From Blastocladiella emersonii ATCC 22665 (lineage: Eukaryota; Fungi; Blastocladiomycota), in NCBI GenBank assembly GCA_025594325.1, contig JANHCV010000006.1, positions 186,001-250,000 of the forward strand: a stretch of DNA of 64,000 bases. Direction: 5' to 3'. Below the pieces are notes generated by a model. The model did no database searches, had not been told where the DNA came from, and was given only the letters and a program-made list of their open reading frames with translations. Below, in pieces: positions 1-64,000 of the stretch (the stretch's first letter is position 1; each line of letters begins with the position of its first letter). The translations under genes and the position numbers were made by a program.

Positions 1-687
1 GAGAGCAGCCTGGCGGTCGCGGAGGGCGACGTGAAGCCGGGTCTCCAAGTCGAGCTTTTCGGACGTAAGCGTGTCGCGCGAAGCATTGTTGGACTCGTTG
101 CGAGCCATGAGCGCGTCCCGCTCGTCGTCGCGTTTCCGCTTCAGCTCGCGCCGCTGCTGCCGCTCGCTGGCGACCTCGGCGGAAAGCTGGCTGATGTCGA
201 GACGCATCTTGCGGCGCTCCTGGGTGTGCGTGCCCCAAAGCTTCCGAAGCCCACCATTTTCGACAGCATCGACGTGAGGTTGGGCCGGAGGAGCTGGCGA
301 ACGTTGATGATGGTGAGCATGGCCGGGACGATGAAAATGCATCTGCGGCTGCGGCTGCGGCTGCGGGTACAGAAGCTGTTGCTGCTGGAGCTGCTGGTTA
401 CGGAGAGCTGGAGCGGAAGCGGAAGTAGAAGCAGATCTGCTTCTAGAAGAAGCAGGAACAAAGTCGGAAACAAAAGTCGTGGACTGGCGGAGAGGCGAAT
501 GCGTGTTCGGTGCGTGGGTAGAAGGGAGAAGCGGAGGCCGTTGAGCTTCAACTCGGTACAAGCCGGTTGGAAGGTCGTCCGCGTCAAACTTGGCAGACAA
601 GTGCTGCTGGGGCGCAGGCCGCGGCAACTGCGGCCGGCGCGCCGTTGCATCCGATCGCGGCTGGTGTTGACCGCCGGGTAGATTCAT
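1..687 (-). CDS. 5' part of a coiled-coil protein gene, duplicate of 34205..36478; runs off the left edge of the window
   Basis: 1-951 is near-identical to 35792-36742 (constant offset 35791; the ORF track repeats, e.g. 31..681 = 35822..36472). The ATG at 36478 maps to 687. Confidence 0.75.
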   Translation of the reverse strand, partial: MNLPGGQHQPRSDATARRPQLPRPAPQQHLSAKFDADDLPTGLYRVEAQRPPLLPSTHAPNTHSPLRQSTTFVSDFVPASSRSRSASTSASAPALRNQQLQQQQLLYPQPQPQPQMHFHRPGHAHHHQRSPAPPAQPHVDAVENGGLRKLWGTHTQERRKMRLDISQLSAEVASERQQRRELKRKRDDERDALMARNESNNASRDTLTSEKLDLETRLHVALRDRQAAL

Positions 688-946
688 TCGCTACGTTGCT
701 GGATGTCCTGGTGGAGAGAGAGAGAATGCGAGCGCCTGGTTTGTTGGGCCTTGTTGTCCCTGTGGCGACAAGGAGGTGTCGCCACACCACGCACTTCTGC
801 AACTGAGGCCCGATCAGCCGCCGTGGGCGTCAACGCCACAGCGTTTCAGCGCAGCGCGGGTGTAAATTGGACGCGTGATGGTCCGCGTGATGGCCAGCGT
901 GATCCCTGCGTCAGTCACGTCAAGAAGCGTCGCCCCGCCTCTCTCA

Positions 947-951
947 CTAAC
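947..951. other. Empty (pre-insertion) target site CTAAC of the endogenous virus
   Basis: Copy A reads ...CTCTCA-CTAAC-AACATTCACC... Copy B reads CTCTCA-CTAAC-[element]-CTAAC-AACATTCACC. Confidence 0.95.
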
Positions 952-1069
952 AACATTCACCGCTTGAACGAACGCACAGGAGTTTGAGCGTCGGATAAAT
1001 TTTGGTGGGAGCGAACAAAAAGGTGTATAATGGACAAAGGACAAAAAGAGCGAATTGCGACAGCAGCTA

Positions 1070-3223
1070 TCAACGCGGTGCGGGCATACCAGGATGCTCG
1101 GCGTGAAACTGGGCGATGCGCTCTTCGAGCCCAGGATTGCCATCCTTGAGCTCGTCAAACGACTTCCACGCCCTGTTCTTGTTTCCCTGGCGCAGGACCT
1201 GGTACTCGATTGTATTGCGCGACCCGTTGGAGTTGTATCTCCAGCGCGACTGGAAGATTATGTCGATAACGTAGTGGGTTGGGTTGGGCCGAACTCGCTT
1301 ACGGCGAGTAGGAAAAGGCGCATCATTGGGCGCCTGCGACCGCTCAAAGCCCGTGCGTCTGATTCGGGCCAGGAACGACTCCCTTTCAGGGTCCGAGTCT
1401 GAGTCTGATTCAGATTCAGACTTCGACTCTGGGCGCGGGCGCTTCGCCGCAGAAGTAGATGATGAGGCGGATGCATCGACGCGAGCAGGGGCTGCCCTGG
1501 GCAAGCAGAGCTGGAGAGAATCAAGCTGGCCCTGCAAGTCGGCACGCGCAACGCGCTCCTGGTCAAGTTCCGTCGCCTGGCGAGCAAGTTGGGCCGTAAG
1601 CTGATCGTGCGCCGCAGTGAGGCGAGCCGTGTCCTCCTCCTTGCTCTTCGGCCGCGTCTCTATGTCGCGAAGCTCCAAGTCAAGGCGAGCGCGTTGGGCG
1701 GCGAGGTCCTCGCGCGCTTGGTCGCGGTCGCGCCTGCACTCGGCAGCTTCGAGTCCAAGGGTATCGCGCTCGTCCGTGAGACGCAAAGCGGTCGCAGAAA
1801 GCTTGTCTCGCTCAGCGACGGCGCTAGCAAGCTCGGCAGTAAGCGCAAGAGCCTTGGCCTTGGCGTTAGCGAGCTGCTCCGCCGTCTTGTGGTGGTCCGC
1901 CAGCAAACGTGAATGCGTCGACTCGGACTCGGTTACACGAGTATCGGCAGCCTCGAGCCGTCGTGTAAGGTCGGAGCAGCTGGCGCGCGAAGCATCAAGC
2001 TGTGCGGTGAGATCCACGCAGCACTTGTCTAGCTCCAGTGAGCGGCGCGAGCAGAGCTGCTGCAACTCGTCAAGTTGCGCCTCGAGATTGGCGATTCGTT
2101 GCGTGGCGGATGAGAGTTCCTGGACGCTAGCATCGCGTTCCGCGCGCATAGTCTTGAGATCGGAAAGCAGCGCCTTGAGCTGTTCAGCGACAGATGAGAG
2201 CTCCTGGTCCGCGGAATCGCGCTCCTTGCGCACCGTTTCGAGGATGGTAAGTTGCAATTGGTGCTGTTGCTTGACCGATGCGAGCTCCTTGACAGCGGCA
2301 TCGCGCTCCGTGCGCACCGTTTTGAGGTCGGTAAGTTGCAATTGGTGCTGTTGCTTGACCAATGCGAGCTCCCGGACAGCGGCATCGCGCTCCGTGCGCA
2401 CCGTTTCGAGGTCGGAAAGTTGCGACTCGAGCTGAGAGCGGCATGCGACGGCCTCGTCGCGCTCGCGGGTGAGAGCAGCTGACTCGGTTGCGGTGGTTCG
2501 GGCGACCAACGCCAAGGCCTCGTCCCGCTTGGCGACAAGCCATGCCTCGCGGGCCTTGCCCTCATCAAGCAGGCCGTTAGAACGACTAAGGAGGTCGGCC
2601 ATTTCGTCGCGGTCTGCGCGAATACGCGCAATCCGCCGTTGAGTGCGCTCGTGGTCGAGCTGGAGCTCCAAAGCGCGCAATTCGGCGAGCTCGTTGGCGA
2701 GCTGAAGCTTGGCGTTGGCCTCGTCGCGCTGGCAGCGGTAATCTTGGCCCTCCACGATGGCATCGCACTTGGCGCGCTCCGCGGCCGCGAGGCGCGCCTT
2801 GCACTCGTCGCGCTGAGCGGTGCACGACTCGAGAAGCGCCGTCAACCTGGTCACCTCGTAGGCGTGGTCCGCCTTGAGCGAGTTGTGGTCGGCTTGGAGC
2901 GACTTGAATGCGCGCTGGAAGCCGTCCCGATCAGCACGTAGGGTTTCGGCGTCGGCAAGCAAGTCGAGACTCGTCTTGTTACGAACGGATGCGGTTGAGG
3001 GCGCCCCAAGCACGGCTGAGAGCGGATGCCGTTGCTGTTGCTGGCGTTGCTGAGCGTGGGCAGAGGAGGGGGGCATCGGCGAGAGAGCATGCGGCGGTGC
3101 AAACTCGGTGGCGGCGCCTTGCGCGGGTCTCGGTTGGGCCTGCGCCGCGAGCTGGCGACCAAGATGGGCGGAACCCTGACCGGTCGGGGGCGCCGGTGGC
3201 TGCTGCATCGGCGGGTCGTTCAA
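1070..3223 (-). CDS. 717-aa coiled-coil protein with C-terminal chromodomain-like region (copy A)
   Basis: Long ORF with heptad-like A/L/E/R-rich core and 28-aa internal repeats (LETVRTERDAAVRELALVKQQHQLQLTD). The C-terminus YVIDIIFQSRW..IEYQVLRQG..AWKSFDEL..IAQFHAEHP resembles the chromodomain pattern. The ORF is intact in both copies. Confidence 0.7.
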   Translation of the reverse strand: MNDPPMQQPPAPPTGQGSAHLGRQLAAQAQPRPAQGAATEFAPPHALSPMPPSSAHAQQRQQQQRHPLSAVLGAPSTASVRNKTSLDLLADAETLRADRDGFQRAFKSLQADHNSLKADHAYEVTRLTALLESCTAQRDECKARLAAAERAKCDAIVEGQDYRCQRDEANAKLQLANELAELRALELQLDHERTQRRIARIRADRDEMADLLSRSNGLLDEGKAREAWLVAKRDEALALVARTTATESAALTRERDEAVACRSQLESQLSDLETVRTERDAAVRELALVKQQHQLQLTDLKTVRTERDAAVKELASVKQQHQLQLTILETVRKERDSADQELSSVAEQLKALLSDLKTMRAERDASVQELSSATQRIANLEAQLDELQQLCSRRSLELDKCCVDLTAQLDASRASCSDLTRRLEAADTRVTESESTHSRLLADHHKTAEQLANAKAKALALTAELASAVAERDKLSATALRLTDERDTLGLEAAECRRDRDQAREDLAAQRARLDLELRDIETRPKSKEEDTARLTAAHDQLTAQLARQATELDQERVARADLQGQLDSLQLCLPRAAPARVDASASSSTSAAKRPRPESKSESESDSDSDPERESFLARIRRTGFERSQAPNDAPFPTRRKRVRPNPTHYVIDIIFQSRWRYNSNGSRNTIEYQVLRQGNKNRAWKSFDELKDGNPGLEERIAQFHAEHPGMPAPR

Positions 3224-4108
3224 AGGTAAATGCTGCTAGTCGGCGGGGTTCAAGTTTATTCGCTTCGTGGTCTTGCAAGCAGGGACGAGAGTGAGGAGTG
3301 TGGGCGAGCAGATTTGGCGTCGACCCAAGGTGTCGCCACACGGCATGCACGAACAGGCCGCCGATCAGCCGCCGCCGCCACACTGCGCCACACGGCCTCG
3401 CGTCACGTTTTGTCTCGCCTCGGGCGCGAGTCGCGTTGGCGCGTTGAAGCGTTGAGGACACATGTGTAGCCTGCGTTTCCTGTGAGTAAGCTCTGCCGTT
3501 AGTTCGATGAGTAATGCAACGAGGAGCGAACACTTCTCCCAAGGGCCTCACCGGAAGCGCGAACAAAACAAGGTGCGACCAGCCCCCGCGCAAACGCCCG
3601 CGTTGGTTGTCGCTGCTGCCATATCCCGCTGGGCCCCGCGAGGAAATTTACTTCATGACGATAGACTTGGACTAAACATGTGAAGAGGTTGGATCCCAGC
3701 GCAGACACTTTGCCGAAATCAGTCTGCATCGACATCACCAAACCGCGCCGGACCCGCCAAATCGATCCAGAGTCGATCGACTTGTTCTCGTTCGAGATGG
3801 GAGAGAAAATCAATCCACGCGTCGAATGAGTATCGATCAGCGTGAGCTCAAGTCATTCGACCTGTTGATCGACTTGCTTGTCATCCGACCCATGGACATG
3901 GTTGATCGATCAAGTAAAAAATTTCGAAGGTTGCGTTGAACGATTGTGGATCGACTTATACCCCGCGCCGATTGATCAAATGCCAATCTACCTCAACAAA
4001 ATGTCCAACGAGTGGTCAAGCGACGCGAGACATGCCCCAAATGAGCTCTCCAGTGCGCCGATTGAGATCCAGCTGATTAGCAGCTCGAAATCAACTGATG
4101 AGAACGAA

Positions 4109-4567
4109 TCATCCGTTAAGTAGCGCGTAGAGTTTGCATTGTATCGTCATGGTCAGGCTCGTGTACTTGCAGCGCGTCATGTTTGCGCCGTCGAGATCGC
4201 GACGGTCCACAAGGTCAAGCGAGTTGGCGATCTGCGGCATCATGAGCAGCGTGAGGCTCGCAGCGTCGTCGTACACTTTGATGAGGTACTCGGTGTACCC
4301 GCGCTGATGCGCCGAAGATGGCCGGTTCCCGTTCGGCGCGACGTGAAGGAAGGCCGAGATGGCCGACAACGGCACGATGTGGAACTCGCACGTGGCGGGC
4401 TGCGTGGGACGGAGAGCAACCGTCTGTCCGGCGTTAAGGCCCGGCGGAACGACGTGCGGCACCGACTGGTAGAGGTGGAACCGCTCGACGAGCGTGATCT
4501 CAAGTTCAACGTCGTCCAACTTCAGGTCAGAGGGCCAGGTGCGCGGATACCGCTTGGCGACGCGCAT
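4109..4567 (-). CDS. Hypothetical protein (probably a 3' exon) of the TIR element; paralog at 12108..12560
   Basis: The frame is preserved in both diverged copies (LYQSVPHV.PGLNAGQTVAL.PTQPATCEFHIVPLSAISAFLHVAPNGNRPSSAHQRGY). No family was recognised. Confidence 0.45.
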   Translation of the reverse strand: MRVAKRYPRTWPSDLKLDDVELEITLVERFHLYQSVPHVVPPGLNAGQTVALRPTQPATCEFHIVPLSAISAFLHVAPNGNRPSSAHQRGYTEYLIKVYDDAASLTLLMMPQIANSLDLVDRRDLDGANMTRCKYTSLTMTIQCKLYALLNG

Positions 4568-5743
4568 CCGAGGCCATCAGCAAGCTCGAAGTCTTAACTG
4601 AGACTCATAAAGCTTCAAGATGCGAGAGCTCTCACGACCGCCGTTACGACTCTTCACGCGAGGGGAGCGCTGCGGCGCGGCTTGCTCGCCGACCAGGTCC
4701 GTCTCGGTCCACTTCCAAAGCTCACGGCACGGCCACACGCTTGCAGCGAGTGATTCATGGATCATTCATAGAGTGCGACGTCGCGGTACCGTCGCCGGGA
4801 GAAGAGAGCGCGGCCCTGCAGCGAAGCGCGAGCCGCAAAACGCGTCGAAGCCAACGTCACGTGAGCGCGTCGATCGTTTCAGCCGCGTTCGCTTTTCGCG
4901 GACTTCGCGCCGCGGCGGCTCGCGCTCTCTCGCCCCACCACCAACAACCATGCTATCGACCCACCCAACACCCGCGACCTCGCGCAACCGCCTGCACCGT
5001 CACCCCTCGGCCTCCATGTATCTCACGTCGACGCGCATCCGCCCAGCGCCGCCACGCGTCCGCGGCACGGTGACCCCACGGTACGCGTCTCTCCCCTTCT
5101 CCGAGGTCTCTCCCTCCTCGCGACGTGCATCCACAGCCATGCCTCGAGACCCGCGATACGCCCTGCACGCGTCGGCGGGTCTTGCGCCTGCTGCGCTTGA
5201 TGCTCGCGCCGCGTTCCCACGCCCTCCGCGCCGGCTGTCCGTTCGCTCGCTGACGCGTCACACGGTCACCTTGCTCTCTTTCGTAGCCTTCGAGATGTAC
5301 ATCAAGCTGCAGCGGCGCTCGTGGGGGCCGTCGTGACGCACCCGCGTCGATCTTGACCATGGTCGCGACAAGGTGCGCCGTGTGCGGCTCGGTCTCCTGC
5401 TCCCACGGGCCGAGACTCACATGTTCGCGAAATCCATCGGTAGGACGCCAAGTACGCCAAGCGGCACGACAAGCGCCGCGCCTTCGCCCGCCAGGCCAAC
5501 TCGTGCGTGACGCGCTCAAGGCTACACGGTACGGGCCTTCTCCTTCGCGTTCTCGGCGTAATTCGCGCTGATCGTGGGCACGGACAGGCTCCGAGCTCCC
5601 GAGCGACATCGCTCGTGTCGTCGGCCCAGATCCTGGCGACGCGGCCCGTCCGTTCGCCCCATGTGTATACTTCGCCCGATCCCTTGCTCACTTGTCTCCG
5701 CCACGTCGCCCATAGCCTCGGTCAACGACAACAAACCTCAGCT

Positions 5744-7039
5744 ATGATCAAGAACACGCTGCGAGGTCTCGCTGCTCGGGTCGTCGCTGGCCTCAAGCAC
5801 GCGCCTGGCTGCACGTGCGAGTCCGAGTTCGAGGTACGCGACTCGGTCAACACGCGCCCATGGACCGAAGCTGACACGGCCGATTTGAGTAGTTCATCCA
5901 GTACGTCAAGCTGCAGCGGCAAGGGTCGCCTCGTCGTCCGCCCTTGTGGCGCGCGCGAGGTCGTGCGGCGTCGATCTCATACACCCGCATCAAGGACTGG
6001 AACCTCAAGTACAAGCTCGGCATCAAGGATATCGAGGCGTTTGACAAGGAGGTACGCGGACGCGGTGTGGGTCGCCGCGGTGGCAGGTGCTGATGCCGCT
6101 TCCGTGCAGCTCACCAAGGCCCTGCAGACGATCCGCAAGCCGTTCAAGGAGAAGGCGGAGTGGGTCGACCTCGTGCAGGCGGCCGCCGACAACTCGTGCA
6201 TCATATCACCAACAAGGTCGGCGAAAAGAAGTCGCTTACCAAGCAGTGGCTGGTCGGCGAGGCGCCCGAGGAGCTCCACCGCGCCACGCTGGCCATGGTC
6301 GACGAGTACGACGACGCCGAGCTCGACATGGATTTCGCCGACACCGACCTCGATGCGGCGATGTCGGTCCGCGCGTGCCGTGGTGCTCACCCGCTGTACG
6401 TGTCCTTCCTCGACCGGCTCCTCTTTGGGCAGGCGAACGACATGGCCAACGCTTGAGGCTCGAACCAGTCGTCGCACGGTACGGCTTTGCTCACCAAGTC
6501 GCACTCGATCCCGTCGCTCACGTTCCGCACTGTAGCCAAGCTCATGGCCGGCTACGCGATTGTCAACGACCTCAAGCTGCTCGACATCAACAAGCCCTTC
6601 CCGATCGACGGGTCAAGTCCGGTGTGGCGCGTCATGGCCGCGGTCGCTGTCCTTGTACGTTTTGCTCTTGCAATCTGCCGGGTTCCTCCGTTCGCCTTCG
6701 CCCTCTCTGACTTCACCGCGATGCACGCTCGCCGCTTTCTAGTGTGCATGGCGCATCACTGGGAGCGCGTACCAACAAGGCATCATCGTCGGCCTGACCA
6801 AGGAGGACGCCAAGGTGACGCTCGCCGACTACTACGACGCCTTCCCCGTCTCGAGCACGGGTTCGGTTTCCGTCGTCAAGCGCATCTACCTGGCCTCGCA
6901 GCTCCGCGCGCTGTTCAAGCGTGGGATCCTCAACATTAGCCTCGCCGAGATCGCCCAGCAGAACACGGGCGTCGAGACGACCAAGACCCAGGCGGCTATG
7001 ACCGTCGACATTGCGAACGACATCTGCCCCGACGAGTAG
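5744..7039 (+). pseudogene. Spliced hypothetical gene or pseudogene inside the TIR element
   Basis: Host-like codon usage in exon-like blocks separated by GTACGC...AG introns (MIKNTLRGLAARVVAGLKHAPGCTCESEFE / FIQYVKLQRQG / LTKALQTIRKPFKEKAEW / ITNKVGEKKSLTKQWLVGE / TLADYYDAFPVS). Frames do not join cleanly, and there is a TGA at 6454-6456. Confidence 0.4.
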
Positions 7040-7931
7040 CTGCGCCATACCACATCTCGGGTGGCGGGGTGTGCAGCGGGCGGTGCGAGCGCATCAAGGG
7101 CTGGTTCCCTTCCTTCATCTCGACCTCTCTGCGCACTCCATGGTCATCGTTGTGGGGCGTACGCGTGTGTATATATTGAACCGTTCGACCCTTGATTCGC
7201 TCGTGGATCTTGAGTGCGCTTACGTGGATTGCGACGTGGATCAGCGCCTCGACTCGGGCTATAACCAAATGGATCCACGTCAAGGTCGAGTTGATCGTCA
7301 AACTGATCGACGCAAGGATCCATGTTTATCGTGGCCTAGTTCCGTGCCTGGATTGCGATATTACTTTCCTGGATCCAGCTCGCGATCCACCTTGACCAAA
7401 AGCTGGATCCATCTGAGAGGTCCGCACGGTTTGCGGGTGGATCCAGCTCGCCCAAGCTTGATCCACGCTTGATCCAGAAAAGTAATATCGGGATCCACAT
7501 TCCCCCGAGGTCCATCATGTCCACGGCTGGATCCAGGGTGGATCCACTTCAAATGGCTGGGGCACGGTTTGGTGATGCGTGGAGAGAAATTGTAGTCGTC
7601 AAAACCTTGAAATAACAACAACAAACGCCGGCGAAAGAAATGAAGCGTTGAAAACAATAATACGGGTGAACTTGATTAGCGGGTACCAACTCGCGGGTTG
7701 TCTGGTGGTACTCTCGCATCAGTGTGCACAAGGGACATCGAATTGCTTACTACTTGGCTCATGGACATCGAATTGCTTACTACTTGGCTCATGGTCCCGC
7801 CGTGGCCACGGCGGGGTTTCGAACGAAGCATCTTTGACTACCCATGCGCGCACCCGGGACAAGTACCAACCAGATCCCACTCCACACCTGCTAACCAAGC
7901 CACGTCTCCAGGAAGAGAAACTTCACCCTTA

Positions 7932-8000
7932 TACCCTCGTACCCTCGTACCCTCATACCCTCGTACCCTCGTACCCTCGTACCCTCGTACCCTCATACCC
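7932..8000. repeat. (TACCCTCG)n 8-bp tandem repeat
   Basis: Directly visible, about 8-9 units with TACCCTCA variants. It decays into AACCCTC-like units up to ~8041. Confidence 0.9.
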
Positions 8001-11000
8001 TTGGACCCTTGAACACTCAAACCCTCAAACACTCAAACCCTCCAAAGGGCCACCACATACCACACGAAACGTCAACTGAGCCCCGCCCTGCGTGAATCGT
8101 GCGCGAGTGGGTCGAGTGGGTCGAGTGGGCTGAGATACTGGCCAACCGTGCCTGTGGACATGATTCACGCGTTTTTACGCGTTTTTACGCGTTTTTCCTT
8201 ACTCAATGGATGATCAAAGCGACTCCGATACGTCCGGCACGACGTCGGGTTATACGATGCGGGGCTTTGCCCAAGCCATAGGCGCTGCGACTTTCTGCTC
8301 TCGTTTCGTCACGTGCCCGTCACACTTTTCTCAATGACATCACTCCCCGTGGCGTTGCGCCACTTCGCTTCGGCTCCCGCTTCCGCGCTGCTCCCCTCCC
8401 ATTTGCTCCCCTCATTTAATGAAGCTGAATTACTCTATTCAATGGATGTCATAAATCATGAACTTGACGGCAGGCTGGTCCCGTCTCTCCTGCAGCGTTT
8501 TGGGTGGAGCCCGCGCAACAAAGTGCTGTGCTGTGCTTCGTTCGACCGTTGGCTTGAGTGTTCCGTTGGCATCGCTTTCGCGCTTTCCTCTTCAAGGTGC
8601 ACGAGTGCTGCTTAAGCGAGCTCGTGAGCGGAGAAGCATGCCGCCGGATGCCTTCACGTTGCCTGAGCTTGCAGTGCTTTGTCTGCTGAGGTGACCCAAG
8701 CTCAAAATTCTTGCTCATTGTGTCCCTATCCTTCCCCTGCTGTTGATGGACTCTCTCTTCCTGCGCCGCCGCCGTCGCCGCTATTACTACACTGCCGTTA
8801 TGCCCGCCAGGCCTAGCGTCGCGTCGCGTCGCGTCGCGTCCTGGTTACTTGCCGCGGGACTTTGCGCTGAGCGACGCGGAGCGACGCGGAGCGACGAAGC
8901 CGCGTGAACCCTCGCGACGAGTAGCTACTCGATATCTCCTTCTCGGCGGTATGAGGTGCGAGCTATGTTCTGAGCAGAGCGCGCAGCTGACTTCGTTCTA
9001 GCGCAAGCATGCGCGGCTCCATCGGCTGTGCTGCTCACCGCTTTTGTTCATGATCGCTGCAACCTGGCCGGTGGCGGAACGCGCTATTGACTCGCTAGAA
9101 CACCTTGTCGGCGAACTCTATTTGATGCGCGCAGCGAATCATCACGACGTTCGACATTGATATGCTTCCCATGCAATTTGTGCACGTCGACCACCGCGCA
9201 GCTGAAGGCGAGCGAAAGTCGGCTGAGACGGCCGTCACGACCGCGGATGCCAGCTTCTCACCAACAGGCGTGCGTCAGCACGAGCTTGACAGTCCTCCCG
9301 TTCTTGAGGTTTCGCGCGACAGTGAGTATTGCTGCATGAGCAACTTTCGCCAGTTGGACAAGTCTGAGACGAAGCGCTCCGCCCATGCGTGCATCATGAT
9401 GCACACGATGTTGGCTAGCGCTGACGCGTCCCACGTTGCAACGAACGTCATCCTGTGGTCCGCCCTATCGCGCGTCGACCTTGCCCAACCGTTCCACAGT
9501 AGGCCCGCTTCATCTGAGCGCACTTGGTCCGTTGCTGAGAAACCAAGCTTGCTCGAGGTCTAAAACTAGATTGTGGCATGCGATGCACACGGTCACATTG
9601 TCAGCTGGTTCCTTAGATGAAAGCTTGTCGCGTTGCGGGAGACCACAGGGAAGTTGAGTCGCTGGAAGCGTGCGCTAAGTGAAGGAAGTAATTGCGACCC
9701 GGTTGGCAACCTTCAGTTTGCTCCGTCCCGTCCGTAGTCGACTTAATCCAGCTCAACAGCAGGAAGGCGAGTAAAAGCGAGAGAAGTAGGCATGTTGGGA
9801 CAGCTCCAACGCGCGGTACTGACGCGTCGCGACCCTTTCTCTTGTGTCCCTCCATGTAACGCGGATCCGAAGCACGGTCTCAGTCAGCGCTACTACACCT
9901 GAAGCAATTCCGTGTGTTCCACTTCATAAATCATGCAGTTACTTGAATCACGCGTCCACAACGCGTCCGTTGCGCTCAGTGATCGCTGCGAGAGGGCAGT
10001 TGGGCAAAGCCCCGCACAGTTGACACCCGAACGGAGTGAGTGGTGGAGGTACTGGCAATGCGAATCCGGATTCGCGCGTGCTCGGCCGGTCATCCGCATA
10101 TATCACGTGATGCTGGGAAGCTGGGAAGCTGGGGGATGGATGGACGCGGCGCCGCCCAAGTTCGCTCCCCCCGGTCTCCCCTCTCGACTCCCCGCTTACC
10201 GCCATGCAAGTTGAATGCACCCCGGACTAGCTGCAATGTACTCGAAGTGGACAAATGTACCTGTGGGAGCCGCCGCACAAAGTGGAAATCGGGAATGAAT
10301 TGGAAACTCCGCGGCGCGGGCACGGCCGGCGCACCACACGCACGCCCAAGCCCGCACGTCCTGCTAGAATAGTTTTATGTGCTACAAACCGCTTCCTGTT
10401 CGTGACCCCCTTGGTCCTTTGCCTTGCACCGGGCCGGGCCGTCTCGGTTGGGCGCACGCCGCCGCCGCTTGCTCTTGTGGTTGACCCACCCACCTGGAAC
10501 GGCGGGACGGAGACCAATACCGAGCCCCAGATGATCCCCGGCGTCATTGCTATATTTTATTCCATTGCGCAGACGCGTCGCGTCGCGTCGGTCGGCTTTT
10601 CACACCCGGCCCCCGTGTCGCCGCCGCGCCCGCAACTTGAAGTGAACCCACCCGCAACAACAACACGCTTACCGTCGTCGCATGCGTTCGCCGGTCGGGC
10701 TGGCTTCCTTATCCTCCCGTTGCCGAACCACGCCAAGCAGAACCACCAATCGGACCCCGTTTTGGGGATTTCCTATCGCTCCTCTCCCGCGCATCTTGCC
10801 GATCTTGCAGAGCAGCCCGCCCACCACTCCGCCTCGTCGTTGCCCGCCCACACATGGTTGTTTGCGCCACCATCGATTTGACGACCCGGAACGCGTGCGC
10901 CGTCATCATCATCAAGTCGGTCCCCGATCGACTGGTATCCTTTCATTCGCGCTGGTCGCATCTTGCGCGCGTGTGCCGCCCCGCCCGCCCTTCCGCGCCC

Positions 11001-11694
11001 AACGGCCGCGAATCGATCTCGGCTCTGGCGCGGCGATTTTTCGCGCCCACCACTAGCCCCCGAGCTCCCCAAGTTCCCGGCCAGCGCGTTGACCCGCGCG
11101 CGACTCGACCATCTCGGTGAGCAGCGGCTTGAGAGCGCTTTTGAACTTTATGGGCCGGATCCGCCGCCGCACTCCTGCTTGGTGCTGAACGACATTGTTT
11201 TTGTTTTGGCTGGATCCAGCGGCATAAACTAAACTTAACTCGTAGCCACGCATTCCATCTTGTCGCTCGCAGGACTGGGCTTTGGGTCGACCGACGGACC
11301 AAAACAACGCCCTGGATCGACGACCCTTTCACCTAGGCGCGCGTTCTCAAACGGTATTCTATGGCTGACGACGCTCAGAGAGCAGAGTCGCTGAAGGTGA
11401 CGATGCTCGATCGAGTGTTCCTGGCCTTTTATGTGAGCAAACCTTCCCACCTGCGCTGCGTTCTTTTGCAGGCCTGCACATGTCTCACATGTCTCACATG
11501 TTTCCATGCGACCAGCGCCGTGGGCGTGCGAGATCGGGCGTACGGTGCCGGATAATGTTTGTTGCGCGCGGCTATTGTTCTCTCCGTATTGCGTCTAGTC
11601 ATCCCGTCAGCAGAACCCAATCTGGCTGAGATCTGGGGTGACGGCGCGCCCGCTACGCGCTGCAGACTCGCCACGACGACGGAGCGAGAGAAAC

Positions 11695-13950
11695 GGTCGT
11701 CAAACCGCGCCTGCCGAGGGCCCATGGATCCAGGGTGGATCCACCTTGAGCCTTCCAGCGCTGGATCCAGCATTAATCTAGCGTTGGATCCAGATTTCGC
11801 TGACTGGATCCACCATCATGAAAGGCTGATCCAGCCTTGACTGAGATGAGCTGGAATGAGCTTCGCGGCAACCTGGATCGAGACGTTGATCCATTTCCTT
11901 GAAAGTGGACCCACACCTTGATCCACGCGCCCTGGATCAACTTGTTGTAAATGTAGTTCTAGGCGTCCATCTACGTCTGTATCCAACTCTTGCTCAGGCA
12001 GAACCAGGAGCTGATCGACGGTGAACATAGTGGTGAAGAAATTCGTGCGAAAATGTATCGAAATGGTCGCAACGACCCAGCAAACCATGCGAGGAAGCCG
12101 AACGCAACTAGACGTGTTCGTGCTGCTGCAGGATGAGCTCGAGCCCGTCGCCAAACGTCGTGTTTGCGCCGCCAGGATCACGGCGGTCCACAAGGTCAAG
12201 CGAGTTGGCGATCTGCGGCATCATGAGCAGCGTGAGGCTCGCAGCGTCGTCGTACACGTTGATGAGGTACTTGGTGTACCCGCGCTGGTGCGCCGAAGAT
12301 GGCCGGTTCCCGTTCGGCGCGACGTGAAGGAAAGCCGAGATGGCCGACAACGGCACGATGTGGAACTCGCACGTGGCGGGCTGCGTGGGATGGAGAGCAA
12401 CCGTCTGCCCGGCGTTAAGGCCCGGCAGAACGACGTGCGGCACCGACTGGTACAGGTCGAAGTGCTCGACGACCATGCTTTCAAGCTGCATGCCGTCCAA
12501 CTCCAGGTGCGCGGTTTCCACTCGGCGAAGCGCATCCGAGAGCAACGGCGCGCTCAACACCTCACTTGCGACCCATAAAGCTTCACAATGCGACAGTCCT
12601 CACGACTGCCGCGGGCTCTCTTCGCGGGGAGAGCGCCGCGGCGTGGCTCGCCAGCAAACCAGGTCCGTTTCGACCAATTTCCAATGCTCACGTCACGGCC
12701 ACGCGCTTGCAGCAAGTAATTCATGGGTAAATCATCGAGTGCGACGTCGCCGTGCTGTCGCCGGGAGGAGGGAGCGCCGCCGTTGCGAAGGGAGGAGCGA
12801 AACGCGTCGAAACGCGTCGGAATGAGGTCACGCGTGGGCACGCCGCTCGTTTCGGCCGCGTTCGCTTTTGCGGACTCTGCGCCGCGGCGATTCGCGCGCT
12901 CTCGCCTCATCACCACCAACCATGCCATCGACCCACTCGACACCCGCAACCTCGTGCAACCGCCTGCACTACCACCCCTCGACCCCCATGTAACTCATGT
13001 CGACGCGCATCCGCCCGACGCCGCATCGGGCCCGCGCCGCTTGGTGACTTCCACAGTATGCGATGCGTCTCTTGCCTTCTCCTCCCCCGCGACGTGCATC
13101 TGCAGTCATGCCTCAAGTCCGCCGACACGCCCTGCACGCGTCGACGGGACTCGCGCCCGCTGCGCTCGATGCCCACGCCGCGTTCCCACGCCTTTCGCGC
13201 CGGCTGTCCGTTCGTTCACTGACGCACTCACCTTACGACCGCTTTGCCCTGCTTTCTAGCCTTCGAAAAGCACCTCAAGCTGTAGCGGCGCTCGTGGGGG
13301 TCAGTGGCAACGTGTTTGCGTCGACCCTGACCAAGTTCACGACATGGTACGCGGTGTGCGACTTGGTCTACCTCTCCTGCGGACCGAGACTAACATGTTC
13401 GCGGCCGCCATGAGTAGGGCACCGAGTACGCCAAGCAGCGGCAAGTGGGCTGACCCTCACCTGCGGCATCAACTCGCGCACGACGCGCCCAAGCCCGCAA
13501 GGTACAGTCCTTCTCCTTCGCGTTCTCGGCGCGATTCGCACTGCGTGCGGGCACCGCCGAGCTTCGAGTTCCCGAGCGGTCTCGCTCGTGTCCTCTGTCG
13601 GTGCGGGTCTCGGCGACGTGGCTCGCGTGCTCGCGTCGATCGGACTCCTCGCCTGACTTTTTTGCTCACTTGTCTCCGCCACGTCGCCCATAGCCTCGGT
13701 CAACGACAACAAACCTCAGCTATGATCAAGAACATGCTGCGAGGTCTCGCTGCTCGGGTCGTCGCTGGCCTCAAGCACGCGCTCGGCTGCGCGTGCGAGT
13801 CCCAGTTCGAGGCATGCGACTCGGTCGGCATCCTCGCGGACCGACACTGACACGGCCGGCTCGAGTAGGTCATCAAGTACACCACGCTGCAGCGGCAAGG
13901 TCCGCCTCGTCGTCCGCCCTTGCGGCTTGCCCGAGGTCACGCGGTACGGG
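11695..13950. mobile_element. Diverged relative of the 3733..7577 element (left end and internal part); right end not found
   Basis: Starts GGTCGTCAAACCGCGCC (cf. CATCACCAAACCGCGCC), followed by 10 GATC, mostly TGGATCCA, in ~11725-11940. ~12160-13950 is colinear with ~4180-5960. Confidence 0.5.
12108..12560 (-). CDS. Hypothetical protein, paralog of 4109..4567
   Basis: The translations align almost residue for residue over ~110 aa. Confidence 0.45.
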   Translation of the reverse strand: MLSAPLLSDALRRVETAHLELDGMQLESMVVEHFDLYQSVPHVVLPGLNAGQTVALHPTQPATCEFHIVPLSAISAFLHVAPNGNRPSSAHQRGYTKYLINVYDDAASLTLLMMPQIANSLDLVDRRDPGGANTTFGDGLELILQQHEHV

Positions 13951-14851
13951 CTCCATCCCTTTTGTACTCGTCGTGATTAATCGCCCGGCACGTCGTCGCT
14001 GTCCGGCTCTACCGCACACGAGCTGGTGCGCTCGGGTTCTGACCTGGTGCCTGCCGACACGACCCGCTCGCCCAACACCTTCTTGATCATCGCTCACTCG
14101 TCGCCGCCACGTCACCCATAGGCTCGATCTACCACGACAAGCTGCTGCGGGGCTCGCCCACCGACTGGTCGGCGCTGCCCTCGAGCCGGCACTCGGCCGC
14201 GCACACGTTCATGGCCAAGGTACGCGACTCGGTCCGGCCTTCCCTTATCCCGTATCACGGCTGACCGTTACGCGTTCGTTGTAGCTGAACAACCCGGGCT
14301 CCTGCTGCACTCGCTGTCGAGTCGGGTTTCCTTCACGGCCGGGTCAAGAACTCGGACTCACGCTGACGTACGAGATCAACTCGGTCCCCGCGCGTCCCCA
14401 CCTCCTGCTGCTCGAGTACCTCCTCAAGTTAACCAGCTGCACCGCGCGCCGCTGCCCTCGCCGACCGCCTTCAAGGTCCACCTGCTCGAGTCGGCCGTCG
14501 AGCAGCTCTCAAGTCCATCAACAACGCGAGCAGTCAAGAAGCAGGACTGACGGCGACCGCGGCCAAGGCGACGGGGCTCGCGGCGTGTGTCACGGACAAC
14601 CGCCTGCGCGCCGACGCGTCGCTCGTCGCATGGGCGGGTCGCCGACCAAGCTGCGGCCTTCGTCGTCGGCTCTTCCTGTCCCTCCCACCTCATCCTGCGC
14701 GTGCGGCCGCGTATATATATCAAATTGCGTCTCATTCAGTGTGTCGTTCAAGGTCAGGACTGGGTCATGCGAGTGATCGTTCGACGCTTGCAGCGGACCC
14801 GATCAACATGTTACTTTTATCAATCGGGCGGGCAAAGATCTCGTTCGATAG

Positions 14852-15634
14852 TTGTTCGAGTTGTCACACGAGCACATCCAGTACAAGAGGATAGAGACTC
14901 GCACTGTCCTGGAAAACGGTGACCTCCGCACAGTCACGTCCAAGTCGGGCTATGTCAAGCCAAAGCCGCTTGAAGCACCTCCGGGCGGGATTGGATTCTT
15001 TGGTGCCGTTAAAGCTCTTTTCAATGCGTTGGGCGAAATCAAGCAGTTTCTGGAGGAGGCAGAGACCAAGCACGAAGAGCAGCTGCGACGTCCAGGGATC
15101 ACTAAGCAAGTGGTGCAGCAGCAGCGACTCAAAGACGGCACCGAGGTGCACTTCCTGCACGAGTCGAAAGTGGGGGACCTGCCGCCACATGTTACTGTTG
15201 TTCACCATCCAATCACGACTCCTACGCGGGTCGTCCAGGCGCAAACCGCGCTTCTAAAGCACAGAAGGATGAAACGAGCAAGTAGCGTACGCTTGTCTCA
15301 ATCCAAACCTCCCGTGTTCACGATGTTTTGGCCAACGTTGTCGCGAATACGCACGTGTAAGTCCGAGTTGAAGCGTACAGGTTCAGGGTGCGAGAGGAAG
15401 GTTCAGCACGATGCACGAGAGGCCGAGATGATGGAGACAGTGATGGACACGGCGAAGGAGGTAGACACAGAAGGAAAGGAAGGGCGTATAACGACGGCTA
15501 ATAGTAGCAGCGATCCAGAACAAAACCAGAGGGAGCGGAGACGCTCGCTCGAGGTGAGCGTGCGACCCCGCGGCGAGGCAGTCCGCCAGCGGTGCCTGGA
15601 AGTGTGGCGCCGCCGGCGCGTGCCACTCGCGTGA
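14852..15634 (+). CDS. Hypothetical protein (uncertain)
   Basis: 260-aa ORF with plausible composition. The start codon is non-ATG and no motif was recognised. Confidence 0.25.
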   Translation: MFELSHEHIQYKRIETRTVLENGDLRTVTSKSGYVKPKPLEAPPGGIGFFGAVKALFNALGEIKQFLEEAETKHEEQLRRPGITKQVVQQQRLKDGTEVHFLHESKVGDLPPHVTVVHHPITTPTRVVQAQTALLKHRRMKRASSVRLSQSKPPVFTMFWPTLSRIRTCKSELKRTGSGCERKVQHDAREAEMMETVMDTAKEVDTEGKEGRITTANSSSDPEQNQRERRRSLEVSVRPRGEAVRQRCLEVWRRRRVPLA

Positions 15635-18077
15635 TTGTCCTACGCGTCTCTCGCGGTCGGGCCAGCGTGCGTGTGTGTACTTAAACTGTCCGGAAGTATT
15701 TAAATTACTTTGGCTAGTTGCCGCGTGCCTTAATTCGCATGATAAGTCCCTCGTAAGACGAACGCGACATAGCTAACCTGGTACCCTTCCCGCAGCAAAG
15801 TCTGCTTGAGATTTTCAGCTCCCAATTTCGCTCGATGAGCCGACGCCAGGCTTCACTCATCGCTGCTCCCCCTTGCCGCGCAAGCCCAAGACCAGAAACA
15901 ATACAGCGACCGCAACAATCGTGTCAGCCATCATCCTGCCTAGTGCTTGATAACCGGGTACTCCATCCGTCTGTTGTCGCAGAGGAGCCTTGTAAAATCC
16001 TTGTTAACCGCGTTGCGAGGTTTACTGTGCCGAGGGCCGCACTCACGGAAACGACGCGGAATTTTCACGGCGCTCGCGCGAGTGCGGCCCGCCAATGCGG
16101 ACGAAAAGGCGCCATCGCCTCTCGTTGCGCCTGCTGATCGGGCATGTGGACCAGCTGCGCACTTGTAGCATACGATTCAACAATATGAAAACATTTAGAA
16201 TGTTCTAGTCGGTACAGAGCTGCAGTTTCCTGACCTTGACGGCACGGGGCCGGTTCCTTGGTCTCACGCTCTAAGCGGCGCGCGCGCAAGTCCGTCGACC
16301 TATCCTGAGTCGCCTCACATATTGCAGCAAGTCCATGTGCATGATTCTTCCATAGTTGAGCGTTGGATGGAGGCAGGATCGAGCAGGCCGTCGCTCCTGC
16401 GTTCACGCGCCGTGTGGCGCAACGCGGTCAGCTGATGGATCGGCTGGGCCGTGGCTTGCTTCCCGGCGACGTTCTTCGTGCGGCCCGCCTGGCGCTCGCT
16501 TTCTCCCCACGTTAGACTGTGATTCTCAAATACCATGTAACTCACTCCATGCAATGCGACTATTTATGTCTCCTCATCATCTTTGCGTGAGCTGTAGCCC
16601 TCACGCTGCTAGTGCCCGCCTGCCACTGTTTGGGCGCCACCGTCGCTCGCCCCATGCTTTACTCTACGCTCCTCACTCAGCGATTTGATGTAACTCATAA
16701 TTTCTTGCTTTTATCGGTACCGCTAAACCTAGTCCAGCTTGCTCCGCTCCGCGCGCGTGCTCATACTGTGACACTCGTAGCGCCTGGTTCAATTGCCTTG
16801 CCGGCGTCAAGATCGCATTGCGAGCAGGATACATCTCGCTTGACGAACGACTCGTTGCGTGAGCCATCACAAGCTGCGCGTTTGGTCCCGCTCGATTGAG
16901 TCCGTGGACGATCTTGCAATCCGCCAAGCGAGCTGCGCCGGCCCAACGCGAGCGCGCAACGCGGCGGTGTACACATCTGCTTGACGCGGCAGTGTGCGCG
17001 TCTGCCTCACGCGTGATGCGCATCACAGCCTGCGTCGCGGGCAAGTCGCTCTCGGCCTGGTTGGCACGTCTCACTCAGCTTGAAGGTCTCCTTCCCCCGG
17101 TACGCCCGCTTCGCTCCTGACGGCTTTCGTGCCAGAAGGCTGCGGTTTCACAGCGAGCCGGTCTCGCCAGGCAATTTCACTGAACCGCCACTTCTCCGTA
17201 GGCCCGGCGGCTTTTGGGCCATCAACTCACGTGTTCCGTTTGGCGCGACGGCATTGCTTTCAGCTTCTGTATCATGTACAACAGGGCTGTTGAAGGTGCC
17301 ACTTTGCGCGCCCTCTTCCTGGAGTTGCCGCACGACTTACCGCCGCTCAACCATCTAGGTCTCTTGGGAACACACTTCGCTGAAATCCAATGCACGCTGC
17401 GCGTGCTTCAGATCTCGGTTGCTTCATTTCGCATACTCCAACCTCACGCAGCTCCAACTAATGTTACGGTTCGTCTCATCGGTCGCTTCGTCCTCCATCC
17501 CCGCGTTCGCAAATCGTGTGGTTCGCCCACTCCTGTCGCCGCACTTCGAGCCCGCACGACTTCCGCGCACCGCGACTGGGCCGCACTCGCGCGGATGCCG
17601 TGAAAAGGACGCGTCACTCGCGCGAGTGCGGCCCTCGACTTTGTCATATCGCGGTACGGGACGTTCATGCGGGACTCGAGGTGCGGCGGCGCCTGACGCG
17701 GCGGGCGGGCGCGTGGCGTGATGGAGTGTGTGATCGCTTGTTGGACCTTGCAATACACGATCCTCGCACGACCCCATGTTCCCGCCGTCGCGCTACCTTA
17801 CACCTGATTGCTCGCCGCGACTGTGACAGTGTGAAGGCGAGGGGGTGCGGCGCGGCCGAAGTTGTTCGTCCGCGGCACGATCCTGGCACCGTCGCGATGA
17901 TTCGGGTTTTTTTTTGCCCCATCGCTCGAGTACCAACAAGCCCGCACTCAGTACGATGCCTTCTCGACGCGCTTGAGGTTCAGGATCACCAAGACGAAGA
18001 TGGATAAACACGGATTCACGGCTAGTATATATGTACAAAACTGCGGGGTATCATCATCATCCTCATCGCTATCACCA

Positions 18078-18857
18078 TCAAACGCCGGCCGCGAGCACGT
18101 ACGGCGGCGGCATCTCGCACGCGGTCCATCCAGGCACGCTGCCGAGGTCCGTCAGGTCGACGTCGCCAACCGGCACCTCGCCGCCATCACCACATTCTCT
18201 TGGTGCCAGCGCCGCCTCGGCCGAGTACGCCGGCAGCGCGTCGGCAAAGAACCCGTACGTCTGGTCGTTGGCAGGCTGCCAGATAAACGCGTCGTTGCCA
18301 AAGTTGACCGCGAGGACCGCGTCGCGCGTCCCGCCGACCGTCGGGTACACGCCGTGGGCGACGGGCAGACACTCGGCGGCGGCGGTCCCCATCTCCTCGC
18401 CGTTGAGCGTGAAGAAGACCGTGTTGCGCCGGACACACCACCCGACGCCAACGGTATCGCCGACGCCGAACCGGCGGCCGTAGGCCGCGTCGAAGGTGCC
18501 GTTGATGTACTTGCGCCCCGCGCTGTGGAACCCGACGCCGATGCCCGCGAGCCCTGGGCCCAGCGTGTACCCCGGACAGTCGCCGCGCGCGAGGCCGACG
18601 CACACGAGGCTTGCGCCGGCGCGCGGTTGTTCGAGGACCGTGACCTCGAAGTAGAAGACGGACTGCGTGTTGGTGGAGGTGAAGTGGATTGGGATCGGGA
18701 AGTTGGACTGCGCGTTGCGGACGTGCGGGCCAGTGAACTGGATGGTGCGCTCGCGGATCTTGACGCTGACGCTCGGGTCGCCCACCACGCCACGCTTGGT
18801 CAGGTCGCACAGCGGCGCGAGCGTGTAGTCGTCGGGGGACGAGGGCAGGTGGGTCAT
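18078..18857 (-). CDS. SPRY/B30.2-domain protein (Ssh4/RanBPM-like SPRY)
   Basis: SPRY pattern FYFEVTVL...VCVGLA...GVGFHSAG...YGRRFGVGDTVGVGW...VFFTLNGEEMG...YPTVG...VNFG, with strong GC3 bias. Confidence 0.85.
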   Translation of the reverse strand: MTHLPSSPDDYTLAPLCDLTKRGVVGDPSVSVKIRERTIQFTGPHVRNAQSNFPIPIHFTSTNTQSVFYFEVTVLEQPRAGASLVCVGLARGDCPGYTLGPGLAGIGVGFHSAGRKYINGTFDAAYGRRFGVGDTVGVGWCVRRNTVFFTLNGEEMGTAAAECLPVAHGVYPTVGGTRDAVLAVNFGNDAFIWQPANDQTYGFFADALPAYSAEAALAPRECGDGGEVPVGDVDLTDLGSVPGWTACEMPPPYVLAAGV

Positions 18858-19241
18858 GTTGATGGTCGTCGACTAGTGTTGGGCGGAGTGATGTAGGAAG
18901 GCGGGGGCCGCGGGGGTTTATGTACGCCGGGCCTCGTCCTTGCGCCGTCGTCCTCGTCGACGACGATTAAATATCACGTCCGCGGCCGGCTACGCGATTG
19001 CTGCACCGTGTGCATCGCGAGCGTCATCCGAAACGTTTTTCGCGCTACGGGATAGCGTATCTGAGGGAGCGATAACCTGCGCACCATGCGGCGCCCGCGT
19101 CGCCGCCATCAGCCGCGCCGCGCTATCATGAAACACGACGTGATTAAAAACCTGTTTTTGATTTTCTCTTTCACACTCTGGCGCGCGGCGTTGGGCGTGT
19201 CGCGCCACCCGACCCGCCATGACGTGCATGACGCGGGGTCT

Positions 19242-21061
<1,820 letters not shown>

Positions 21062-21677
21062 TCAGCGACGTGGTCGTCGTTGGCACTCGCGGTTCAAAGA
21101 TGCATGGGAGGGCGGACCTCGCGAGACGCTCCGTATGTTGCGGGGAGAGCGAGCAGCGGTTGGGGGGAATCGCGCCCTTTTGTACGTGGCGGCGCGTCCG
21201 CTCACTGGGCGGATAACGAAACGACCAACGCGTCTCACATCGCCGTGTGGCTGGCGCCAGTCTTTCAGCACACGGCCACGGCGCTGACCAAGCCGGTCGG
21301 CCACACACAACACACGCGCGAACGTGCGTGCGAGCTCGCAGGTCGGCATGGCCGGCATGAGCATGAGGAGCAGGGCCGACGCGATCCCTGCTTCTCCTCC
21401 GCCGAGTCCGCGTTGCGCCGCTCACGTCACCGCGGCGAGGCACCCGGCGGAAGCCTCATTTCACGGCGACCCAACAAAAACGCTGGCAGCGGCGGGCGAA
21501 AGAGGGCCGATCGGCGCGTCTCGCACCAGGTGTTGGGCCGCGCACGTGCCGTCTCCCGCGGCGCGGCGCGTCGCGCTGCCCGACGCGTTTCTCCCGCCCT
21601 CCCTCTCCCCTTCTCGCTCCGGACTACCAAGCATCAACGTAGCACATCCACCAACCCTGGCAACAACAACCAGCACC

Positions 21678-24260
21678 ATGCCCGCCCACGCCGAGCCCGT
21701 GATGCGCGCGGCCGCCGACTTTGCGCCGGCCATCTACGTCCCCGTGCACGCCGACTTTTCGCAGATCGAGTATGTGGCGCCGTTCCTCGAGCAGTACAAG
21801 GGCAGCAAGGTGTTCGTGTACAAGTGGAACGGGATCCGCGACAAGATGCTGCACTACTACACGCACTCGCCCGAGTACCAGCAGGCGCAGCTCGGCGTCT
21901 ACGACTTTTCGCTCAAGAACATTGTGCAGTGCATCCTCGCCGAGCCGCCCGGCCGCAAGGTCGTGTTCCTGCTCACCGCGTCCATGGCCTACTTCTTCGG
22001 CGAGTACCAGCGCGACCTGCTGCGCGCCGTCAAGTCGGCGCTCGACGCGCTCGCTGACGACCTCGAGCGCGAGGCCAACGGGGACCCCGCGGCCCTCGCG
22101 CGCGCCCGCGAGCTGCGCGGGAAAGTCAGCGGCGTCTCGGTCGTCGGCCACTGCAGCTACGGGTGCGCGAGCTGCAAGGGCAACGACCACAAGGTGCCCA
22201 TCTACTGGACGCGCTACGTCAAGGGCAGCATCCCCTACACCAAGGAGCACGTGGCGCGCCAGTTCGGCATCGCCTACCCGCCGCCCGCGGGTGGCCAGAA
22301 GCCGATCCCCGTCCTGTGCGCGCCGTCGACGGGCGAGACGTCCGTGCTCCTGCACCGCCCGATCCTCGAGTACCTCAAGCAGCTGCAGGACGCGGGCCAC
22401 TACACGTTCGTGTGGAAGCTGCACCCGGCCGTCTACAACCGCGCGTGGTACGACGAGTCGCGCGTCGAGGACCGCACCGAGATCGAGAACGTGCAGTGGA
22501 TCTTCGCCAACTTTGCCGTGACGCGCGAGGACGAGCCGTGCCTGCTGCCCTTCATCGAGGCGTTCCCGCTCGTCTTCTGCGACCTGCACTCGTCGGTCCC
22601 CTTTATCGCGTCGTACTTCTCGCCGAAACCCATTGTCTGCTACTGGAACGACGCCGACTACGAGGTGCCCGCCGGCCGCGACCCGCAGTTCCTCGCCGGC
22701 CTGCACGTCTTCCAGCACCTCGACGAGCTCAAGGGAATGCTGTCGCCGACGGCCGTGCCCGACCCGCGCGGCGATATCGCCTTCTTCTGGTCCACCTACG
22801 GCCGCGTCGACGGCAACGAGGTCGGCCGGTTCGCCTCGCTCGCCAACTGGCCGCTCGCCGCCGACTCGGTCCCCGCCGACCCCACCGTCGACCTGACGCC
22901 CGTCCTGCGCCGCGCCATCGGCGCCGTGACCAACGCGTGGGACGCGCTCCTCGAAAAGGTCGAGACCGCCGCCATGGACCTCCCCGACGACGAGGACCCG
23001 CTCAGCGACATGAAGTCCGCCATGGGCCTCTTCTCCGACACCCAGCTGCTGCCCCGCACCCCGCGCGTCCCGCCGCCCATCGCCGGCCAGATGCACGACT
23101 CGGCCGTCGCCGTCAACGGCACCACCGAGATCCAGGGAAAGCGCGTCTCGGTCCTGTCGCTCAACCTGTGGCTCGGCGGCGAGGGCTGCTACAAGTCGGG
23201 TCTCCTCGCGGGCGCGCGGTTCGCGGGGGGTCCCGCGATCCCGGCCGCCGACACCCAGGCCGCGCTCGTCGAGGCGACGGCGCGCGCGATCCTCGCCGCG
23301 GGCGCGGACGTGGTCGGGTGCCAGGAGACGGCGACGCTGCCGCGCGATTTGGGGGATCACGAGGCCGAGATTGACCGCGGCGAGCTCGGCGGGCGCACGT
23401 CGGTGCTCCCGGCCCTCGCGCGCGCGCTGACCGCGCTGTCGGGCGGCGAGACCTGGACCGCCGTCGACCAGGGCATCCTGACGCCCGGCAAGGGCAACCG
23501 GCACCCGTGGGGCGTGCTGACGCGGCTGCCCGTTTTGGCGACGTCGCCCGCGCGGTTCGGCGTCCAGGTCGATGTCGGCGGCGGCACCCCCGCGTGGGTG
23601 TTCAACACGCACCTGCCGTACAAGCCGTACGCGCCGTACCAGCTCATCCGGCCGAACCCGATCGCGTACGAGGCCGACGCGCCGCTCAAGGACGCGGCCG
23701 AGGCCGTCGCGTCGTGCACCGCCGCGCGCGGGGAGCAGGTCACCGCGCTCCTTGCCGACATTGCCGCCGCCACGAGCTCGAACAGCGACACGACGCCCGT
23801 GTTCCTGACGGGCGACTTCAACGAGCCGAGCCACCGCGACTGGACCAACGCCGCGACGGTCGCGGGGTACCACCCGGTCCCCGTCGCGTGGCCGTGCACG
23901 TCCCGCGTCGAGCGCGAGGCCGGGTTCACCGACTCGCTGCGCGCCGCGTACCCGGACCCCGTCGCGCACCCCGCCTGGACGTGGTGCACGTACGGCGAGG
24001 AGATGCAGAGCGGCAAGGGCGACGACGAGGGGTGGCGCGTGCAGGGCGACGGCGCCCGGGATGCGGCGGACCGCATCGATTTCGTGTTCCACCGCGGCAG
24101 CAAGGTGCAGGTCGAGAGCGTCGAGGTTGTGGGGAGCGCCAAGTCGCTCGGGAACGGGACCGAGTTCAAGGCCGTCGGGCTCGTCCAGATCGCGGTGGAG
24201 AACGACGCGTGGCCGTCGGACCACCGCGGCGTCGTGGCGCGGTACCGGATCGCGGCGTAA
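21678..24260 (+). CDS. Intronless two-domain protein: N-terminal TagF/CDP-glycerol glycerophosphotransferase-like region plus C-terminal EEP (endonuclease/exonuclease/phosphatase) domain
   Basis: EEP motifs VLSLNLW, VVGCQE, LTGDFN, RIDFVF, WPSDH. N-half motifs WKLHP and FCDLHSSVPF..YFSPKPIVCYWND resemble the TagF-family xxHP and TDYSS..KPII.Y motifs (weaker call). Probable ATG at 21678. Confidence 0.75.
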   Translation: MPAHAEPVMRAAADFAPAIYVPVHADFSQIEYVAPFLEQYKGSKVFVYKWNGIRDKMLHYYTHSPEYQQAQLGVYDFSLKNIVQCILAEPPGRKVVFLLTASMAYFFGEYQRDLLRAVKSALDALADDLEREANGDPAALARARELRGKVSGVSVVGHCSYGCASCKGNDHKVPIYWTRYVKGSIPYTKEHVARQFGIAYPPPAGGQKPIPVLCAPSTGETSVLLHRPILEYLKQLQDAGHYTFVWKLHPAVYNRAWYDESRVEDRTEIENVQWIFANFAVTREDEPCLLPFIEAFPLVFCDLHSSVPFIASYFSPKPIVCYWNDADYEVPAGRDPQFLAGLHVFQHLDELKGMLSPTAVPDPRGDIAFFWSTYGRVDGNEVGRFASLANWPLAADSVPADPTVDLTPVLRRAIGAVTNAWDALLEKVETAAMDLPDDEDPLSDMKSAMGLFSDTQLLPRTPRVPPPIAGQMHDSAVAVNGTTEIQGKRVSVLSLNLWLGGEGCYKSGLLAGARFAGGPAIPAADTQAALVEATARAILAAGADVVGCQETATLPRDLGDHEAEIDRGELGGRTSVLPALARALTALSGGETWTAVDQGILTPGKGNRHPWGVLTRLPVLATSPARFGVQVDVGGGTPAWVFNTHLPYKPYAPYQLIRPNPIAYEADAPLKDAAEAVASCTAARGEQVTALLADIAAATSSNSDTTPVFLTGDFNEPSHRDWTNAATVAGYHPVPVAWPCTSRVEREAGFTDSLRAAYPDPVAHPAWTWCTYGEEMQSGKGDDEGWRVQGDGARDAADRIDFVFHRGSKVQVESVEVVGSAKSLGNGTEFKAVGLVQIAVENDAWPSDHRGVVARYRIAA

Positions 24261-24333
24261 GACGGGGAAGGAGAGGGTTTGCGCAAATACACTTATTTAA
24301 GTCTCGCTATATACACACGGCGGGTGGGGTGGG

Positions 24334-25054
24334 TCATGCCGTCGACATGCGCAGCGCGTCGAGCCGCTTCATGAGCTCCGGGTCCTGCTGCACGGCCTCT
24401 TCCTCTTCCTCCTCCTCGGGCTGCTACACGTACACGCGCGGTCGTGGTGAGTTTGCGGGTCTCAGCACGGAAGCGCAAGAAGCGTACGTTGAGGTCGGCG
24501 CCCACAGTGCCGCCCTGGCCGAGCAGCCCGTCGGTGATCTCGAACAGAACGCGGTTGACCTCCTCCTCGGCCTCCTCCTCGACCTCGTCGTCGTCGAGCG
24601 ACGTGATCGTGTCGTCGATCATCTCCTCGATGATGCCCGCCTTCATCATCTCGCGGGCCATGTCCTGCATCTGGGCCTGGATCTCGGGCAGCTTGACGAG
24701 CCCGTTGACGGACTTCATGATCTCGGTCGACTTCTGGAGCGCGCCCGCGACTTTCAGGGCCGCGAGCTGCTGGCCGAGCTGCATGCTGACCGAGTTGAGC
24801 TGCGCCTTGGACGTGTGCAGGCGCTCCTTGGCCTTGCGCGACCGCACCAGCTCTTTTGCCAGCGACACGCACGCGGCGCGGTTGCCCTTCTTGGCGGCGT
24901 CCTTGAGCGTCCGCTTCACCTTGGCCTCCTCGGCCTCGATGCCCCGGATCTGCCGGTCCAGCACCCGGTCCTGCGCGCGCAGGTTACCGCGCCACTTCTT
25001 CACCTGCTCCTCGGGCGACTGGATGCCCAGCATGGTCTTGAGGAAGGCCGACAT
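24334..25054 (-). CDS. VPS24: ESCRT-III subunit Vps24/CHMP3 (intron near 24424-24487)
   Basis: Snf7-family pattern PEEQVKKWR..LR...R.LDRQIR.I..EE.K, AKELVRSRKA..RL..SKAQLNSV.MQL, MKAGIIEEMIDD. The GTACGC..TAG intron gives the C-terminus ..DPELMKRLDALRMSTA*. Confidence 0.92.
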
Positions 25055-25296
25055 GGCTTAGTTCATGAGCTTTACGTTGCGGTTGTGGTGGTTGCAGGGA
25101 GAGGGAGAGGGAGAGGGGAGAGGAGAGGGCGGCGCGACGGCGACGGCGACCGACGCGAACAAGGGAGCGTGCGGCACGTGGCGGCTGACCACGCGTCTTC
25201 CCTTTCGGCCGCTGCGACTCACGCTAGCCTCAAGCCGTTCGCCCGTCGCAACCTTCTTCTCCTCTCTCCTTCGAGCAACCCGACGACGTGATACCC

Positions 25297-28140
25297 ATGA
25301 ACCAACAACACCACCCTATCGGCTCCCCGCCGACGTACCCAGCCATGCCCCCGGGGTCGCCCGGCTCGCCGCACACGCTGCCCGGGTCGCCGCCCATGAT
25401 GCCGGCCGGATCACCGTACCTTCCGCCCGGGTCCCCGCACTCGCCGCAGTCGCCGCACTCGCCCGCGTCGCCGTACCTGCAGCAGCGCCAGCAGACGCTC
25501 GGCATGCTCGACGCGTGGCTCGCCTCTGGCTGGGACCCGAATGAGGTGGTCGACGGCGCAGTGTTCGTCGTGGCCGCGGCGTTTGATGACCCGGAGCTCG
25601 CGATGCCGCTCAGAGGTGCGTTCCTGCGCTTAGAGTGTAGGTGGATGGTCCATGGACGTGTGTGTGGGAATGTAGAGATCGAGAGCGCCGCGCCGTACCC
25701 GAACTTTATCGTGCACGATGCGACCACGAGCGCGAGCCAGCGCCGCATGGACCCGAAGCGTGCCGGGATCGAGCCCGGGCCGCGGTCGTGGTATATCGCG
25801 TACGTGTGCGCGGTGTGATCGTGTAAGGGATGCAGAACTGACGCATGAACCTCCAGGTTCACGCGCACGCCCGAGCTCGAGCCCGGCCAGCTGCAGATCG
25901 ACTGCAACGCGACCAACTACCTCGAACACACGGCCACCACCGACCGCCCGTTCGAGATCCAGGTCCGGTACAACCGCACCATTGAGGGTACCTTTCCTCA
26001 TAAAGTCGCGCCCGCCTGCGAGTCACTCACCCCCGCCCTCACGTAGCCTTCCGCGCGCTCGGCCACATCCTGGCCGGCACCGTCAAGACGCGCGACGCGG
26101 GCGACGTGCGGCACCTGTTTGTCCGTGAGCGGGCGCAGTTTGACCGGCTCGGCCTGATGCTCGACTGCTCGCGCGGCGGCGTGCCCAACCTGCGCACCGT
26201 GCGCTTCTTCCTCGTCCGCCTCGCCCTCCTCGGCATCAACACCCTCATGCTCTACACCGAGGACACGTTCGAGGTGCCCGGCGAGCCCTGGTTCGGGTAC
26301 CTCCGCGGCCGGTTCTCCCAGGCCGAGCTCAAGGAGATTGACGATTACGCGTTTGCGTTCGGGATCGAGGGTACGCGCCCTTTGGATCACAGTCGCCATC
26401 ACTCGACGACGCACACTGACTCCCGTGCAATCGTAGTCATCCCGTGCATCCAGACCCTCGGCCACCTGGGCCAGATCCTGCAGTGGCCGGCGTACGCGCA
26501 CCTGCGCGACACGCACGAGGTGCTGCTGGCGCACTCCAAGGACACGTATACCTTCCTCGACAAGGTGATCCGCGCCGCCTGCGCCCCGTTCCGCTCCCGC
26601 AAGGTGCACGTCGGCATGGACGAGGCGGCCGGGCTCGGCGAGGGACAGCACAAGCAGTACTTCCCCGGCCACCACCGCACCCAGATCTTCCTCGACCACC
26701 TCGAGGTCGTCACCCGGATATGCAGGAGTATCGGACGCGAGCCGCTGATCTGGAGCGATATGCTGTTCTGCCTCGGTACGCTTTCTGGGAGCTGGTTTGG
26801 CGTTGGTGGCAATCTGACGCGTCTGTGAGAGTGTAGCCAACCAGAACATGTCGCTCAACGGGTACTACAGCGACTCGGGCGTATCGCTCAACCACACCCG
26901 CGGCGCGAGCCCGACGTCGACGTCGCGGATCCCGGACGTCGAGCTGGTCCTGTGGGACTACTACCACACGAGCCCGGCGACGTACGCCGACCGGATCCAG
27001 GCGCACTGCGACCTCGGGTGCGGCGACCCGTGGGTCGCCAGCGGGATCTGGAGCTGGAACCGCCTGCAGGTCGCGCTGCCCTTCACGTTCCAGGTGACGC
27101 AGGCGTGCCTGACGGCGGCAAAAGAGACGGGCAAGCGCACCAACGGCGCGCACCACGTCCGTAACATGCTCACGACGCTGTGGGGCGACGACGGGAACGA
27201 GGGCGACTGGTTCTCGGCGTTCCCCGCGCTCGTCTACTACGCGCACGCGGCGTACACGGAGCACGCCGACGCGGTGAGCCCCGCGGCGATTTCGAGATGG
27301 TTCACGGGCGTGTTTGGCGGGAAGCTCGAGGACTGGGTACGCATTCTTCGCTGTTTACCGAGTGGACCGAGACTGATCCCGCGGTGGATGTAGATGCACG
27401 CGTGCCGCATCGACAACCTGACGCTCTCCACGGCGCCCGTCACGTCTCAGACGCAGTTCCCGCCGAACCTCGGCAAGTGGCTGCTATGGGAGGACCCCGT
27501 GTACGCGCACCTCTCCCCGCAGGCGCCGCCTGCGCACCAGCTCGAGGCCGAGTACAAGGCGATCCACGCGCGCCTCGACCTCGCGACCTCCCCGCACACC
27601 GTGAGCCAGTACCCGTTCAACACCCACCTCGCGCTCGCGCGTGACCACGCGGGCGTCCTCGCGCTCAAAACCGCGCTCCGCCCGCGCCTCGTCGCCGCGT
27701 ACCAAGCCGGCGCCCTCGCCGAACTCGTCGCGCTCGCCGACGGGCAAGTCGCGTCCCTCGCGCGCGCGGTCGCCCGCATGGCGCGCACGCACCGCGGGGC
27801 GTGGATGCGCCGGTTCGCGCCGTTCGGGTGGGAGATTCTCGATCTCCGGTACGGCGGGCTGCGCGCGCGCGTCGAAACCCTGAAAGTGCGGATCGCGGCG
27901 TTTGCAAGGACGCACGAGCGCATGAGCACGCGGCGCACCGAGATGCCCAGCAGCATGAACACGCAGAGTATGCGCGACCCGGAGGGCGACGAGGCGGAGG
28001 AGGATGAGGAGGAGGATGAAGTGATGGCACTGCCGGAGCTCGAGGTCACCCCGCGTGTCGTGTGGGAGGGGATGGGCGACCGCGTCGTCGTCGATTACGC
28101 GCGCGCGTGTACGCCGATGCGCGGCATGGGGACCGGGTAA
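25297..28140 (+). CDS. GH20 beta-N-acetylhexosaminidase, HEXD-like (multi-exon)
   Basis: Motifs LMLDCSR, LYTEDTF, YLRGRFSQAELKEIDDYA, (V)IPCIQTLGH, catalytic HVGMDEA, WSDM. Several GTAC..AG introns; exon limits are approximate. Confidence 0.85.
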
Positions 28141-28178
28141 CGACCCCGAGAAATAATATATTGCACATGCGGGATGAA

Positions 28179-29897
28179 TCAGTAGCCGAATTTCGCGTTC
28201 AGCGACGTCCGCCCGTCGCCCGTCTGCCCCGCGGGCGGGACCCACTCGACGACTTTCTCGGCGGCGCTTGGCGCGGTTTCGGAATCCGAGTCGACCTCGG
28301 CTTCCACGTCCATGCCCATGTCGCGGAACGCCGAGCGCGGCGGTGGCGCGACGGGTCGCCGCGGGGCGGCCGCGGCGGGTGCGGCGGGTGCTGCGGGAGC
28401 GGGAGGTGGGCGCGCGGGACCAGCGACGCGGGGACGCTTCGCGGATGGCGGCTCGACATCCGCCGTGTTCTTGGCGGGGCTCGCGGGCCGCTTGAGCGCC
28501 GGCTTCGCTTGAGCGGGCGCGGGAGCAGGTTTCGGCGGCGCCGCGGGCCGGACGATCGCGAGCAGCTTATCGACGCGCGCGATCTCGGCGTCGATCGCGG
28601 CGAGCTCCTTGAGCTTGGCGGCGCGCTGGTCGGCGCGCTGCGCCTTGTCGAGGCCGGCCATGTACGCGTCGAGCTCGTCCTCTTCCTCCCCCTCGCCGCC
28701 CGCGGCAGCCACGTCAGTGAGACCCGCGAGCTCAGAGTCGACCCGCGCGCGGTCGGCGAGGAGCGCGGTGCGTTTGGCCGTCAGCGAGTCGAGGTTCTCG
28801 ACGGCAGGACCAGCGGCGGGCGCGGCGGTCTGCTTCGCCGTAGTCGCGGCGCGGTCGAAGAACTCGTCGTCGCCATCACTCCCATCCCCGCCATCCTCCT
28901 CGCCCATGAGCCGGCGCACGCGGGCCGCGTTGTTCCCGCGGGGCGACTCGCGGAGGTACCCGAGCGCGTCGATCTTGGCGAGGACCAGCAAAATCGCGTT
29001 CCGCTCGGCGTCGCGCTTGCGGGACGCGGCCGCGAGCCCGGTGACGGTGCGCGGGTCGCCGTCGGCGTCGAGCGACACGTCCAGGCGCGCCGTGTACTCG
29101 CGGGCGTGGCCGGCGCCCGACTCGGCGTGGTCGATGTGCAGGTCCAGGCCGCGCTGGTCGAGCCACGCGGTCAGCGTTTTGCGCGGGTCCTTGGCGTAGT
29201 ACGCGCCGAGATCGGGTTCGATGGCGTCGAGGTCCACGTCCGTGCGGGTGCCGGGCAAAGTGTCGTCGTCGGCGTCGGCGCCGAAGCCCCACGAGATGCC
29301 CGTCGGTTCATCGGCGGGAATCGGGGCGGGGGTTTCGGCGGGGTCAGCGGCCTCGGGCTCGGGCTCGGGCGGGCCGTGCACGATGAACAGGCGCGTGCTG
29401 GACCCGAACCGGATCAGGTCGCCGTCGCGCACTTGGACGTGGGTGCGCGGCTTGACGAGGGTCTTGTTGAGCGAGGTGCCGTTGGTCGACAGGTCGTACA
29501 GGAACAGCTCGTTGGCGCGCGAGAATTGCAGGACGGCGTGGTAGCGGCTGATTGACTAAATTTTTGGGGGGAGTGTGAGAATGTGGGTTGATGGGGTGAA
29601 GGTGAGGAAACGTACGCCGTGGGCGAGCACGAGGTCGCACGACTCGAGCCAGCCGACGGTCGCCACGGGCTTGGCAGGCAGCGGCAGGGTCTCGATGATG
29701 AGGCCGCCCTTGAGGACCTCGAGGCTCCACTGGGTCGATGGCGCGGCCGACCACTCGGGCGGCGTGTAGGGCAGCGGTGGCGGGGCACGCGGCTCGTCTG
29801 GTTTCGAGGCCGCGGGCCGGCCGATCGAGGGCGCCTTGAACCCGCCGGGTCCCTCGAGAGCATCGGCCGAGTGTGTTGCATGAGGTGATGAGTTCAT
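28179..29897 (-). CDS. FHA-domain protein, kanadaptin/SLC4A1AP-like (one intron ~29553-29615)
   Basis: LPYTPPEWS..P...WSLEVLKGGLII, CDLVLAH/P..SRYHAVLQF, DLSTNGT.LNK, DGDLIRFGSSTRLF, then DDEFFDRAA and EDELDAYMAGL, ending LNAKFGY. Confidence 0.85.
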
Positions 29898-30134
29898 TGC
29901 TACAGGTTTTCGTCGCAAAGGAAGAGAGAACGCGTCGAAGCAGGGCGCACATGGGGTCAGCTGATGCCCGGAGCGCGGCGATCACTGTCGGCGCGTGCCG
30001 AGTTCTCACCGCCGCGCACTGCGCCCTTCCCCGCGCTCCCCCCAACCGCCCGCAGATCCCATGCAGCCTGCCCGCCGGCCGTAGAGCCTGCCCCATCGAC
30101 GAAGCGACCCACCCCTCCGCCCACGCACGCCTCC

Positions 30135-31943
30135 ATGGGCGAGCCGCGCTCCATTACCGACTTCATCGACGCGCCGCTCGACGCCTTCATCAAGGTCCAC
30201 CCGCCCGCCTCCCGCCGCACCCGCAACCGCGCCAGCAACGGCACCACCGCCTCTAAGCCCACCCGCGCCGCCGTCGCTGCCAAGGGAAAGCGCGGCTCTG
30301 CACTCGCCTCGTCCTCCTCGCGCAAACCGCGCAAGAAGAAGCAGAACCGCCCGACCACCGCCAACTCGCGCAACACCAACCCGCGCGTCGGCCGCTTCTC
30401 GCGCTCCATCGCCTTCCGCCCGCGCTTCGCCATGTCGGGCCCGCTCACCACGCGCGCCCTGCGCGCCGACGCTGCCCGCGGCGGGTACGCTGCCCGGTCC
30501 TCGGCCTCGTCGGGGTTCTCTACCGCGGACCTGCGCCGCACCCTCGGGTCCGGGTCGTCGTTCAAGTCGAGCAAGCACCATGATGGTGATCTGCGCGCGG
30601 TCATTCGCCGCGCCGGGTCCAGCAGCGGTTCCGCGCACCACTCATCTTCGTCGTCTCGGCCGTCGCACGCCGCGTCTGCACCAGCGGCCAAGAGCCTGCC
30701 CAAAGGCGACCTGCGCAACGTGATTCCGCCAAAGGACCTGCGCGACCTTCTCCCCGCCCGGAATTCGCCCGCACCCGCTTCATCCTCCTCCTCGTCGGCG
30801 CAGGCACCACCGGCGGGCCTCATCGAGATCACCCTGTCGCGCAACGGCGTCGCCCAGTCCGCCGCCATCACCGCCCCCGCGCCCGCCGCCGGCGCCGCGC
30901 TGGAGCCCATCACCATCGAGCTGCCCGCCCGCCCGCACGGCGCGTCCAACGACGGCATCCCGCCCGGCTCGCGCACCCGCCGCGCCGACCGCCCGCCCGA
31001 GCCCCGCACCACCGTCCCGCGCGCCAACAACGCGCCACCAGAGCCCGGAGAGGTGCGCCGTGGCGAGGAGGGCGGCGCCGCGGCCGTCCGCGAGCTCGTC
31101 GCGTCGGGTCTCGCCGGTGTGCCCGTCGGTCCCGGCGTCTACACGGCTGCACCCGCGCCCGCGCCGCCGGCTCCGCAGCCGCAGCCCGCGCCGGTCCAGG
31201 TGCACGCGTTTGCCCCCGCGCCCGCGCCCGCGCCCGTGTACCCGGTCGTGCAGAGCTACCACGCCGTCGCGCCCGTCGGGTCCTTCTCGGCGTCCATGAT
31301 GCACCACCAGCAGCCGCACCACCACCACCACCATGCGCATTCCGGGTTCGCCGTCGCCCACTACGCGCCACCACCGCAGCAGCAGCACCGCGTCGGCGTC
31401 GCGCACCACCACCATGGAACGGCTGCGCCGCCCGCGCCCGCGCCGGCTGCCGAGGAGGGGTCGACGACCGTGTACACGGTCCGCGTGACGAACCTCGACC
31501 CGAACATTACCATTGAGGATCTCGACGTACGTCTTTCATCGTTCGCTATGCCTGTGTGTGAGTGTGGCGATGCTGACTCTCGCGGGTTCTAGGCCGGCTT
31601 CTCTGACTGCGGCCGCGTGCTGCACATCATGCTGCGCACCGACGCCGACGGCAACCCGACGGGCGCCGCGCACGTCACCTTCTCGACCATCGAGGCGTGC
31701 CAGACCGCCATCGGCCGCTTCAACAACACGCGCATCGACTCGCGCGTCCTCAAGGTCGACATGCAGCCCACGCCCAAGCAGGTCCTCGTCGACATCGAGA
31801 CCCGGTTCGGGATCCGGTGCATGTCGGCGGCACCGCGGACGTACGCTCTTTCCTCGCATCGGGATCTCGCGTGGAGCTGTTGACTGACACTGAGACGCAT
31901 CTGTAGTCGGCTGGTCGGCGCGGCAACCGCGCGCGGGTTCTGA
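30135..31943 (+). CDS. Low-complexity protein with a C-terminal RRM (POLDIP3/Aly-like architecture), spliced
   Basis: RRM motifs VRVTNLDPNITIEDL / GAAHVTFSTIEACQTAIGRFNNTRIDSRVLKV, and repeated DLR motifs upstream. Introns begin GTACG; ends are approximate. Confidence 0.65.
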
Positions 31944-32178
31944 TCGACCCACTCCACCTGGTGGCCCACGCACAAGTATTTGCAGATAAAACTGTCGATC
32001 TAATTTTCTCTTCTTTGCGACCTCGCGACGTGTGAGGCGCAGCGCTCCGACGCTAAAACTGTGAGTCGGTGTCTCGCACCGAGTCTCGCACTCTGATCTC
32101 TCAACTTGACCGCTCGCTTCTCCCACCTCCCTCCTCCCCAATCTCGCCTCACGCGACCCATGCAACTCTCATAACCCA

Positions 32179-33386
32179 ATGCAACCGAATGCAATAATCG
32201 ACCCGACCAAGGACCCGCTCGTGCAGTGGGGCGCGTACTTGGTGCCCGAGTCGTTCGCGCACATGCTGAACGGCTACCACACGCAGATCGACGCGCTCAC
32301 CAAGGAGCGCGACGAGCTGCGCCGCCAGTGCCACGCCCAGCAGCAAGCTCTCGACGAGCAGACGAAGATCAACGCGTCGATGCAGTCGCAGCGTGACTAC
32401 TATTACGCGTGCTACACTGCCATGCTGCCCAAGTCGGCGCCGTCGCTCCAAACGCAGGGCGCCGCGGGGCAAGTCGTGTACGCGCAGGCGGGCCCGTTGC
32501 CAGCCGCCGTGGTCTCTCGCCCGCAGGCTGCTTCATACGTTCCTGCCCTGCAGCACGTTCCTGTCTACGTCGCCGCTGTCCCGCCGCCCGCGTCCAGGCG
32601 ACCTTATGCTCCGATCGCTCCGCGCCCGCCCGCCAGCACTTACCCTGCGGAGGTCCCGCACGCTCCCATCGCTGCCTCGCGCCCCGCCGCTCACCCATCC
32701 GGTCCTGCTGTGTCGCTCGCTCCGCATCTCGCACACTCTTCGAACTCGTCGCCTGCCGCCGTCCCGACCGCTCCGACGTCTCGTTCTACTGCTTCTCGAT
32801 CGACTGCGACTTCCGCGCGCGCAAAGCCTGGGAATCCCGCTCTTGCTCCTAAACCTGCTGCTGCCCCAAAGCCCGCTGCCGCCTTGACACCCGCTGCGGC
32901 ACCCAAACCGGCACCCGCTCTCTCGCCCAAGGAGCTCGAAAATCGTGTCCGCAACGGAAAACACAAGCAGATCGAGGTACGCTCACGCGCTGCTCATTTC
33001 CCCCCGGGGACTTCAACTTACTCTCGCGGCGCCACGATTTTTGCAATCAGCAAGAGATCACGGTGTCGAGCGAGCACTGGATCCGCGGTTCCGTACATGA
33101 CCCGCGGCTGTACGACGAGGACGAGTGGGAGTCGCTGATCACGAAGGGCACCGAGGCCGTGGTCGAGGACATTTTGGAGACGTTCGGCACCGTGTTCGAC
33201 ATGGACGGCGTGCACTGGACGGCCAACCTCATCGAGATCAAGGTCGCCAAGCTTCTGCGGCGCATCCTCGAGGACGAGCGCAAGCGCATCGAGTACGGGC
33301 TCCCTGCCAAGGGATCGCCGCTCACGCAGCCGGCGCCAGAGGATTTGATAAGGGAGCTTGAGGAGGAGTTTGGGTACCGGTATTGA
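32179..33386 (+). CDS. Hypothetical Pro/Ala-rich protein (probable intron ~32978-33046)
   Basis: Two coding-biased blocks (32179.. and ..33386) separated by GTACGC..CAG. No family was recognised. Confidence 0.55.
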
Positions 33387-34204
33387 TCTGCGCGGCCGAG
33401 ATGGTGATGGGGTATTGAAGATTGCGCCAGCTATGCCGCGTAAACTAGCTTAGTACTGATCATAGACATACGTTTCCTTTAATACGTTTTGAGAGAGGAA
33501 CACCATGCTTGTCTTAAAACGAATCTCCCCCCCCCCCCTAGGTCTTGCTTATTTGCGAGTGAACCTGCTCGCAACTTGGACGCGGCGATGACGCTGTGTG
33601 TCTCAGAGGGTGTGAGCGAGTGCGTCGCCAGGTCTCTTTTCGATGAGCGCCAATCGCCGCGCGCAAAGTGTGGGACGGGTCGCGTCGCGTCGCGTCCCCA
33701 GTCCGCACGGAATCTGAAGTCCCGCATGCGCACTTCTCCCGGTCTGACTGCGCTACTCCAGTCTGAATAGCGATTTCTGAGTGTCTATTCATAGGCAGAC
33801 TGGATTGTCTCGCCGGCCCGGTCTGAGCGGACTCGCGAAATAATGTCTCGCAGCAGTCACATGATTGATCGACGCGTCGCGTTTCGACTTGCATGGTCAC
33901 TTTTGCGACTGCGTCATAAGAAAACCTTGAGCATTGCGACCAATTGGAGGTTGGAGCGTCGAAACGCGTGATGTAAATCTGTTTGGCAGCGAGGGAGGGC
34001 TATGTGGTGAGGAAATTTGCAAGCGACAAGCCCACCAGCTTCCAGCAGCGGATGTGAAATGTTGCACGCTGCATGTCGCGGAGGGTGCGGGCCTTCTGAG
34101 GCAAAACGAGATGTATATTTTTGAGGAGCGGTTGCATTTAGAAAGGTGATCGGATTGCGCGCTCGTTGGTGTGGATGGATGTAACATGATGTGGGTTGGC
34201 TAAT

Positions 34205-36478
34205 CTAGCCACTCAAGTTCAGATGGACCTTCTTACATTCCTCTGGGTTGGCCAAAATCCAAGCTACGAAGGCCCTGGTCCATTCGCACTTGAGCTTGCA
34301 CTCTTCTTCAACCTTGGCCAAAAGATCGTGAAAGTCGCTGTCAGCATTGGGAACCGGATTATCCCATAGTTTGCCTTTAAAGGACATAACCAAGTCTCGC
34401 TCAATAAACCGAGAATTGTCGATCTGGGCGAACATCCGTTGAACTGCAGATTTGATTGCTTCAAAGAATCCCTTGTGCGGCCATGAGAGATCCACAACTC
34501 CGTTTTCGAAGCGGGCAAATTTACCGGGTTCGGAATGATTATCAGCGATGTCAGGCAGGGGAATGCAATTCTCAAGCTTTTCCTCGAGCCGCGTCTTTTC
34601 AGCGGAAAGCCGATCAACGTCGCCCTTGAGTTGGGCGACCGCCGCGTTCGCGCTCTCAAGTTTGGCGTTGGTTGCGTCCCGCTCGTCGCGAAGCTGCTTG
34701 AGATCGTGGTCGCGCTCGCGGCGGACCTGGCTAAGCTCTCCACACAAACCCTCGAGCTCCGTGGCAGTTTTGGCGACAAGGCGTTCGGCTGTGATCGCAC
34801 GGGCGGAGAGGGCGTCCCGTTCAGTCTGAGAGTTGGATTGGGCGCAAAGGGCACCGTCACGGGCCGCTGTCGCGGCAGCGAGCTCGGTGGCAAGGGTGCA
34901 AGCGCGGGACTCGGCGGCAGCGAGGCGCCGCTCCGTCTCGTCGTGCGAGGCACGCAGCGAGGAAAGCGCCGTACGAGTTTCAGCGAGCTCGGCGATGATG
35001 GACTCGAGTTGCGCGGCGGCCGAGTCAAGCTGCTGCGAGAGCTTGGCGTTCACGGCGTGCGATTCGGCAAGATCCGTGGTAAGCTTGGTGTTGCTAGCCT
35101 CAGAAGCGGAGAAGCGGTCAGAAAGCTGAGCGTGGTCGGCGCGCAGGTTTTCGATGGTCGCGCTGTGGTCGGCGACCAGCTGCTCGGCCGCGGTTGCGCG
35201 TGTTGAGAGCGCGTCGCGTTCGTCACGCGTCTCGGCATGGGCGCGAACGGCACCGTCACGGGCCGCTGTCGCGGCAGCGAGCTCGGTGGCAAGGGTGCAA
35301 GCGCGGGACTCGGCGGCAGCGCGGAGCCGCTCCGCCTCGCTGTGAGAAGCGCGCAGCGAGGTGATCGTGGAGCCCGCTTCCTTGAGTTTGGCGAGAGCGG
35401 GCGCAAGGTCGCTGGTAGCCGAATCGAGCTGCTGAGAAAGCAAAGCCTGCTCGGCGCGGGCATTGGCAAGCTGCGCGGTGAGCTCGGTGACCTGGGTGGA
35501 AAGCGCGTCATCCTTGGCCGTGGAAGCAGAAAGCAGCTGGGAGACGCTAGCGTGGTCGGCGCGAGACGCGTCAAGCTCAGTCGAGGTCGTGTTGAGATCA
35601 GCTGCAAGCGTTGCAGCATGGGACTTGGTCGTGGCAAGCTTCTCCATAGTCTCGGCCAACGCCGCCTTGGTCGCGACAAGCTCAGTCGTCGCCAAGTCGC
35701 GGTCGGCAAGCGCGGCGGCGTGCTGGGCCCGAAGCGTGTCGTACGCCGCCTTGAAGTGCAAGGCACGGTCCTCGGCGGTCTGGCGCACGTTGAGAGCAGC
35801 CTGGCGGTCGCGGAGGGCGACGTGAAGCCGGGTCTCCAAGTCGAGCTTTTCGGACGTAAGCGTGTCGCGCGAAGCATTGTTGGACTCGTTGCGAGCCATG
35901 AGCGCGTCCCGCTCGTCGTCGCGTTTCCGCTTCAGCTCGCGCCGCTGCTGCCGCTCGCTGGCGACCTCGGCGGAAAGCTGGCTGATGTCGAGACGCATCT
36001 TGCGGCGCTCCTGGGTGTGCGTGCCCCAAAGCTTCCGAAGCCCACCATTTTCGACAGCATCGACGTGAGGTTGGGCCGGAGGAGCTGGCGAACGTTGATG
36101 ATGGTGAGCATGGCCGGGACGATGAAAATGCATCTGCGGCTGCGGCTGCGGCTGCGGGTACAGAAGCTGTTGCTGCTGGAGCTGCTGGTTACGGAGAGCT
36201 GGAGCGGAAGCGGAAGTAGAAGCAGATCTGCTTCTAGAAGAAGCAGGAACAAAGTCGGAAACAAAAGTCGTGGACTGGCGGAGAGGCGAATGCGTGTTCG
36301 GTGCGTGGGTAGAAGGGAGAAGCGGAGGCCGTTGAGCTTCAACTCGGTACAAGCCGGTTGGAAGGTCGTCCGCGTCAAACTTGGCAGACAAGTGCTGCTG
36401 GGGCGCAGGCCGCGGCAACTGCGGCCGGCGCGCCGTTGCATCCGATCGCGGCTGGTGTTGACCGCCGGGTAGATTCAT
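34205..36478 (-). CDS. 757-aa coiled-coil protein
   Basis: Long intronless ORF with an Ala/Leu/Glu heptad core and an internal repeat (SH.E.ER..AAAESRACTLATELAAATAARDGA x2). It has a distinct globular-looking C-terminus. Confidence 0.7.
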   Translation of the reverse strand: MNLPGGQHQPRSDATARRPQLPRPAPQQHLSAKFDADDLPTGLYRVEAQRPPLLPSTHAPNTHSPLRQSTTFVSDFVPASSRSRSASTSASAPALRNQQLQQQQLLYPQPQPQPQMHFHRPGHAHHHQRSPAPPAQPHVDAVENGGLRKLWGTHTQERRKMRLDISQLSAEVASERQQRRELKRKRDDERDALMARNESNNASRDTLTSEKLDLETRLHVALRDRQAALNVRQTAEDRALHFKAAYDTLRAQHAAALADRDLATTELVATKAALAETMEKLATTKSHAATLAADLNTTSTELDASRADHASVSQLLSASTAKDDALSTQVTELTAQLANARAEQALLSQQLDSATSDLAPALAKLKEAGSTITSLRASHSEAERLRAAAESRACTLATELAAATAARDGAVRAHAETRDERDALSTRATAAEQLVADHSATIENLRADHAQLSDRFSASEASNTKLTTDLAESHAVNAKLSQQLDSAAAQLESIIAELAETRTALSSLRASHDETERRLAAAESRACTLATELAAATAARDGALCAQSNSQTERDALSARAITAERLVAKTATELEGLCGELSQVRRERDHDLKQLRDERDATNAKLESANAAVAQLKGDVDRLSAEKTRLEEKLENCIPLPDIADNHSEPGKFARFENGVVDLSWPHKGFFEAIKSAVQRMFAQIDNSRFIERDLVMSFKGKLWDNPVPNADSDFHDLLAKVEEECKLKCEWTRAFVAWILANPEECKKVHLNLSG

Positions 36479-36737
36479 TCGCTACGTTGCTGGATGTCCT
36501 GGTGGAGAGAGAGAGAATGCGAGCGCCTGGTTTGTTGGGCCTTGTTGTCCCTGTGGCGACAAGGAGGTGTCGCCACACCACGCACTTCTGCAACTGAGGC
36601 CCGATCAGCCGCCGTGGGCGTCAACGCCACAGCGTTTCAGCGCAGCGCGGGTGTAAATTGGACGCGTGATGGTCCGCGTGATGGCCAGCGTGATCCCTGC
36701 GTCAGTCACGTCAAGAAGCGTCGCCCCGCCTCTCTCA

Positions 36738-36742
36738 CTAAC
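36738..36742. repeat. Left target-site duplication CTAAC
   Basis: Matches 53473..53477. A 6-bp ACTAAC reading is formally possible but makes the ends asymmetric. Confidence 0.9.
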
Positions 36743-37670
36743 TGTTGTATCCCTTAAGGGATACGACATGGGCTGACCCACTGCCACTCGGGCTGACCAA
36801 TTGCTTACCCCGAGCGGTTGGCAGCAGTCACTCGGGGTAACCACGTGAGACCCAGTTGCTTACCCCAGGTGGTTAATAAAATGTTGGATTCAAATGTCGT
36901 GTTCCCTTAGGGAACACGACATGCGGACGGAGGCCGAAGGCCAAAGCAGGTGGGTGGGAGGGTGGGTGGAAGGGAGGGGGGCGAGTGGTCGAGGAGTGAG
37001 TCCCTGACCTGACCCCCAAGCCAGTCCCTGACCAACCCCTTGGGCTGACCATTGCTTACCCCGAGCGGTCGGCGGCGGCCGGCGAGCGCAGCGAGACGAA
37101 GAGCAGCGCAGCTGCGGCTACCCACTGACAGAGTTCCCTGGTCTGGTCCCTGAGCACGGCTGCGAGTCGATCTGCGAGTTGATCTGTGAGTTGATCTGCG
37201 AGACAAGTCTGAGAGCAGATCCCTGAGCCCGTCCCTGACCAACCACTCAGGCTGACCATTGCTTACCCCGAGCGGTTGGCGGCGGCCGGCGAGCGCAGCG
37301 AGACGAAGAGCAGCGCAGCTGCGGCTACCCACTGACAGAGTTCCCTGGTCTGGTCCCTGAGCACAGCTGCAAGTCGATCTGTGAGCAGTCCCCGAGCCAG
37401 TCCCCAAGCCCGTCCCTGACCACCTGCCGCAAGCGGCTGCTATGAAGCCACTCACCGTAAAGGTCCCAATTTCCCCTATGAAACAGTCAGTGTCTATATA
37501 GAGTACCAGCATTCTATAGGGGAAATTGGGACTTTCAAAGACAAGAGGTCAGGGTACGGGGGTCAGGGCAGGGGAGCGTCTTAGCAGCATCAATGTATTG
37601 GGCAGGACAAGGGTCAGGGTACGGGGTCAGGGTACGGGAGCGTCTTAGCAGGCAGCGTCTTAACAGGCAA
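36743..37670 (+). repeat. Left TIR (~930 bp; inner limit approximate)
   Basis: Reverse complement of ~52545..53472. Contains palindromes at 36743-36768, 36895-36921 and 37463-37532, a ~200-bp internal direct repeat, and repeated TTGCTTACCCC. Confidence 0.92.
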
Positions 37671-37679
37671 GGGAGCGTC

Positions 37680-40674
37680 TTAGAGCTCGTCCAGGTCCAG
37701 CTCGAGGACAAACGGCGCCGACTTGGCTGGAGCAGTGGTCCAGGTCTTGTACAGGGCAAAGTACTTGTGGTTGTCTGTCCACTCAAAGTTAGTGTAGCGC
37801 TTGCCAGCAATCTCAACCTGGGGCTTCTCCTTGTCGCTCTGGGTGATCTTCTTGTTGAAGTAGGTGTTGAGCAGCTGGGATAGCATGGCAGCGTTGCCAC
37901 CACAGCCAGCCCAGACCCGCTTGAAGTACTTGTTGATGCCCTTGTTGAACTTGGCAGGGACAGTTGCATGGATGTCAAACTTTTCAGCTGTGCGAAGGTC
38001 CATGTTGTTGTGCTCCAGGATCTTGTGCAGGACGTGGGCCGCGTCCTTGGTGTAAAAGTGCTTGATCTGCTCCATGAACCCCTTGGCGTTGCTGTCCCAG
38101 ATGAACTCCATGTCGGCCTCGGTCAGGCCCTTGAATGTGTGGACAAAGAAGCTCTTGCGGATTGAGAGGCAGGTGGTCCAGGTTGGCTTGTCAAGGCAGC
38201 CATTCACGTGATTGTCAATGACCTCCTCAGATGGCAGCTTGACGTTTGCCCAGTCAAAGGACCAGCCCAAGTGAATGACCTCCTTGATCTCGGGGTGCAC
38301 CTCGTAGTAGTACTTGGGGCAGTTGTCAATGACAATGTTGGCAATCTTGCGGAACTCGTCAAAGACAAGGTGGCAAGCAGTCACTGCAGCCATCTCGTTC
38401 TCGAGCACCGAGTTCTTGACAATGGCGCTGTGCATGTCGCCAATTGGGAAGGTGTTGATGACCATGGTCCGGTTGATGAACGCGCTGCGACCGTTGGATT
38501 GGGCCATGAACACAATCTCATTGTCGATGGGGTTGCGCACGCAGTAGATTGCTTGGAAGAAGTCGCAGATCGGGAACCAGGACTCATAGCGCGCGTACAC
38601 CTTGTCGAACTTGCGCTTCTCCAAGAAGTTGACACCAACGGGGATCTTGAGGTTGGCAATGACCACGCGGACCGTCTCCTTGCCCCAAACAGTGTCAGGG
38701 TCAACAAGTTCCTTGGACTTGTCAGCAGGACGGTCGCCGTGGTACACCTTGATCTCCTCGCCGATCTTCCAACCCATGACCCGCTCAAGGTGCTCGCCAA
38801 AGGTCTGGCTGGACTGACCAGATGGACTTGGGGTCGATCTTGCGCGGGATGAACAGGTAGAGCTTCTTGCCATCTTGCAGGTCCTGGATGATGTTGCGTT
38901 CCATGACGTCCTCAGCGCGTAGGCTGAGCGCCGGGTCCTTGTTCTTCTTGGTGGCAATGTACGTCATCTTGCGCGGCACGTAGTTCTTGGGGAGCTTGTT
39001 CTTGATCACCTTGATCTTACCACTCATGATGGTCAGGATGTTGTGCTCGACAGTAAAGGAGCAGAGGACGTCCATGGTCAGGTTTGTGATGAACGCGTCC
39101 ATGAAGATGCCCTTGCTGTCCTTGTGCTCGCAAAGCGTCTTGAAGGCAATGAGGTTGGCAACCAAGTTGTTGCCCTTAGAGGTCTTGTGGAGCGTGTCGT
39201 CTTGGAACATTTTGAGGACCGTCTCTGACTCATCCACCACGACAATGTTGTAGGGCTTGGAGATGTAGTGCAGGGAACAGGGCGAGACAATGAGTCGATT
39301 GTTGTCTCCCATGGTCTTCTTGTCAACGTTGCGGTAGTTGACAAATCCGAGGTTGTGTTCGTTGTTGAGCCGACCCTCCGTGTTGTGGGCCAGGGTGATG
39401 CGAGGGGTGATCCAGACCACGCGCGAATTAGGGTACTTGGCAATGTAATCGCAAACAGCGCCCGTCTTGTTGGAGCCCATACCCGCAGCCAGCACGTTGA
39501 ACTTGGCAGTTGTAATGTCGTCACCTGACAGGTACGGTTCCTTGCTGGTCACGTCCACAGGTACCTGGAGCGACTCCTTGAACTGCTTCATGGCCTTGGA
39601 CTTGAACGCGTCCGGGAAGCGGGCAAGAAAGATGCCCTTGATCAAGCTGTCTGGTACCTGGTAGTTGTCGTTGCTGGCAATCTCGTTCCACCGGTCCCAG
39701 TACTTTTGCATGCGCTGAGCCGAGTTGTCCTGCTGCGACGTCCACGCCCAGAACTGGTCAAATGTGACCCCTTTGTGCATGGCCCATGTCATGATCCGCC
39801 AGGTCACGTTGTTGTGGAACGCGTTCTCGGGGCTGATGGGGATGTTGTGGAGGATCTCGAGTGGCGTGGCGTCGTAGTAGAAGAAGTTGGGGTCGATCGT
39901 CACACCCTCAAACTTGGGAATGTCCAGGTTGAAGTCGAGGCGACCCTCGTGGCGCTTGGTCCGCGCTTCCTTGGCCTTGGCAGACACAAACTCTTCAAAG
40001 GACAGGTCCGAGACCGGCACGCAGTTGGGGTCAAAGTCGCACTGGATCAAGTGCTTGGACAGGCGGTCCTTGTTGCCCGAGATCCACACGCCGGGCGTCT
40101 TCTTGGGCTTGGACTGGTTGATGCACTTCATGAAGCGGTGCTTGCTGTACACGCTGGAGTCAAAGCCGAGCTTGACGTGGTCGGGGTGGCTGCAGAACAG
40201 CTTCAGGAACGGCATGTCCTTGAGCGTGACCGTGTAGTTGCTGATGACAATGTGCCACGACTTTTTGAGGTCTGTCTCGTAGCCGCAGACCTGGAGGTTG
40301 GCGCCGGGGAACTGGGTCAGGATGACCTTCTTGATGACGTCCAGGGTCACGTCCTTGCGGTTGCCTGGGCAGTCAATGTCAAAGTAGACCTTGGACAGGC
40401 AATCGGGGTGGACCATCTCCTGGATGCAGCGGTTCTTGTCGAGGAGCCTGGCCAGGTCGGCTGTCTTGACCTTGGCAAAGTAGTGTGCTGCAATGGGCTG
40501 GCCATTTTTGTCAACGCCCTTGTCAACGAGGCGCTTGATGACCGTCTCGTCGTCTTGCAGCTCAGACAAGAGCGTGCGCTGAGGGCCCATGTCACTGTCG
40601 CCACCATCCTTGCCATGGAACCACTTGAGACCAAAGGCGGTGCCATATTTACCGGGAACCTGCTTGCAAGGCAT
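37680..40674 (-). CDS. AEP-type primase fused to SF2 (UL9/origin-binding-like) helicase, split by a frameshift near 38815-38830
   Basis: AEP motifs VYFDID, SWHIVI, DSSVY..R.MKCINQSK. Helicase motifs AGMGSNKT, VVWITPRITL, VVVDESE, FMDA, and IKVYHGD/VVIANLKIPVG in the second frame. The span is 2995 nt; removing 1 nt gives one 997-aa frame. Confidence 0.8.
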
Positions 40675-40854
40675 GTTGTTATGATGAGGTAACAGAAAAG
40701 GTGACAGGACAGGTGCGTTTAAACGCGCAGGATTTAGCGTTAATGACTGTGCCCCGGGAGCCCTTGAAGGCATGGCCCATGACTTGCCACTGTCCTGACC
40801 CAGGCCCAGCTGCCCTTGCGTGACCTGACCCTGACCCAGACACGACCTCCCCCA

Positions 40855-41375
40855 TGAGCCCAACTTGGGAGCCAATCGCGTCTCAGGTCACGATCCTTGA
40901 ACCGTGACCTGGGCAGCAACTGAGGGCAACGTCACGGCCCCCCATGCTCCTGACTTGGGAGCCAGCAGAGGCCGAGGTCACAGCCCGCTCAAACCGTGAC
41001 CTGGGCAGCGACTGAGGGCAAAGTCACCGACCCCCCCCCCCCATGCTCCCGACTTGGGAGCCAATCGCGTCTCAGGTCACGATCCTTGAACCGTGACCTG
41101 GGCAGCGACTGAGGGCAAAGTCACAGACCCCCCAGGAGCCCAACTTGGGAGCCAATCGCGTCTCAGGTCACGATCCTTGAACCGTGACCTGGGCAGCGAC
41201 TGAGGGCAAAGTCACAGACCCCCCAGGAGCCCAACTTGGGAGCCAATCGCGTCTCAGGTCACGATCCTTGAACCGTGACCTGGGCAGCGACTGATGGCAA
41301 ACTCACGGCCCCCCATGCTCCCGACTTGGGAGCCAGCAGAGGCCGAGGTCACAAACCTCTCAAACCGTGACCTGG
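40855..41375. repeat. Tandem array of ~91-bp units (about 5-6 copies), each with an AGGTCACG-N10-CGTGACCT inverted repeat
   Basis: Units start at 41141 and 41232 (CAACTTGGGAGCCAATCGCGTCTCAGGTCACGATCCTTGAACCGTGACCTGGGCAGCGACTGAGGG...). The array lies between divergent genes. Confidence 0.9.
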
Positions 41376-41501
41376 GCCCTCCCACGGTCCATGACTTGCC
41401 ACCATCATGACCCTGACCCAGGCCCAGCTACCCAGAAAAAAGAACGTTGCGTTCAAACGCACTTGAGCCCATGGAGCCTTTTTGTTGACAGTCAGTAAAC
41501 C

Positions 41502-42638
41502 ATGGCGCTTGACTCTCTTGCCTCCCAGGTCGCCATTGCCCTCGCTCAGCACTTTGCCACCGATGTAGTGCACCAAGTGCTCGATGGTATCAAGCCGCTG
41601 CTGGCATCCTTTGACGAGCGGCTCAAGGGAGTTGAGACCAGCCTCGCCGCGCTGGCTGCAGTGTCACGTAACTGCAATCACCGTCCCAATCACACCCCCG
41701 TCGACGAGTCTGGCGAGCCCATGGACACTGACCCCCAGGTCAAGTACGCGCAGATGACCGAGGAATCCATTGCGGCGTGCGTCAACGCACGTGTTCAGAA
41801 CAAGCACGGGGAACTGGTTGAGCTGAGCGACACGGACAAGGCCAAGACATCCCGCGTGCTCTGTGCCTTTGCCAAGCCGGGCATGGACATTGAAGACGTT
41901 GACGCTGTGTCCAAAGCTGTGGCAGCGTACCGTGCGTCCAAGGGCGAGCAGGGGCTGCAGGTTGAGACGCTCAAGGCCCTGGCCAAGTACTGCACCTGGA
42001 ACGGGTGGACCGAACTCGGGGCCAAGTACACAGAGGCCAAGAAGCAGGACGCTGCCGACTTCTGCGACGCGCGCAAGGAACTCGAGTCTGGTGCGCTCCC
42101 AAGCCGTGACGCCATTTGCGCCGCTATTGTTGATGCAAAGGGCTTGGGCACAGGGCTCCTGCGTCTGTACCTCCAAGTTGTGAGTGTGGTGCGCTCCGAC
42201 CCTGCGTTCCTGACCACAAAGCCAACCACTGGGTACCCGTACTACGACCCAGAGACCCAGATTCTGGCCGGCGATGTCATTGTCAAGACAGAGGGCTGTG
42301 GCTACAACTTCTCGCACACAGTTAGTGAGCCCAAGGTCGCCGCCGCTCTCAAGCGTATCCTCGCCCAGCGTCTCGCCGAAGGTCATGACTTTGTCTTCAA
42401 CAACTACACCCTCGAGGAGCTCAAGGACACCACGCTCCGCAAGAGGGTTAGCAGCACCTGGTGTACGTCGATTAGTCGGGCTGCAAAGACGGTCGGCTTT
42501 GAGGATGGCGGCGTGGCAGTGATCCGCCGTATCTCCACCAGCGAGAACTTTGCCGCGCAGCAAGCTATTGCTGACCGCGCACACGAGATGGGTCACAGCG
42601 TCCCTGTTGCCCTGACCTACTACATGACGCCTCAGTAA
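41502..42638 (+). CDS. Tyrosine recombinase (divergent, PLV-type)
   Basis: The C-terminal catalytic pattern VIRRISTSE...ADRAHEMGHSVPVALTYY corresponds to HxxR...LGH...Y. An upstream LLRLY Arg and IVKT Lys are candidate catalytic residues. Confidence 0.7.
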   Translation: MALDSLASQVAIALAQHFATDVVHQVLDGIKPLLASFDERLKGVETSLAALAAVSRNCNHRPNHTPVDESGEPMDTDPQVKYAQMTEESIAACVNARVQNKHGELVELSDTDKAKTSRVLCAFAKPGMDIEDVDAVSKAVAAYRASKGEQGLQVETLKALAKYCTWNGWTELGAKYTEAKKQDAADFCDARKELESGALPSRDAICAAIVDAKGLGTGLLRLYLQVVSVVRSDPAFLTTKPTTGYPYYDPETQILAGDVIVKTEGCGYNFSHTVSEPKVAAALKRILAQRLAEGHDFVFNNYTLEELKDTTLRKRVSSTWCTSISRAAKTVGFEDGGVAVIRRISTSENFAAQQAIADRAHEMGHSVPVALTYYMTPQ

Positions 42639-42666
42639 TCCTTTTGTCTCCGCCTTTGTTAATACA

Positions 42667-43779
42667 ATGTATGCCCACAAAGAGCCGCTCACAGACGCAC
42701 AGCAAGCATTCCTGACAGACTTGTACTACAAGCATGGCCACGTAGGTGTTGGCATCCGTCGGCTCTTTGACATTGTGTCCAGAGAGAACACAGGGAAGCA
42801 CATCTACCACGCCCAGCTTGAGAGATGGCTCGGCAAACAGTCTGTGTGGCAGCAGTACAAACGCGCACCTCAGAAGCGCCGAGACATTCGAAGCATCAAC
42901 TCAACAAGTCCTGGCCGCAACTTTCAGCTCGACCTCATTGACATGGGCGAAAATGGTACGTACAAGGGCTTCTGTTACATTCTCACGTGTGTCGACCTGG
43001 CGAGCCGCCGCGTCTACCTCCAACCCATCAAGACCAAGGACAAGACGCGGGAAGCATGGTCCAGCGTGGTCGCCAAGCACAGCCTTGCACCTGCCACGAT
43101 CCAGACGGACAATGGGACCGAGTTCTTTGGCATAGAGGCCGGGACTGAGGCCAAGCACATCAAGGGCAAGGCAGGAGTGCCATACGGTCAAGGTGTTGTT
43201 GAGCGTATGAACGGGACCATCTGCCGGATGCTCACACCGTGGCTGTCCATCCCGGGCAACAACGACTGGCCCAAGCACCTCGAGACCATTGAATCTGTGA
43301 TCAACAGCAGCAAGTCGAGGGCCACGGGCAGGGCGCCCAACGAGTTCCATGACATGCCCCGCGAAACGGCCAAGCAAGAGCTCAAGGAGATCCGAGCTGC
43401 CAAGGGCAAGCCCGAGGGCGACCCTCTGAGCGCGTTGTTGAAGGTAGGGACCCAGGTCCGAGTCCGCGAGCCGTACAAGACTGCCATGGAGGCCAAGGGG
43501 AAGCTGGTCTGGTTGACAACTGTGAGCCAGGTCCAGGTTGTGCGCAAGGGGTTGGGTGTGAGCAATCCGAGCTACAAGGTCCAAGGCCTCAAGGGCTTCT
43601 ACCCTCGAAGCGACGTCCAGCCAGTCACAGTGACCCAGGACCCGCCGACAAGGCCACGCATGGCCCCAAGTCTTCCAAGGCTCCCTGTTGCGCGCACCCC
43701 GGTCACGCCAAGGGAGCCCTCGACCCGGGTCAGGCGCGTCCTAGTCCGAGTCCAAGAAAAGTGGGACCGCGGGCTTTAG
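42667..43779 (+). CDS. Retroviral-like (rve/DDE) integrase of Polinton type
   Basis: Catalytic triad in FQLDLIDM, IQTDNGTEF and GVVERMNGTI. Polinton-like N-terminus LTDLYY..G...LF and C-terminal KVGTQVRV...W....V.....NP.YKV. Confidence 0.92.
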   Translation: MYAHKEPLTDAQQAFLTDLYYKHGHVGVGIRRLFDIVSRENTGKHIYHAQLERWLGKQSVWQQYKRAPQKRRDIRSINSTSPGRNFQLDLIDMGENGTYKGFCYILTCVDLASRRVYLQPIKTKDKTREAWSSVVAKHSLAPATIQTDNGTEFFGIEAGTEAKHIKGKAGVPYGQGVVERMNGTICRMLTPWLSIPGNNDWPKHLETIESVINSSKSRATGRAPNEFHDMPRETAKQELKEIRAAKGKPEGDPLSALLKVGTQVRVREPYKTAMEAKGKLVWLTTVSQVQVVRKGLGVSNPSYKVQGLKGFYPRSDVQPVTVTQDPPTRPRMAPSLPRLPVARTPVTPREPSTRVRRVLVRVQEKWDRGL

Positions 43780-45719
43780 AGCAGGGTCCAGTGGCTTTGA
43801 ATGATGACCTGGCAGTCGTTGGCAATTGCGACCAACGGGATCCAGATGAAAGAGTAGCTCTTGGCCGCGTCAAGGTACTCAATGCTCGAGAACTGAAGGA
43901 ACTGGACGTTGCCTTCAGCGCGGCACCCGGTGACAAGCGACACTGCAATCATGTCCGTCATATTGTACAGCGCAAAGTTCACAGTGTGGGCTCCAGGGAG
44001 CGCGCCGTTTGCGTAGTAGCCCTTTGCATGGACGAGGTAGTAGCCACTGACAGGGGGTTTGACGCATCCATTGATCACAGACGTGAACGCGCCTGCCATG
44101 GACTGGAACGCAAAGGTGGCTGGGCCCGTCGATGCTGTGCCGCCAATGATCTTGCCGCCCGTGGTCACTCCGTTTGTAGAGTGGTGCTTGGCCTGAGCGA
44201 CGTACCGGGTCGTGCCAGACTGCAAGTCAACGTACGCCTTGTTTGCCGCGTTGGTGCCTGCCACTGGAGCGAGGTCAAGGGTGAGCTGCCCTGTGAAGCG
44301 ACCAGTGCCATTGACACGGAGCTTTTCTGTGCCAAGCGTCGCCAAGCCCACGACCACATTGCCGCCACCTGCCACGAGGGAGACCCTGCCTGTGGTTGCA
44401 GACGCAATCTCAATGTTACCCGCCGCTGTGCATGCCAGGTTGCTTCGCAGTACGCCTGCCTGCTTAAAGTCAACGTACGTCAATGTATTGGCACCCAAGT
44501 CAAAGACAAGGTTCGCGCTTGTGGCATTCTGGACCAGGACGTTGGGTACAGTCAGTTGCTTGCCAACTCCAAGACCACCAGCAATGGTGACTGCTCCAGT
44601 GCTTGATGTCAAACTGTCCGTTGTATTCGCAAAGGCAAAGGCAGCGCCAAGCCCAAGGGTGGACTGGGGGAGCGTGCCAGTGACTGAGGCTGCGCTCACG
44701 GCCGTGACCTTGGCCGAGACGTCGGGGAGTCGTGCCAGGTCAATGGTCCCTGCGAGCTTGGCCGAGTCAATGCCAGATGCCAGCTTGGCGTTGGTCAGGG
44801 TCCTGTCGGCGATGCGGGCAGGGTCAAGGATCCCAGTGAGCTTGACCGCCAACACGTCCGCAACCTTGGCGTCCGTGACTGCGCCTGCTGCCAGGTGGGC
44901 TGTTCCAATGGACCCGACGTTGAGCTTGCCCCCATCAATGCCAGTTGCCAGCTTGGCGTTGGTCACGGCCGCGTCTGCCAGGACCAGGGAGCCGACCGTG
45001 CCCGCTGCCAGCTTGGACCCGTCGATGCCAGCTGCCACCTTGGCGTTGGATACGGCACCGTCTGCCAGGGCTCCTGTCCCAATAGTCCCTGCAACGAGCT
45101 TGGACCCAGACACGGACGCGACCTTGGCATCTGTGACTGCCAGGTCAATGAGAGCCGCCGTGCCAACTGTGCCTGCCACAAGCTTGGACCCAGACACGGA
45201 CGCGACCTTGGCATCAGTCACTGAGCCGTCTGCCAGGACCGAGGTCCCAACTGTGCCTGCCACGAGCTTGGACCCGGACACGGACGCAACCTTGGCATCT
45301 GTCACTGAGCCGTCTGCCAGGACCGAGGTTCCGACGGCTGGGAGGTTGGACGCACTGAGCACGCCCACGAGCTTGGACGCAGACACAGTGTCCAGCTGAG
45401 CATCGACGAGCTTGCCTGTGACCTGCCCTGCTGTAATCGTGGCGACCTTGTCAGCCGTGACGCTGGCCGGGAGCAGCTGTGCTGTGCCAACTGACTTGAC
45501 ATAGAGCCCTGCTGCGCCCACGCCAAGGGTCTGGTTGTTGACCTTGGCCGAGACAGTGGTCCCTGAGACTGCCACGCCAGGGCCAGCAACAGGTGCGCCG
45601 ACCGTGGCGTACACGGCACTGATGGCCGCGTCAACGTAGGCCTTGGACACGTCCGGGACCCCCGTGGTAGACACGGTCAGAGACGCAGTACTTGAGACGT
45701 TAAAGATATTCTTGACCAT
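43776..45719 (-). CDS. Virion fibre/spike-like protein with 28-aa shaft repeats and a C1q-like head
   Basis: Repeats LADGSVTDAKVASVSGSKLVAGTVGTSV (84-bp DNA repeats at ~45080-45330). The C-terminus NGCVKPPVSGYYLVHAK...LYN...IEYLDA resembles the C1q fold pattern. Probable ATG at 45719. Confidence 0.65.
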   Translation of the reverse strand: MVKNIFNVSSTASLTVSTTGVPDVSKAYVDAAISAVYATVGAPVAGPGVAVSGTTVSAKVNNQTLGVGAAGLYVKSVGTAQLLPASVTADKVATITAGQVTGKLVDAQLDTVSASKLVGVLSASNLPAVGTSVLADGSVTDAKVASVSGSKLVAGTVGTSVLADGSVTDAKVASVSGSKLVAGTVGTAALIDLAVTDAKVASVSGSKLVAGTIGTGALADGAVSNAKVAAGIDGSKLAAGTVGSLVLADAAVTNAKLATGIDGGKLNVGSIGTAHLAAGAVTDAKVADVLAVKLTGILDPARIADRTLTNAKLASGIDSAKLAGTIDLARLPDVSAKVTAVSAASVTGTLPQSTLGLGAAFAFANTTDSLTSSTGAVTIAGGLGVGKQLTVPNVLVQNATSANLVFDLGANTLTYVDFKQAGVLRSNLACTAAGNIEIASATTGRVSLVAGGGNVVVGLATLGTEKLRVNGTGRFTGQLTLDLAPVAGTNAANKAYVDLQSGTTRYVAQAKHHSTNGVTTGGKIIGGTASTGPATFAFQSMAGAFTSVINGCVKPPVSGYYLVHAKGYYANGALPGAHTVNFALYNMTDMIAVSLVTGCRAEGNVQFLQFSSIEYLDAAKSYSFIWIPLVAIANDCQVIIQSHWTLL

Positions 45720-45739
45720 GTTTAACCTTAAGCAACAGA

Positions 45740-45991
45740 ATGATTTCCAGCGACCATGACCTGAGCCTGGACAAGTGGCGGGAGCACCTCGCTGGGACCA
45801 TGCCCGTGCCAAGCAGCTGGTACAGCAAGAGCGACGAGGACAAGGCCAAGTGGCTACGGAAGCGCGACCGCAAGGCCAACCGGTACACGCACGTCGACGA
45901 CGAGGCAGCGCGGGCAGAGCGGGTCAAGATCCGGATCTACAAGGCACTCAACGCCAAGCGCCAGGACCAGGGGGCAAATAGCACCGTCTGA
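45740..45991 (+). CDS. Small basic hypothetical viral protein
   Basis: K/R-rich 83-aa ORF (alternative ATG near 45800) with viral codon style. Confidence 0.4.
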   Translation: MISSDHDLSLDKWREHLAGTMPVPSSWYSKSDEDKAKWLRKRDRKANRYTHVDDEAARAERVKIRIYKALNAKRQDQGANSTV

Positions 45992-46031
45992 GGGACAAAA
46001 GGCACCTGCCACGGGGAAAAAGGTACGCCCA

Positions 46032-47819
46032 ATGGTGCAAGATGCACGGGGAAAAAGGTACCGACATGGGGACGTTTTATTTTCGGTCCATACAGTAACC
46101 ATCATGGGCCGAAGAACAGTACCAGATCTACTTGCAAGAGTGACCAAGGCAACCGGCGGGCGCATCACGGCCGAGCGCCTTGCAGGGCAGAAGATCAAGG
46201 CGACCATTGACGGCCGCGAGTACACGTTCCCCAATGCCAAAGAGCTCCTTGACGTCTGGGTGCCTTACATCCTTGCCTTTGACTACAAGGTGACGCCCGA
46301 GAGCTATGCCAACAACTTTGGCCGCAAACAAGGCGACTCGCTGTTCTACCTCAAGCACCAGGACGGCGTCACTGGGTACGAGGTCAAGGACCTCCAGGAG
46401 CACGTCCAAGATACGCTTAAAGCGTGGGAAGAGCACCAGGCAACGGGCAAGGTCACTCGAGTCCCAGTTGCTCCACCAGCGGCAAGCCCCAGACCAGAGG
46501 CCCCCGAGTTGGCCACGGACAGCAACAGGGGCAGCAGCGAAGAGGAACGCAACGAGCTGGCAGAAGAGATCTCACAAGCCCTGGACGTCATTGACAAGGA
46601 CGCTGTACCGGACCACTTGCTCCCCGTGCCCATCCGGCCAGTCATGCCTGAGCAGTACCCGGTTGAGGCCGGCGACTATGTTGGTCAAGACATTGACGAG
46701 TACGGCGCCATGATCCCTGGCCAGTACCTGATCCAGAATGACAATGACGGCGGCAACGACCCGCCCCCAAGGCTTGACGACAGCACCCGCGACCTCGTGG
46801 TCATGCCACCAAGCTACAGCCCGGACGTGGCACAGTGGCAAGGCGTGTACAACGAGGGTCACGTCCACCCGGCCATGGACGAGGCACGCATGATTGAGGG
46901 CTCCAAGGACTTGCAGGTCTACAACCCCAAGCGGGCGCTGACAACCACGGACGACATGGAGGTCGACGTTGTCCAGAACTTTCAACAGTTTAACCAGTTC
47001 GTGTACAACAGCTACACGCAGCAGGACACGCAGAACGTCGACATGCGGCAGTTCATCACCCAGTATGAGAACAACTACTACGAGCAGAACGTGGACATGC
47101 GACAGCAGATCCTGGTCCAGTACAACAATGACCCAAACGTCATGGCCGCGCTTGAGCTCATTGCCTCGCAGTTTGCCGGGTCCCAGGTCATGCAGTACCA
47201 GGCGTACCAGGCGCTCATCGAGCAGTCGGCGGCCGCTCAGGGACTGGCCATGGACGCATTTGCCAACCTCGCGTCCGGGATTGTGGACACCCTCCGAGCC
47301 GAACGCAACGACTTTGTCCGCCAGATTGACGCTGGCAACTGCGCGCTTGTGTCTGAGATTGCCACGGGCATGTCCTCTGCGCTCAGCAACCAGCAGGTGC
47401 TCATGAACCAGCTCGCAAGCGGCGTCCAGGGCGCGATCCAAGGGCAGACCCAGAGCAACAAGGCCATGACCAAGACGCTCCAAGACCTTGGGTCCAAGCT
47501 GGACACGATCCCTGCACCCCAAGTCATTGTCCAGCCTGCCGACACAAGCGGCCTCGAGGCCATGATCAGGGAGCTGGCCGCGCAAAACAATTCTGGCAGT
47601 AGTTCTAAGAAGACCGACATGCTCCTCGAACAGATCCTCAAGCAACTGGGCTACAAGAAGCCGACTGACGCGAAGCTGTTCACAGACAAGCGGGCAGCGG
47701 GTAGCGGGCTGACAGCGCCCAAGATCCAGCGTCACCAGAAGATCCCTGAGCGGCCCGTCAAGCAGGTCCGCAAGACCCCAAGGCGCAGCGGCATTGTGCT
47801 TGACCTCAGCTGGGACTGA
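46032..47819 (+). CDS. 595-aa hypothetical viral protein (Q/N-rich middle region)
   Basis: Long ORF with viral codon style at the head of the ATPase-MCP-mCP block. It contains a repeat QNVDMRQ x2. Confidence 0.8.
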   Translation: MVQDARGKRYRHGDVLFSVHTVTIMGRRTVPDLLARVTKATGGRITAERLAGQKIKATIDGREYTFPNAKELLDVWVPYILAFDYKVTPESYANNFGRKQGDSLFYLKHQDGVTGYEVKDLQEHVQDTLKAWEEHQATGKVTRVPVAPPAASPRPEAPELATDSNRGSSEEERNELAEEISQALDVIDKDAVPDHLLPVPIRPVMPEQYPVEAGDYVGQDIDEYGAMIPGQYLIQNDNDGGNDPPPRLDDSTRDLVVMPPSYSPDVAQWQGVYNEGHVHPAMDEARMIEGSKDLQVYNPKRALTTTDDMEVDVVQNFQQFNQFVYNSYTQQDTQNVDMRQFITQYENNYYEQNVDMRQQILVQYNNDPNVMAALELIASQFAGSQVMQYQAYQALIEQSAAAQGLAMDAFANLASGIVDTLRAERNDFVRQIDAGNCALVSEIATGMSSALSNQQVLMNQLASGVQGAIQGQTQSNKAMTKTLQDLGSKLDTIPAPQVIVQPADTSGLEAMIRELAAQNNSGSSSKKTDMLLEQILKQLGYKKPTDAKLFTDKRAAGSGLTAPKIQRHQKIPERPVKQVRKTPRRSGIVLDLSWD

Positions 47820-47845
47820 CGCCCTTTTTTGTTGGCAGTCTTTAA

Positions 47846-48643
47846 ATGTACGACATTGTTGCCATTGACAACGGCTTTACGCGCAACGACGACGGCGAGC
47901 CGCTGCCAATCCCCAAGCACCCGTTCACCATGAACGTCATTGGCGCCAAGGGTCAGGGCAAGTCGACGCTGATCGCAAACATGGTCTGCTTCCCGCACTT
48001 TTACAAGGGCCAGTTCGACAACATCTGGGTCTTTAACCCAACGTTCCACGCCGACGACAAGTACGAGTACATTGCCAGTCAACCAATCCTGCAACCGCCC
48101 AAGAAGGAGCGCAACGTGCTGGACCCCCAGGAGCGCGACCCGGACCGGCTCAAGATCAAGCCAGGGTGCATTGTCACGGACCCCGAGCAGTTCATCCCGA
48201 CCCTGCTCAAGATGCGCCAGGACCTGACCAAGACATTCAAAGAGTCTGGCAAGAAGGCGCTCCAGGACCAGCTGCTGATCATCGACGACGTGCTCGGGCT
48301 CAAGCTGCTGAGCCACAGAACGCTGACCAACTTTCTGTGCAACTCGCGGCACTTGAAGATCAGCTGCATCATTGGCGTCCAGCGGTGGTGTGCCCTGCCC
48401 AAGACTCTGCGCATCAATTGCAGCTACAGCGTCGTCTACCCAATCTATGACAAGACCGAGGTCCAGACGCTGCACAAGGAGATTGGGTCGCAGTTCGACC
48501 TCAAGGAGTTTGAGGCCATCATTGAACAGCTCTTTGACACGCGTACTGGCAACACGAAGCGACGCTTCCTGGGCGTCAACAACCAGAACCCGCCCAAGTA
48601 CCGGCTTGTAGACAGCTTCAGCGAGTGGATTGTGAAGCAGTAG
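47846..48643 (+). CDS. A32-like FtsK/HerA genome-packaging ATPase
   Basis: Walker A GAKGQGKST, Walker B LLIIDDV, and A32 motif NSRHLKISCIIGVQ. Confidence 0.92.
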   Translation: MYDIVAIDNGFTRNDDGEPLPIPKHPFTMNVIGAKGQGKSTLIANMVCFPHFYKGQFDNIWVFNPTFHADDKYEYIASQPILQPPKKERNVLDPQERDPDRLKIKPGCIVTDPEQFIPTLLKMRQDLTKTFKESGKKALQDQLLIIDDVLGLKLLSHRTLTNFLCNSRHLKISCIIGVQRWCALPKTLRINCSYSVVYPIYDKTEVQTLHKEIGSQFDLKEFEAIIEQLFDTRTGNTKRRFLGVNNQNPPKYRLVDSFSEWIVKQ

Positions 48644-48683
48644 ACTCTTGACTTTTTTTTGTTGCCGAGTCCTAAACTAAACC

Positions 48684-49904
48684 ATGTCCAGTACCAACGC
48701 CCAGTTCTCGCAGGTCCTGTCCAAGACTCTCCCTCCCGAGATGTTGTTCAACCTGCCCAAGGAGTCCGTCTATGCCAAGCGCCAGACCGTCCAGTTCACG
48801 GCTCAGGGCGGCCCCAAGTTTGCTCCTGGCAACAGCATCAGCGTCCTGCTCCCGCCGCGCGACAACATGATGGACACGCACTGTACTTTCCTGCAGTTCT
48901 CGGCCAAGACCACGGACGCCAACGTCGCTTTCTGCGATGGTATCTTCAGCGTCATTGACCGTGTCTGCATCTACAGCGCGTCTGGTGCCCTACTCAAAGA
49001 GCTCCCGTACTACAACCTGCGTCAGCGCATCGAGGCCAACGTGACGGTCCCCCAGTACCTCAAGGACTCGTGTCTTGGTGTGGCACAGGGCTACTTTGCG
49101 TCCGGCGCTGACAAGTTCGCCGTCTCGTCCGGGCTGCACCGGTACATGCTGCCCATCAAATCCGCCCTGCTGGCAAACCAGAAGCACCTCCCAATGAAGT
49201 ACACAGGCGGCATCCGCGTCGAGTTCACCCTTGCACCTGGCAGCGACGCCTGCGTGGTCAAGAACAATGCAATCCCGGGCTACACAGTCAAGGACGTCTG
49301 CATTGTCTCGGACCTGATCAAGCTCAACGACCAGCAGATCGCGGTCATGGACGCGGCCTTCAAGAAGCAGGGCCTCAAGCTCTTTGGCACGACCTACAAC
49401 CACCACTTCCTGAACTACTCGGTGCCCAACTCGACGCTCAACATCTCGGACCGCTCGGCCTCACAGAAAGACATCCTGCTGTCGTTCCGCGACAATGCCG
49501 TGCTCAATGACAATGCCAAGGACTCGTTCCTTCGTGCCAAGACCATTACATCGTACCAGTTCAGCGTGGCCGGCCGACTCTTCCCTCAGCGACCCATCCG
49601 CTGTGACGACTACGCGTCCGAGGCGTTTGTTGAGCTGACCAATGCCTTCCATGGCCACATCATTGGCGCTGGCCTCACAGTTGACAAGTTCAACGCGCCG
49701 GCCAAGGGTACCTTTGTTGTCGGCCGTGACCTTGAGTCAAGTTGCACCGTGGTCAGCGGCGACAAGTCTTGCAAGAGCCAGGCTGTGGACATGCAGGTGA
49801 TCCTGACTTCAAGCGTGGCCCCAAACCAGCGCGTGGACGCCTTCATTGGCATCAACGTGGTCTACGAGTTCCTGCCAACCAGCGAGATCAACATCTACAA
49901 GTAA
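48684..49904 (+). CDS. Major capsid protein (double jelly-roll, PLV-type), 406 aa
   Basis: Size, position after the ATPase, and PLV-MCP-like pattern F.PG..I...LP....MD....LQF / SVIDRV.I....G.LL.EL.YYN / LPIKSALL..QKHLP...GGIRVEFTLA / YQFSVAG..FP..PI. Confidence 0.82.
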   Translation: MSSTNAQFSQVLSKTLPPEMLFNLPKESVYAKRQTVQFTAQGGPKFAPGNSISVLLPPRDNMMDTHCTFLQFSAKTTDANVAFCDGIFSVIDRVCIYSASGALLKELPYYNLRQRIEANVTVPQYLKDSCLGVAQGYFASGADKFAVSSGLHRYMLPIKSALLANQKHLPMKYTGGIRVEFTLAPGSDACVVKNNAIPGYTVKDVCIVSDLIKLNDQQIAVMDAAFKKQGLKLFGTTYNHHFLNYSVPNSTLNISDRSASQKDILLSFRDNAVLNDNAKDSFLRAKTITSYQFSVAGRLFPQRPIRCDDYASEAFVELTNAFHGHIIGAGLTVDKFNAPAKGTFVVGRDLESSCTVVSGDKSCKSQAVDMQVILTSSVAPNQRVDAFIGINVVYEFLPTSEINIYK

Positions 49905-49946
49905 CGGCCCTGTCCTTTCTTTTCTTGCGTAGAGTTAAACCCCGCC

Positions 49947-50213
49947 ATGATCTTCCGTAACCTCTGGACCAACTTTAGCAATGTGCTCGGCCAGGTCGGG
50001 TCCTTTGTCAACAAACACATGCTGACCGTCCTCAAAGGCGTCAAGACTGTGTCCAAGTTCTTTGAGCAGTCGCACAACCCCGCTGTGAGCTCCATTGCGC
50101 AGATGGTGACCAAGGGCGCCAACCTTGCCCAAGACATTCACACCTGGTACAACCGACCAACAAGCGAGATCTTTGAGGCAGACGCTGACAACACGGGGAC
50201 AGCTGTACAATAA
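49947..50213 (+). CDS. 88-aa hypothetical protein with N-terminal amphipathic helix
   Basis: ORF between MCP and mCP, preceded by the element's upstream motif. Its N-terminus is FRNLWTNFSNVLGQVGSFV. Confidence 0.6.
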   Translation: MIFRNLWTNFSNVLGQVGSFVNKHMLTVLKGVKTVSKFFEQSHNPAVSSIAQMVTKGANLAQDIHTWYNRPTSEIFEADADNTGTAVQ

Positions 50214-50231
50214 ATTGTTGTCTTTGTTTAA

Positions 50232-50975
50232 ATGTCCGAGTACAAGACGCTGACCATCTGCAGCCACAACCTCAAGAACGGCATCCTGTACCTGCCACGA
50301 CCCCTGTCTGTGCGCAGCGTCAAGGTCAACTCGGCGTACCTCTGCAACAGCTGGCACGCGGTCAACTCCAAGGCCAACAAAGTGTACCTGACCCAGAGCC
50401 ATGGCGCGTTGACGTTCCCGGGTACCATCACCGTCCCTGACGGCAACTACACAGTTGAGACGTTCACGGCCACGCTCAAGAGCCTGCTCAACAACGCGCC
50501 CTCAGCGTACCTCTGGCAGGGCACATGGGACGTCCAGGTTGACTTGACTACCCAGAAGATGCGCCTGGCCAACGACACGGTCGACTTTACAATTGGAACA
50601 GGGACAGCGTCGCTGAACGTCCACATGGGCTTTGTTGGAGCGTATGGCTACAGCAAGGTCCAGTACGCGTCGGCGCTGGTCAACATCTCGCCCATCAACC
50701 TGCTTCACGTCTACTCGCGCAACCTTGGCACCCGGCTTGTGGACAACATGTACAGCGCGTACCCACAAGGCAACGGCGTACTTTGTAGCATCCACGTCAC
50801 GCAACCCTTTGGCAGCTGGTTTGAGCATCAACCACACATGGGCGACTACTTTCGCTTTGACGCGCAGGGACAGGCCCAGCAGATTGACTGTATTGACATT
50901 GACGTGGTAGACGAGAACCTGCGCTCTGTCGACTTTCTCGGCCAACCCTTCTACGTCGAGCTCGCGTTCATCTGA
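50232..50975 (+). CDS. Minor capsid (penton) protein, single jelly-roll
   Basis: Polinton/PLV mCP pattern: N.W..VNS..N.VY, VPDGNYT...F...LKSLLN, and C-terminal IDCIDIDVVDENLRSVDF.G..F.VEL.F. Confidence 0.8.
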   Translation: MSEYKTLTICSHNLKNGILYLPRPLSVRSVKVNSAYLCNSWHAVNSKANKVYLTQSHGALTFPGTITVPDGNYTVETFTATLKSLLNNAPSAYLWQGTWDVQVDLTTQKMRLANDTVDFTIGTGTASLNVHMGFVGAYGYSKVQYASALVNISPINLLHVYSRNLGTRLVDNMYSAYPQGNGVLCSIHVTQPFGSWFEHQPHMGDYFRFDAQGQAQQIDCIDIDVVDENLRSVDFLGQPFYVELAFI

Positions 50976-51006
50976 CATTGACTTTAATTGTTGTCGTACT
51001 GTAAAC

Positions 51007-51108
51007 ATGATCCTCGAGACGCTCCTTGTTGCAACCAACGCCCTGATCCTCGTAGCCAACCTGGCCATTGTTGGGTACACAAGCAAAGTATTCCACGCCA
51101 TAGAGTAA
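51007..51108 (+). CDS. 33-aa hydrophobic micro-ORF (MILETLLVATNALILVANLAIVGYTSKVFHAIE)
   Basis: Hand-translated. It is preceded by TTGTTG..TAAACATG like other viral genes and has one TM-like stretch. Confidence 0.45.
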   Translation: MILETLLVATNALILVANLAIVGYTSKVFHAIE

Positions 51109-51753
51109 GCAACGACATGTGCTTTAAATTCTTTCTGCAAAGGCATAGTAAGACACAGGACAATGAATACTGGCTCTACTGCATCAACGCCCTGCGCACC
51201 TTCCACGAGCATCCCTTGGACTGGCTGTCTGGGCCCCCAGTCAACAGCCAACTACACGGCCATCTGCGACGTGGCCCTGCCAGGTGCCAAGGTTGTGTAC
51301 ACTGTCTGCTTTGAATAGATCCTTCAAGTTAACTTGGTTAGCTACCTTGAAGCCTTTACTGGTCGCTCTCAGACTACCCGGCGGTATGTGTACTTGTGCC
51401 CACAGCACGGGTACATGACTTGGACCCACAGCAGCTCATTGTCATGGACCCAGCTGGGAGCATCATAGTGATCGCATGGCGGCTTGGGCAGGGGGACGAT
51501 CTCTTTGATACAGCCTCGCATAGTTACAGTAGTCCAACAAAGTTTATAAATTGACAAACGCATTCAACGCACTTGGCATGACGTAGCAACGGGACACACT
51601 ACGACATTGACATAAAGTAGAAATAAGGGGTGCTCCGCCCTGTCCAGGAAGCGTTGGCCAAGCGCCTCCCAGACTGCTCCATCCTGGAGGTCTCCTTTCA
51701 TGGTGGCCAGCCACTAATCAGAGTTCCAACACGGAGCAGGCATCATCGCTAAT

Positions 51754-51860
51754 ACTCATTGAACCACACAGCGCCAACACACCCAAAAGACTCATCAAAC
51801 CACACAGCGCCAACACACCCAAAAGACTCATCGAACCACACAGCGCCAACACACCCAAAA
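51754..51860. repeat. 36-bp tandem repeat x3 (AACCACACAGCGCCAACACACCCAAAAGACTCATC..)
   Basis: Directly visible. Confidence 0.9.
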
Positions 51861-52239
51861 AGAGAGAGATAGGAATGGATCAAAGAGCACTGCATGGGTA
51901 GCTAATCCAAGCAGCGCCCACAATCCAGACCAAGACAGGGGATAACCAAGTCATTGCCGTGTACATACAGATGACTCAGCAGATCCCAAGCCAAAGGAAT
52001 AGGGAAGTGGCCACCCGCAATGTCGGCCATGCACCCATACCAGAAGCCTACTGTGAGCGTTGGGCGCATTGCAAAGATGGCCTATACAATCGGAGTAGGG
52101 CTTGAGGCAGTGAATCTGTGACATGGCTTTCATGGTGAGTGGCAAAGAGCAGCTCTCAGGGCAGGGGGAGTGGGGGGTTCTTATAGGGCCAGGGTTAGCG
52201 CTAAATCCTCAGGCACGGGGCCCTGATCTGGCACCCCCA

Positions 52240-52535
52240 ACGTGGCCCCCTGCCTGACCCCCTGCCTGACCCCCCGCCTGACCCCCCGCCTGACCCCCCA
52301 CGTGACCCCCCGCGTGACCCCAGACCTGGCACCCCAGACCCTCCATGACCCGGCACCCCCGACCTGGCACCCCAGACCTGGCACCCTGACCTGGCACCCC
52401 AGACCCTCCATGACCCGGCACCCCAGACCTGGCACCCCAGACACTCCATGACCTGGCACCCCAGACCTGGCACCCCCAACCCTCCATGACCCGGCACCCC
52501 AGACCTGGCACCCCAGACACTCCATGACCTGCCAC
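52240..52535. repeat. C-rich subterminal tandem repeats (CCTGACCCCCC; GACCTGGCACCCCA; CTCCATGACC)
   Basis: Directly visible just inside the right TIR. Confidence 0.85.
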
Positions 52536-52544
52536 GCTGCCTTC

Positions 52545-53472
52545 CTGCCTGCTAAGACGCTGCCTGCTAAGACGCTCCCCTGCCTTGACCTTGTACCTTG
52601 ACCCCTGTCCTGCCCAATACATTGATGCTGCTAAGACGCTCCCCTGCCCTGACCCCTGTACCCTGACCTCTTGTCTTTGAAAGTCCCAATTTCCCCTATA
52701 GAATGCTGGTACTCTATATAGACACTGACTGTTTCATAGGGGAAATTGGGACCTTTACGGTGAGTGGCTTCATAGCAGCCGCTTGCGGCAGGTGGTCAGG
52801 GACGGGCTCGGGGACTGGCTCGGGGACTGCTCACAGATCGACTTGCAGCTGTGCTCAGGGACCAGACCAGGGAACTCTGTCAGTGGGTAGCCGCAGCTGC
52901 GCTGCTCTTCGTCTCGCTGCGCTCGCCGGCCGCCGCCAACCGCTCGGGGTAAGCAATGGTCAGCCTGAGTGGTTGGTCAGGGACGGGCTCAGGGATCTGC
53001 TCTCAGACTTGTCTCGCAGATCAACTCACAGATCAACTCGCAGATCGACTTGCAGCTGTGCTCAGGGACCAGACCAGGGAACTCTGTCAGTGGGTAGCCG
53101 CAGCTGCGCTGCTCTTCGTCTCGCTGCGCTCACCAGCCGCCGCCGACCGCTCGGGGTAAGCAATGGTCAGCCCAAGGGGTTGGTCAGGGACTGGCTTGGG
53201 GGTCAGGTCAGGGACTCACTCCTCGACCACTCGCCCCCCTCCCTTCCACCCACCCTCCCACCCACCTGCTTTGGCCTTCGGCCTCCGTCTGCATGTCGTG
53301 TTCCCTAAGGGAACACGACATTTGAATCCAACATTTTATTAACCACCTGGGGTAAGCAACTGGGTCTCACGTGGTTACCCCGAGTGACTGCTGCCAACCG
53401 CTCGGGGTAAGCAATTGGTCAGCCCGAGTGGCAGTGGGTCAGCCCATGTTGTATCCCTTAAGGGATACGACA
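52545..53472 (-). repeat. Right TIR (~930 bp)
   Basis: Reverse complement of the left TIR with scattered transitions. Confidence 0.92.
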
Positions 53473-53477
53473 CTAAC
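53473..53477. repeat. Right target-site duplication CTAAC
   Basis: ...GATACGACA|CTAAC|AACATTCACC. Confidence 0.9.
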
Positions 53478-53595
53478 AACATTCACCGCTTGAACGAACG
53501 CACAGGAGTTTGAGCGTCGGATAAATTTTGGTGGGAGCGAACAAAAAGGTGTATAATGGACAAAGGACAAAAAGAGCGAATTGCGACAGCAGCTA

Positions 53596-55749
53596 TCAAC
53601 GCGGTGCGGGCATACCAGGATGCTCGGCGTGAAACTGGGCGATGCGCTCTTCGAGCCCAGGATTGCCATCCTTGAGCTCGTCAAACGACTTCCACGCCCT
53701 GTTCTTGTTTCCCTGGCGCAGGACCTGGTACTCGATTGTATTGCGCGACCCGTTGGAGTTGTATCTCCAGCGCGACTGGAAGATTATGTCGATAACGTAG
53801 TGGGTTGGGTTGGGCCGAACTCGCTTACGGCGAGTAGGAAAAGGCGCATCATTGGGCGCCTGCGACCGCTCAAAGCCCGTGCGTCTGATTCGGGCCAGGA
53901 ACGACTCCCTTTCAGGGTCCGAGTCTGAGTCTGATTCAGATTCAGACTTCGACTCTGGGCGCGGGCGCTTCGCCGCAGAAGTAGATGATGAGGCGGATGC
54001 ATCGACGCGAGCAGGGGCTGCCCTGGGCAAGCGGAGCTGGAGAGAATCAAGCTGGCCCTGCAAGTCGGCACGCGCAACGCGCTCCTGGTCAAGTTCCGTC
54101 GCCTGGCGAGCAAGTTGGGCCGTAAGCTGATCGTGCGCCGCAGTGAGGCGAGCCGTGTCCTCCTCCTTGCTCTTCGGCCGCGTCTCTATGTCGCGAAGCT
54201 CCAAGTCAAGGCGAGCGCGTTGGGCGGCGAGGTCCTCGCGCGCTTGGTCGCGGTCGAGCCTGCACTCGGCAGCTTCGAGTCCAAGGGTATCGCGCTCGTC
54301 CGTGAGACGCAAAGCGGTCGCAGAAAGCTTGTCTCGCTCAGCGACGGCGCTAGCAAGCTCGGCAGTAAGCGCAAGAGCCTTGGCCTTGGCGTTAGCGAGC
54401 TGCTCCGCCGTCTTGTGGTGGTCCGCCAGCAAACGTGAATGCGTCGACTCGGACTCGGTTACACGAGTATCGGCAGCCTCGAGCCGTCGTGTAAGGTCGG
54501 AGCAGCTGGCGCGCGAAGCATCAAGCTGTGCGGTGAGATCCACGCAGCACTTGTCTAGCTCCAGTGAGCGGCGCGAGCAGAGCTGCTGCAACTCGTCAAG
54601 TTGCGCCTCGAGATTGGCGATTCGTTGCGTGGCGGATGAGAGTTCCTGGACGCTAGCATCGCGTTCCGCGCGCATAGTCTTGAGATCGGAAAGCAGCGCC
54701 TTGAGCTGTTCAGCGACAGATGAGAGCTCCTGGTCCGCGGAATCGCGCTCCTTGCGCACCGTTTCGAGGATGGTAAGTTGCAATTGGTGCTGTTGCTTGA
54801 CCGATGCGAGCTCCTTGACAGCGGCATCGCGCTCCGTGCGCACCGTTTTGAGGTCGGTAAGTTGCAATTGGTGCTGTTGCTTGACCAATGCGAGCTCCCG
54901 GACAGCGGCATCGCGCTCCGTGCGCACCGTTTCGAGGTCGGAAAGTTGCGACTCGAGCTGAGAGCGGCATGCGACGGCCTCGTCGCGCTCGCGGGTGAGA
55001 GCAGCTGACTCGGTTGCGGTGGTTCGGGCGACCAACGCCAAGGCCTCGTCCCGCTTGGCGACAAGCCATGCCTCGCGGGCCTTGCCCTCATCAAGCAGGC
55101 CGTTAGAACGACTAAGGAGGTCGGCCATTTCGTCGCGGTCTGCGCGAATACGCGCAATCCGCCGTTGAGTGCGCTCGTGGTCGAGCTGGAGCTCCGAAGC
55201 GCGCAATTCGGCGAGCTCGTTGGCGAGCTGAAGCTTGGCGTTGGCCTCGTCGCGCTGGCAGCGGTAATCTTGGCCCTCCACGATGGCATCGCACTTGGCG
55301 CGCTCCGCGGCCGCGAGGCGCGCCTTGCACTCGTCGCGCTGAGCGGTGCACGACTCGAGAAGCGCCGTCAACCTGGTCACCTCGTAGGCGTGGTCCGCCT
55401 TGAGCGAGTTGTGGTCGGCTTGGAGCGACTTGAATGCGCGCTGGAAGCCGTCCCGATCAGCACGTAGGGTTTCGGCGTCGGCAAGCAAGTCGAGACTCGT
55501 CTTGTTACGAACGGATGCGGTTGAGGGCGCCCCAAGCACGGCTGAGAGCGGATGCCGTTGCTGTTGCTGGCGTTGCTGAGCGTGGGCAGAGGAGGGGGGC
55601 ATCGGCGAGAGAGCATGCGGCGGTGCAAACTCGGTGGCGGCGCCTTGCGCGGGTCTCGGTTGGGCCTGCGCCGCGAGCTGGCGACCAAGATGGGCGGAAC
55701 CCTGACCGGTCGGGGGCGCCGGTGGCTGCTGCATCGGCGGGTCGTTCAA
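53596..55749 (-). CDS. 717-aa coiled-coil protein with C-terminal chromodomain-like region (copy B)
   Basis: Near-identical to 1070..3223. Confidence 0.7.
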   Translation of the reverse strand: MNDPPMQQPPAPPTGQGSAHLGRQLAAQAQPRPAQGAATEFAPPHALSPMPPSSAHAQQRQQQQRHPLSAVLGAPSTASVRNKTSLDLLADAETLRADRDGFQRAFKSLQADHNSLKADHAYEVTRLTALLESCTAQRDECKARLAAAERAKCDAIVEGQDYRCQRDEANAKLQLANELAELRASELQLDHERTQRRIARIRADRDEMADLLSRSNGLLDEGKAREAWLVAKRDEALALVARTTATESAALTRERDEAVACRSQLESQLSDLETVRTERDAAVRELALVKQQHQLQLTDLKTVRTERDAAVKELASVKQQHQLQLTILETVRKERDSADQELSSVAEQLKALLSDLKTMRAERDASVQELSSATQRIANLEAQLDELQQLCSRRSLELDKCCVDLTAQLDASRASCSDLTRRLEAADTRVTESESTHSRLLADHHKTAEQLANAKAKALALTAELASAVAERDKLSATALRLTDERDTLGLEAAECRLDRDQAREDLAAQRARLDLELRDIETRPKSKEEDTARLTAAHDQLTAQLARQATELDQERVARADLQGQLDSLQLRLPRAAPARVDASASSSTSAAKRPRPESKSESESDSDSDPERESFLARIRRTGFERSQAPNDAPFPTRRKRVRPNPTHYVIDIIFQSRWRYNSNGSRNTIEYQVLRQGNKNRAWKSFDELKDGNPGLEERIAQFHAEHPGMPAPR

Positions 55750-56800
55750 AGGTAAATGCTGCTAGTCGGCGGGGTTCAAGTTTATTCGCTTCGTGGTCTT
55801 GCAAGCAGGGACGAGAGTGAGGAGTGTGGGCGAGCAGATTTGGCGTCGACCCAAGGTGTCGCCACACGGCATGCACGAACAGGCCGCCGATCAGCCGCCG
55901 CCGCCACACTGCGCCACACGGCCTCGCGTCACCTTTTGTCTCGCCTCGGGCGCGAGTCGCGTTGGCGCGTTGAAGCGTTGAGGACACATGTGTAGCCTGC
56001 GTTTCCTGTGAGTAAGCTCTGCCGTTAGTTCGATGAGTAATGCAACGAGGAGCGAACACTTCTCCCAAGGGCCTCACCGGAAGCGCGAACAAAACAAGGT
56101 GCGACCAGCCCCCGCGCAAACGCCCGCGTTGGTTGTCGCTGCTGCCATATCCCGCTGGGCCCCGCGAGGAAATTTACTTCATGACGATAGACTTGGACTA
56201 AACATGTGAAGAGGTTGGATCCCAGCGCAGACACTTTGCCGAAATCAGTCTGCATCGATTGGTGGGATGTAAGCCGAACAGACAAGAGGGACCGCTTGGA
56301 GCTGGAGCGCGGGTATGTGTTGACGCCCGTTTCGAACCCTAGTGGCACTTGGGCCGGTGGTGTTCGAACATTGAATCTTGTCCTCAGTGAGGTGAGTGTC
56401 CCTCTGCGCTAGCTGGCGAGGTTCCAAATTACTGTCCGCTTCCCCCCTTTTTGCGTTCCAGCTCACTATAGCCATTAACCTTTGACTGTTTTTGAGACGA
56501 AAATCGCCTTCACCTGGGCATTGCGGGGAACGCGCGGGAGACGCGTCGCGAAAACGCGTGATCCGGTCACGTGTGCGGTGCGAGACGCGGTGTAAGACGC
56601 GCTGCGCCACTCAGTCGAGGAGCCTGATCGGCACCTCTAGTGCAACCGAGAACCACCCATGTTGCATGTTCTCTCGAAATTAATTAATTTTCTTACTTCT
56701 CCTGCGACATCTCTTGCGACCGTATAAAAAAGCGGGCTTGACTGCAAACTCACAGCTCGCCCCGGCGCTGCACTGTCGCCGCCACCGCGAGACCGGGCAC

Positions 56801-57170
56801 CTACCACACGATCGCGTCGAGCTTGGCCGCACACCCGCCCGCGGGAACCGTGACGCTGCCCGCGTCGGCGCCCGACTTGCCCGGCGTCAGCGCGACACGG
56901 GCGCCCTCGTACGCGTGACCGTCAAACGAGCCGATCCATGCGGCGCTGAGGCTGTCGACGGCCAAGTGCGCGAGGGCGGACGCCGAAGCGAAGGTCTTTC
57001 CGTAATAGAGGTCGGCGGGCGAGTATCCGCGGCGGGTGCAGAGGTCCATCTCGCAGACGCCCTTGGCGACACGGATGACGCGGATCGGAGTGACGACGCC
57101 GAGCGGCGGGCCGAACTCGGTCTCGCCGGTCTTGTGCAGCTTGCAGATGGGCAGGTGCAGGGCCGAGAGG
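56801..57170 (-). CDS. Exon(s) of a hypothetical protein; 5' end not resolved
   Basis: Host-like codon bias (…HLPICKLHKTGETEFGPPLGVVTPIRVIRVAKGVCEMDLCTRRGY…IVW*), bounded by a CTATG (acceptor-like) junction. Confidence 0.4.
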
Positions 57171-57488
57171 GTGCTATGTTTGACCGAAGGAAACCAATGA
57201 AGGCAGGGCGAGCAACAGGATGAGGGACTGCGAGGATCGTCCTGCTATTAATGCTGGTAAACTGTAGTCGTGATCATGACCATGGCCGTGACCATGACCA
57301 TGGCCACGGCCCTTGTGAGATCTCCTCATTGGCGAACGAGGTCAACGCCGGACCACGTATAGCAGCTTGCTCCCCGGTGTGGCTGAGCGCCGCCATCCGC
57401 TGCCCTTAACGATCACTCGCCTCCTCCGCCAACTCTTCGGCGAGCTCTTGCCTACGCGTTACTCAGGGCCATCGTTGTTCCTAACTCG

Positions 57489-58024
57489 ATGCATTCTCCG
57501 GCAAACAAGTTCGGGCGGCCATACCCGCGCGCTCCCGAGTCCGAACGTCGCGCCGCTCCAGGGCGGATGTCCCTGGAGGACCTGAATCACGGCTCTCATC
57601 CAACGGCCGAGGTGGGTGATGCTTCCTCTCGTGTGTTCGCTCGTCGGCCACGGATCTTCACTCACCCGCCAAACCTCGCCTTCGTATTCGGACGGCCAGC
57701 TAGGAATTCTTCACGCCGTACGTGAACGACGGCATCGCACACGCTGCAACGCATGCCCGGGCAAACTCGTACCCGCTCCCGCTCGAGGGCGAGAACCTCG
57801 AGGCGGCGGTCAAGCGCGGGGTTGGGTTCGGCCTGGATCTGTTCTACGAGTTCGAGGGCTACAACTTCCAGGACTGGCTGGACAACGTGTACTGGTTCCA
57901 ATTCACGTTGGAGACCAAGTTCAGGGCGCTGATCCGGCGCGGGCTCCTCGGGCACGTCGGCGAGAGCGGTAGTCTCGACCCGAAAGACTGGGCCAAGGGA
58001 TGGTTCGATGTTGCGCCGCGCTAG
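57489..58024 (+). CDS. Small spliced hypothetical protein
   Basis: Exon 57489-~57610, GTGGGT..TAG intron, then EFFTPYVNDGIAH...WFDVAPR*. Confidence 0.45.
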
Positions 58025-58287
58025 CGTGGGCGCGTCGGGTGGTGTGGGATGGAATACAGTCTGATGTTCTCCGTGACGAGAATGGGAGGAAAGATGAACG
58101 GGTTGAATACCAGGCGGGAGAGCAATACGAACAAAAGGCGGGGGATCGGGGCGGAGGGAGGGAACTCCTACAAGACAGCGGGATCGGCGCTCACGGACGC
58201 GCCGCGGGACGGATGGGGTGGTGGGTGAGAGTGTATGAACAAGGTGAGGTGGGTATTCGAGGTGAGGACGACTCCGACGACAACGAT

Positions 58288-60208
58288 CTAGCTCGCGGGC
58301 ACAGGCACGCTCCTCGCCGTTGGCGCGCCAGCGCGGAGCCACGCGGCGGCGTTGATCTCCTGCACACCCCACCGCGTCGCCGGGTCGCGGCGGAGGAGGC
58401 GCGACAGGAGGAGCTTGGCGGGTTCCGAGAGCTTGTAGAGGTACGGCTTGGCGTTTCGGGTGAGCGAGTCCTCGGCGGCGTCGTAGGGCGCGGCGACGTT
58501 GAGCATGACGTAGAGGAGGACGCCGAGCGCCCAGCACTCGGCTTTCGCGGCGCCGTAGCAGTGCGCGCAAGGGGGCGACGTCGTGCACGGGTGGTCCTCG
58601 GACCGCAGCGCCTCGGGCGCGTTGTACGCCTCAGTCCCGAACGCGCCGTGCTGCAGCTCGTCGAGCGGGCCCGCGGACCCGAAGTCGATCAGCTTGACGT
58701 TCAGGTCCTGGTCGACGAGCACGTTCTCGTCCTTGATGTCTAGTTCCGTGCGAAGAGGGACACGCGTTAGTCAGAGTCGCGTAGCAATGAGAGCGACGAG
58801 GCGTACCGCGGTGACAAATATTCTCCGAGTGGAGGTAGGTGACGGCGTCGACGACCTGGCGGAACACGATGCGGGCGCGGTTCTCGCAAAAGGGGCCGAA
58901 CCGGTCGAGGCACTCGAACAGGTCGCGGCTGGTCTTCCACAGCGGCAGCGGCGGGAGCGTGGCCTCGGACGCGAGGTACGCCTCGACCGTCTCGCGCGAC
59001 GGCGACACGAGCGGGGTGGCGAGCTGCACCTCGTGGTGCGGGTCCCACGTCGCCTGTTGCTGTTGTTGCGGGGTCCTCGCGCCCGACTCGGAGGTTGCCG
59101 AAACGAGCGCGGCCGAGCCCGGGATCGAGAACGCGAGATGCCCGGCGCGCGGGCTCGCGGGCGTCGACATGGCCTCGCCGTACCCCTTGTTGGGCTCCTC
59201 GTGGTTCCACGCGCGGTCGGGGAGGCACTCGGACCACGCGACGGTCGGTCCCGCGAGCTCGAGGACGAGGTAGTAGAAGGCGGGGTCCTCGTAGTGGGCG
59301 ACGTAGCGGATCATGCACTTGTGGCGCAGCTGGCTCAGGACGCGGATCTCGTTGGGCAGGGCGTCGGGCGCCGCGGGGATGCGGCGCAGCGACAGCGTGG
59401 CGCTCGCGGGCGTCGACGGCGTCAGCGGCGTGAGCGGCGGATTGGATGGCGACATGCCGTCGCGCAGGGTGAGCGCCGAGTCCGAGTGCGGCAGCGGCAG
59501 CGAGTCGAGGTCGCCCGGCGTCGGGGACAGCGAGGCGCGGCCGTGGCCCGCGCCAAACGTCTTGCGCACGTGGCGGCGCATCGCGCGGTCGCGGAAGATG
59601 AACTTGACGGCGACCGGCATGCCCGTGTCGGGGCCCGACCGCACGGTGCCGCGGATGACCACGGCGTGCGCGCCGATGCCGAGCACCTCCTCGGACAGCT
59701 GGACTGCGGCGAGAAAGTCCGGGTGCAGCGCGGCGCCGAACAGCTGCTGGCGGCCCGGCAGGTCGAGCGGCGTGCGCAGGGTGGTGAGCGAGGCGAGCAG
59801 CGCGGCGGCGTGGAACCCGTTCGCGCCGCCGGCCGGCGGGTCGTGGACCTTGGACATGTCGAGCGCCGGCGGTCGCGCTGCCGCGGCAGATGGCGGCTGC
59901 TGCTCCATGTCGCCGTCACCGTCGCGAGGTGTTGGCGCGTCGCGCTCGCTAGCGGTGGAGCAGTTGAGCGAGGCGGGCGACGACGAGGGCGTGGGCGAGG
60001 CGACGCTCGAGGCGCCGCTGATGCGGATCTCGCCGTTGTCGTCGGGCGGGGCCGACTCGTCGGCGTCTGGCGGTGGTGGGTGCGGCGACGCGTGGGCGCA
60101 CGCGATGGTCGCGTCGGTGGTGGGCCGGTGACTGGAGGTAGCAGCAGCGGCGGCGGCGGCGAGCAGGTCGCACGGCGGCGGGTGCGACGCGAGTGTGGTA
60201 GATGACAT
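58288..60208 (-). CDS. Ser/Thr protein kinase, PIM/PAS-kinase-like (intron ~58740-58806)
   Basis: LGIGAHAVV, VAVKFI, spliced HRDIKDEN, KLIDFGSA, FGTEAYNAPE, CWALGVLLY. Confidence 0.9.
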
Positions 60209-61213
60209 TGCAGGAGCGGCGGGCGGTGCAGGATGCGAATGCAGTGCAGCGAGTGCGTGGAAACGTTTTACGGGTGCAGGGGAATCGCGTAGAGTTGAAA
60301 GGGAAGAGAGGGAGGGGAGAGAGCGAGTGCGGCGCGGCACGGCACGGGTGGGTGGCGAAGGCGCGGAGGCGCGTGGCGGCGAGATGGACGCGAGACGAAA
60401 CCGACGCGTGCTTCTGGGGACCCGCGTGATTTCGGGACGCGCTCCTCCGCTGTTCACCGACCAAGAGAGCGAACGGAAGTGATCGAGCTCGGACCGCTCG
60501 CCAGACTCTGGCGCGAACCCTCCCCGGGTCCCAGCGGAGAACACGGCGGGGTTTGCGCGAGCGGGCGGGCAGGGACGGCGTGCGTGCGAGTCCCACGCCC
60601 CTCCCTTCCCACCCTGCCTTCCCTGCTTTCCCTGCCGAGCGAAATCTGCCCCGTCCTGCGCGCCCGATCCACGATAAGCCCGGTGCACTTGTTTTCGATC
60701 GCGCCCGGCTTCCTCAGCGGGTCCCGCCATCGCGGCCGACCACGGTTTCCCACGCGTCGCCGCGCTGATAACGCGCGCCGGTGTCTTTGCCGGTGTGGAC
60801 CGCGTCGCGTGGGCGGGCGCGTCATGGGAGTCGTCCTGCACGCGACATCGACGAAGGTGCGAGACACGGCCGTTGACTTGGCGGAGTCGGTCGCTGACCG
60901 CGTTGACTCGATGGCGTCTGCACCACGCAAGCCGAGTCCTTCGCGGTGGCCGCAGCGGATTGCAGCGACTCGTTCAAGAATCACGCCAATATTGCGCTCG
61001 CGAGAGTGGAACGAGCCAGCGAGCAAATACGAGGGAGAAATGGAAATACCGAGTCAGGTGATCTCAGCTGATGCCCGGCAGCTCAACACTTGGTCCGCCG
61101 TCGCCACTTTTTATTGCGCCTTGCCGAGCGGGCGCGCGCGCACCGCCGACGAGAACGACCCGTTCGCCGCCGAGCTCGGACCCGCCCATCGCACCTCGAT
61201 CGCCGCTGTCGCC

Positions 61214-62180
61214 ATGAACACCCTCCGCACCGGTCTCCCCAAGGTGCGCCCGTCCACGTCCCGGATGGCAGCGGGCGCGCGCGCGTGTGAGTGTGGGGCT
61301 CGAGGACTCGCGGGCCGACCATGGGCATTCGCGCGCACTATGACTATCGGCAACCGTGACGCTGGGGTTCTTTCAATGTGCCCTCGCGAATGAAACTCGA
61401 CACGGCCTCGCACTCACTCGCCTTGGCCCACACCACACGCCCGCGCGGTCGCGCGTCCCTTGCGCCCAACTTCGAACCGCAACGCTCATGCACCCCCTGC
61501 CCTGTCATCTTCGTAGCTCGCCCGCGGCTTCGCCTCGGCGACCGTCCAGGTCCCCATCCAGATGCACAGCCTGGAGGGCCGCTACGCCACGGCGCTGTTC
61601 ACGGCCGCGTCCAAGGCCGAGTCGCTGTCGGCCGTCGAGCAGGACCTGCGCAAGTTCAACGCCAACCTCAAGGCCGACGCCCAGTTCAAGGCCTTCATCG
61701 AGTCGCCCGTCGTCGACCGCGGCGTCAAGGCCGACGTCATGACCGCCGTCGCGGAGAAGCAGGCCTTCTCGGCCACCACCGCCAACTTCTTTGGTCTCCT
61801 CGCCGAGAACGGCCGCCTCGACCTGACCGTCCCCGTCCTCGAGTCGTTCGGCCAGCTCCTGTCGGCGCACCGCGGCGAGATCCCCGTCGTCGTCACCTCG
61901 GCCACCCCGCTCGACTCGCGCACCCTCAACCGCCTGCGTGACGCCCTCGCCAAGAACGGCTTCGCCGCCAAGGGCCAGACCCTCATCACCTCCAACAAGG
62001 TCAACCCCTCCATCAAGGGCGGCCTCATCGTCGAGGTCGGCGACGAGACCATCGACATGTCCGTCTCCTCCAAGCTCGCCAAGATCGAGAAGTCCCTTGC
62101 TGGTACGCTACCTCGAGCAGCTCCTCGCTCTCGAACATGTCTTCTCACACCCCGTGCGCGTCCCCGTAGAGTCGGTCTAA
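61214..62180 (+). CDS. ATP5: Mitochondrial ATP synthase OSCP (subunit 5/O), spliced
   Basis: LEGRYATALFTAASK, FF.LLAENGRL, AHRGEI..VVTSA..L, KVNPSIKGGLIVEVGD.TIDMSVSSK. The last intron gives KSLAESV*. The 5' exon is approximate. Confidence 0.93.
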
Positions 62181-62556
62181 AGCGCTCATTGCAAGTTTCT
62201 CGTCCTCTCCCCCCTCGTTTCTCTTCATTGGACCTACCCCCCTACCCCACCCTCCCCCTCCTCCGGTTTGAATACAAAGGACCCTCCCCGCATCTCTCGG
62301 AATACATGCCACGAGCGCGAGTGCCGCCGTCATCGCCGCCCGCCGTGTCGAATGTTGGAACTCTTCTCCCATGTCTCCCGCGTGGCCGTCGAGCAAAGCC
62401 ACCGTCATGCACGGTGGACCGTGGCAATCTGATTGTGTCCCACGTCGACCTCGCCGCCCCTCCCCCCCTGCGCGTCGTCTGATTACTCGATAGAAACCTC
62501 GCGCTGCACGCGCACCCTCCGACTTTGCGCAACTTGCGAATGGCATTGACACCACC

Positions 62557-63822
62557 ATGAATCTTGCGCCTGCGTCGTCGTCCTCCTCCATGATGGACGC
62601 CCTTGCTTCCGCCGCTGCCGCTGCCGCAGACCCCGCGGCGTCGCCGCTCCCGCGCGACGTGATGCAGAACCTGACGGAAGCCAACGTCGCCATCGCCGCG
62701 TCGCTGCTCCTGCTCAACGGTACAGTGTGGCTCAGCCGGCGGCGCCGCCTAGTGATCCGAGCCTAACCCCCGACCCGACCCCATCTCGGCAACCGCGTGC
62801 CCCGTTAGTCATCCTGTCCCTCGTGTTCCAGCTAGGCCTCGAGTCGAGCATCCTGATCTCGGCGCTGCGGTGCTACGTGCAGCTGACGCTCATGGGCCGC
62901 GTCCTCGAGCCCGTGTTCCAGCACGGCGAGGACCCCGTGGTCGTGTTCTCGATGACGGCGGCGCTCGTGGTGCTGGGCTCGGGCGAGGCCTTCTCCAAGA
63001 CCAAGTACTCGTTCCCGCACATGCACTGGATCGTGCTCTTCAGCATGCTGGTCGCCGGGTCCGTGACCATGGGCGTCGGCATGACGCTCGCGATCGGCGC
63101 GAAACCGTGGTACACGGCGCAGGTGTTTGTGCCGACGTGTGGGATGATCCTCGGCAACAGCATCTCGGGCATCGCGCTCGGGATCCGGAGCTGCTTGGTC
63201 GCGTTCAAGGAGCACGCCGAGTTCACCGAGGTCCGGCTCGCGTACGGCGCGTCAAGGTGGGAGGCCGCGCTGCCCGTGGTGCGCGAGAGCTTGAAGACGG
63301 CGCTCCTCCCGCCGCTCAACTCCATGGCCGTCATGGGGCTCATCAGCATCCCCGGCCAGATGACGGGCCAGATCCTCGCGGGCGCGCCGATCGCTGCCGC
63401 GGTCCATTTCCAGCAGATCGTTATGTATATGATCGTGTCTTCGACGGCCATCGGGACGCTCCTCTCGATTGTGGTACGTCGAAGGGGTGGTGGGGAGTGC
63501 CGGGTCGAAGTGACTGACCGCGACCGCGACCGCGACCGCGCCCGCCTCAATTTAGCTCACCACCATGACCGTGATCGACCCGCGCCTGCGCCTGCGCACC
63601 GACCTCGTCTCGCAGGACCCGTTCTGGCTGACGGCCGCCGTGTCCCAAACCCTCGGCGACGCGCGCGCCGCGGTCGCGCGGTGGACCGCGTGCTGCTGGC
63701 GCCGCCGGCGTCGGCGGCAGGTGGAGCCCGAAGTCGAGGAGGACGATGATGAGGACATGCGGATCGAGTCGGCGGAGCGCGCTGAGCGGACACCGCTGAT
63801 CCGCGGAGCGAGGCGCAAGTAG
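62557..63822 (+). CDS. UPF0014 family membrane protein (FetB/YbbM, STAR2/ALS3-like), 3 exons
   Basis: R.YVQLTLMG.VL, GMILGNSISGIALG, GAS.WEA, ALLPPLNSMAVMGLISIPGQMTGQILAG....AV.FQ..VMYMI. Confidence 0.88.
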
Positions 63823-64000
63823 CTTAGGTTTTGATATACATGTATTTAGTGCAGTACACGCCGACGGGTGTTGTGTCATGTTGCGATGAGGGACGGGTTC
63901 TTGATCTTCTCGCGCAGGAGCTCGAGCGCGGCTACGGGTGGGAGCGGTGGGTTAGCGGCGAGGAGGGAGGAGGGAGGAGGACAAGCGCGTACCATAAGCG

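What the first reader, a model, noticed from the sequence alone, without database searches (positions are those of the whole stretch)
36743..53472. Near-intact endogenous Polinton-like virus in a fungus-like genome
The element is complete from TIR to TIR with a TSD. It carries the full morphogenesis set (MCP, penton, A32 ATPase, fibre), a primase-helicase and two integrating enzymes, but no pPolB or adenain protease was recognised. That distinguishes it from canonical Mavericks/Polintons and from virophages. PLVs are well known from algae and other protists; to my knowledge they are far less documented in fungi. If the host is fungal, this may be an undescribed lineage, possibly still inducible or dependent on a giant virus (inference).
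Basis: partly seen in the sequence, partly recalled or inferred. Interest (0 to 1): 0.95.

Follow-up and report, generated by a model that had tools for sequence, protein, structure and literature searches.

The report
Integrated Polinton-like virus in Blastocladiella
A 16.7-kb small DNA virus of the Polinton-like kind lies integrated, almost undamaged, in the genome of the water mould Blastocladiella emersonii, one of about twenty copies; such viruses were already glimpsed in related zoosporic fungi, so it is a well-preserved new member rather than a new kind.

Summary
Window 36743-53472 is a 16,730-bp element. It has 927-nt terminal inverted repeats (98% identical), 5'-TG...CA-3' ends and a 5-bp target-site duplication (CTAAC). 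The window itself holds an empty copy of the same site at 947-951.

The 406-aa product of 48684-49904 folds confidently (pLDDT 91.6) as a double jelly-roll capsid protein. Next to it are a Pox_A32 packaging ATPase, a penton-sized conserved protein, a repeat-rich fibre and an rve integrase. There is also a roughly 1000-aa replication protein: an AEP-primase-like N-terminus joined to a herpes-UL9-like SF2 helicase. In this copy that gene carries one frameshift.

No protein-primed polymerase or adenain protease is present. A second integrating enzyme could not be confirmed.

The host is a true fungus, Blastocladiella emersonii ATCC 22665. It carries at least 18 annotated capsid genes on nine contigs. 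Copies differ with dN/dS of about 0.1-0.4. Almost every gene is preceded by the motif TTGTTG-N8-TAA.

The same gene order occurs in Allomyces macrogynus, where Polinton-like virus genes were reported in 2021.

Verdict: a real Polinton-like virus and a new member of a known kind. Whether it is active or depends on a giant virus is untested.

The parts
947..951 (.). Empty-site paralogue: a single CTAAC inside the duplicated flank (window 1-3732)
   Evidence: Window 1-951 = 35792-36742 (100%) and 945-3732 = 53471-56258 (99.86%).
36738..36742 (.). Left copy of the 5-bp target-site duplication CTAAC
36743..37669 (+). Left terminal inverted repeat. It starts 5'-TG, has an 18-nt palindrome GTATCCCTTAAGGGATAC at 36747-36764, and holds internal 207-bp direct repeats.
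37680..40674 (-). Replication protein gene, about 1000 aa: an AEP-primase-like N-terminus (conserved DxD, sxH and D motifs) plus a UL9-like SF2 helicase. Broken in this copy by one frameshift; no in-frame stops.
   Evidence: Pfam Herpes_ori_bp 1e-15. Family profile against PDB: herpesvirus origin-binding protein, 2.4e-25. Conserved motifs. Aligns in two frames with 100% coverage at 97% identity to the 996-aa B. emersonii protein P0185.
40849..41377 (.). Intergenic array of 91-bp tandem repeats (45-nt sub-repeats holding GTGAC...GTCAC), between the divergent replication gene and ORF378. Candidate origin or regulatory region (inference).
   Evidence: Copy number varies between copies.
41502..42638 (+). 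ORF378, function unproven. Tyrosine-recombinase-like motifs seen by eye only.
   Evidence: Homologues only in Blastocladiella, plus a weak one in the Allomyces locus. No family or structure hit. dN/dS 0.17-0.38.
42667..43779 (+). rve (retroviral-type DDE) integrase, intact
   Evidence: Pfam rve 6e-7; IS481-type 4e-18; PFV and HTLV integrase cores in PDB.
43776..45719 (-). Fibre protein with about eight 28-aa (84-bp) repeats. The likely start is the first ATG, which is preceded by the promoter-like motif.
   Evidence: Phage_Tail_Tip 3e-8; tail-fibre PHROGs; repeats; start.
45740..45991 (+). Small ORF (83 aa), conserved in all copies. 37% identical in metagenomic relative L002.
46032..47819 (+). 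Large protein of unknown function (595 aa mechanical ORF; 571 aa as annotated in other copies). It occupies the slot upstream of the ATPase, as in related PLV contigs.
   Evidence: No detectable homology to the proteins in the same slot of L002 and L003.
47846..48643 (+). A32-type (FtsK-HerA) genome-packaging ATPase, intact
   Evidence: Pfam Pox_A32 1e-12; PHROG terminase 1e-8.
48684..49904 (+). Major capsid protein with a double jelly-roll fold, intact
   Evidence: AlphaFold2 pLDDT 91.6, pTM 0.88. Foldseek: PBCV-1 Vp54 2.6e-17 with TM 0.70; BFVD best hit 1.5e-22 with TM 0.74. 503 homologues.
49947..50213 (+). Small ORF (88 aa) between the MCP and the penton-like gene. Conserved; 44% identical in L002.
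50232..50975 (+). Penton-like minor capsid protein (247 aa), assigned by position and conservation
   Evidence: Conserved directly downstream of the MCP in L002 (37%), L003 (35%) and Allomyces L010 (27%, E 4e-35). No PDB sequence hit. Fold not tested.
51007..51108 (+). 33-aa hydrophobic ORF directly preceded by the motif
51369..51521 (-). 50-aa Cys-rich ORF directly preceded by the motif on the minus strand
51560..52545 (.). Non-coding variable region with 36-bp and C-rich 12-76-bp tandem repeats. Similarity between copies ends near its left edge.
52546..53472 (-). Right terminal inverted repeat, ending CA-3'
53473..53477 (.). Right copy of the target-site duplication CTAAC

Best explanation
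This is an endogenous Polinton-like virus (PLV) of the zoosporic fungus Blastocladiella emersonii.

Shown:
- It is a discrete 16,730-bp insertion with 927-nt TIRs, TG...CA ends and a 5-bp duplication of CTAAC, which occurs once at an empty paralogous site.
- It carries a morphogenetic block: a protein of unknown function, an A32 ATPase, a double jelly-roll MCP, a small ORF and a penton-like protein, plus a fibre.
- It carries an rve integrase.
- It carries a replication protein that joins an AEP-primase-like domain to a UL9-like SF2 helicase.
- It has no DNA polymerase, RNA polymerase or maturation protease.
- It belongs to a family of at least 18 copies whose differences are mostly synonymous.
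- A 17-nt motif, TTGTTG-N8-TAA, sits 2-6 nt upstream of nearly every start codon and almost nowhere else in the window.

Inferred mechanism:
- The linear genome is integrated by its rve integrase acting on the CA-3' ends, giving the 5-bp staggered cut.
- When expressed, the genes are read from the shared motif.
- The primase-helicase opens an origin, perhaps the 91-bp repeat array next to it, and recruits a polymerase it does not encode. That polymerase comes from the host nucleus or from a co-infecting giant virus.
- The ATPase packs the genome into an icosahedral capsid of MCP trimers and penton pentamers.
- The fibre binds wall-less zoospores.

This particular copy has one frameshift in the replication gene, so on its own it may be replication-defective. 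The alternative is that the frameshift is a sequencing error.
For: - Boundaries: TIR, TSD and empty site.
- MCP fold.
- ATPase, integrase, helicase and fibre families.
- Primase motifs and relatives. These include Allomyces proteins that UniRef names 'Primase C-terminal 2 domain' and 'Replication origin-binding'.
- Host and copy number.
- Full or partial copies at other loci: L001, L004, L005 and L009.
- dN/dS of 0.09-0.42 for all larger genes.
- Motif: 6 of 6 exact matches lie inside the element, against 0.53 expected. Nine of 10 relaxed matches lie inside it. The motif is conserved at the same places in the other copies.
- Synteny: same order in metagenomic contigs L002 and L003 and in a TIR-bounded Allomyces macrogynus element, L010.
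- Literature: fungal PLVs in Spizellomyces and Allomyces (PMC7805220).
Against: - The penton assignment and the role of ORF378 were not tested by structure.
- There is no expression, particle or read-level evidence.
- One frameshift in the replication gene, 1.8% divergence between the TIR arms, and CpG depletion (o/e 0.75 against 1.26 in the flanks) fit a silenced, ageing provirus as well as a live one.
- No phylogeny against named PLV reference clades could be run.
- The identity of the best BFVD matches is not given by the tool.
Confidence: 0.9

Rival explanations
1. It is a dead molecular fossil: an old provirus family that now only decays or spreads passively in the genome.
For: - One frameshift in this copy's replication gene.
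- One in-frame stop each in the replication gene of L004 and in the integrase of L005.
- The TIR arms differ at 17 of 927 sites. Sixteen are transitions and 11 lie in CpG context. The element is CpG-depleted relative to its flanks.
Against: - Eleven of 12 genes in this copy are intact, as are nearly all genes in four other copies.
- dN/dS between copies is 0.1-0.4, not about 1.
- The TIRs of L004 and L005 are 100% identical.
- The flanks of the filled and empty sites differ by only 0.1%.
Confidence: 0.3
2. It is a virophage-like PLV that multiplies only in cells co-infected by a giant virus (Mycodnaviridae), using that virus's transcription and replication machinery.
For: - It encodes no DNA or RNA polymerase.
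- A private promoter-like motif precedes nearly every gene and is almost absent from host sequence.
- Giant viruses persistently infect Blastocladiomycota such as Allomyces (PMC13533422).
- Several PLVs depend on giant viruses (preprint 10.64898/2026.06.19.733378).
Against: - No Nucleocytoviricota gene lies in the window.
- The Mycodnaviridae paper does not mention Blastocladiella.
- The motif could not be compared with any giant-virus promoter.
Confidence: 0.15
3. It is a canonical Polinton/Maverick self-synthesising transposon.
For: rve integrase, TIRs, a short TSD and the capsid module.
Against: - No pPolB or adenain protease appears in any ORF, and there is no room for one in the gene map.
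- The replication gene is a primase-helicase.
- The TSD is 5 bp, not 6.
Confidence: 0.03
4. It is a fragment of an endogenous giant virus, or an assembly chimera.
For: - The MCP fold is closest to chlorovirus, iridovirus and other Nucleocytoviricota capsids.
- Odd duplications surround some copies: the direct flank duplication in the window and a 5.5-kb inverted duplication around L004.
Against: - It is a discrete 16.7-kb unit with a TSD and an empty site.
- The same unit occurs at many loci.
- It has no other giant-virus hallmark genes.
- The MCP does not reach Pfam's NCLDV capsid models.
Confidence: 0.02

Closest known systems
Integrated PLV genes of Allomyces macrogynus (Bellas and Sommaruga 2021, PMC7805220), here locus L010 on GG745331.1
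   Same: - Same host phylum (Blastocladiomycota).
- Same order: TIR, replication gene on the minus strand, ORF378-like gene, rve, A32, MCP, penton-like, TIR.
- MCP, ATPase, penton-like protein and integrase are homologous (27-40% identity).
   Different: - The Allomyces element has a D5-like SF3 (DUF5906) replication protein, as does Blastocladiella copy L005, rather than the AEP plus UL9-like protein of the window copy.
- No fibre homologue was detected there.
- Its MCP and integrase each align in two frames.
Spizellomyces punctatus group of PLVs (PMC7805220)
   Same: An integrated PLV in a zoosporic fungus with TIRs and a 5-7-bp TSD. Elements of this kind carry an rve integrase or a tyrosine recombinase.
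   Different: - It comes from a different fungal phylum.
- About half of that group carry a chitinase, and none was found here.
- The relationship of the capsid proteins was not tested.
Algal PLVs (TsV/TVS group, PgVV/Gezel group; class Aquintoviricetes in the 2026 preprint)
   Same: A small linear dsDNA genome with TIRs, a double jelly-roll MCP plus A32 ATPase plus penton module, a primase-helicase type replication gene instead of pPolB, no protease, and integration into host genomes.
   Different: - The host is a fungus.
- The helicase is of the herpes-UL9-like SF2 type.
- The element has a lineage-specific promoter-like motif.
- No named member of these groups came back as a sequence hit.
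Polintons/Mavericks
   Same: rve integrase, long TIRs, a short TSD and the capsid module.
   Different: It lacks pPolB and the adenain-like protease. Its TSD is 5 bp rather than 6 bp.
Endogenous virophages such as mavirus in Cafeteria
   Same: A multi-copy integrated small dsDNA virus with an rve integrase and long TIRs, and possibly a provirus lifestyle.
   Different: - It has no protease and no pPolB.
- Virophage capsids are only distant fold matches (rank 35).
- Dependence on a giant virus is unknown.

Membership tests
Polinton-like viruses (PLV) | Double jelly-roll major capsid protein | tested here: met
   AF2 pLDDT 91.6 with two eight-stranded beta-sandwiches. Foldseek to PBCV-1 Vp54, iridovirus and other DJR capsids at 1e-15 to 1e-22.
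Polinton-like viruses (PLV) | A32/FtsK-HerA packaging ATPase next to the MCP | tested here: met
   Pox_A32 at 1e-12; the gene ends 40 nt before the MCP start.
Polinton-like viruses (PLV) | Penton (single jelly-roll minor capsid protein) | tested here: inconclusive
   A conserved 247-aa protein lies downstream of the MCP in all relatives. It has no sequence hit in PDB or Pfam.
Polinton-like viruses (PLV) | No protein-primed family B polymerase; replication gene of another type | tested here: met
   No pPolB in any ORF. The replication protein is AEP-like plus a UL9-like helicase.
Polinton-like viruses (PLV) | Genome of about 10-40 kb with terminal inverted repeats | tested here: met
   16,730 bp with a 927-nt TIR.
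Polinton-like viruses (PLV) | MCP/ATPase phylogeny within recognised PLV clades | not tested
   No named reference set was available. Indirect support comes from the closest relatives, which are metagenomic contigs with PLV gene order, and from the Allomyces element.
Polintons/Mavericks | Protein-primed DNA polymerase B | tested here: not met
   There is no unassigned coding space above 1 kb.
Polintons/Mavericks | Adenain-like cysteine protease | tested here: not met
Polintons/Mavericks | rve integrase with TIRs and a 6-bp TSD | tested here: inconclusive
   Integrase and TIRs are present. The TSD is 5 bp by the empty site. Coincident bases allow readings of up to 7 bp, but these break the TIR symmetry.
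Virophages (Lavidaviridae/Maveriviricetes) | Virophage-type MCP plus cysteine protease | tested here: not met
   No protease. A virophage capsid appears only at rank 35 of the BFVD matches.
Virophages (Lavidaviridae/Maveriviricetes) | Replication dependent on a giant virus | not testable with these tools
   This needs biological data.
Endogenous Nucleocytoviricota (Mycodnaviridae) | Several giant-virus hallmark genes (PolB, RNA polymerase, VLTF3, etc.) on a large viral region | tested here: not met
   Only A32- and MCP-type genes are present, in a 16.7-kb unit. None occur elsewhere in the window.
Tyrosine recombinases (for ORF378) | Match to the catalytic-domain profile, with the R-K-H-R-H/W-Y residues | tested here: inconclusive
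   No Pfam, NCBIfam, PHROG, PDB or phage hit even at permissive thresholds. Motifs resembling RxxD, KT, RR and GH...Y are conserved in the family alignment, read by eye only.

The most novel reading that the evidence does not exclude
Blastocladiella emersonii, a classic laboratory fungus, carries a still-functional PLV family. The family has its own transcription signal, interchangeable replication modules, and a virophage-like relationship to the recently described giant viruses of zoosporic fungi. This would give the first tractable three-way fungus, giant virus and PLV system.
Probability: 0.12. Interest if true: 0.85.

Novelty: new member of a known kind. Interest (0 to 1): 0.5.

Why it matters
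DNA viruses of fungi are very few, and PLVs in fungi are known from only brief mentions (Spizellomyces, Allomyces, and ATPase hits in chytrids). This copy and its relatives give a complete, precisely bounded fungal PLV genome in a model organism.

The evidence includes the integration signature, an empty site, many intact paralogues under purifying selection, two alternative replication modules and a candidate promoter.

With Mycodnaviridae now described in the same fungal phylum, it becomes possible to ask whether PLVs of fungi interact with giant viruses. Existing data can address this: transcriptomes, methylomes and other genomes.

It also suggests that the 'giant-virus D5 helicase' reported earlier in Allomyces macrogynus may belong to a PLV.

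Tried and rejected
- The first AlphaFold run, on seven near-identical Blastocladiella capsid sequences, failed (pLDDT 36.5). It succeeded only with 87 diverse homologues from the exhaustive search.
- Sequence searches of the MCP and its profile against PDB, Pfam and PHROGs gave nothing.
- The tyrosine-recombinase idea for ORF378 found no support from Pfam, NCBIfam, PHROGs, PDB (single sequence and profile) or tblastn against phages.
- The penton profile against PDB gave nothing.
- ORF595 against the proteins in the same slot of L002 and L003 by hhalign showed no homology.
A scan with the single protein found no relative.
- Exact look-ups of the window's MCP and of a flanking ORF found no record.
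- Rfam and tRNA scans of the element found nothing credible.
- The flanking 717-aa ORF also has 84-bp repeats, but it is a coiled-coil host protein unrelated to the fibre.
- Metagenomic relatives L002 and L003 have no terminal repeats, so they are not shown to be complete genomes.

Full report
**1. The observation**

The arms are 36743-37669 and 52546-53472: 927 nt, 98% complementary. The element starts TGTTGTATCCC... and ends ...GGGATACGACA, so its ends are 5'-TG...CA-3'. An 18-nt palindrome lies 4 nt inside each end. CTAAC flanks both sides.

The window also contains its own control. Positions 1-951 are 100% identical to 35792-36742. Positions 945-3732 are 99.86% identical to 53471-56258. 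At 947-951 this paralogue has a single CTAAC and no element.

The two offsets differ by 16,735, which is 16,730 plus 5. So the element is a true insertion with a 5-bp target-site duplication. The last two bases of the TIR happen to repeat the flank. Readings of 6 or 7 bp are therefore formally possible, but they break the symmetry of the ends.

The insertion lies in a 383-bp spacer between two coiled-coil host genes.

**2. Host**

All close homologues of the capsid, ORF378 and replication proteins are hypothetical proteins of Blastocladiella emersonii ATCC 22665. This species is a true fungus of the phylum Blastocladiomycota.

One annotated protein, H9P43_005395, is identical to the window's ORF378 at all 284 of its residues, apart from a gene-model gap. 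The window is therefore most probably part of that strain's 2.02-Mb contig.

**3. Gene content**

The genes, in order along the element:

- **Replication gene (37680-40674, minus strand).** Its family profile matches the herpesvirus origin-binding protein (UL9, an SF2 helicase) in PDB at 2.4e-25. Pfam Herpes_ori_bp matches at 1e-15.
  - The N-terminal 400 residues have relatives in Allomyces arbusculus, A. javanicus, A. macrogynus and the chytrid Phlyctochytrium arcticum, and in metagenomes.
  - Near-invariant DxD, sxH and D...Y...K...QSK columns, followed by Walker A and B, fit an archaeo-eukaryotic primase domain.
  - One relative matches PriCT_2, another matches D5_N, and UniRef names an Allomyces member 'Primase C-terminal 2 domain'.
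  - The primase call is therefore an inference from motifs. The helicase call is shown.
  - In this copy the gene aligns to the 996-aa B. emersonii protein P0185 at 97% identity and 100% coverage, but in two frames and with no stops. That is one frameshift. The copy in L004 reads through that stretch in one frame, so a shared intron is unlikely.
- **91-bp tandem repeat array**.
- **ORF378.** See section 5.
- **rve integrase.** Pfam 6e-7, IS481-type 4e-18, and retroviral integrase cores in PDB.
- **Fibre.** It has 28-aa repeats.
- **83-aa ORF.**
- **A large protein of unknown function.**
- **Pox_A32 ATPase.** 1e-12.
- **Capsid protein.** See section 4.
- **88-aa ORF.**
- **247-aa penton-like protein.**
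- **Two very small ORFs found through the motif.** One is 33 aa and hydrophobic, the other is 50 aa and Cys-rich.
- **About 1 kb of repeat-rich non-coding DNA** before the right TIR.

No ORF matches a protein-primed polymerase or an adenain protease, and no unassigned coding space remains for one.

**4. Capsid protein**

The protein has no hit in Pfam, PHROGs or PDB by sequence. The exhaustive profile search found 503 homologues, 93 of them below 1e-10.

With 87 of these as the alignment, AlphaFold2 gave pLDDT 91.6 and pTM 0.88, with two consecutive eight-stranded sandwiches. Foldseek matched PBCV-1 Vp54 (2.6e-17, TM 0.70). It also matched iridovirus, EhV, faustovirus and vaccinia D13 capsids. 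The best BFVD match was 1.5e-22 at TM 0.74.

**5. What could not be confirmed**

ORF378 is conserved and under constraint (dN/dS 0.17-0.38). Its C-terminus shows motifs that look like those of a tyrosine recombinase. No profile, structure-sequence or phage search supports this. Only one integrating enzyme is established.

The penton assignment rests on a conserved protein of the right size directly downstream of the MCP. This holds in every relative, including Allomyces (E 4e-35).

**6. The family**

The ATCC 22665 annotation holds at least 18 capsid genes on nine contigs. They are 77-97% identical to the window's.

I fetched four other copies:

- **L004/L006** is full length, with 100% identical TIRs.
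- **L001 and L009** are partial views.
- **L005** has the same morphogenetic half but a different replication gene. That gene encodes a 780-aa D5-like SF3 helicase with a DUF5906 domain (2e-18). Its own TIRs are 1-kb long or more and 100% identical.

The left part of L004 is only 84% identical to the window's, while the right part is 95-97% identical. Replication modules are thus exchanged within one capsid lineage.

Counting breaks:

- **Window copy:** one gene broken (replication gene, one frameshift) and eleven intact.
- **L004:** replication gene with one in-frame stop.
- **L005:** integrase with one stop.
- **L001 and L009:** none in the parts seen.

Pairwise dN/dS between copies is 0.09-0.42 for every gene longer than 100 codons. 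Most divergence therefore arose while the proteins were in use, not after integration.

**7. A private transcription signal**

TTGTTG-N8-TAA occurs six times in the 64-kb window, all inside the element, against 0.53 expected; none of 100 shuffles reached six. Each match ends 2-6 nt before a start codon. Five are on the plus strand and one is on the minus strand.

The relaxed form YTGTTR-N8-TAA adds the fibre and replication genes, giving 9 of 10 matches inside the element. The sites are conserved in all Blastocladiella copies and absent from the metagenomic, Allomyces arbusculus and Phlyctochytrium loci fetched by then (L002, L003, L007, L008).

That this motif is a promoter is inference.

**8. 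Relatives elsewhere**

The closest capsids outside Blastocladiella lie on metagenomic contigs with the same order: unknown protein, A32, MCP, small ORF, penton-like protein. These contigs also carry an rve integrase.

The capsid hit P0020 is Allomyces macrogynus AMAG_17996. Its locus, L010, is a TIR-bounded element of at least 13.8 kb. It carries a D5-like replication gene, an ORF378-like gene, rve, A32, MCP and a penton-like gene in the same order.

Bellas and Sommaruga 2021 had already noted MCP, ATPase and helicase genes in A. macrogynus and an integrated PLV in Spizellomyces punctatus. A 2026 preprint mentions A32 ATPases in many chytrid genomes. No paper in the library pairs Blastocladiella with Polintons or capsid proteins.

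**9. Age and state**

The TIR arms differ at 17 sites. Sixteen are transitions and eleven lie in CpG context. CpG observed/expected is 0.75 in the element and 1.26 in the rest of the window.

The flanks of the filled and empty sites differ at only 4 of 3739 positions. This is significantly fewer than the differences between the TIR arms (p = 3e-9).

There are three possible explanations, and I cannot decide between them:

- The arms were already unequal at integration.
- The element mutates faster, for example through cytosine methylation.
- The duplicated flanks are being homogenised.

**10. Verdict**

This is a genuine, precisely bounded, nearly intact Polinton-like virus provirus in a true fungus. 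It belongs to a multi-copy family that was recently under selection.

It is not a Polinton/Maverick, because it has no pPolB or protease. It is not a virophage by gene content. It is not a piece of a giant virus.

It is a new member of a kind already recorded in zoosporic fungi. It is the best-preserved example I could find, and it sits in a laboratory model organism. Activity and dependence on a giant virus are untested.

My first checkpoint note lists the two mechanical ORFs of the split replication gene by their coordinates, which brackets the break. In this report the gene is given as one part.

Noticed in passing
window 1-3732 versus 35792-36742 plus 53471-56258: A segment of at least 3.7 kb, holding the insertion site and the 717-aa coiled-coil gene, is present twice in the window, 35.8 kb apart. 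The copies are 99.9-100% identical; one is empty and one carries the element. The left end of the duplication runs off the window. It could be a recent segmental duplication or two haplotypes assembled in series.
   Followed up: partly
L004 plus L006 (B. emersonii JANHCV010000011.1, record 978991-1008209): The full-length copy there sits inside a 5,481-nt inverted duplication (99.96% identical) that includes about 4.6 kb of host flank on both sides. This is either a real palindrome or a fold-back assembly artefact at the identical TIRs.
   Followed up: partly
L005:7048-9390 (minus strand) and L010:946-3258 (minus strand): Some Blastocladiella copies and the Allomyces macrogynus element carry a D5-like SF3 helicase (DUF5906) in place of the AEP plus UL9-like replication protein. 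This is a module swap within one capsid lineage. The D5 primase-helicase of A. macrogynus, once read as a trace of giant-virus infection (PMC5294986), may be this PLV gene.
   Followed up: partly
window 36743-53472 versus the rest of the window: CpG observed/expected is 0.75 in the element (0.65 in the TIR) against 1.26 in host sequence. GC content is 58% against 64%. Sixteen of the 17 differences between the TIR arms are transitions, and 11 lie at CpG sites. This fits methylation-driven decay or a viral composition signature.
   Followed up: partly
window 45719-45740: The fibre gene (minus strand) and the 83-aa ORF (plus strand) start 20 nt apart. Their motif copies overlap as reverse complements, giving a compact bidirectional arrangement.
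   Followed up: yes
B. emersonii annotation (P0001, P0159-P0177, P0176, P0180, P0187): Automatic gene models in the public annotation join the small ORF to the penton-like gene (303-aa products). They sometimes join the MCP to the penton (622-631 aa) and insert introns into ORF378 and the replication gene. The integrase is not called at all in the three copies examined. The annotation therefore hides the element.
   Followed up: partly
window 4175-5962 and 12156-13938; 21324-24260: Another dispersed repeat pair (81% identical) and an ORF with an endonuclease/exonuclease/phosphatase domain (possibly a non-LTR retroelement) lie upstream of the element. Neither is related to it.
   Followed up: no
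L008 (Phlyctochytrium arcticum JAHLKI010000045.1, 1-16303): A chytrid contig starts with a fibre-like gene, a D12 methyltransferase and a homologue of the AEP plus UL9-like replication protein (31% identity). An rve integrase and a weak A32 match lie nearby. This is probably another fungal PLV-like element.
   Followed up: no
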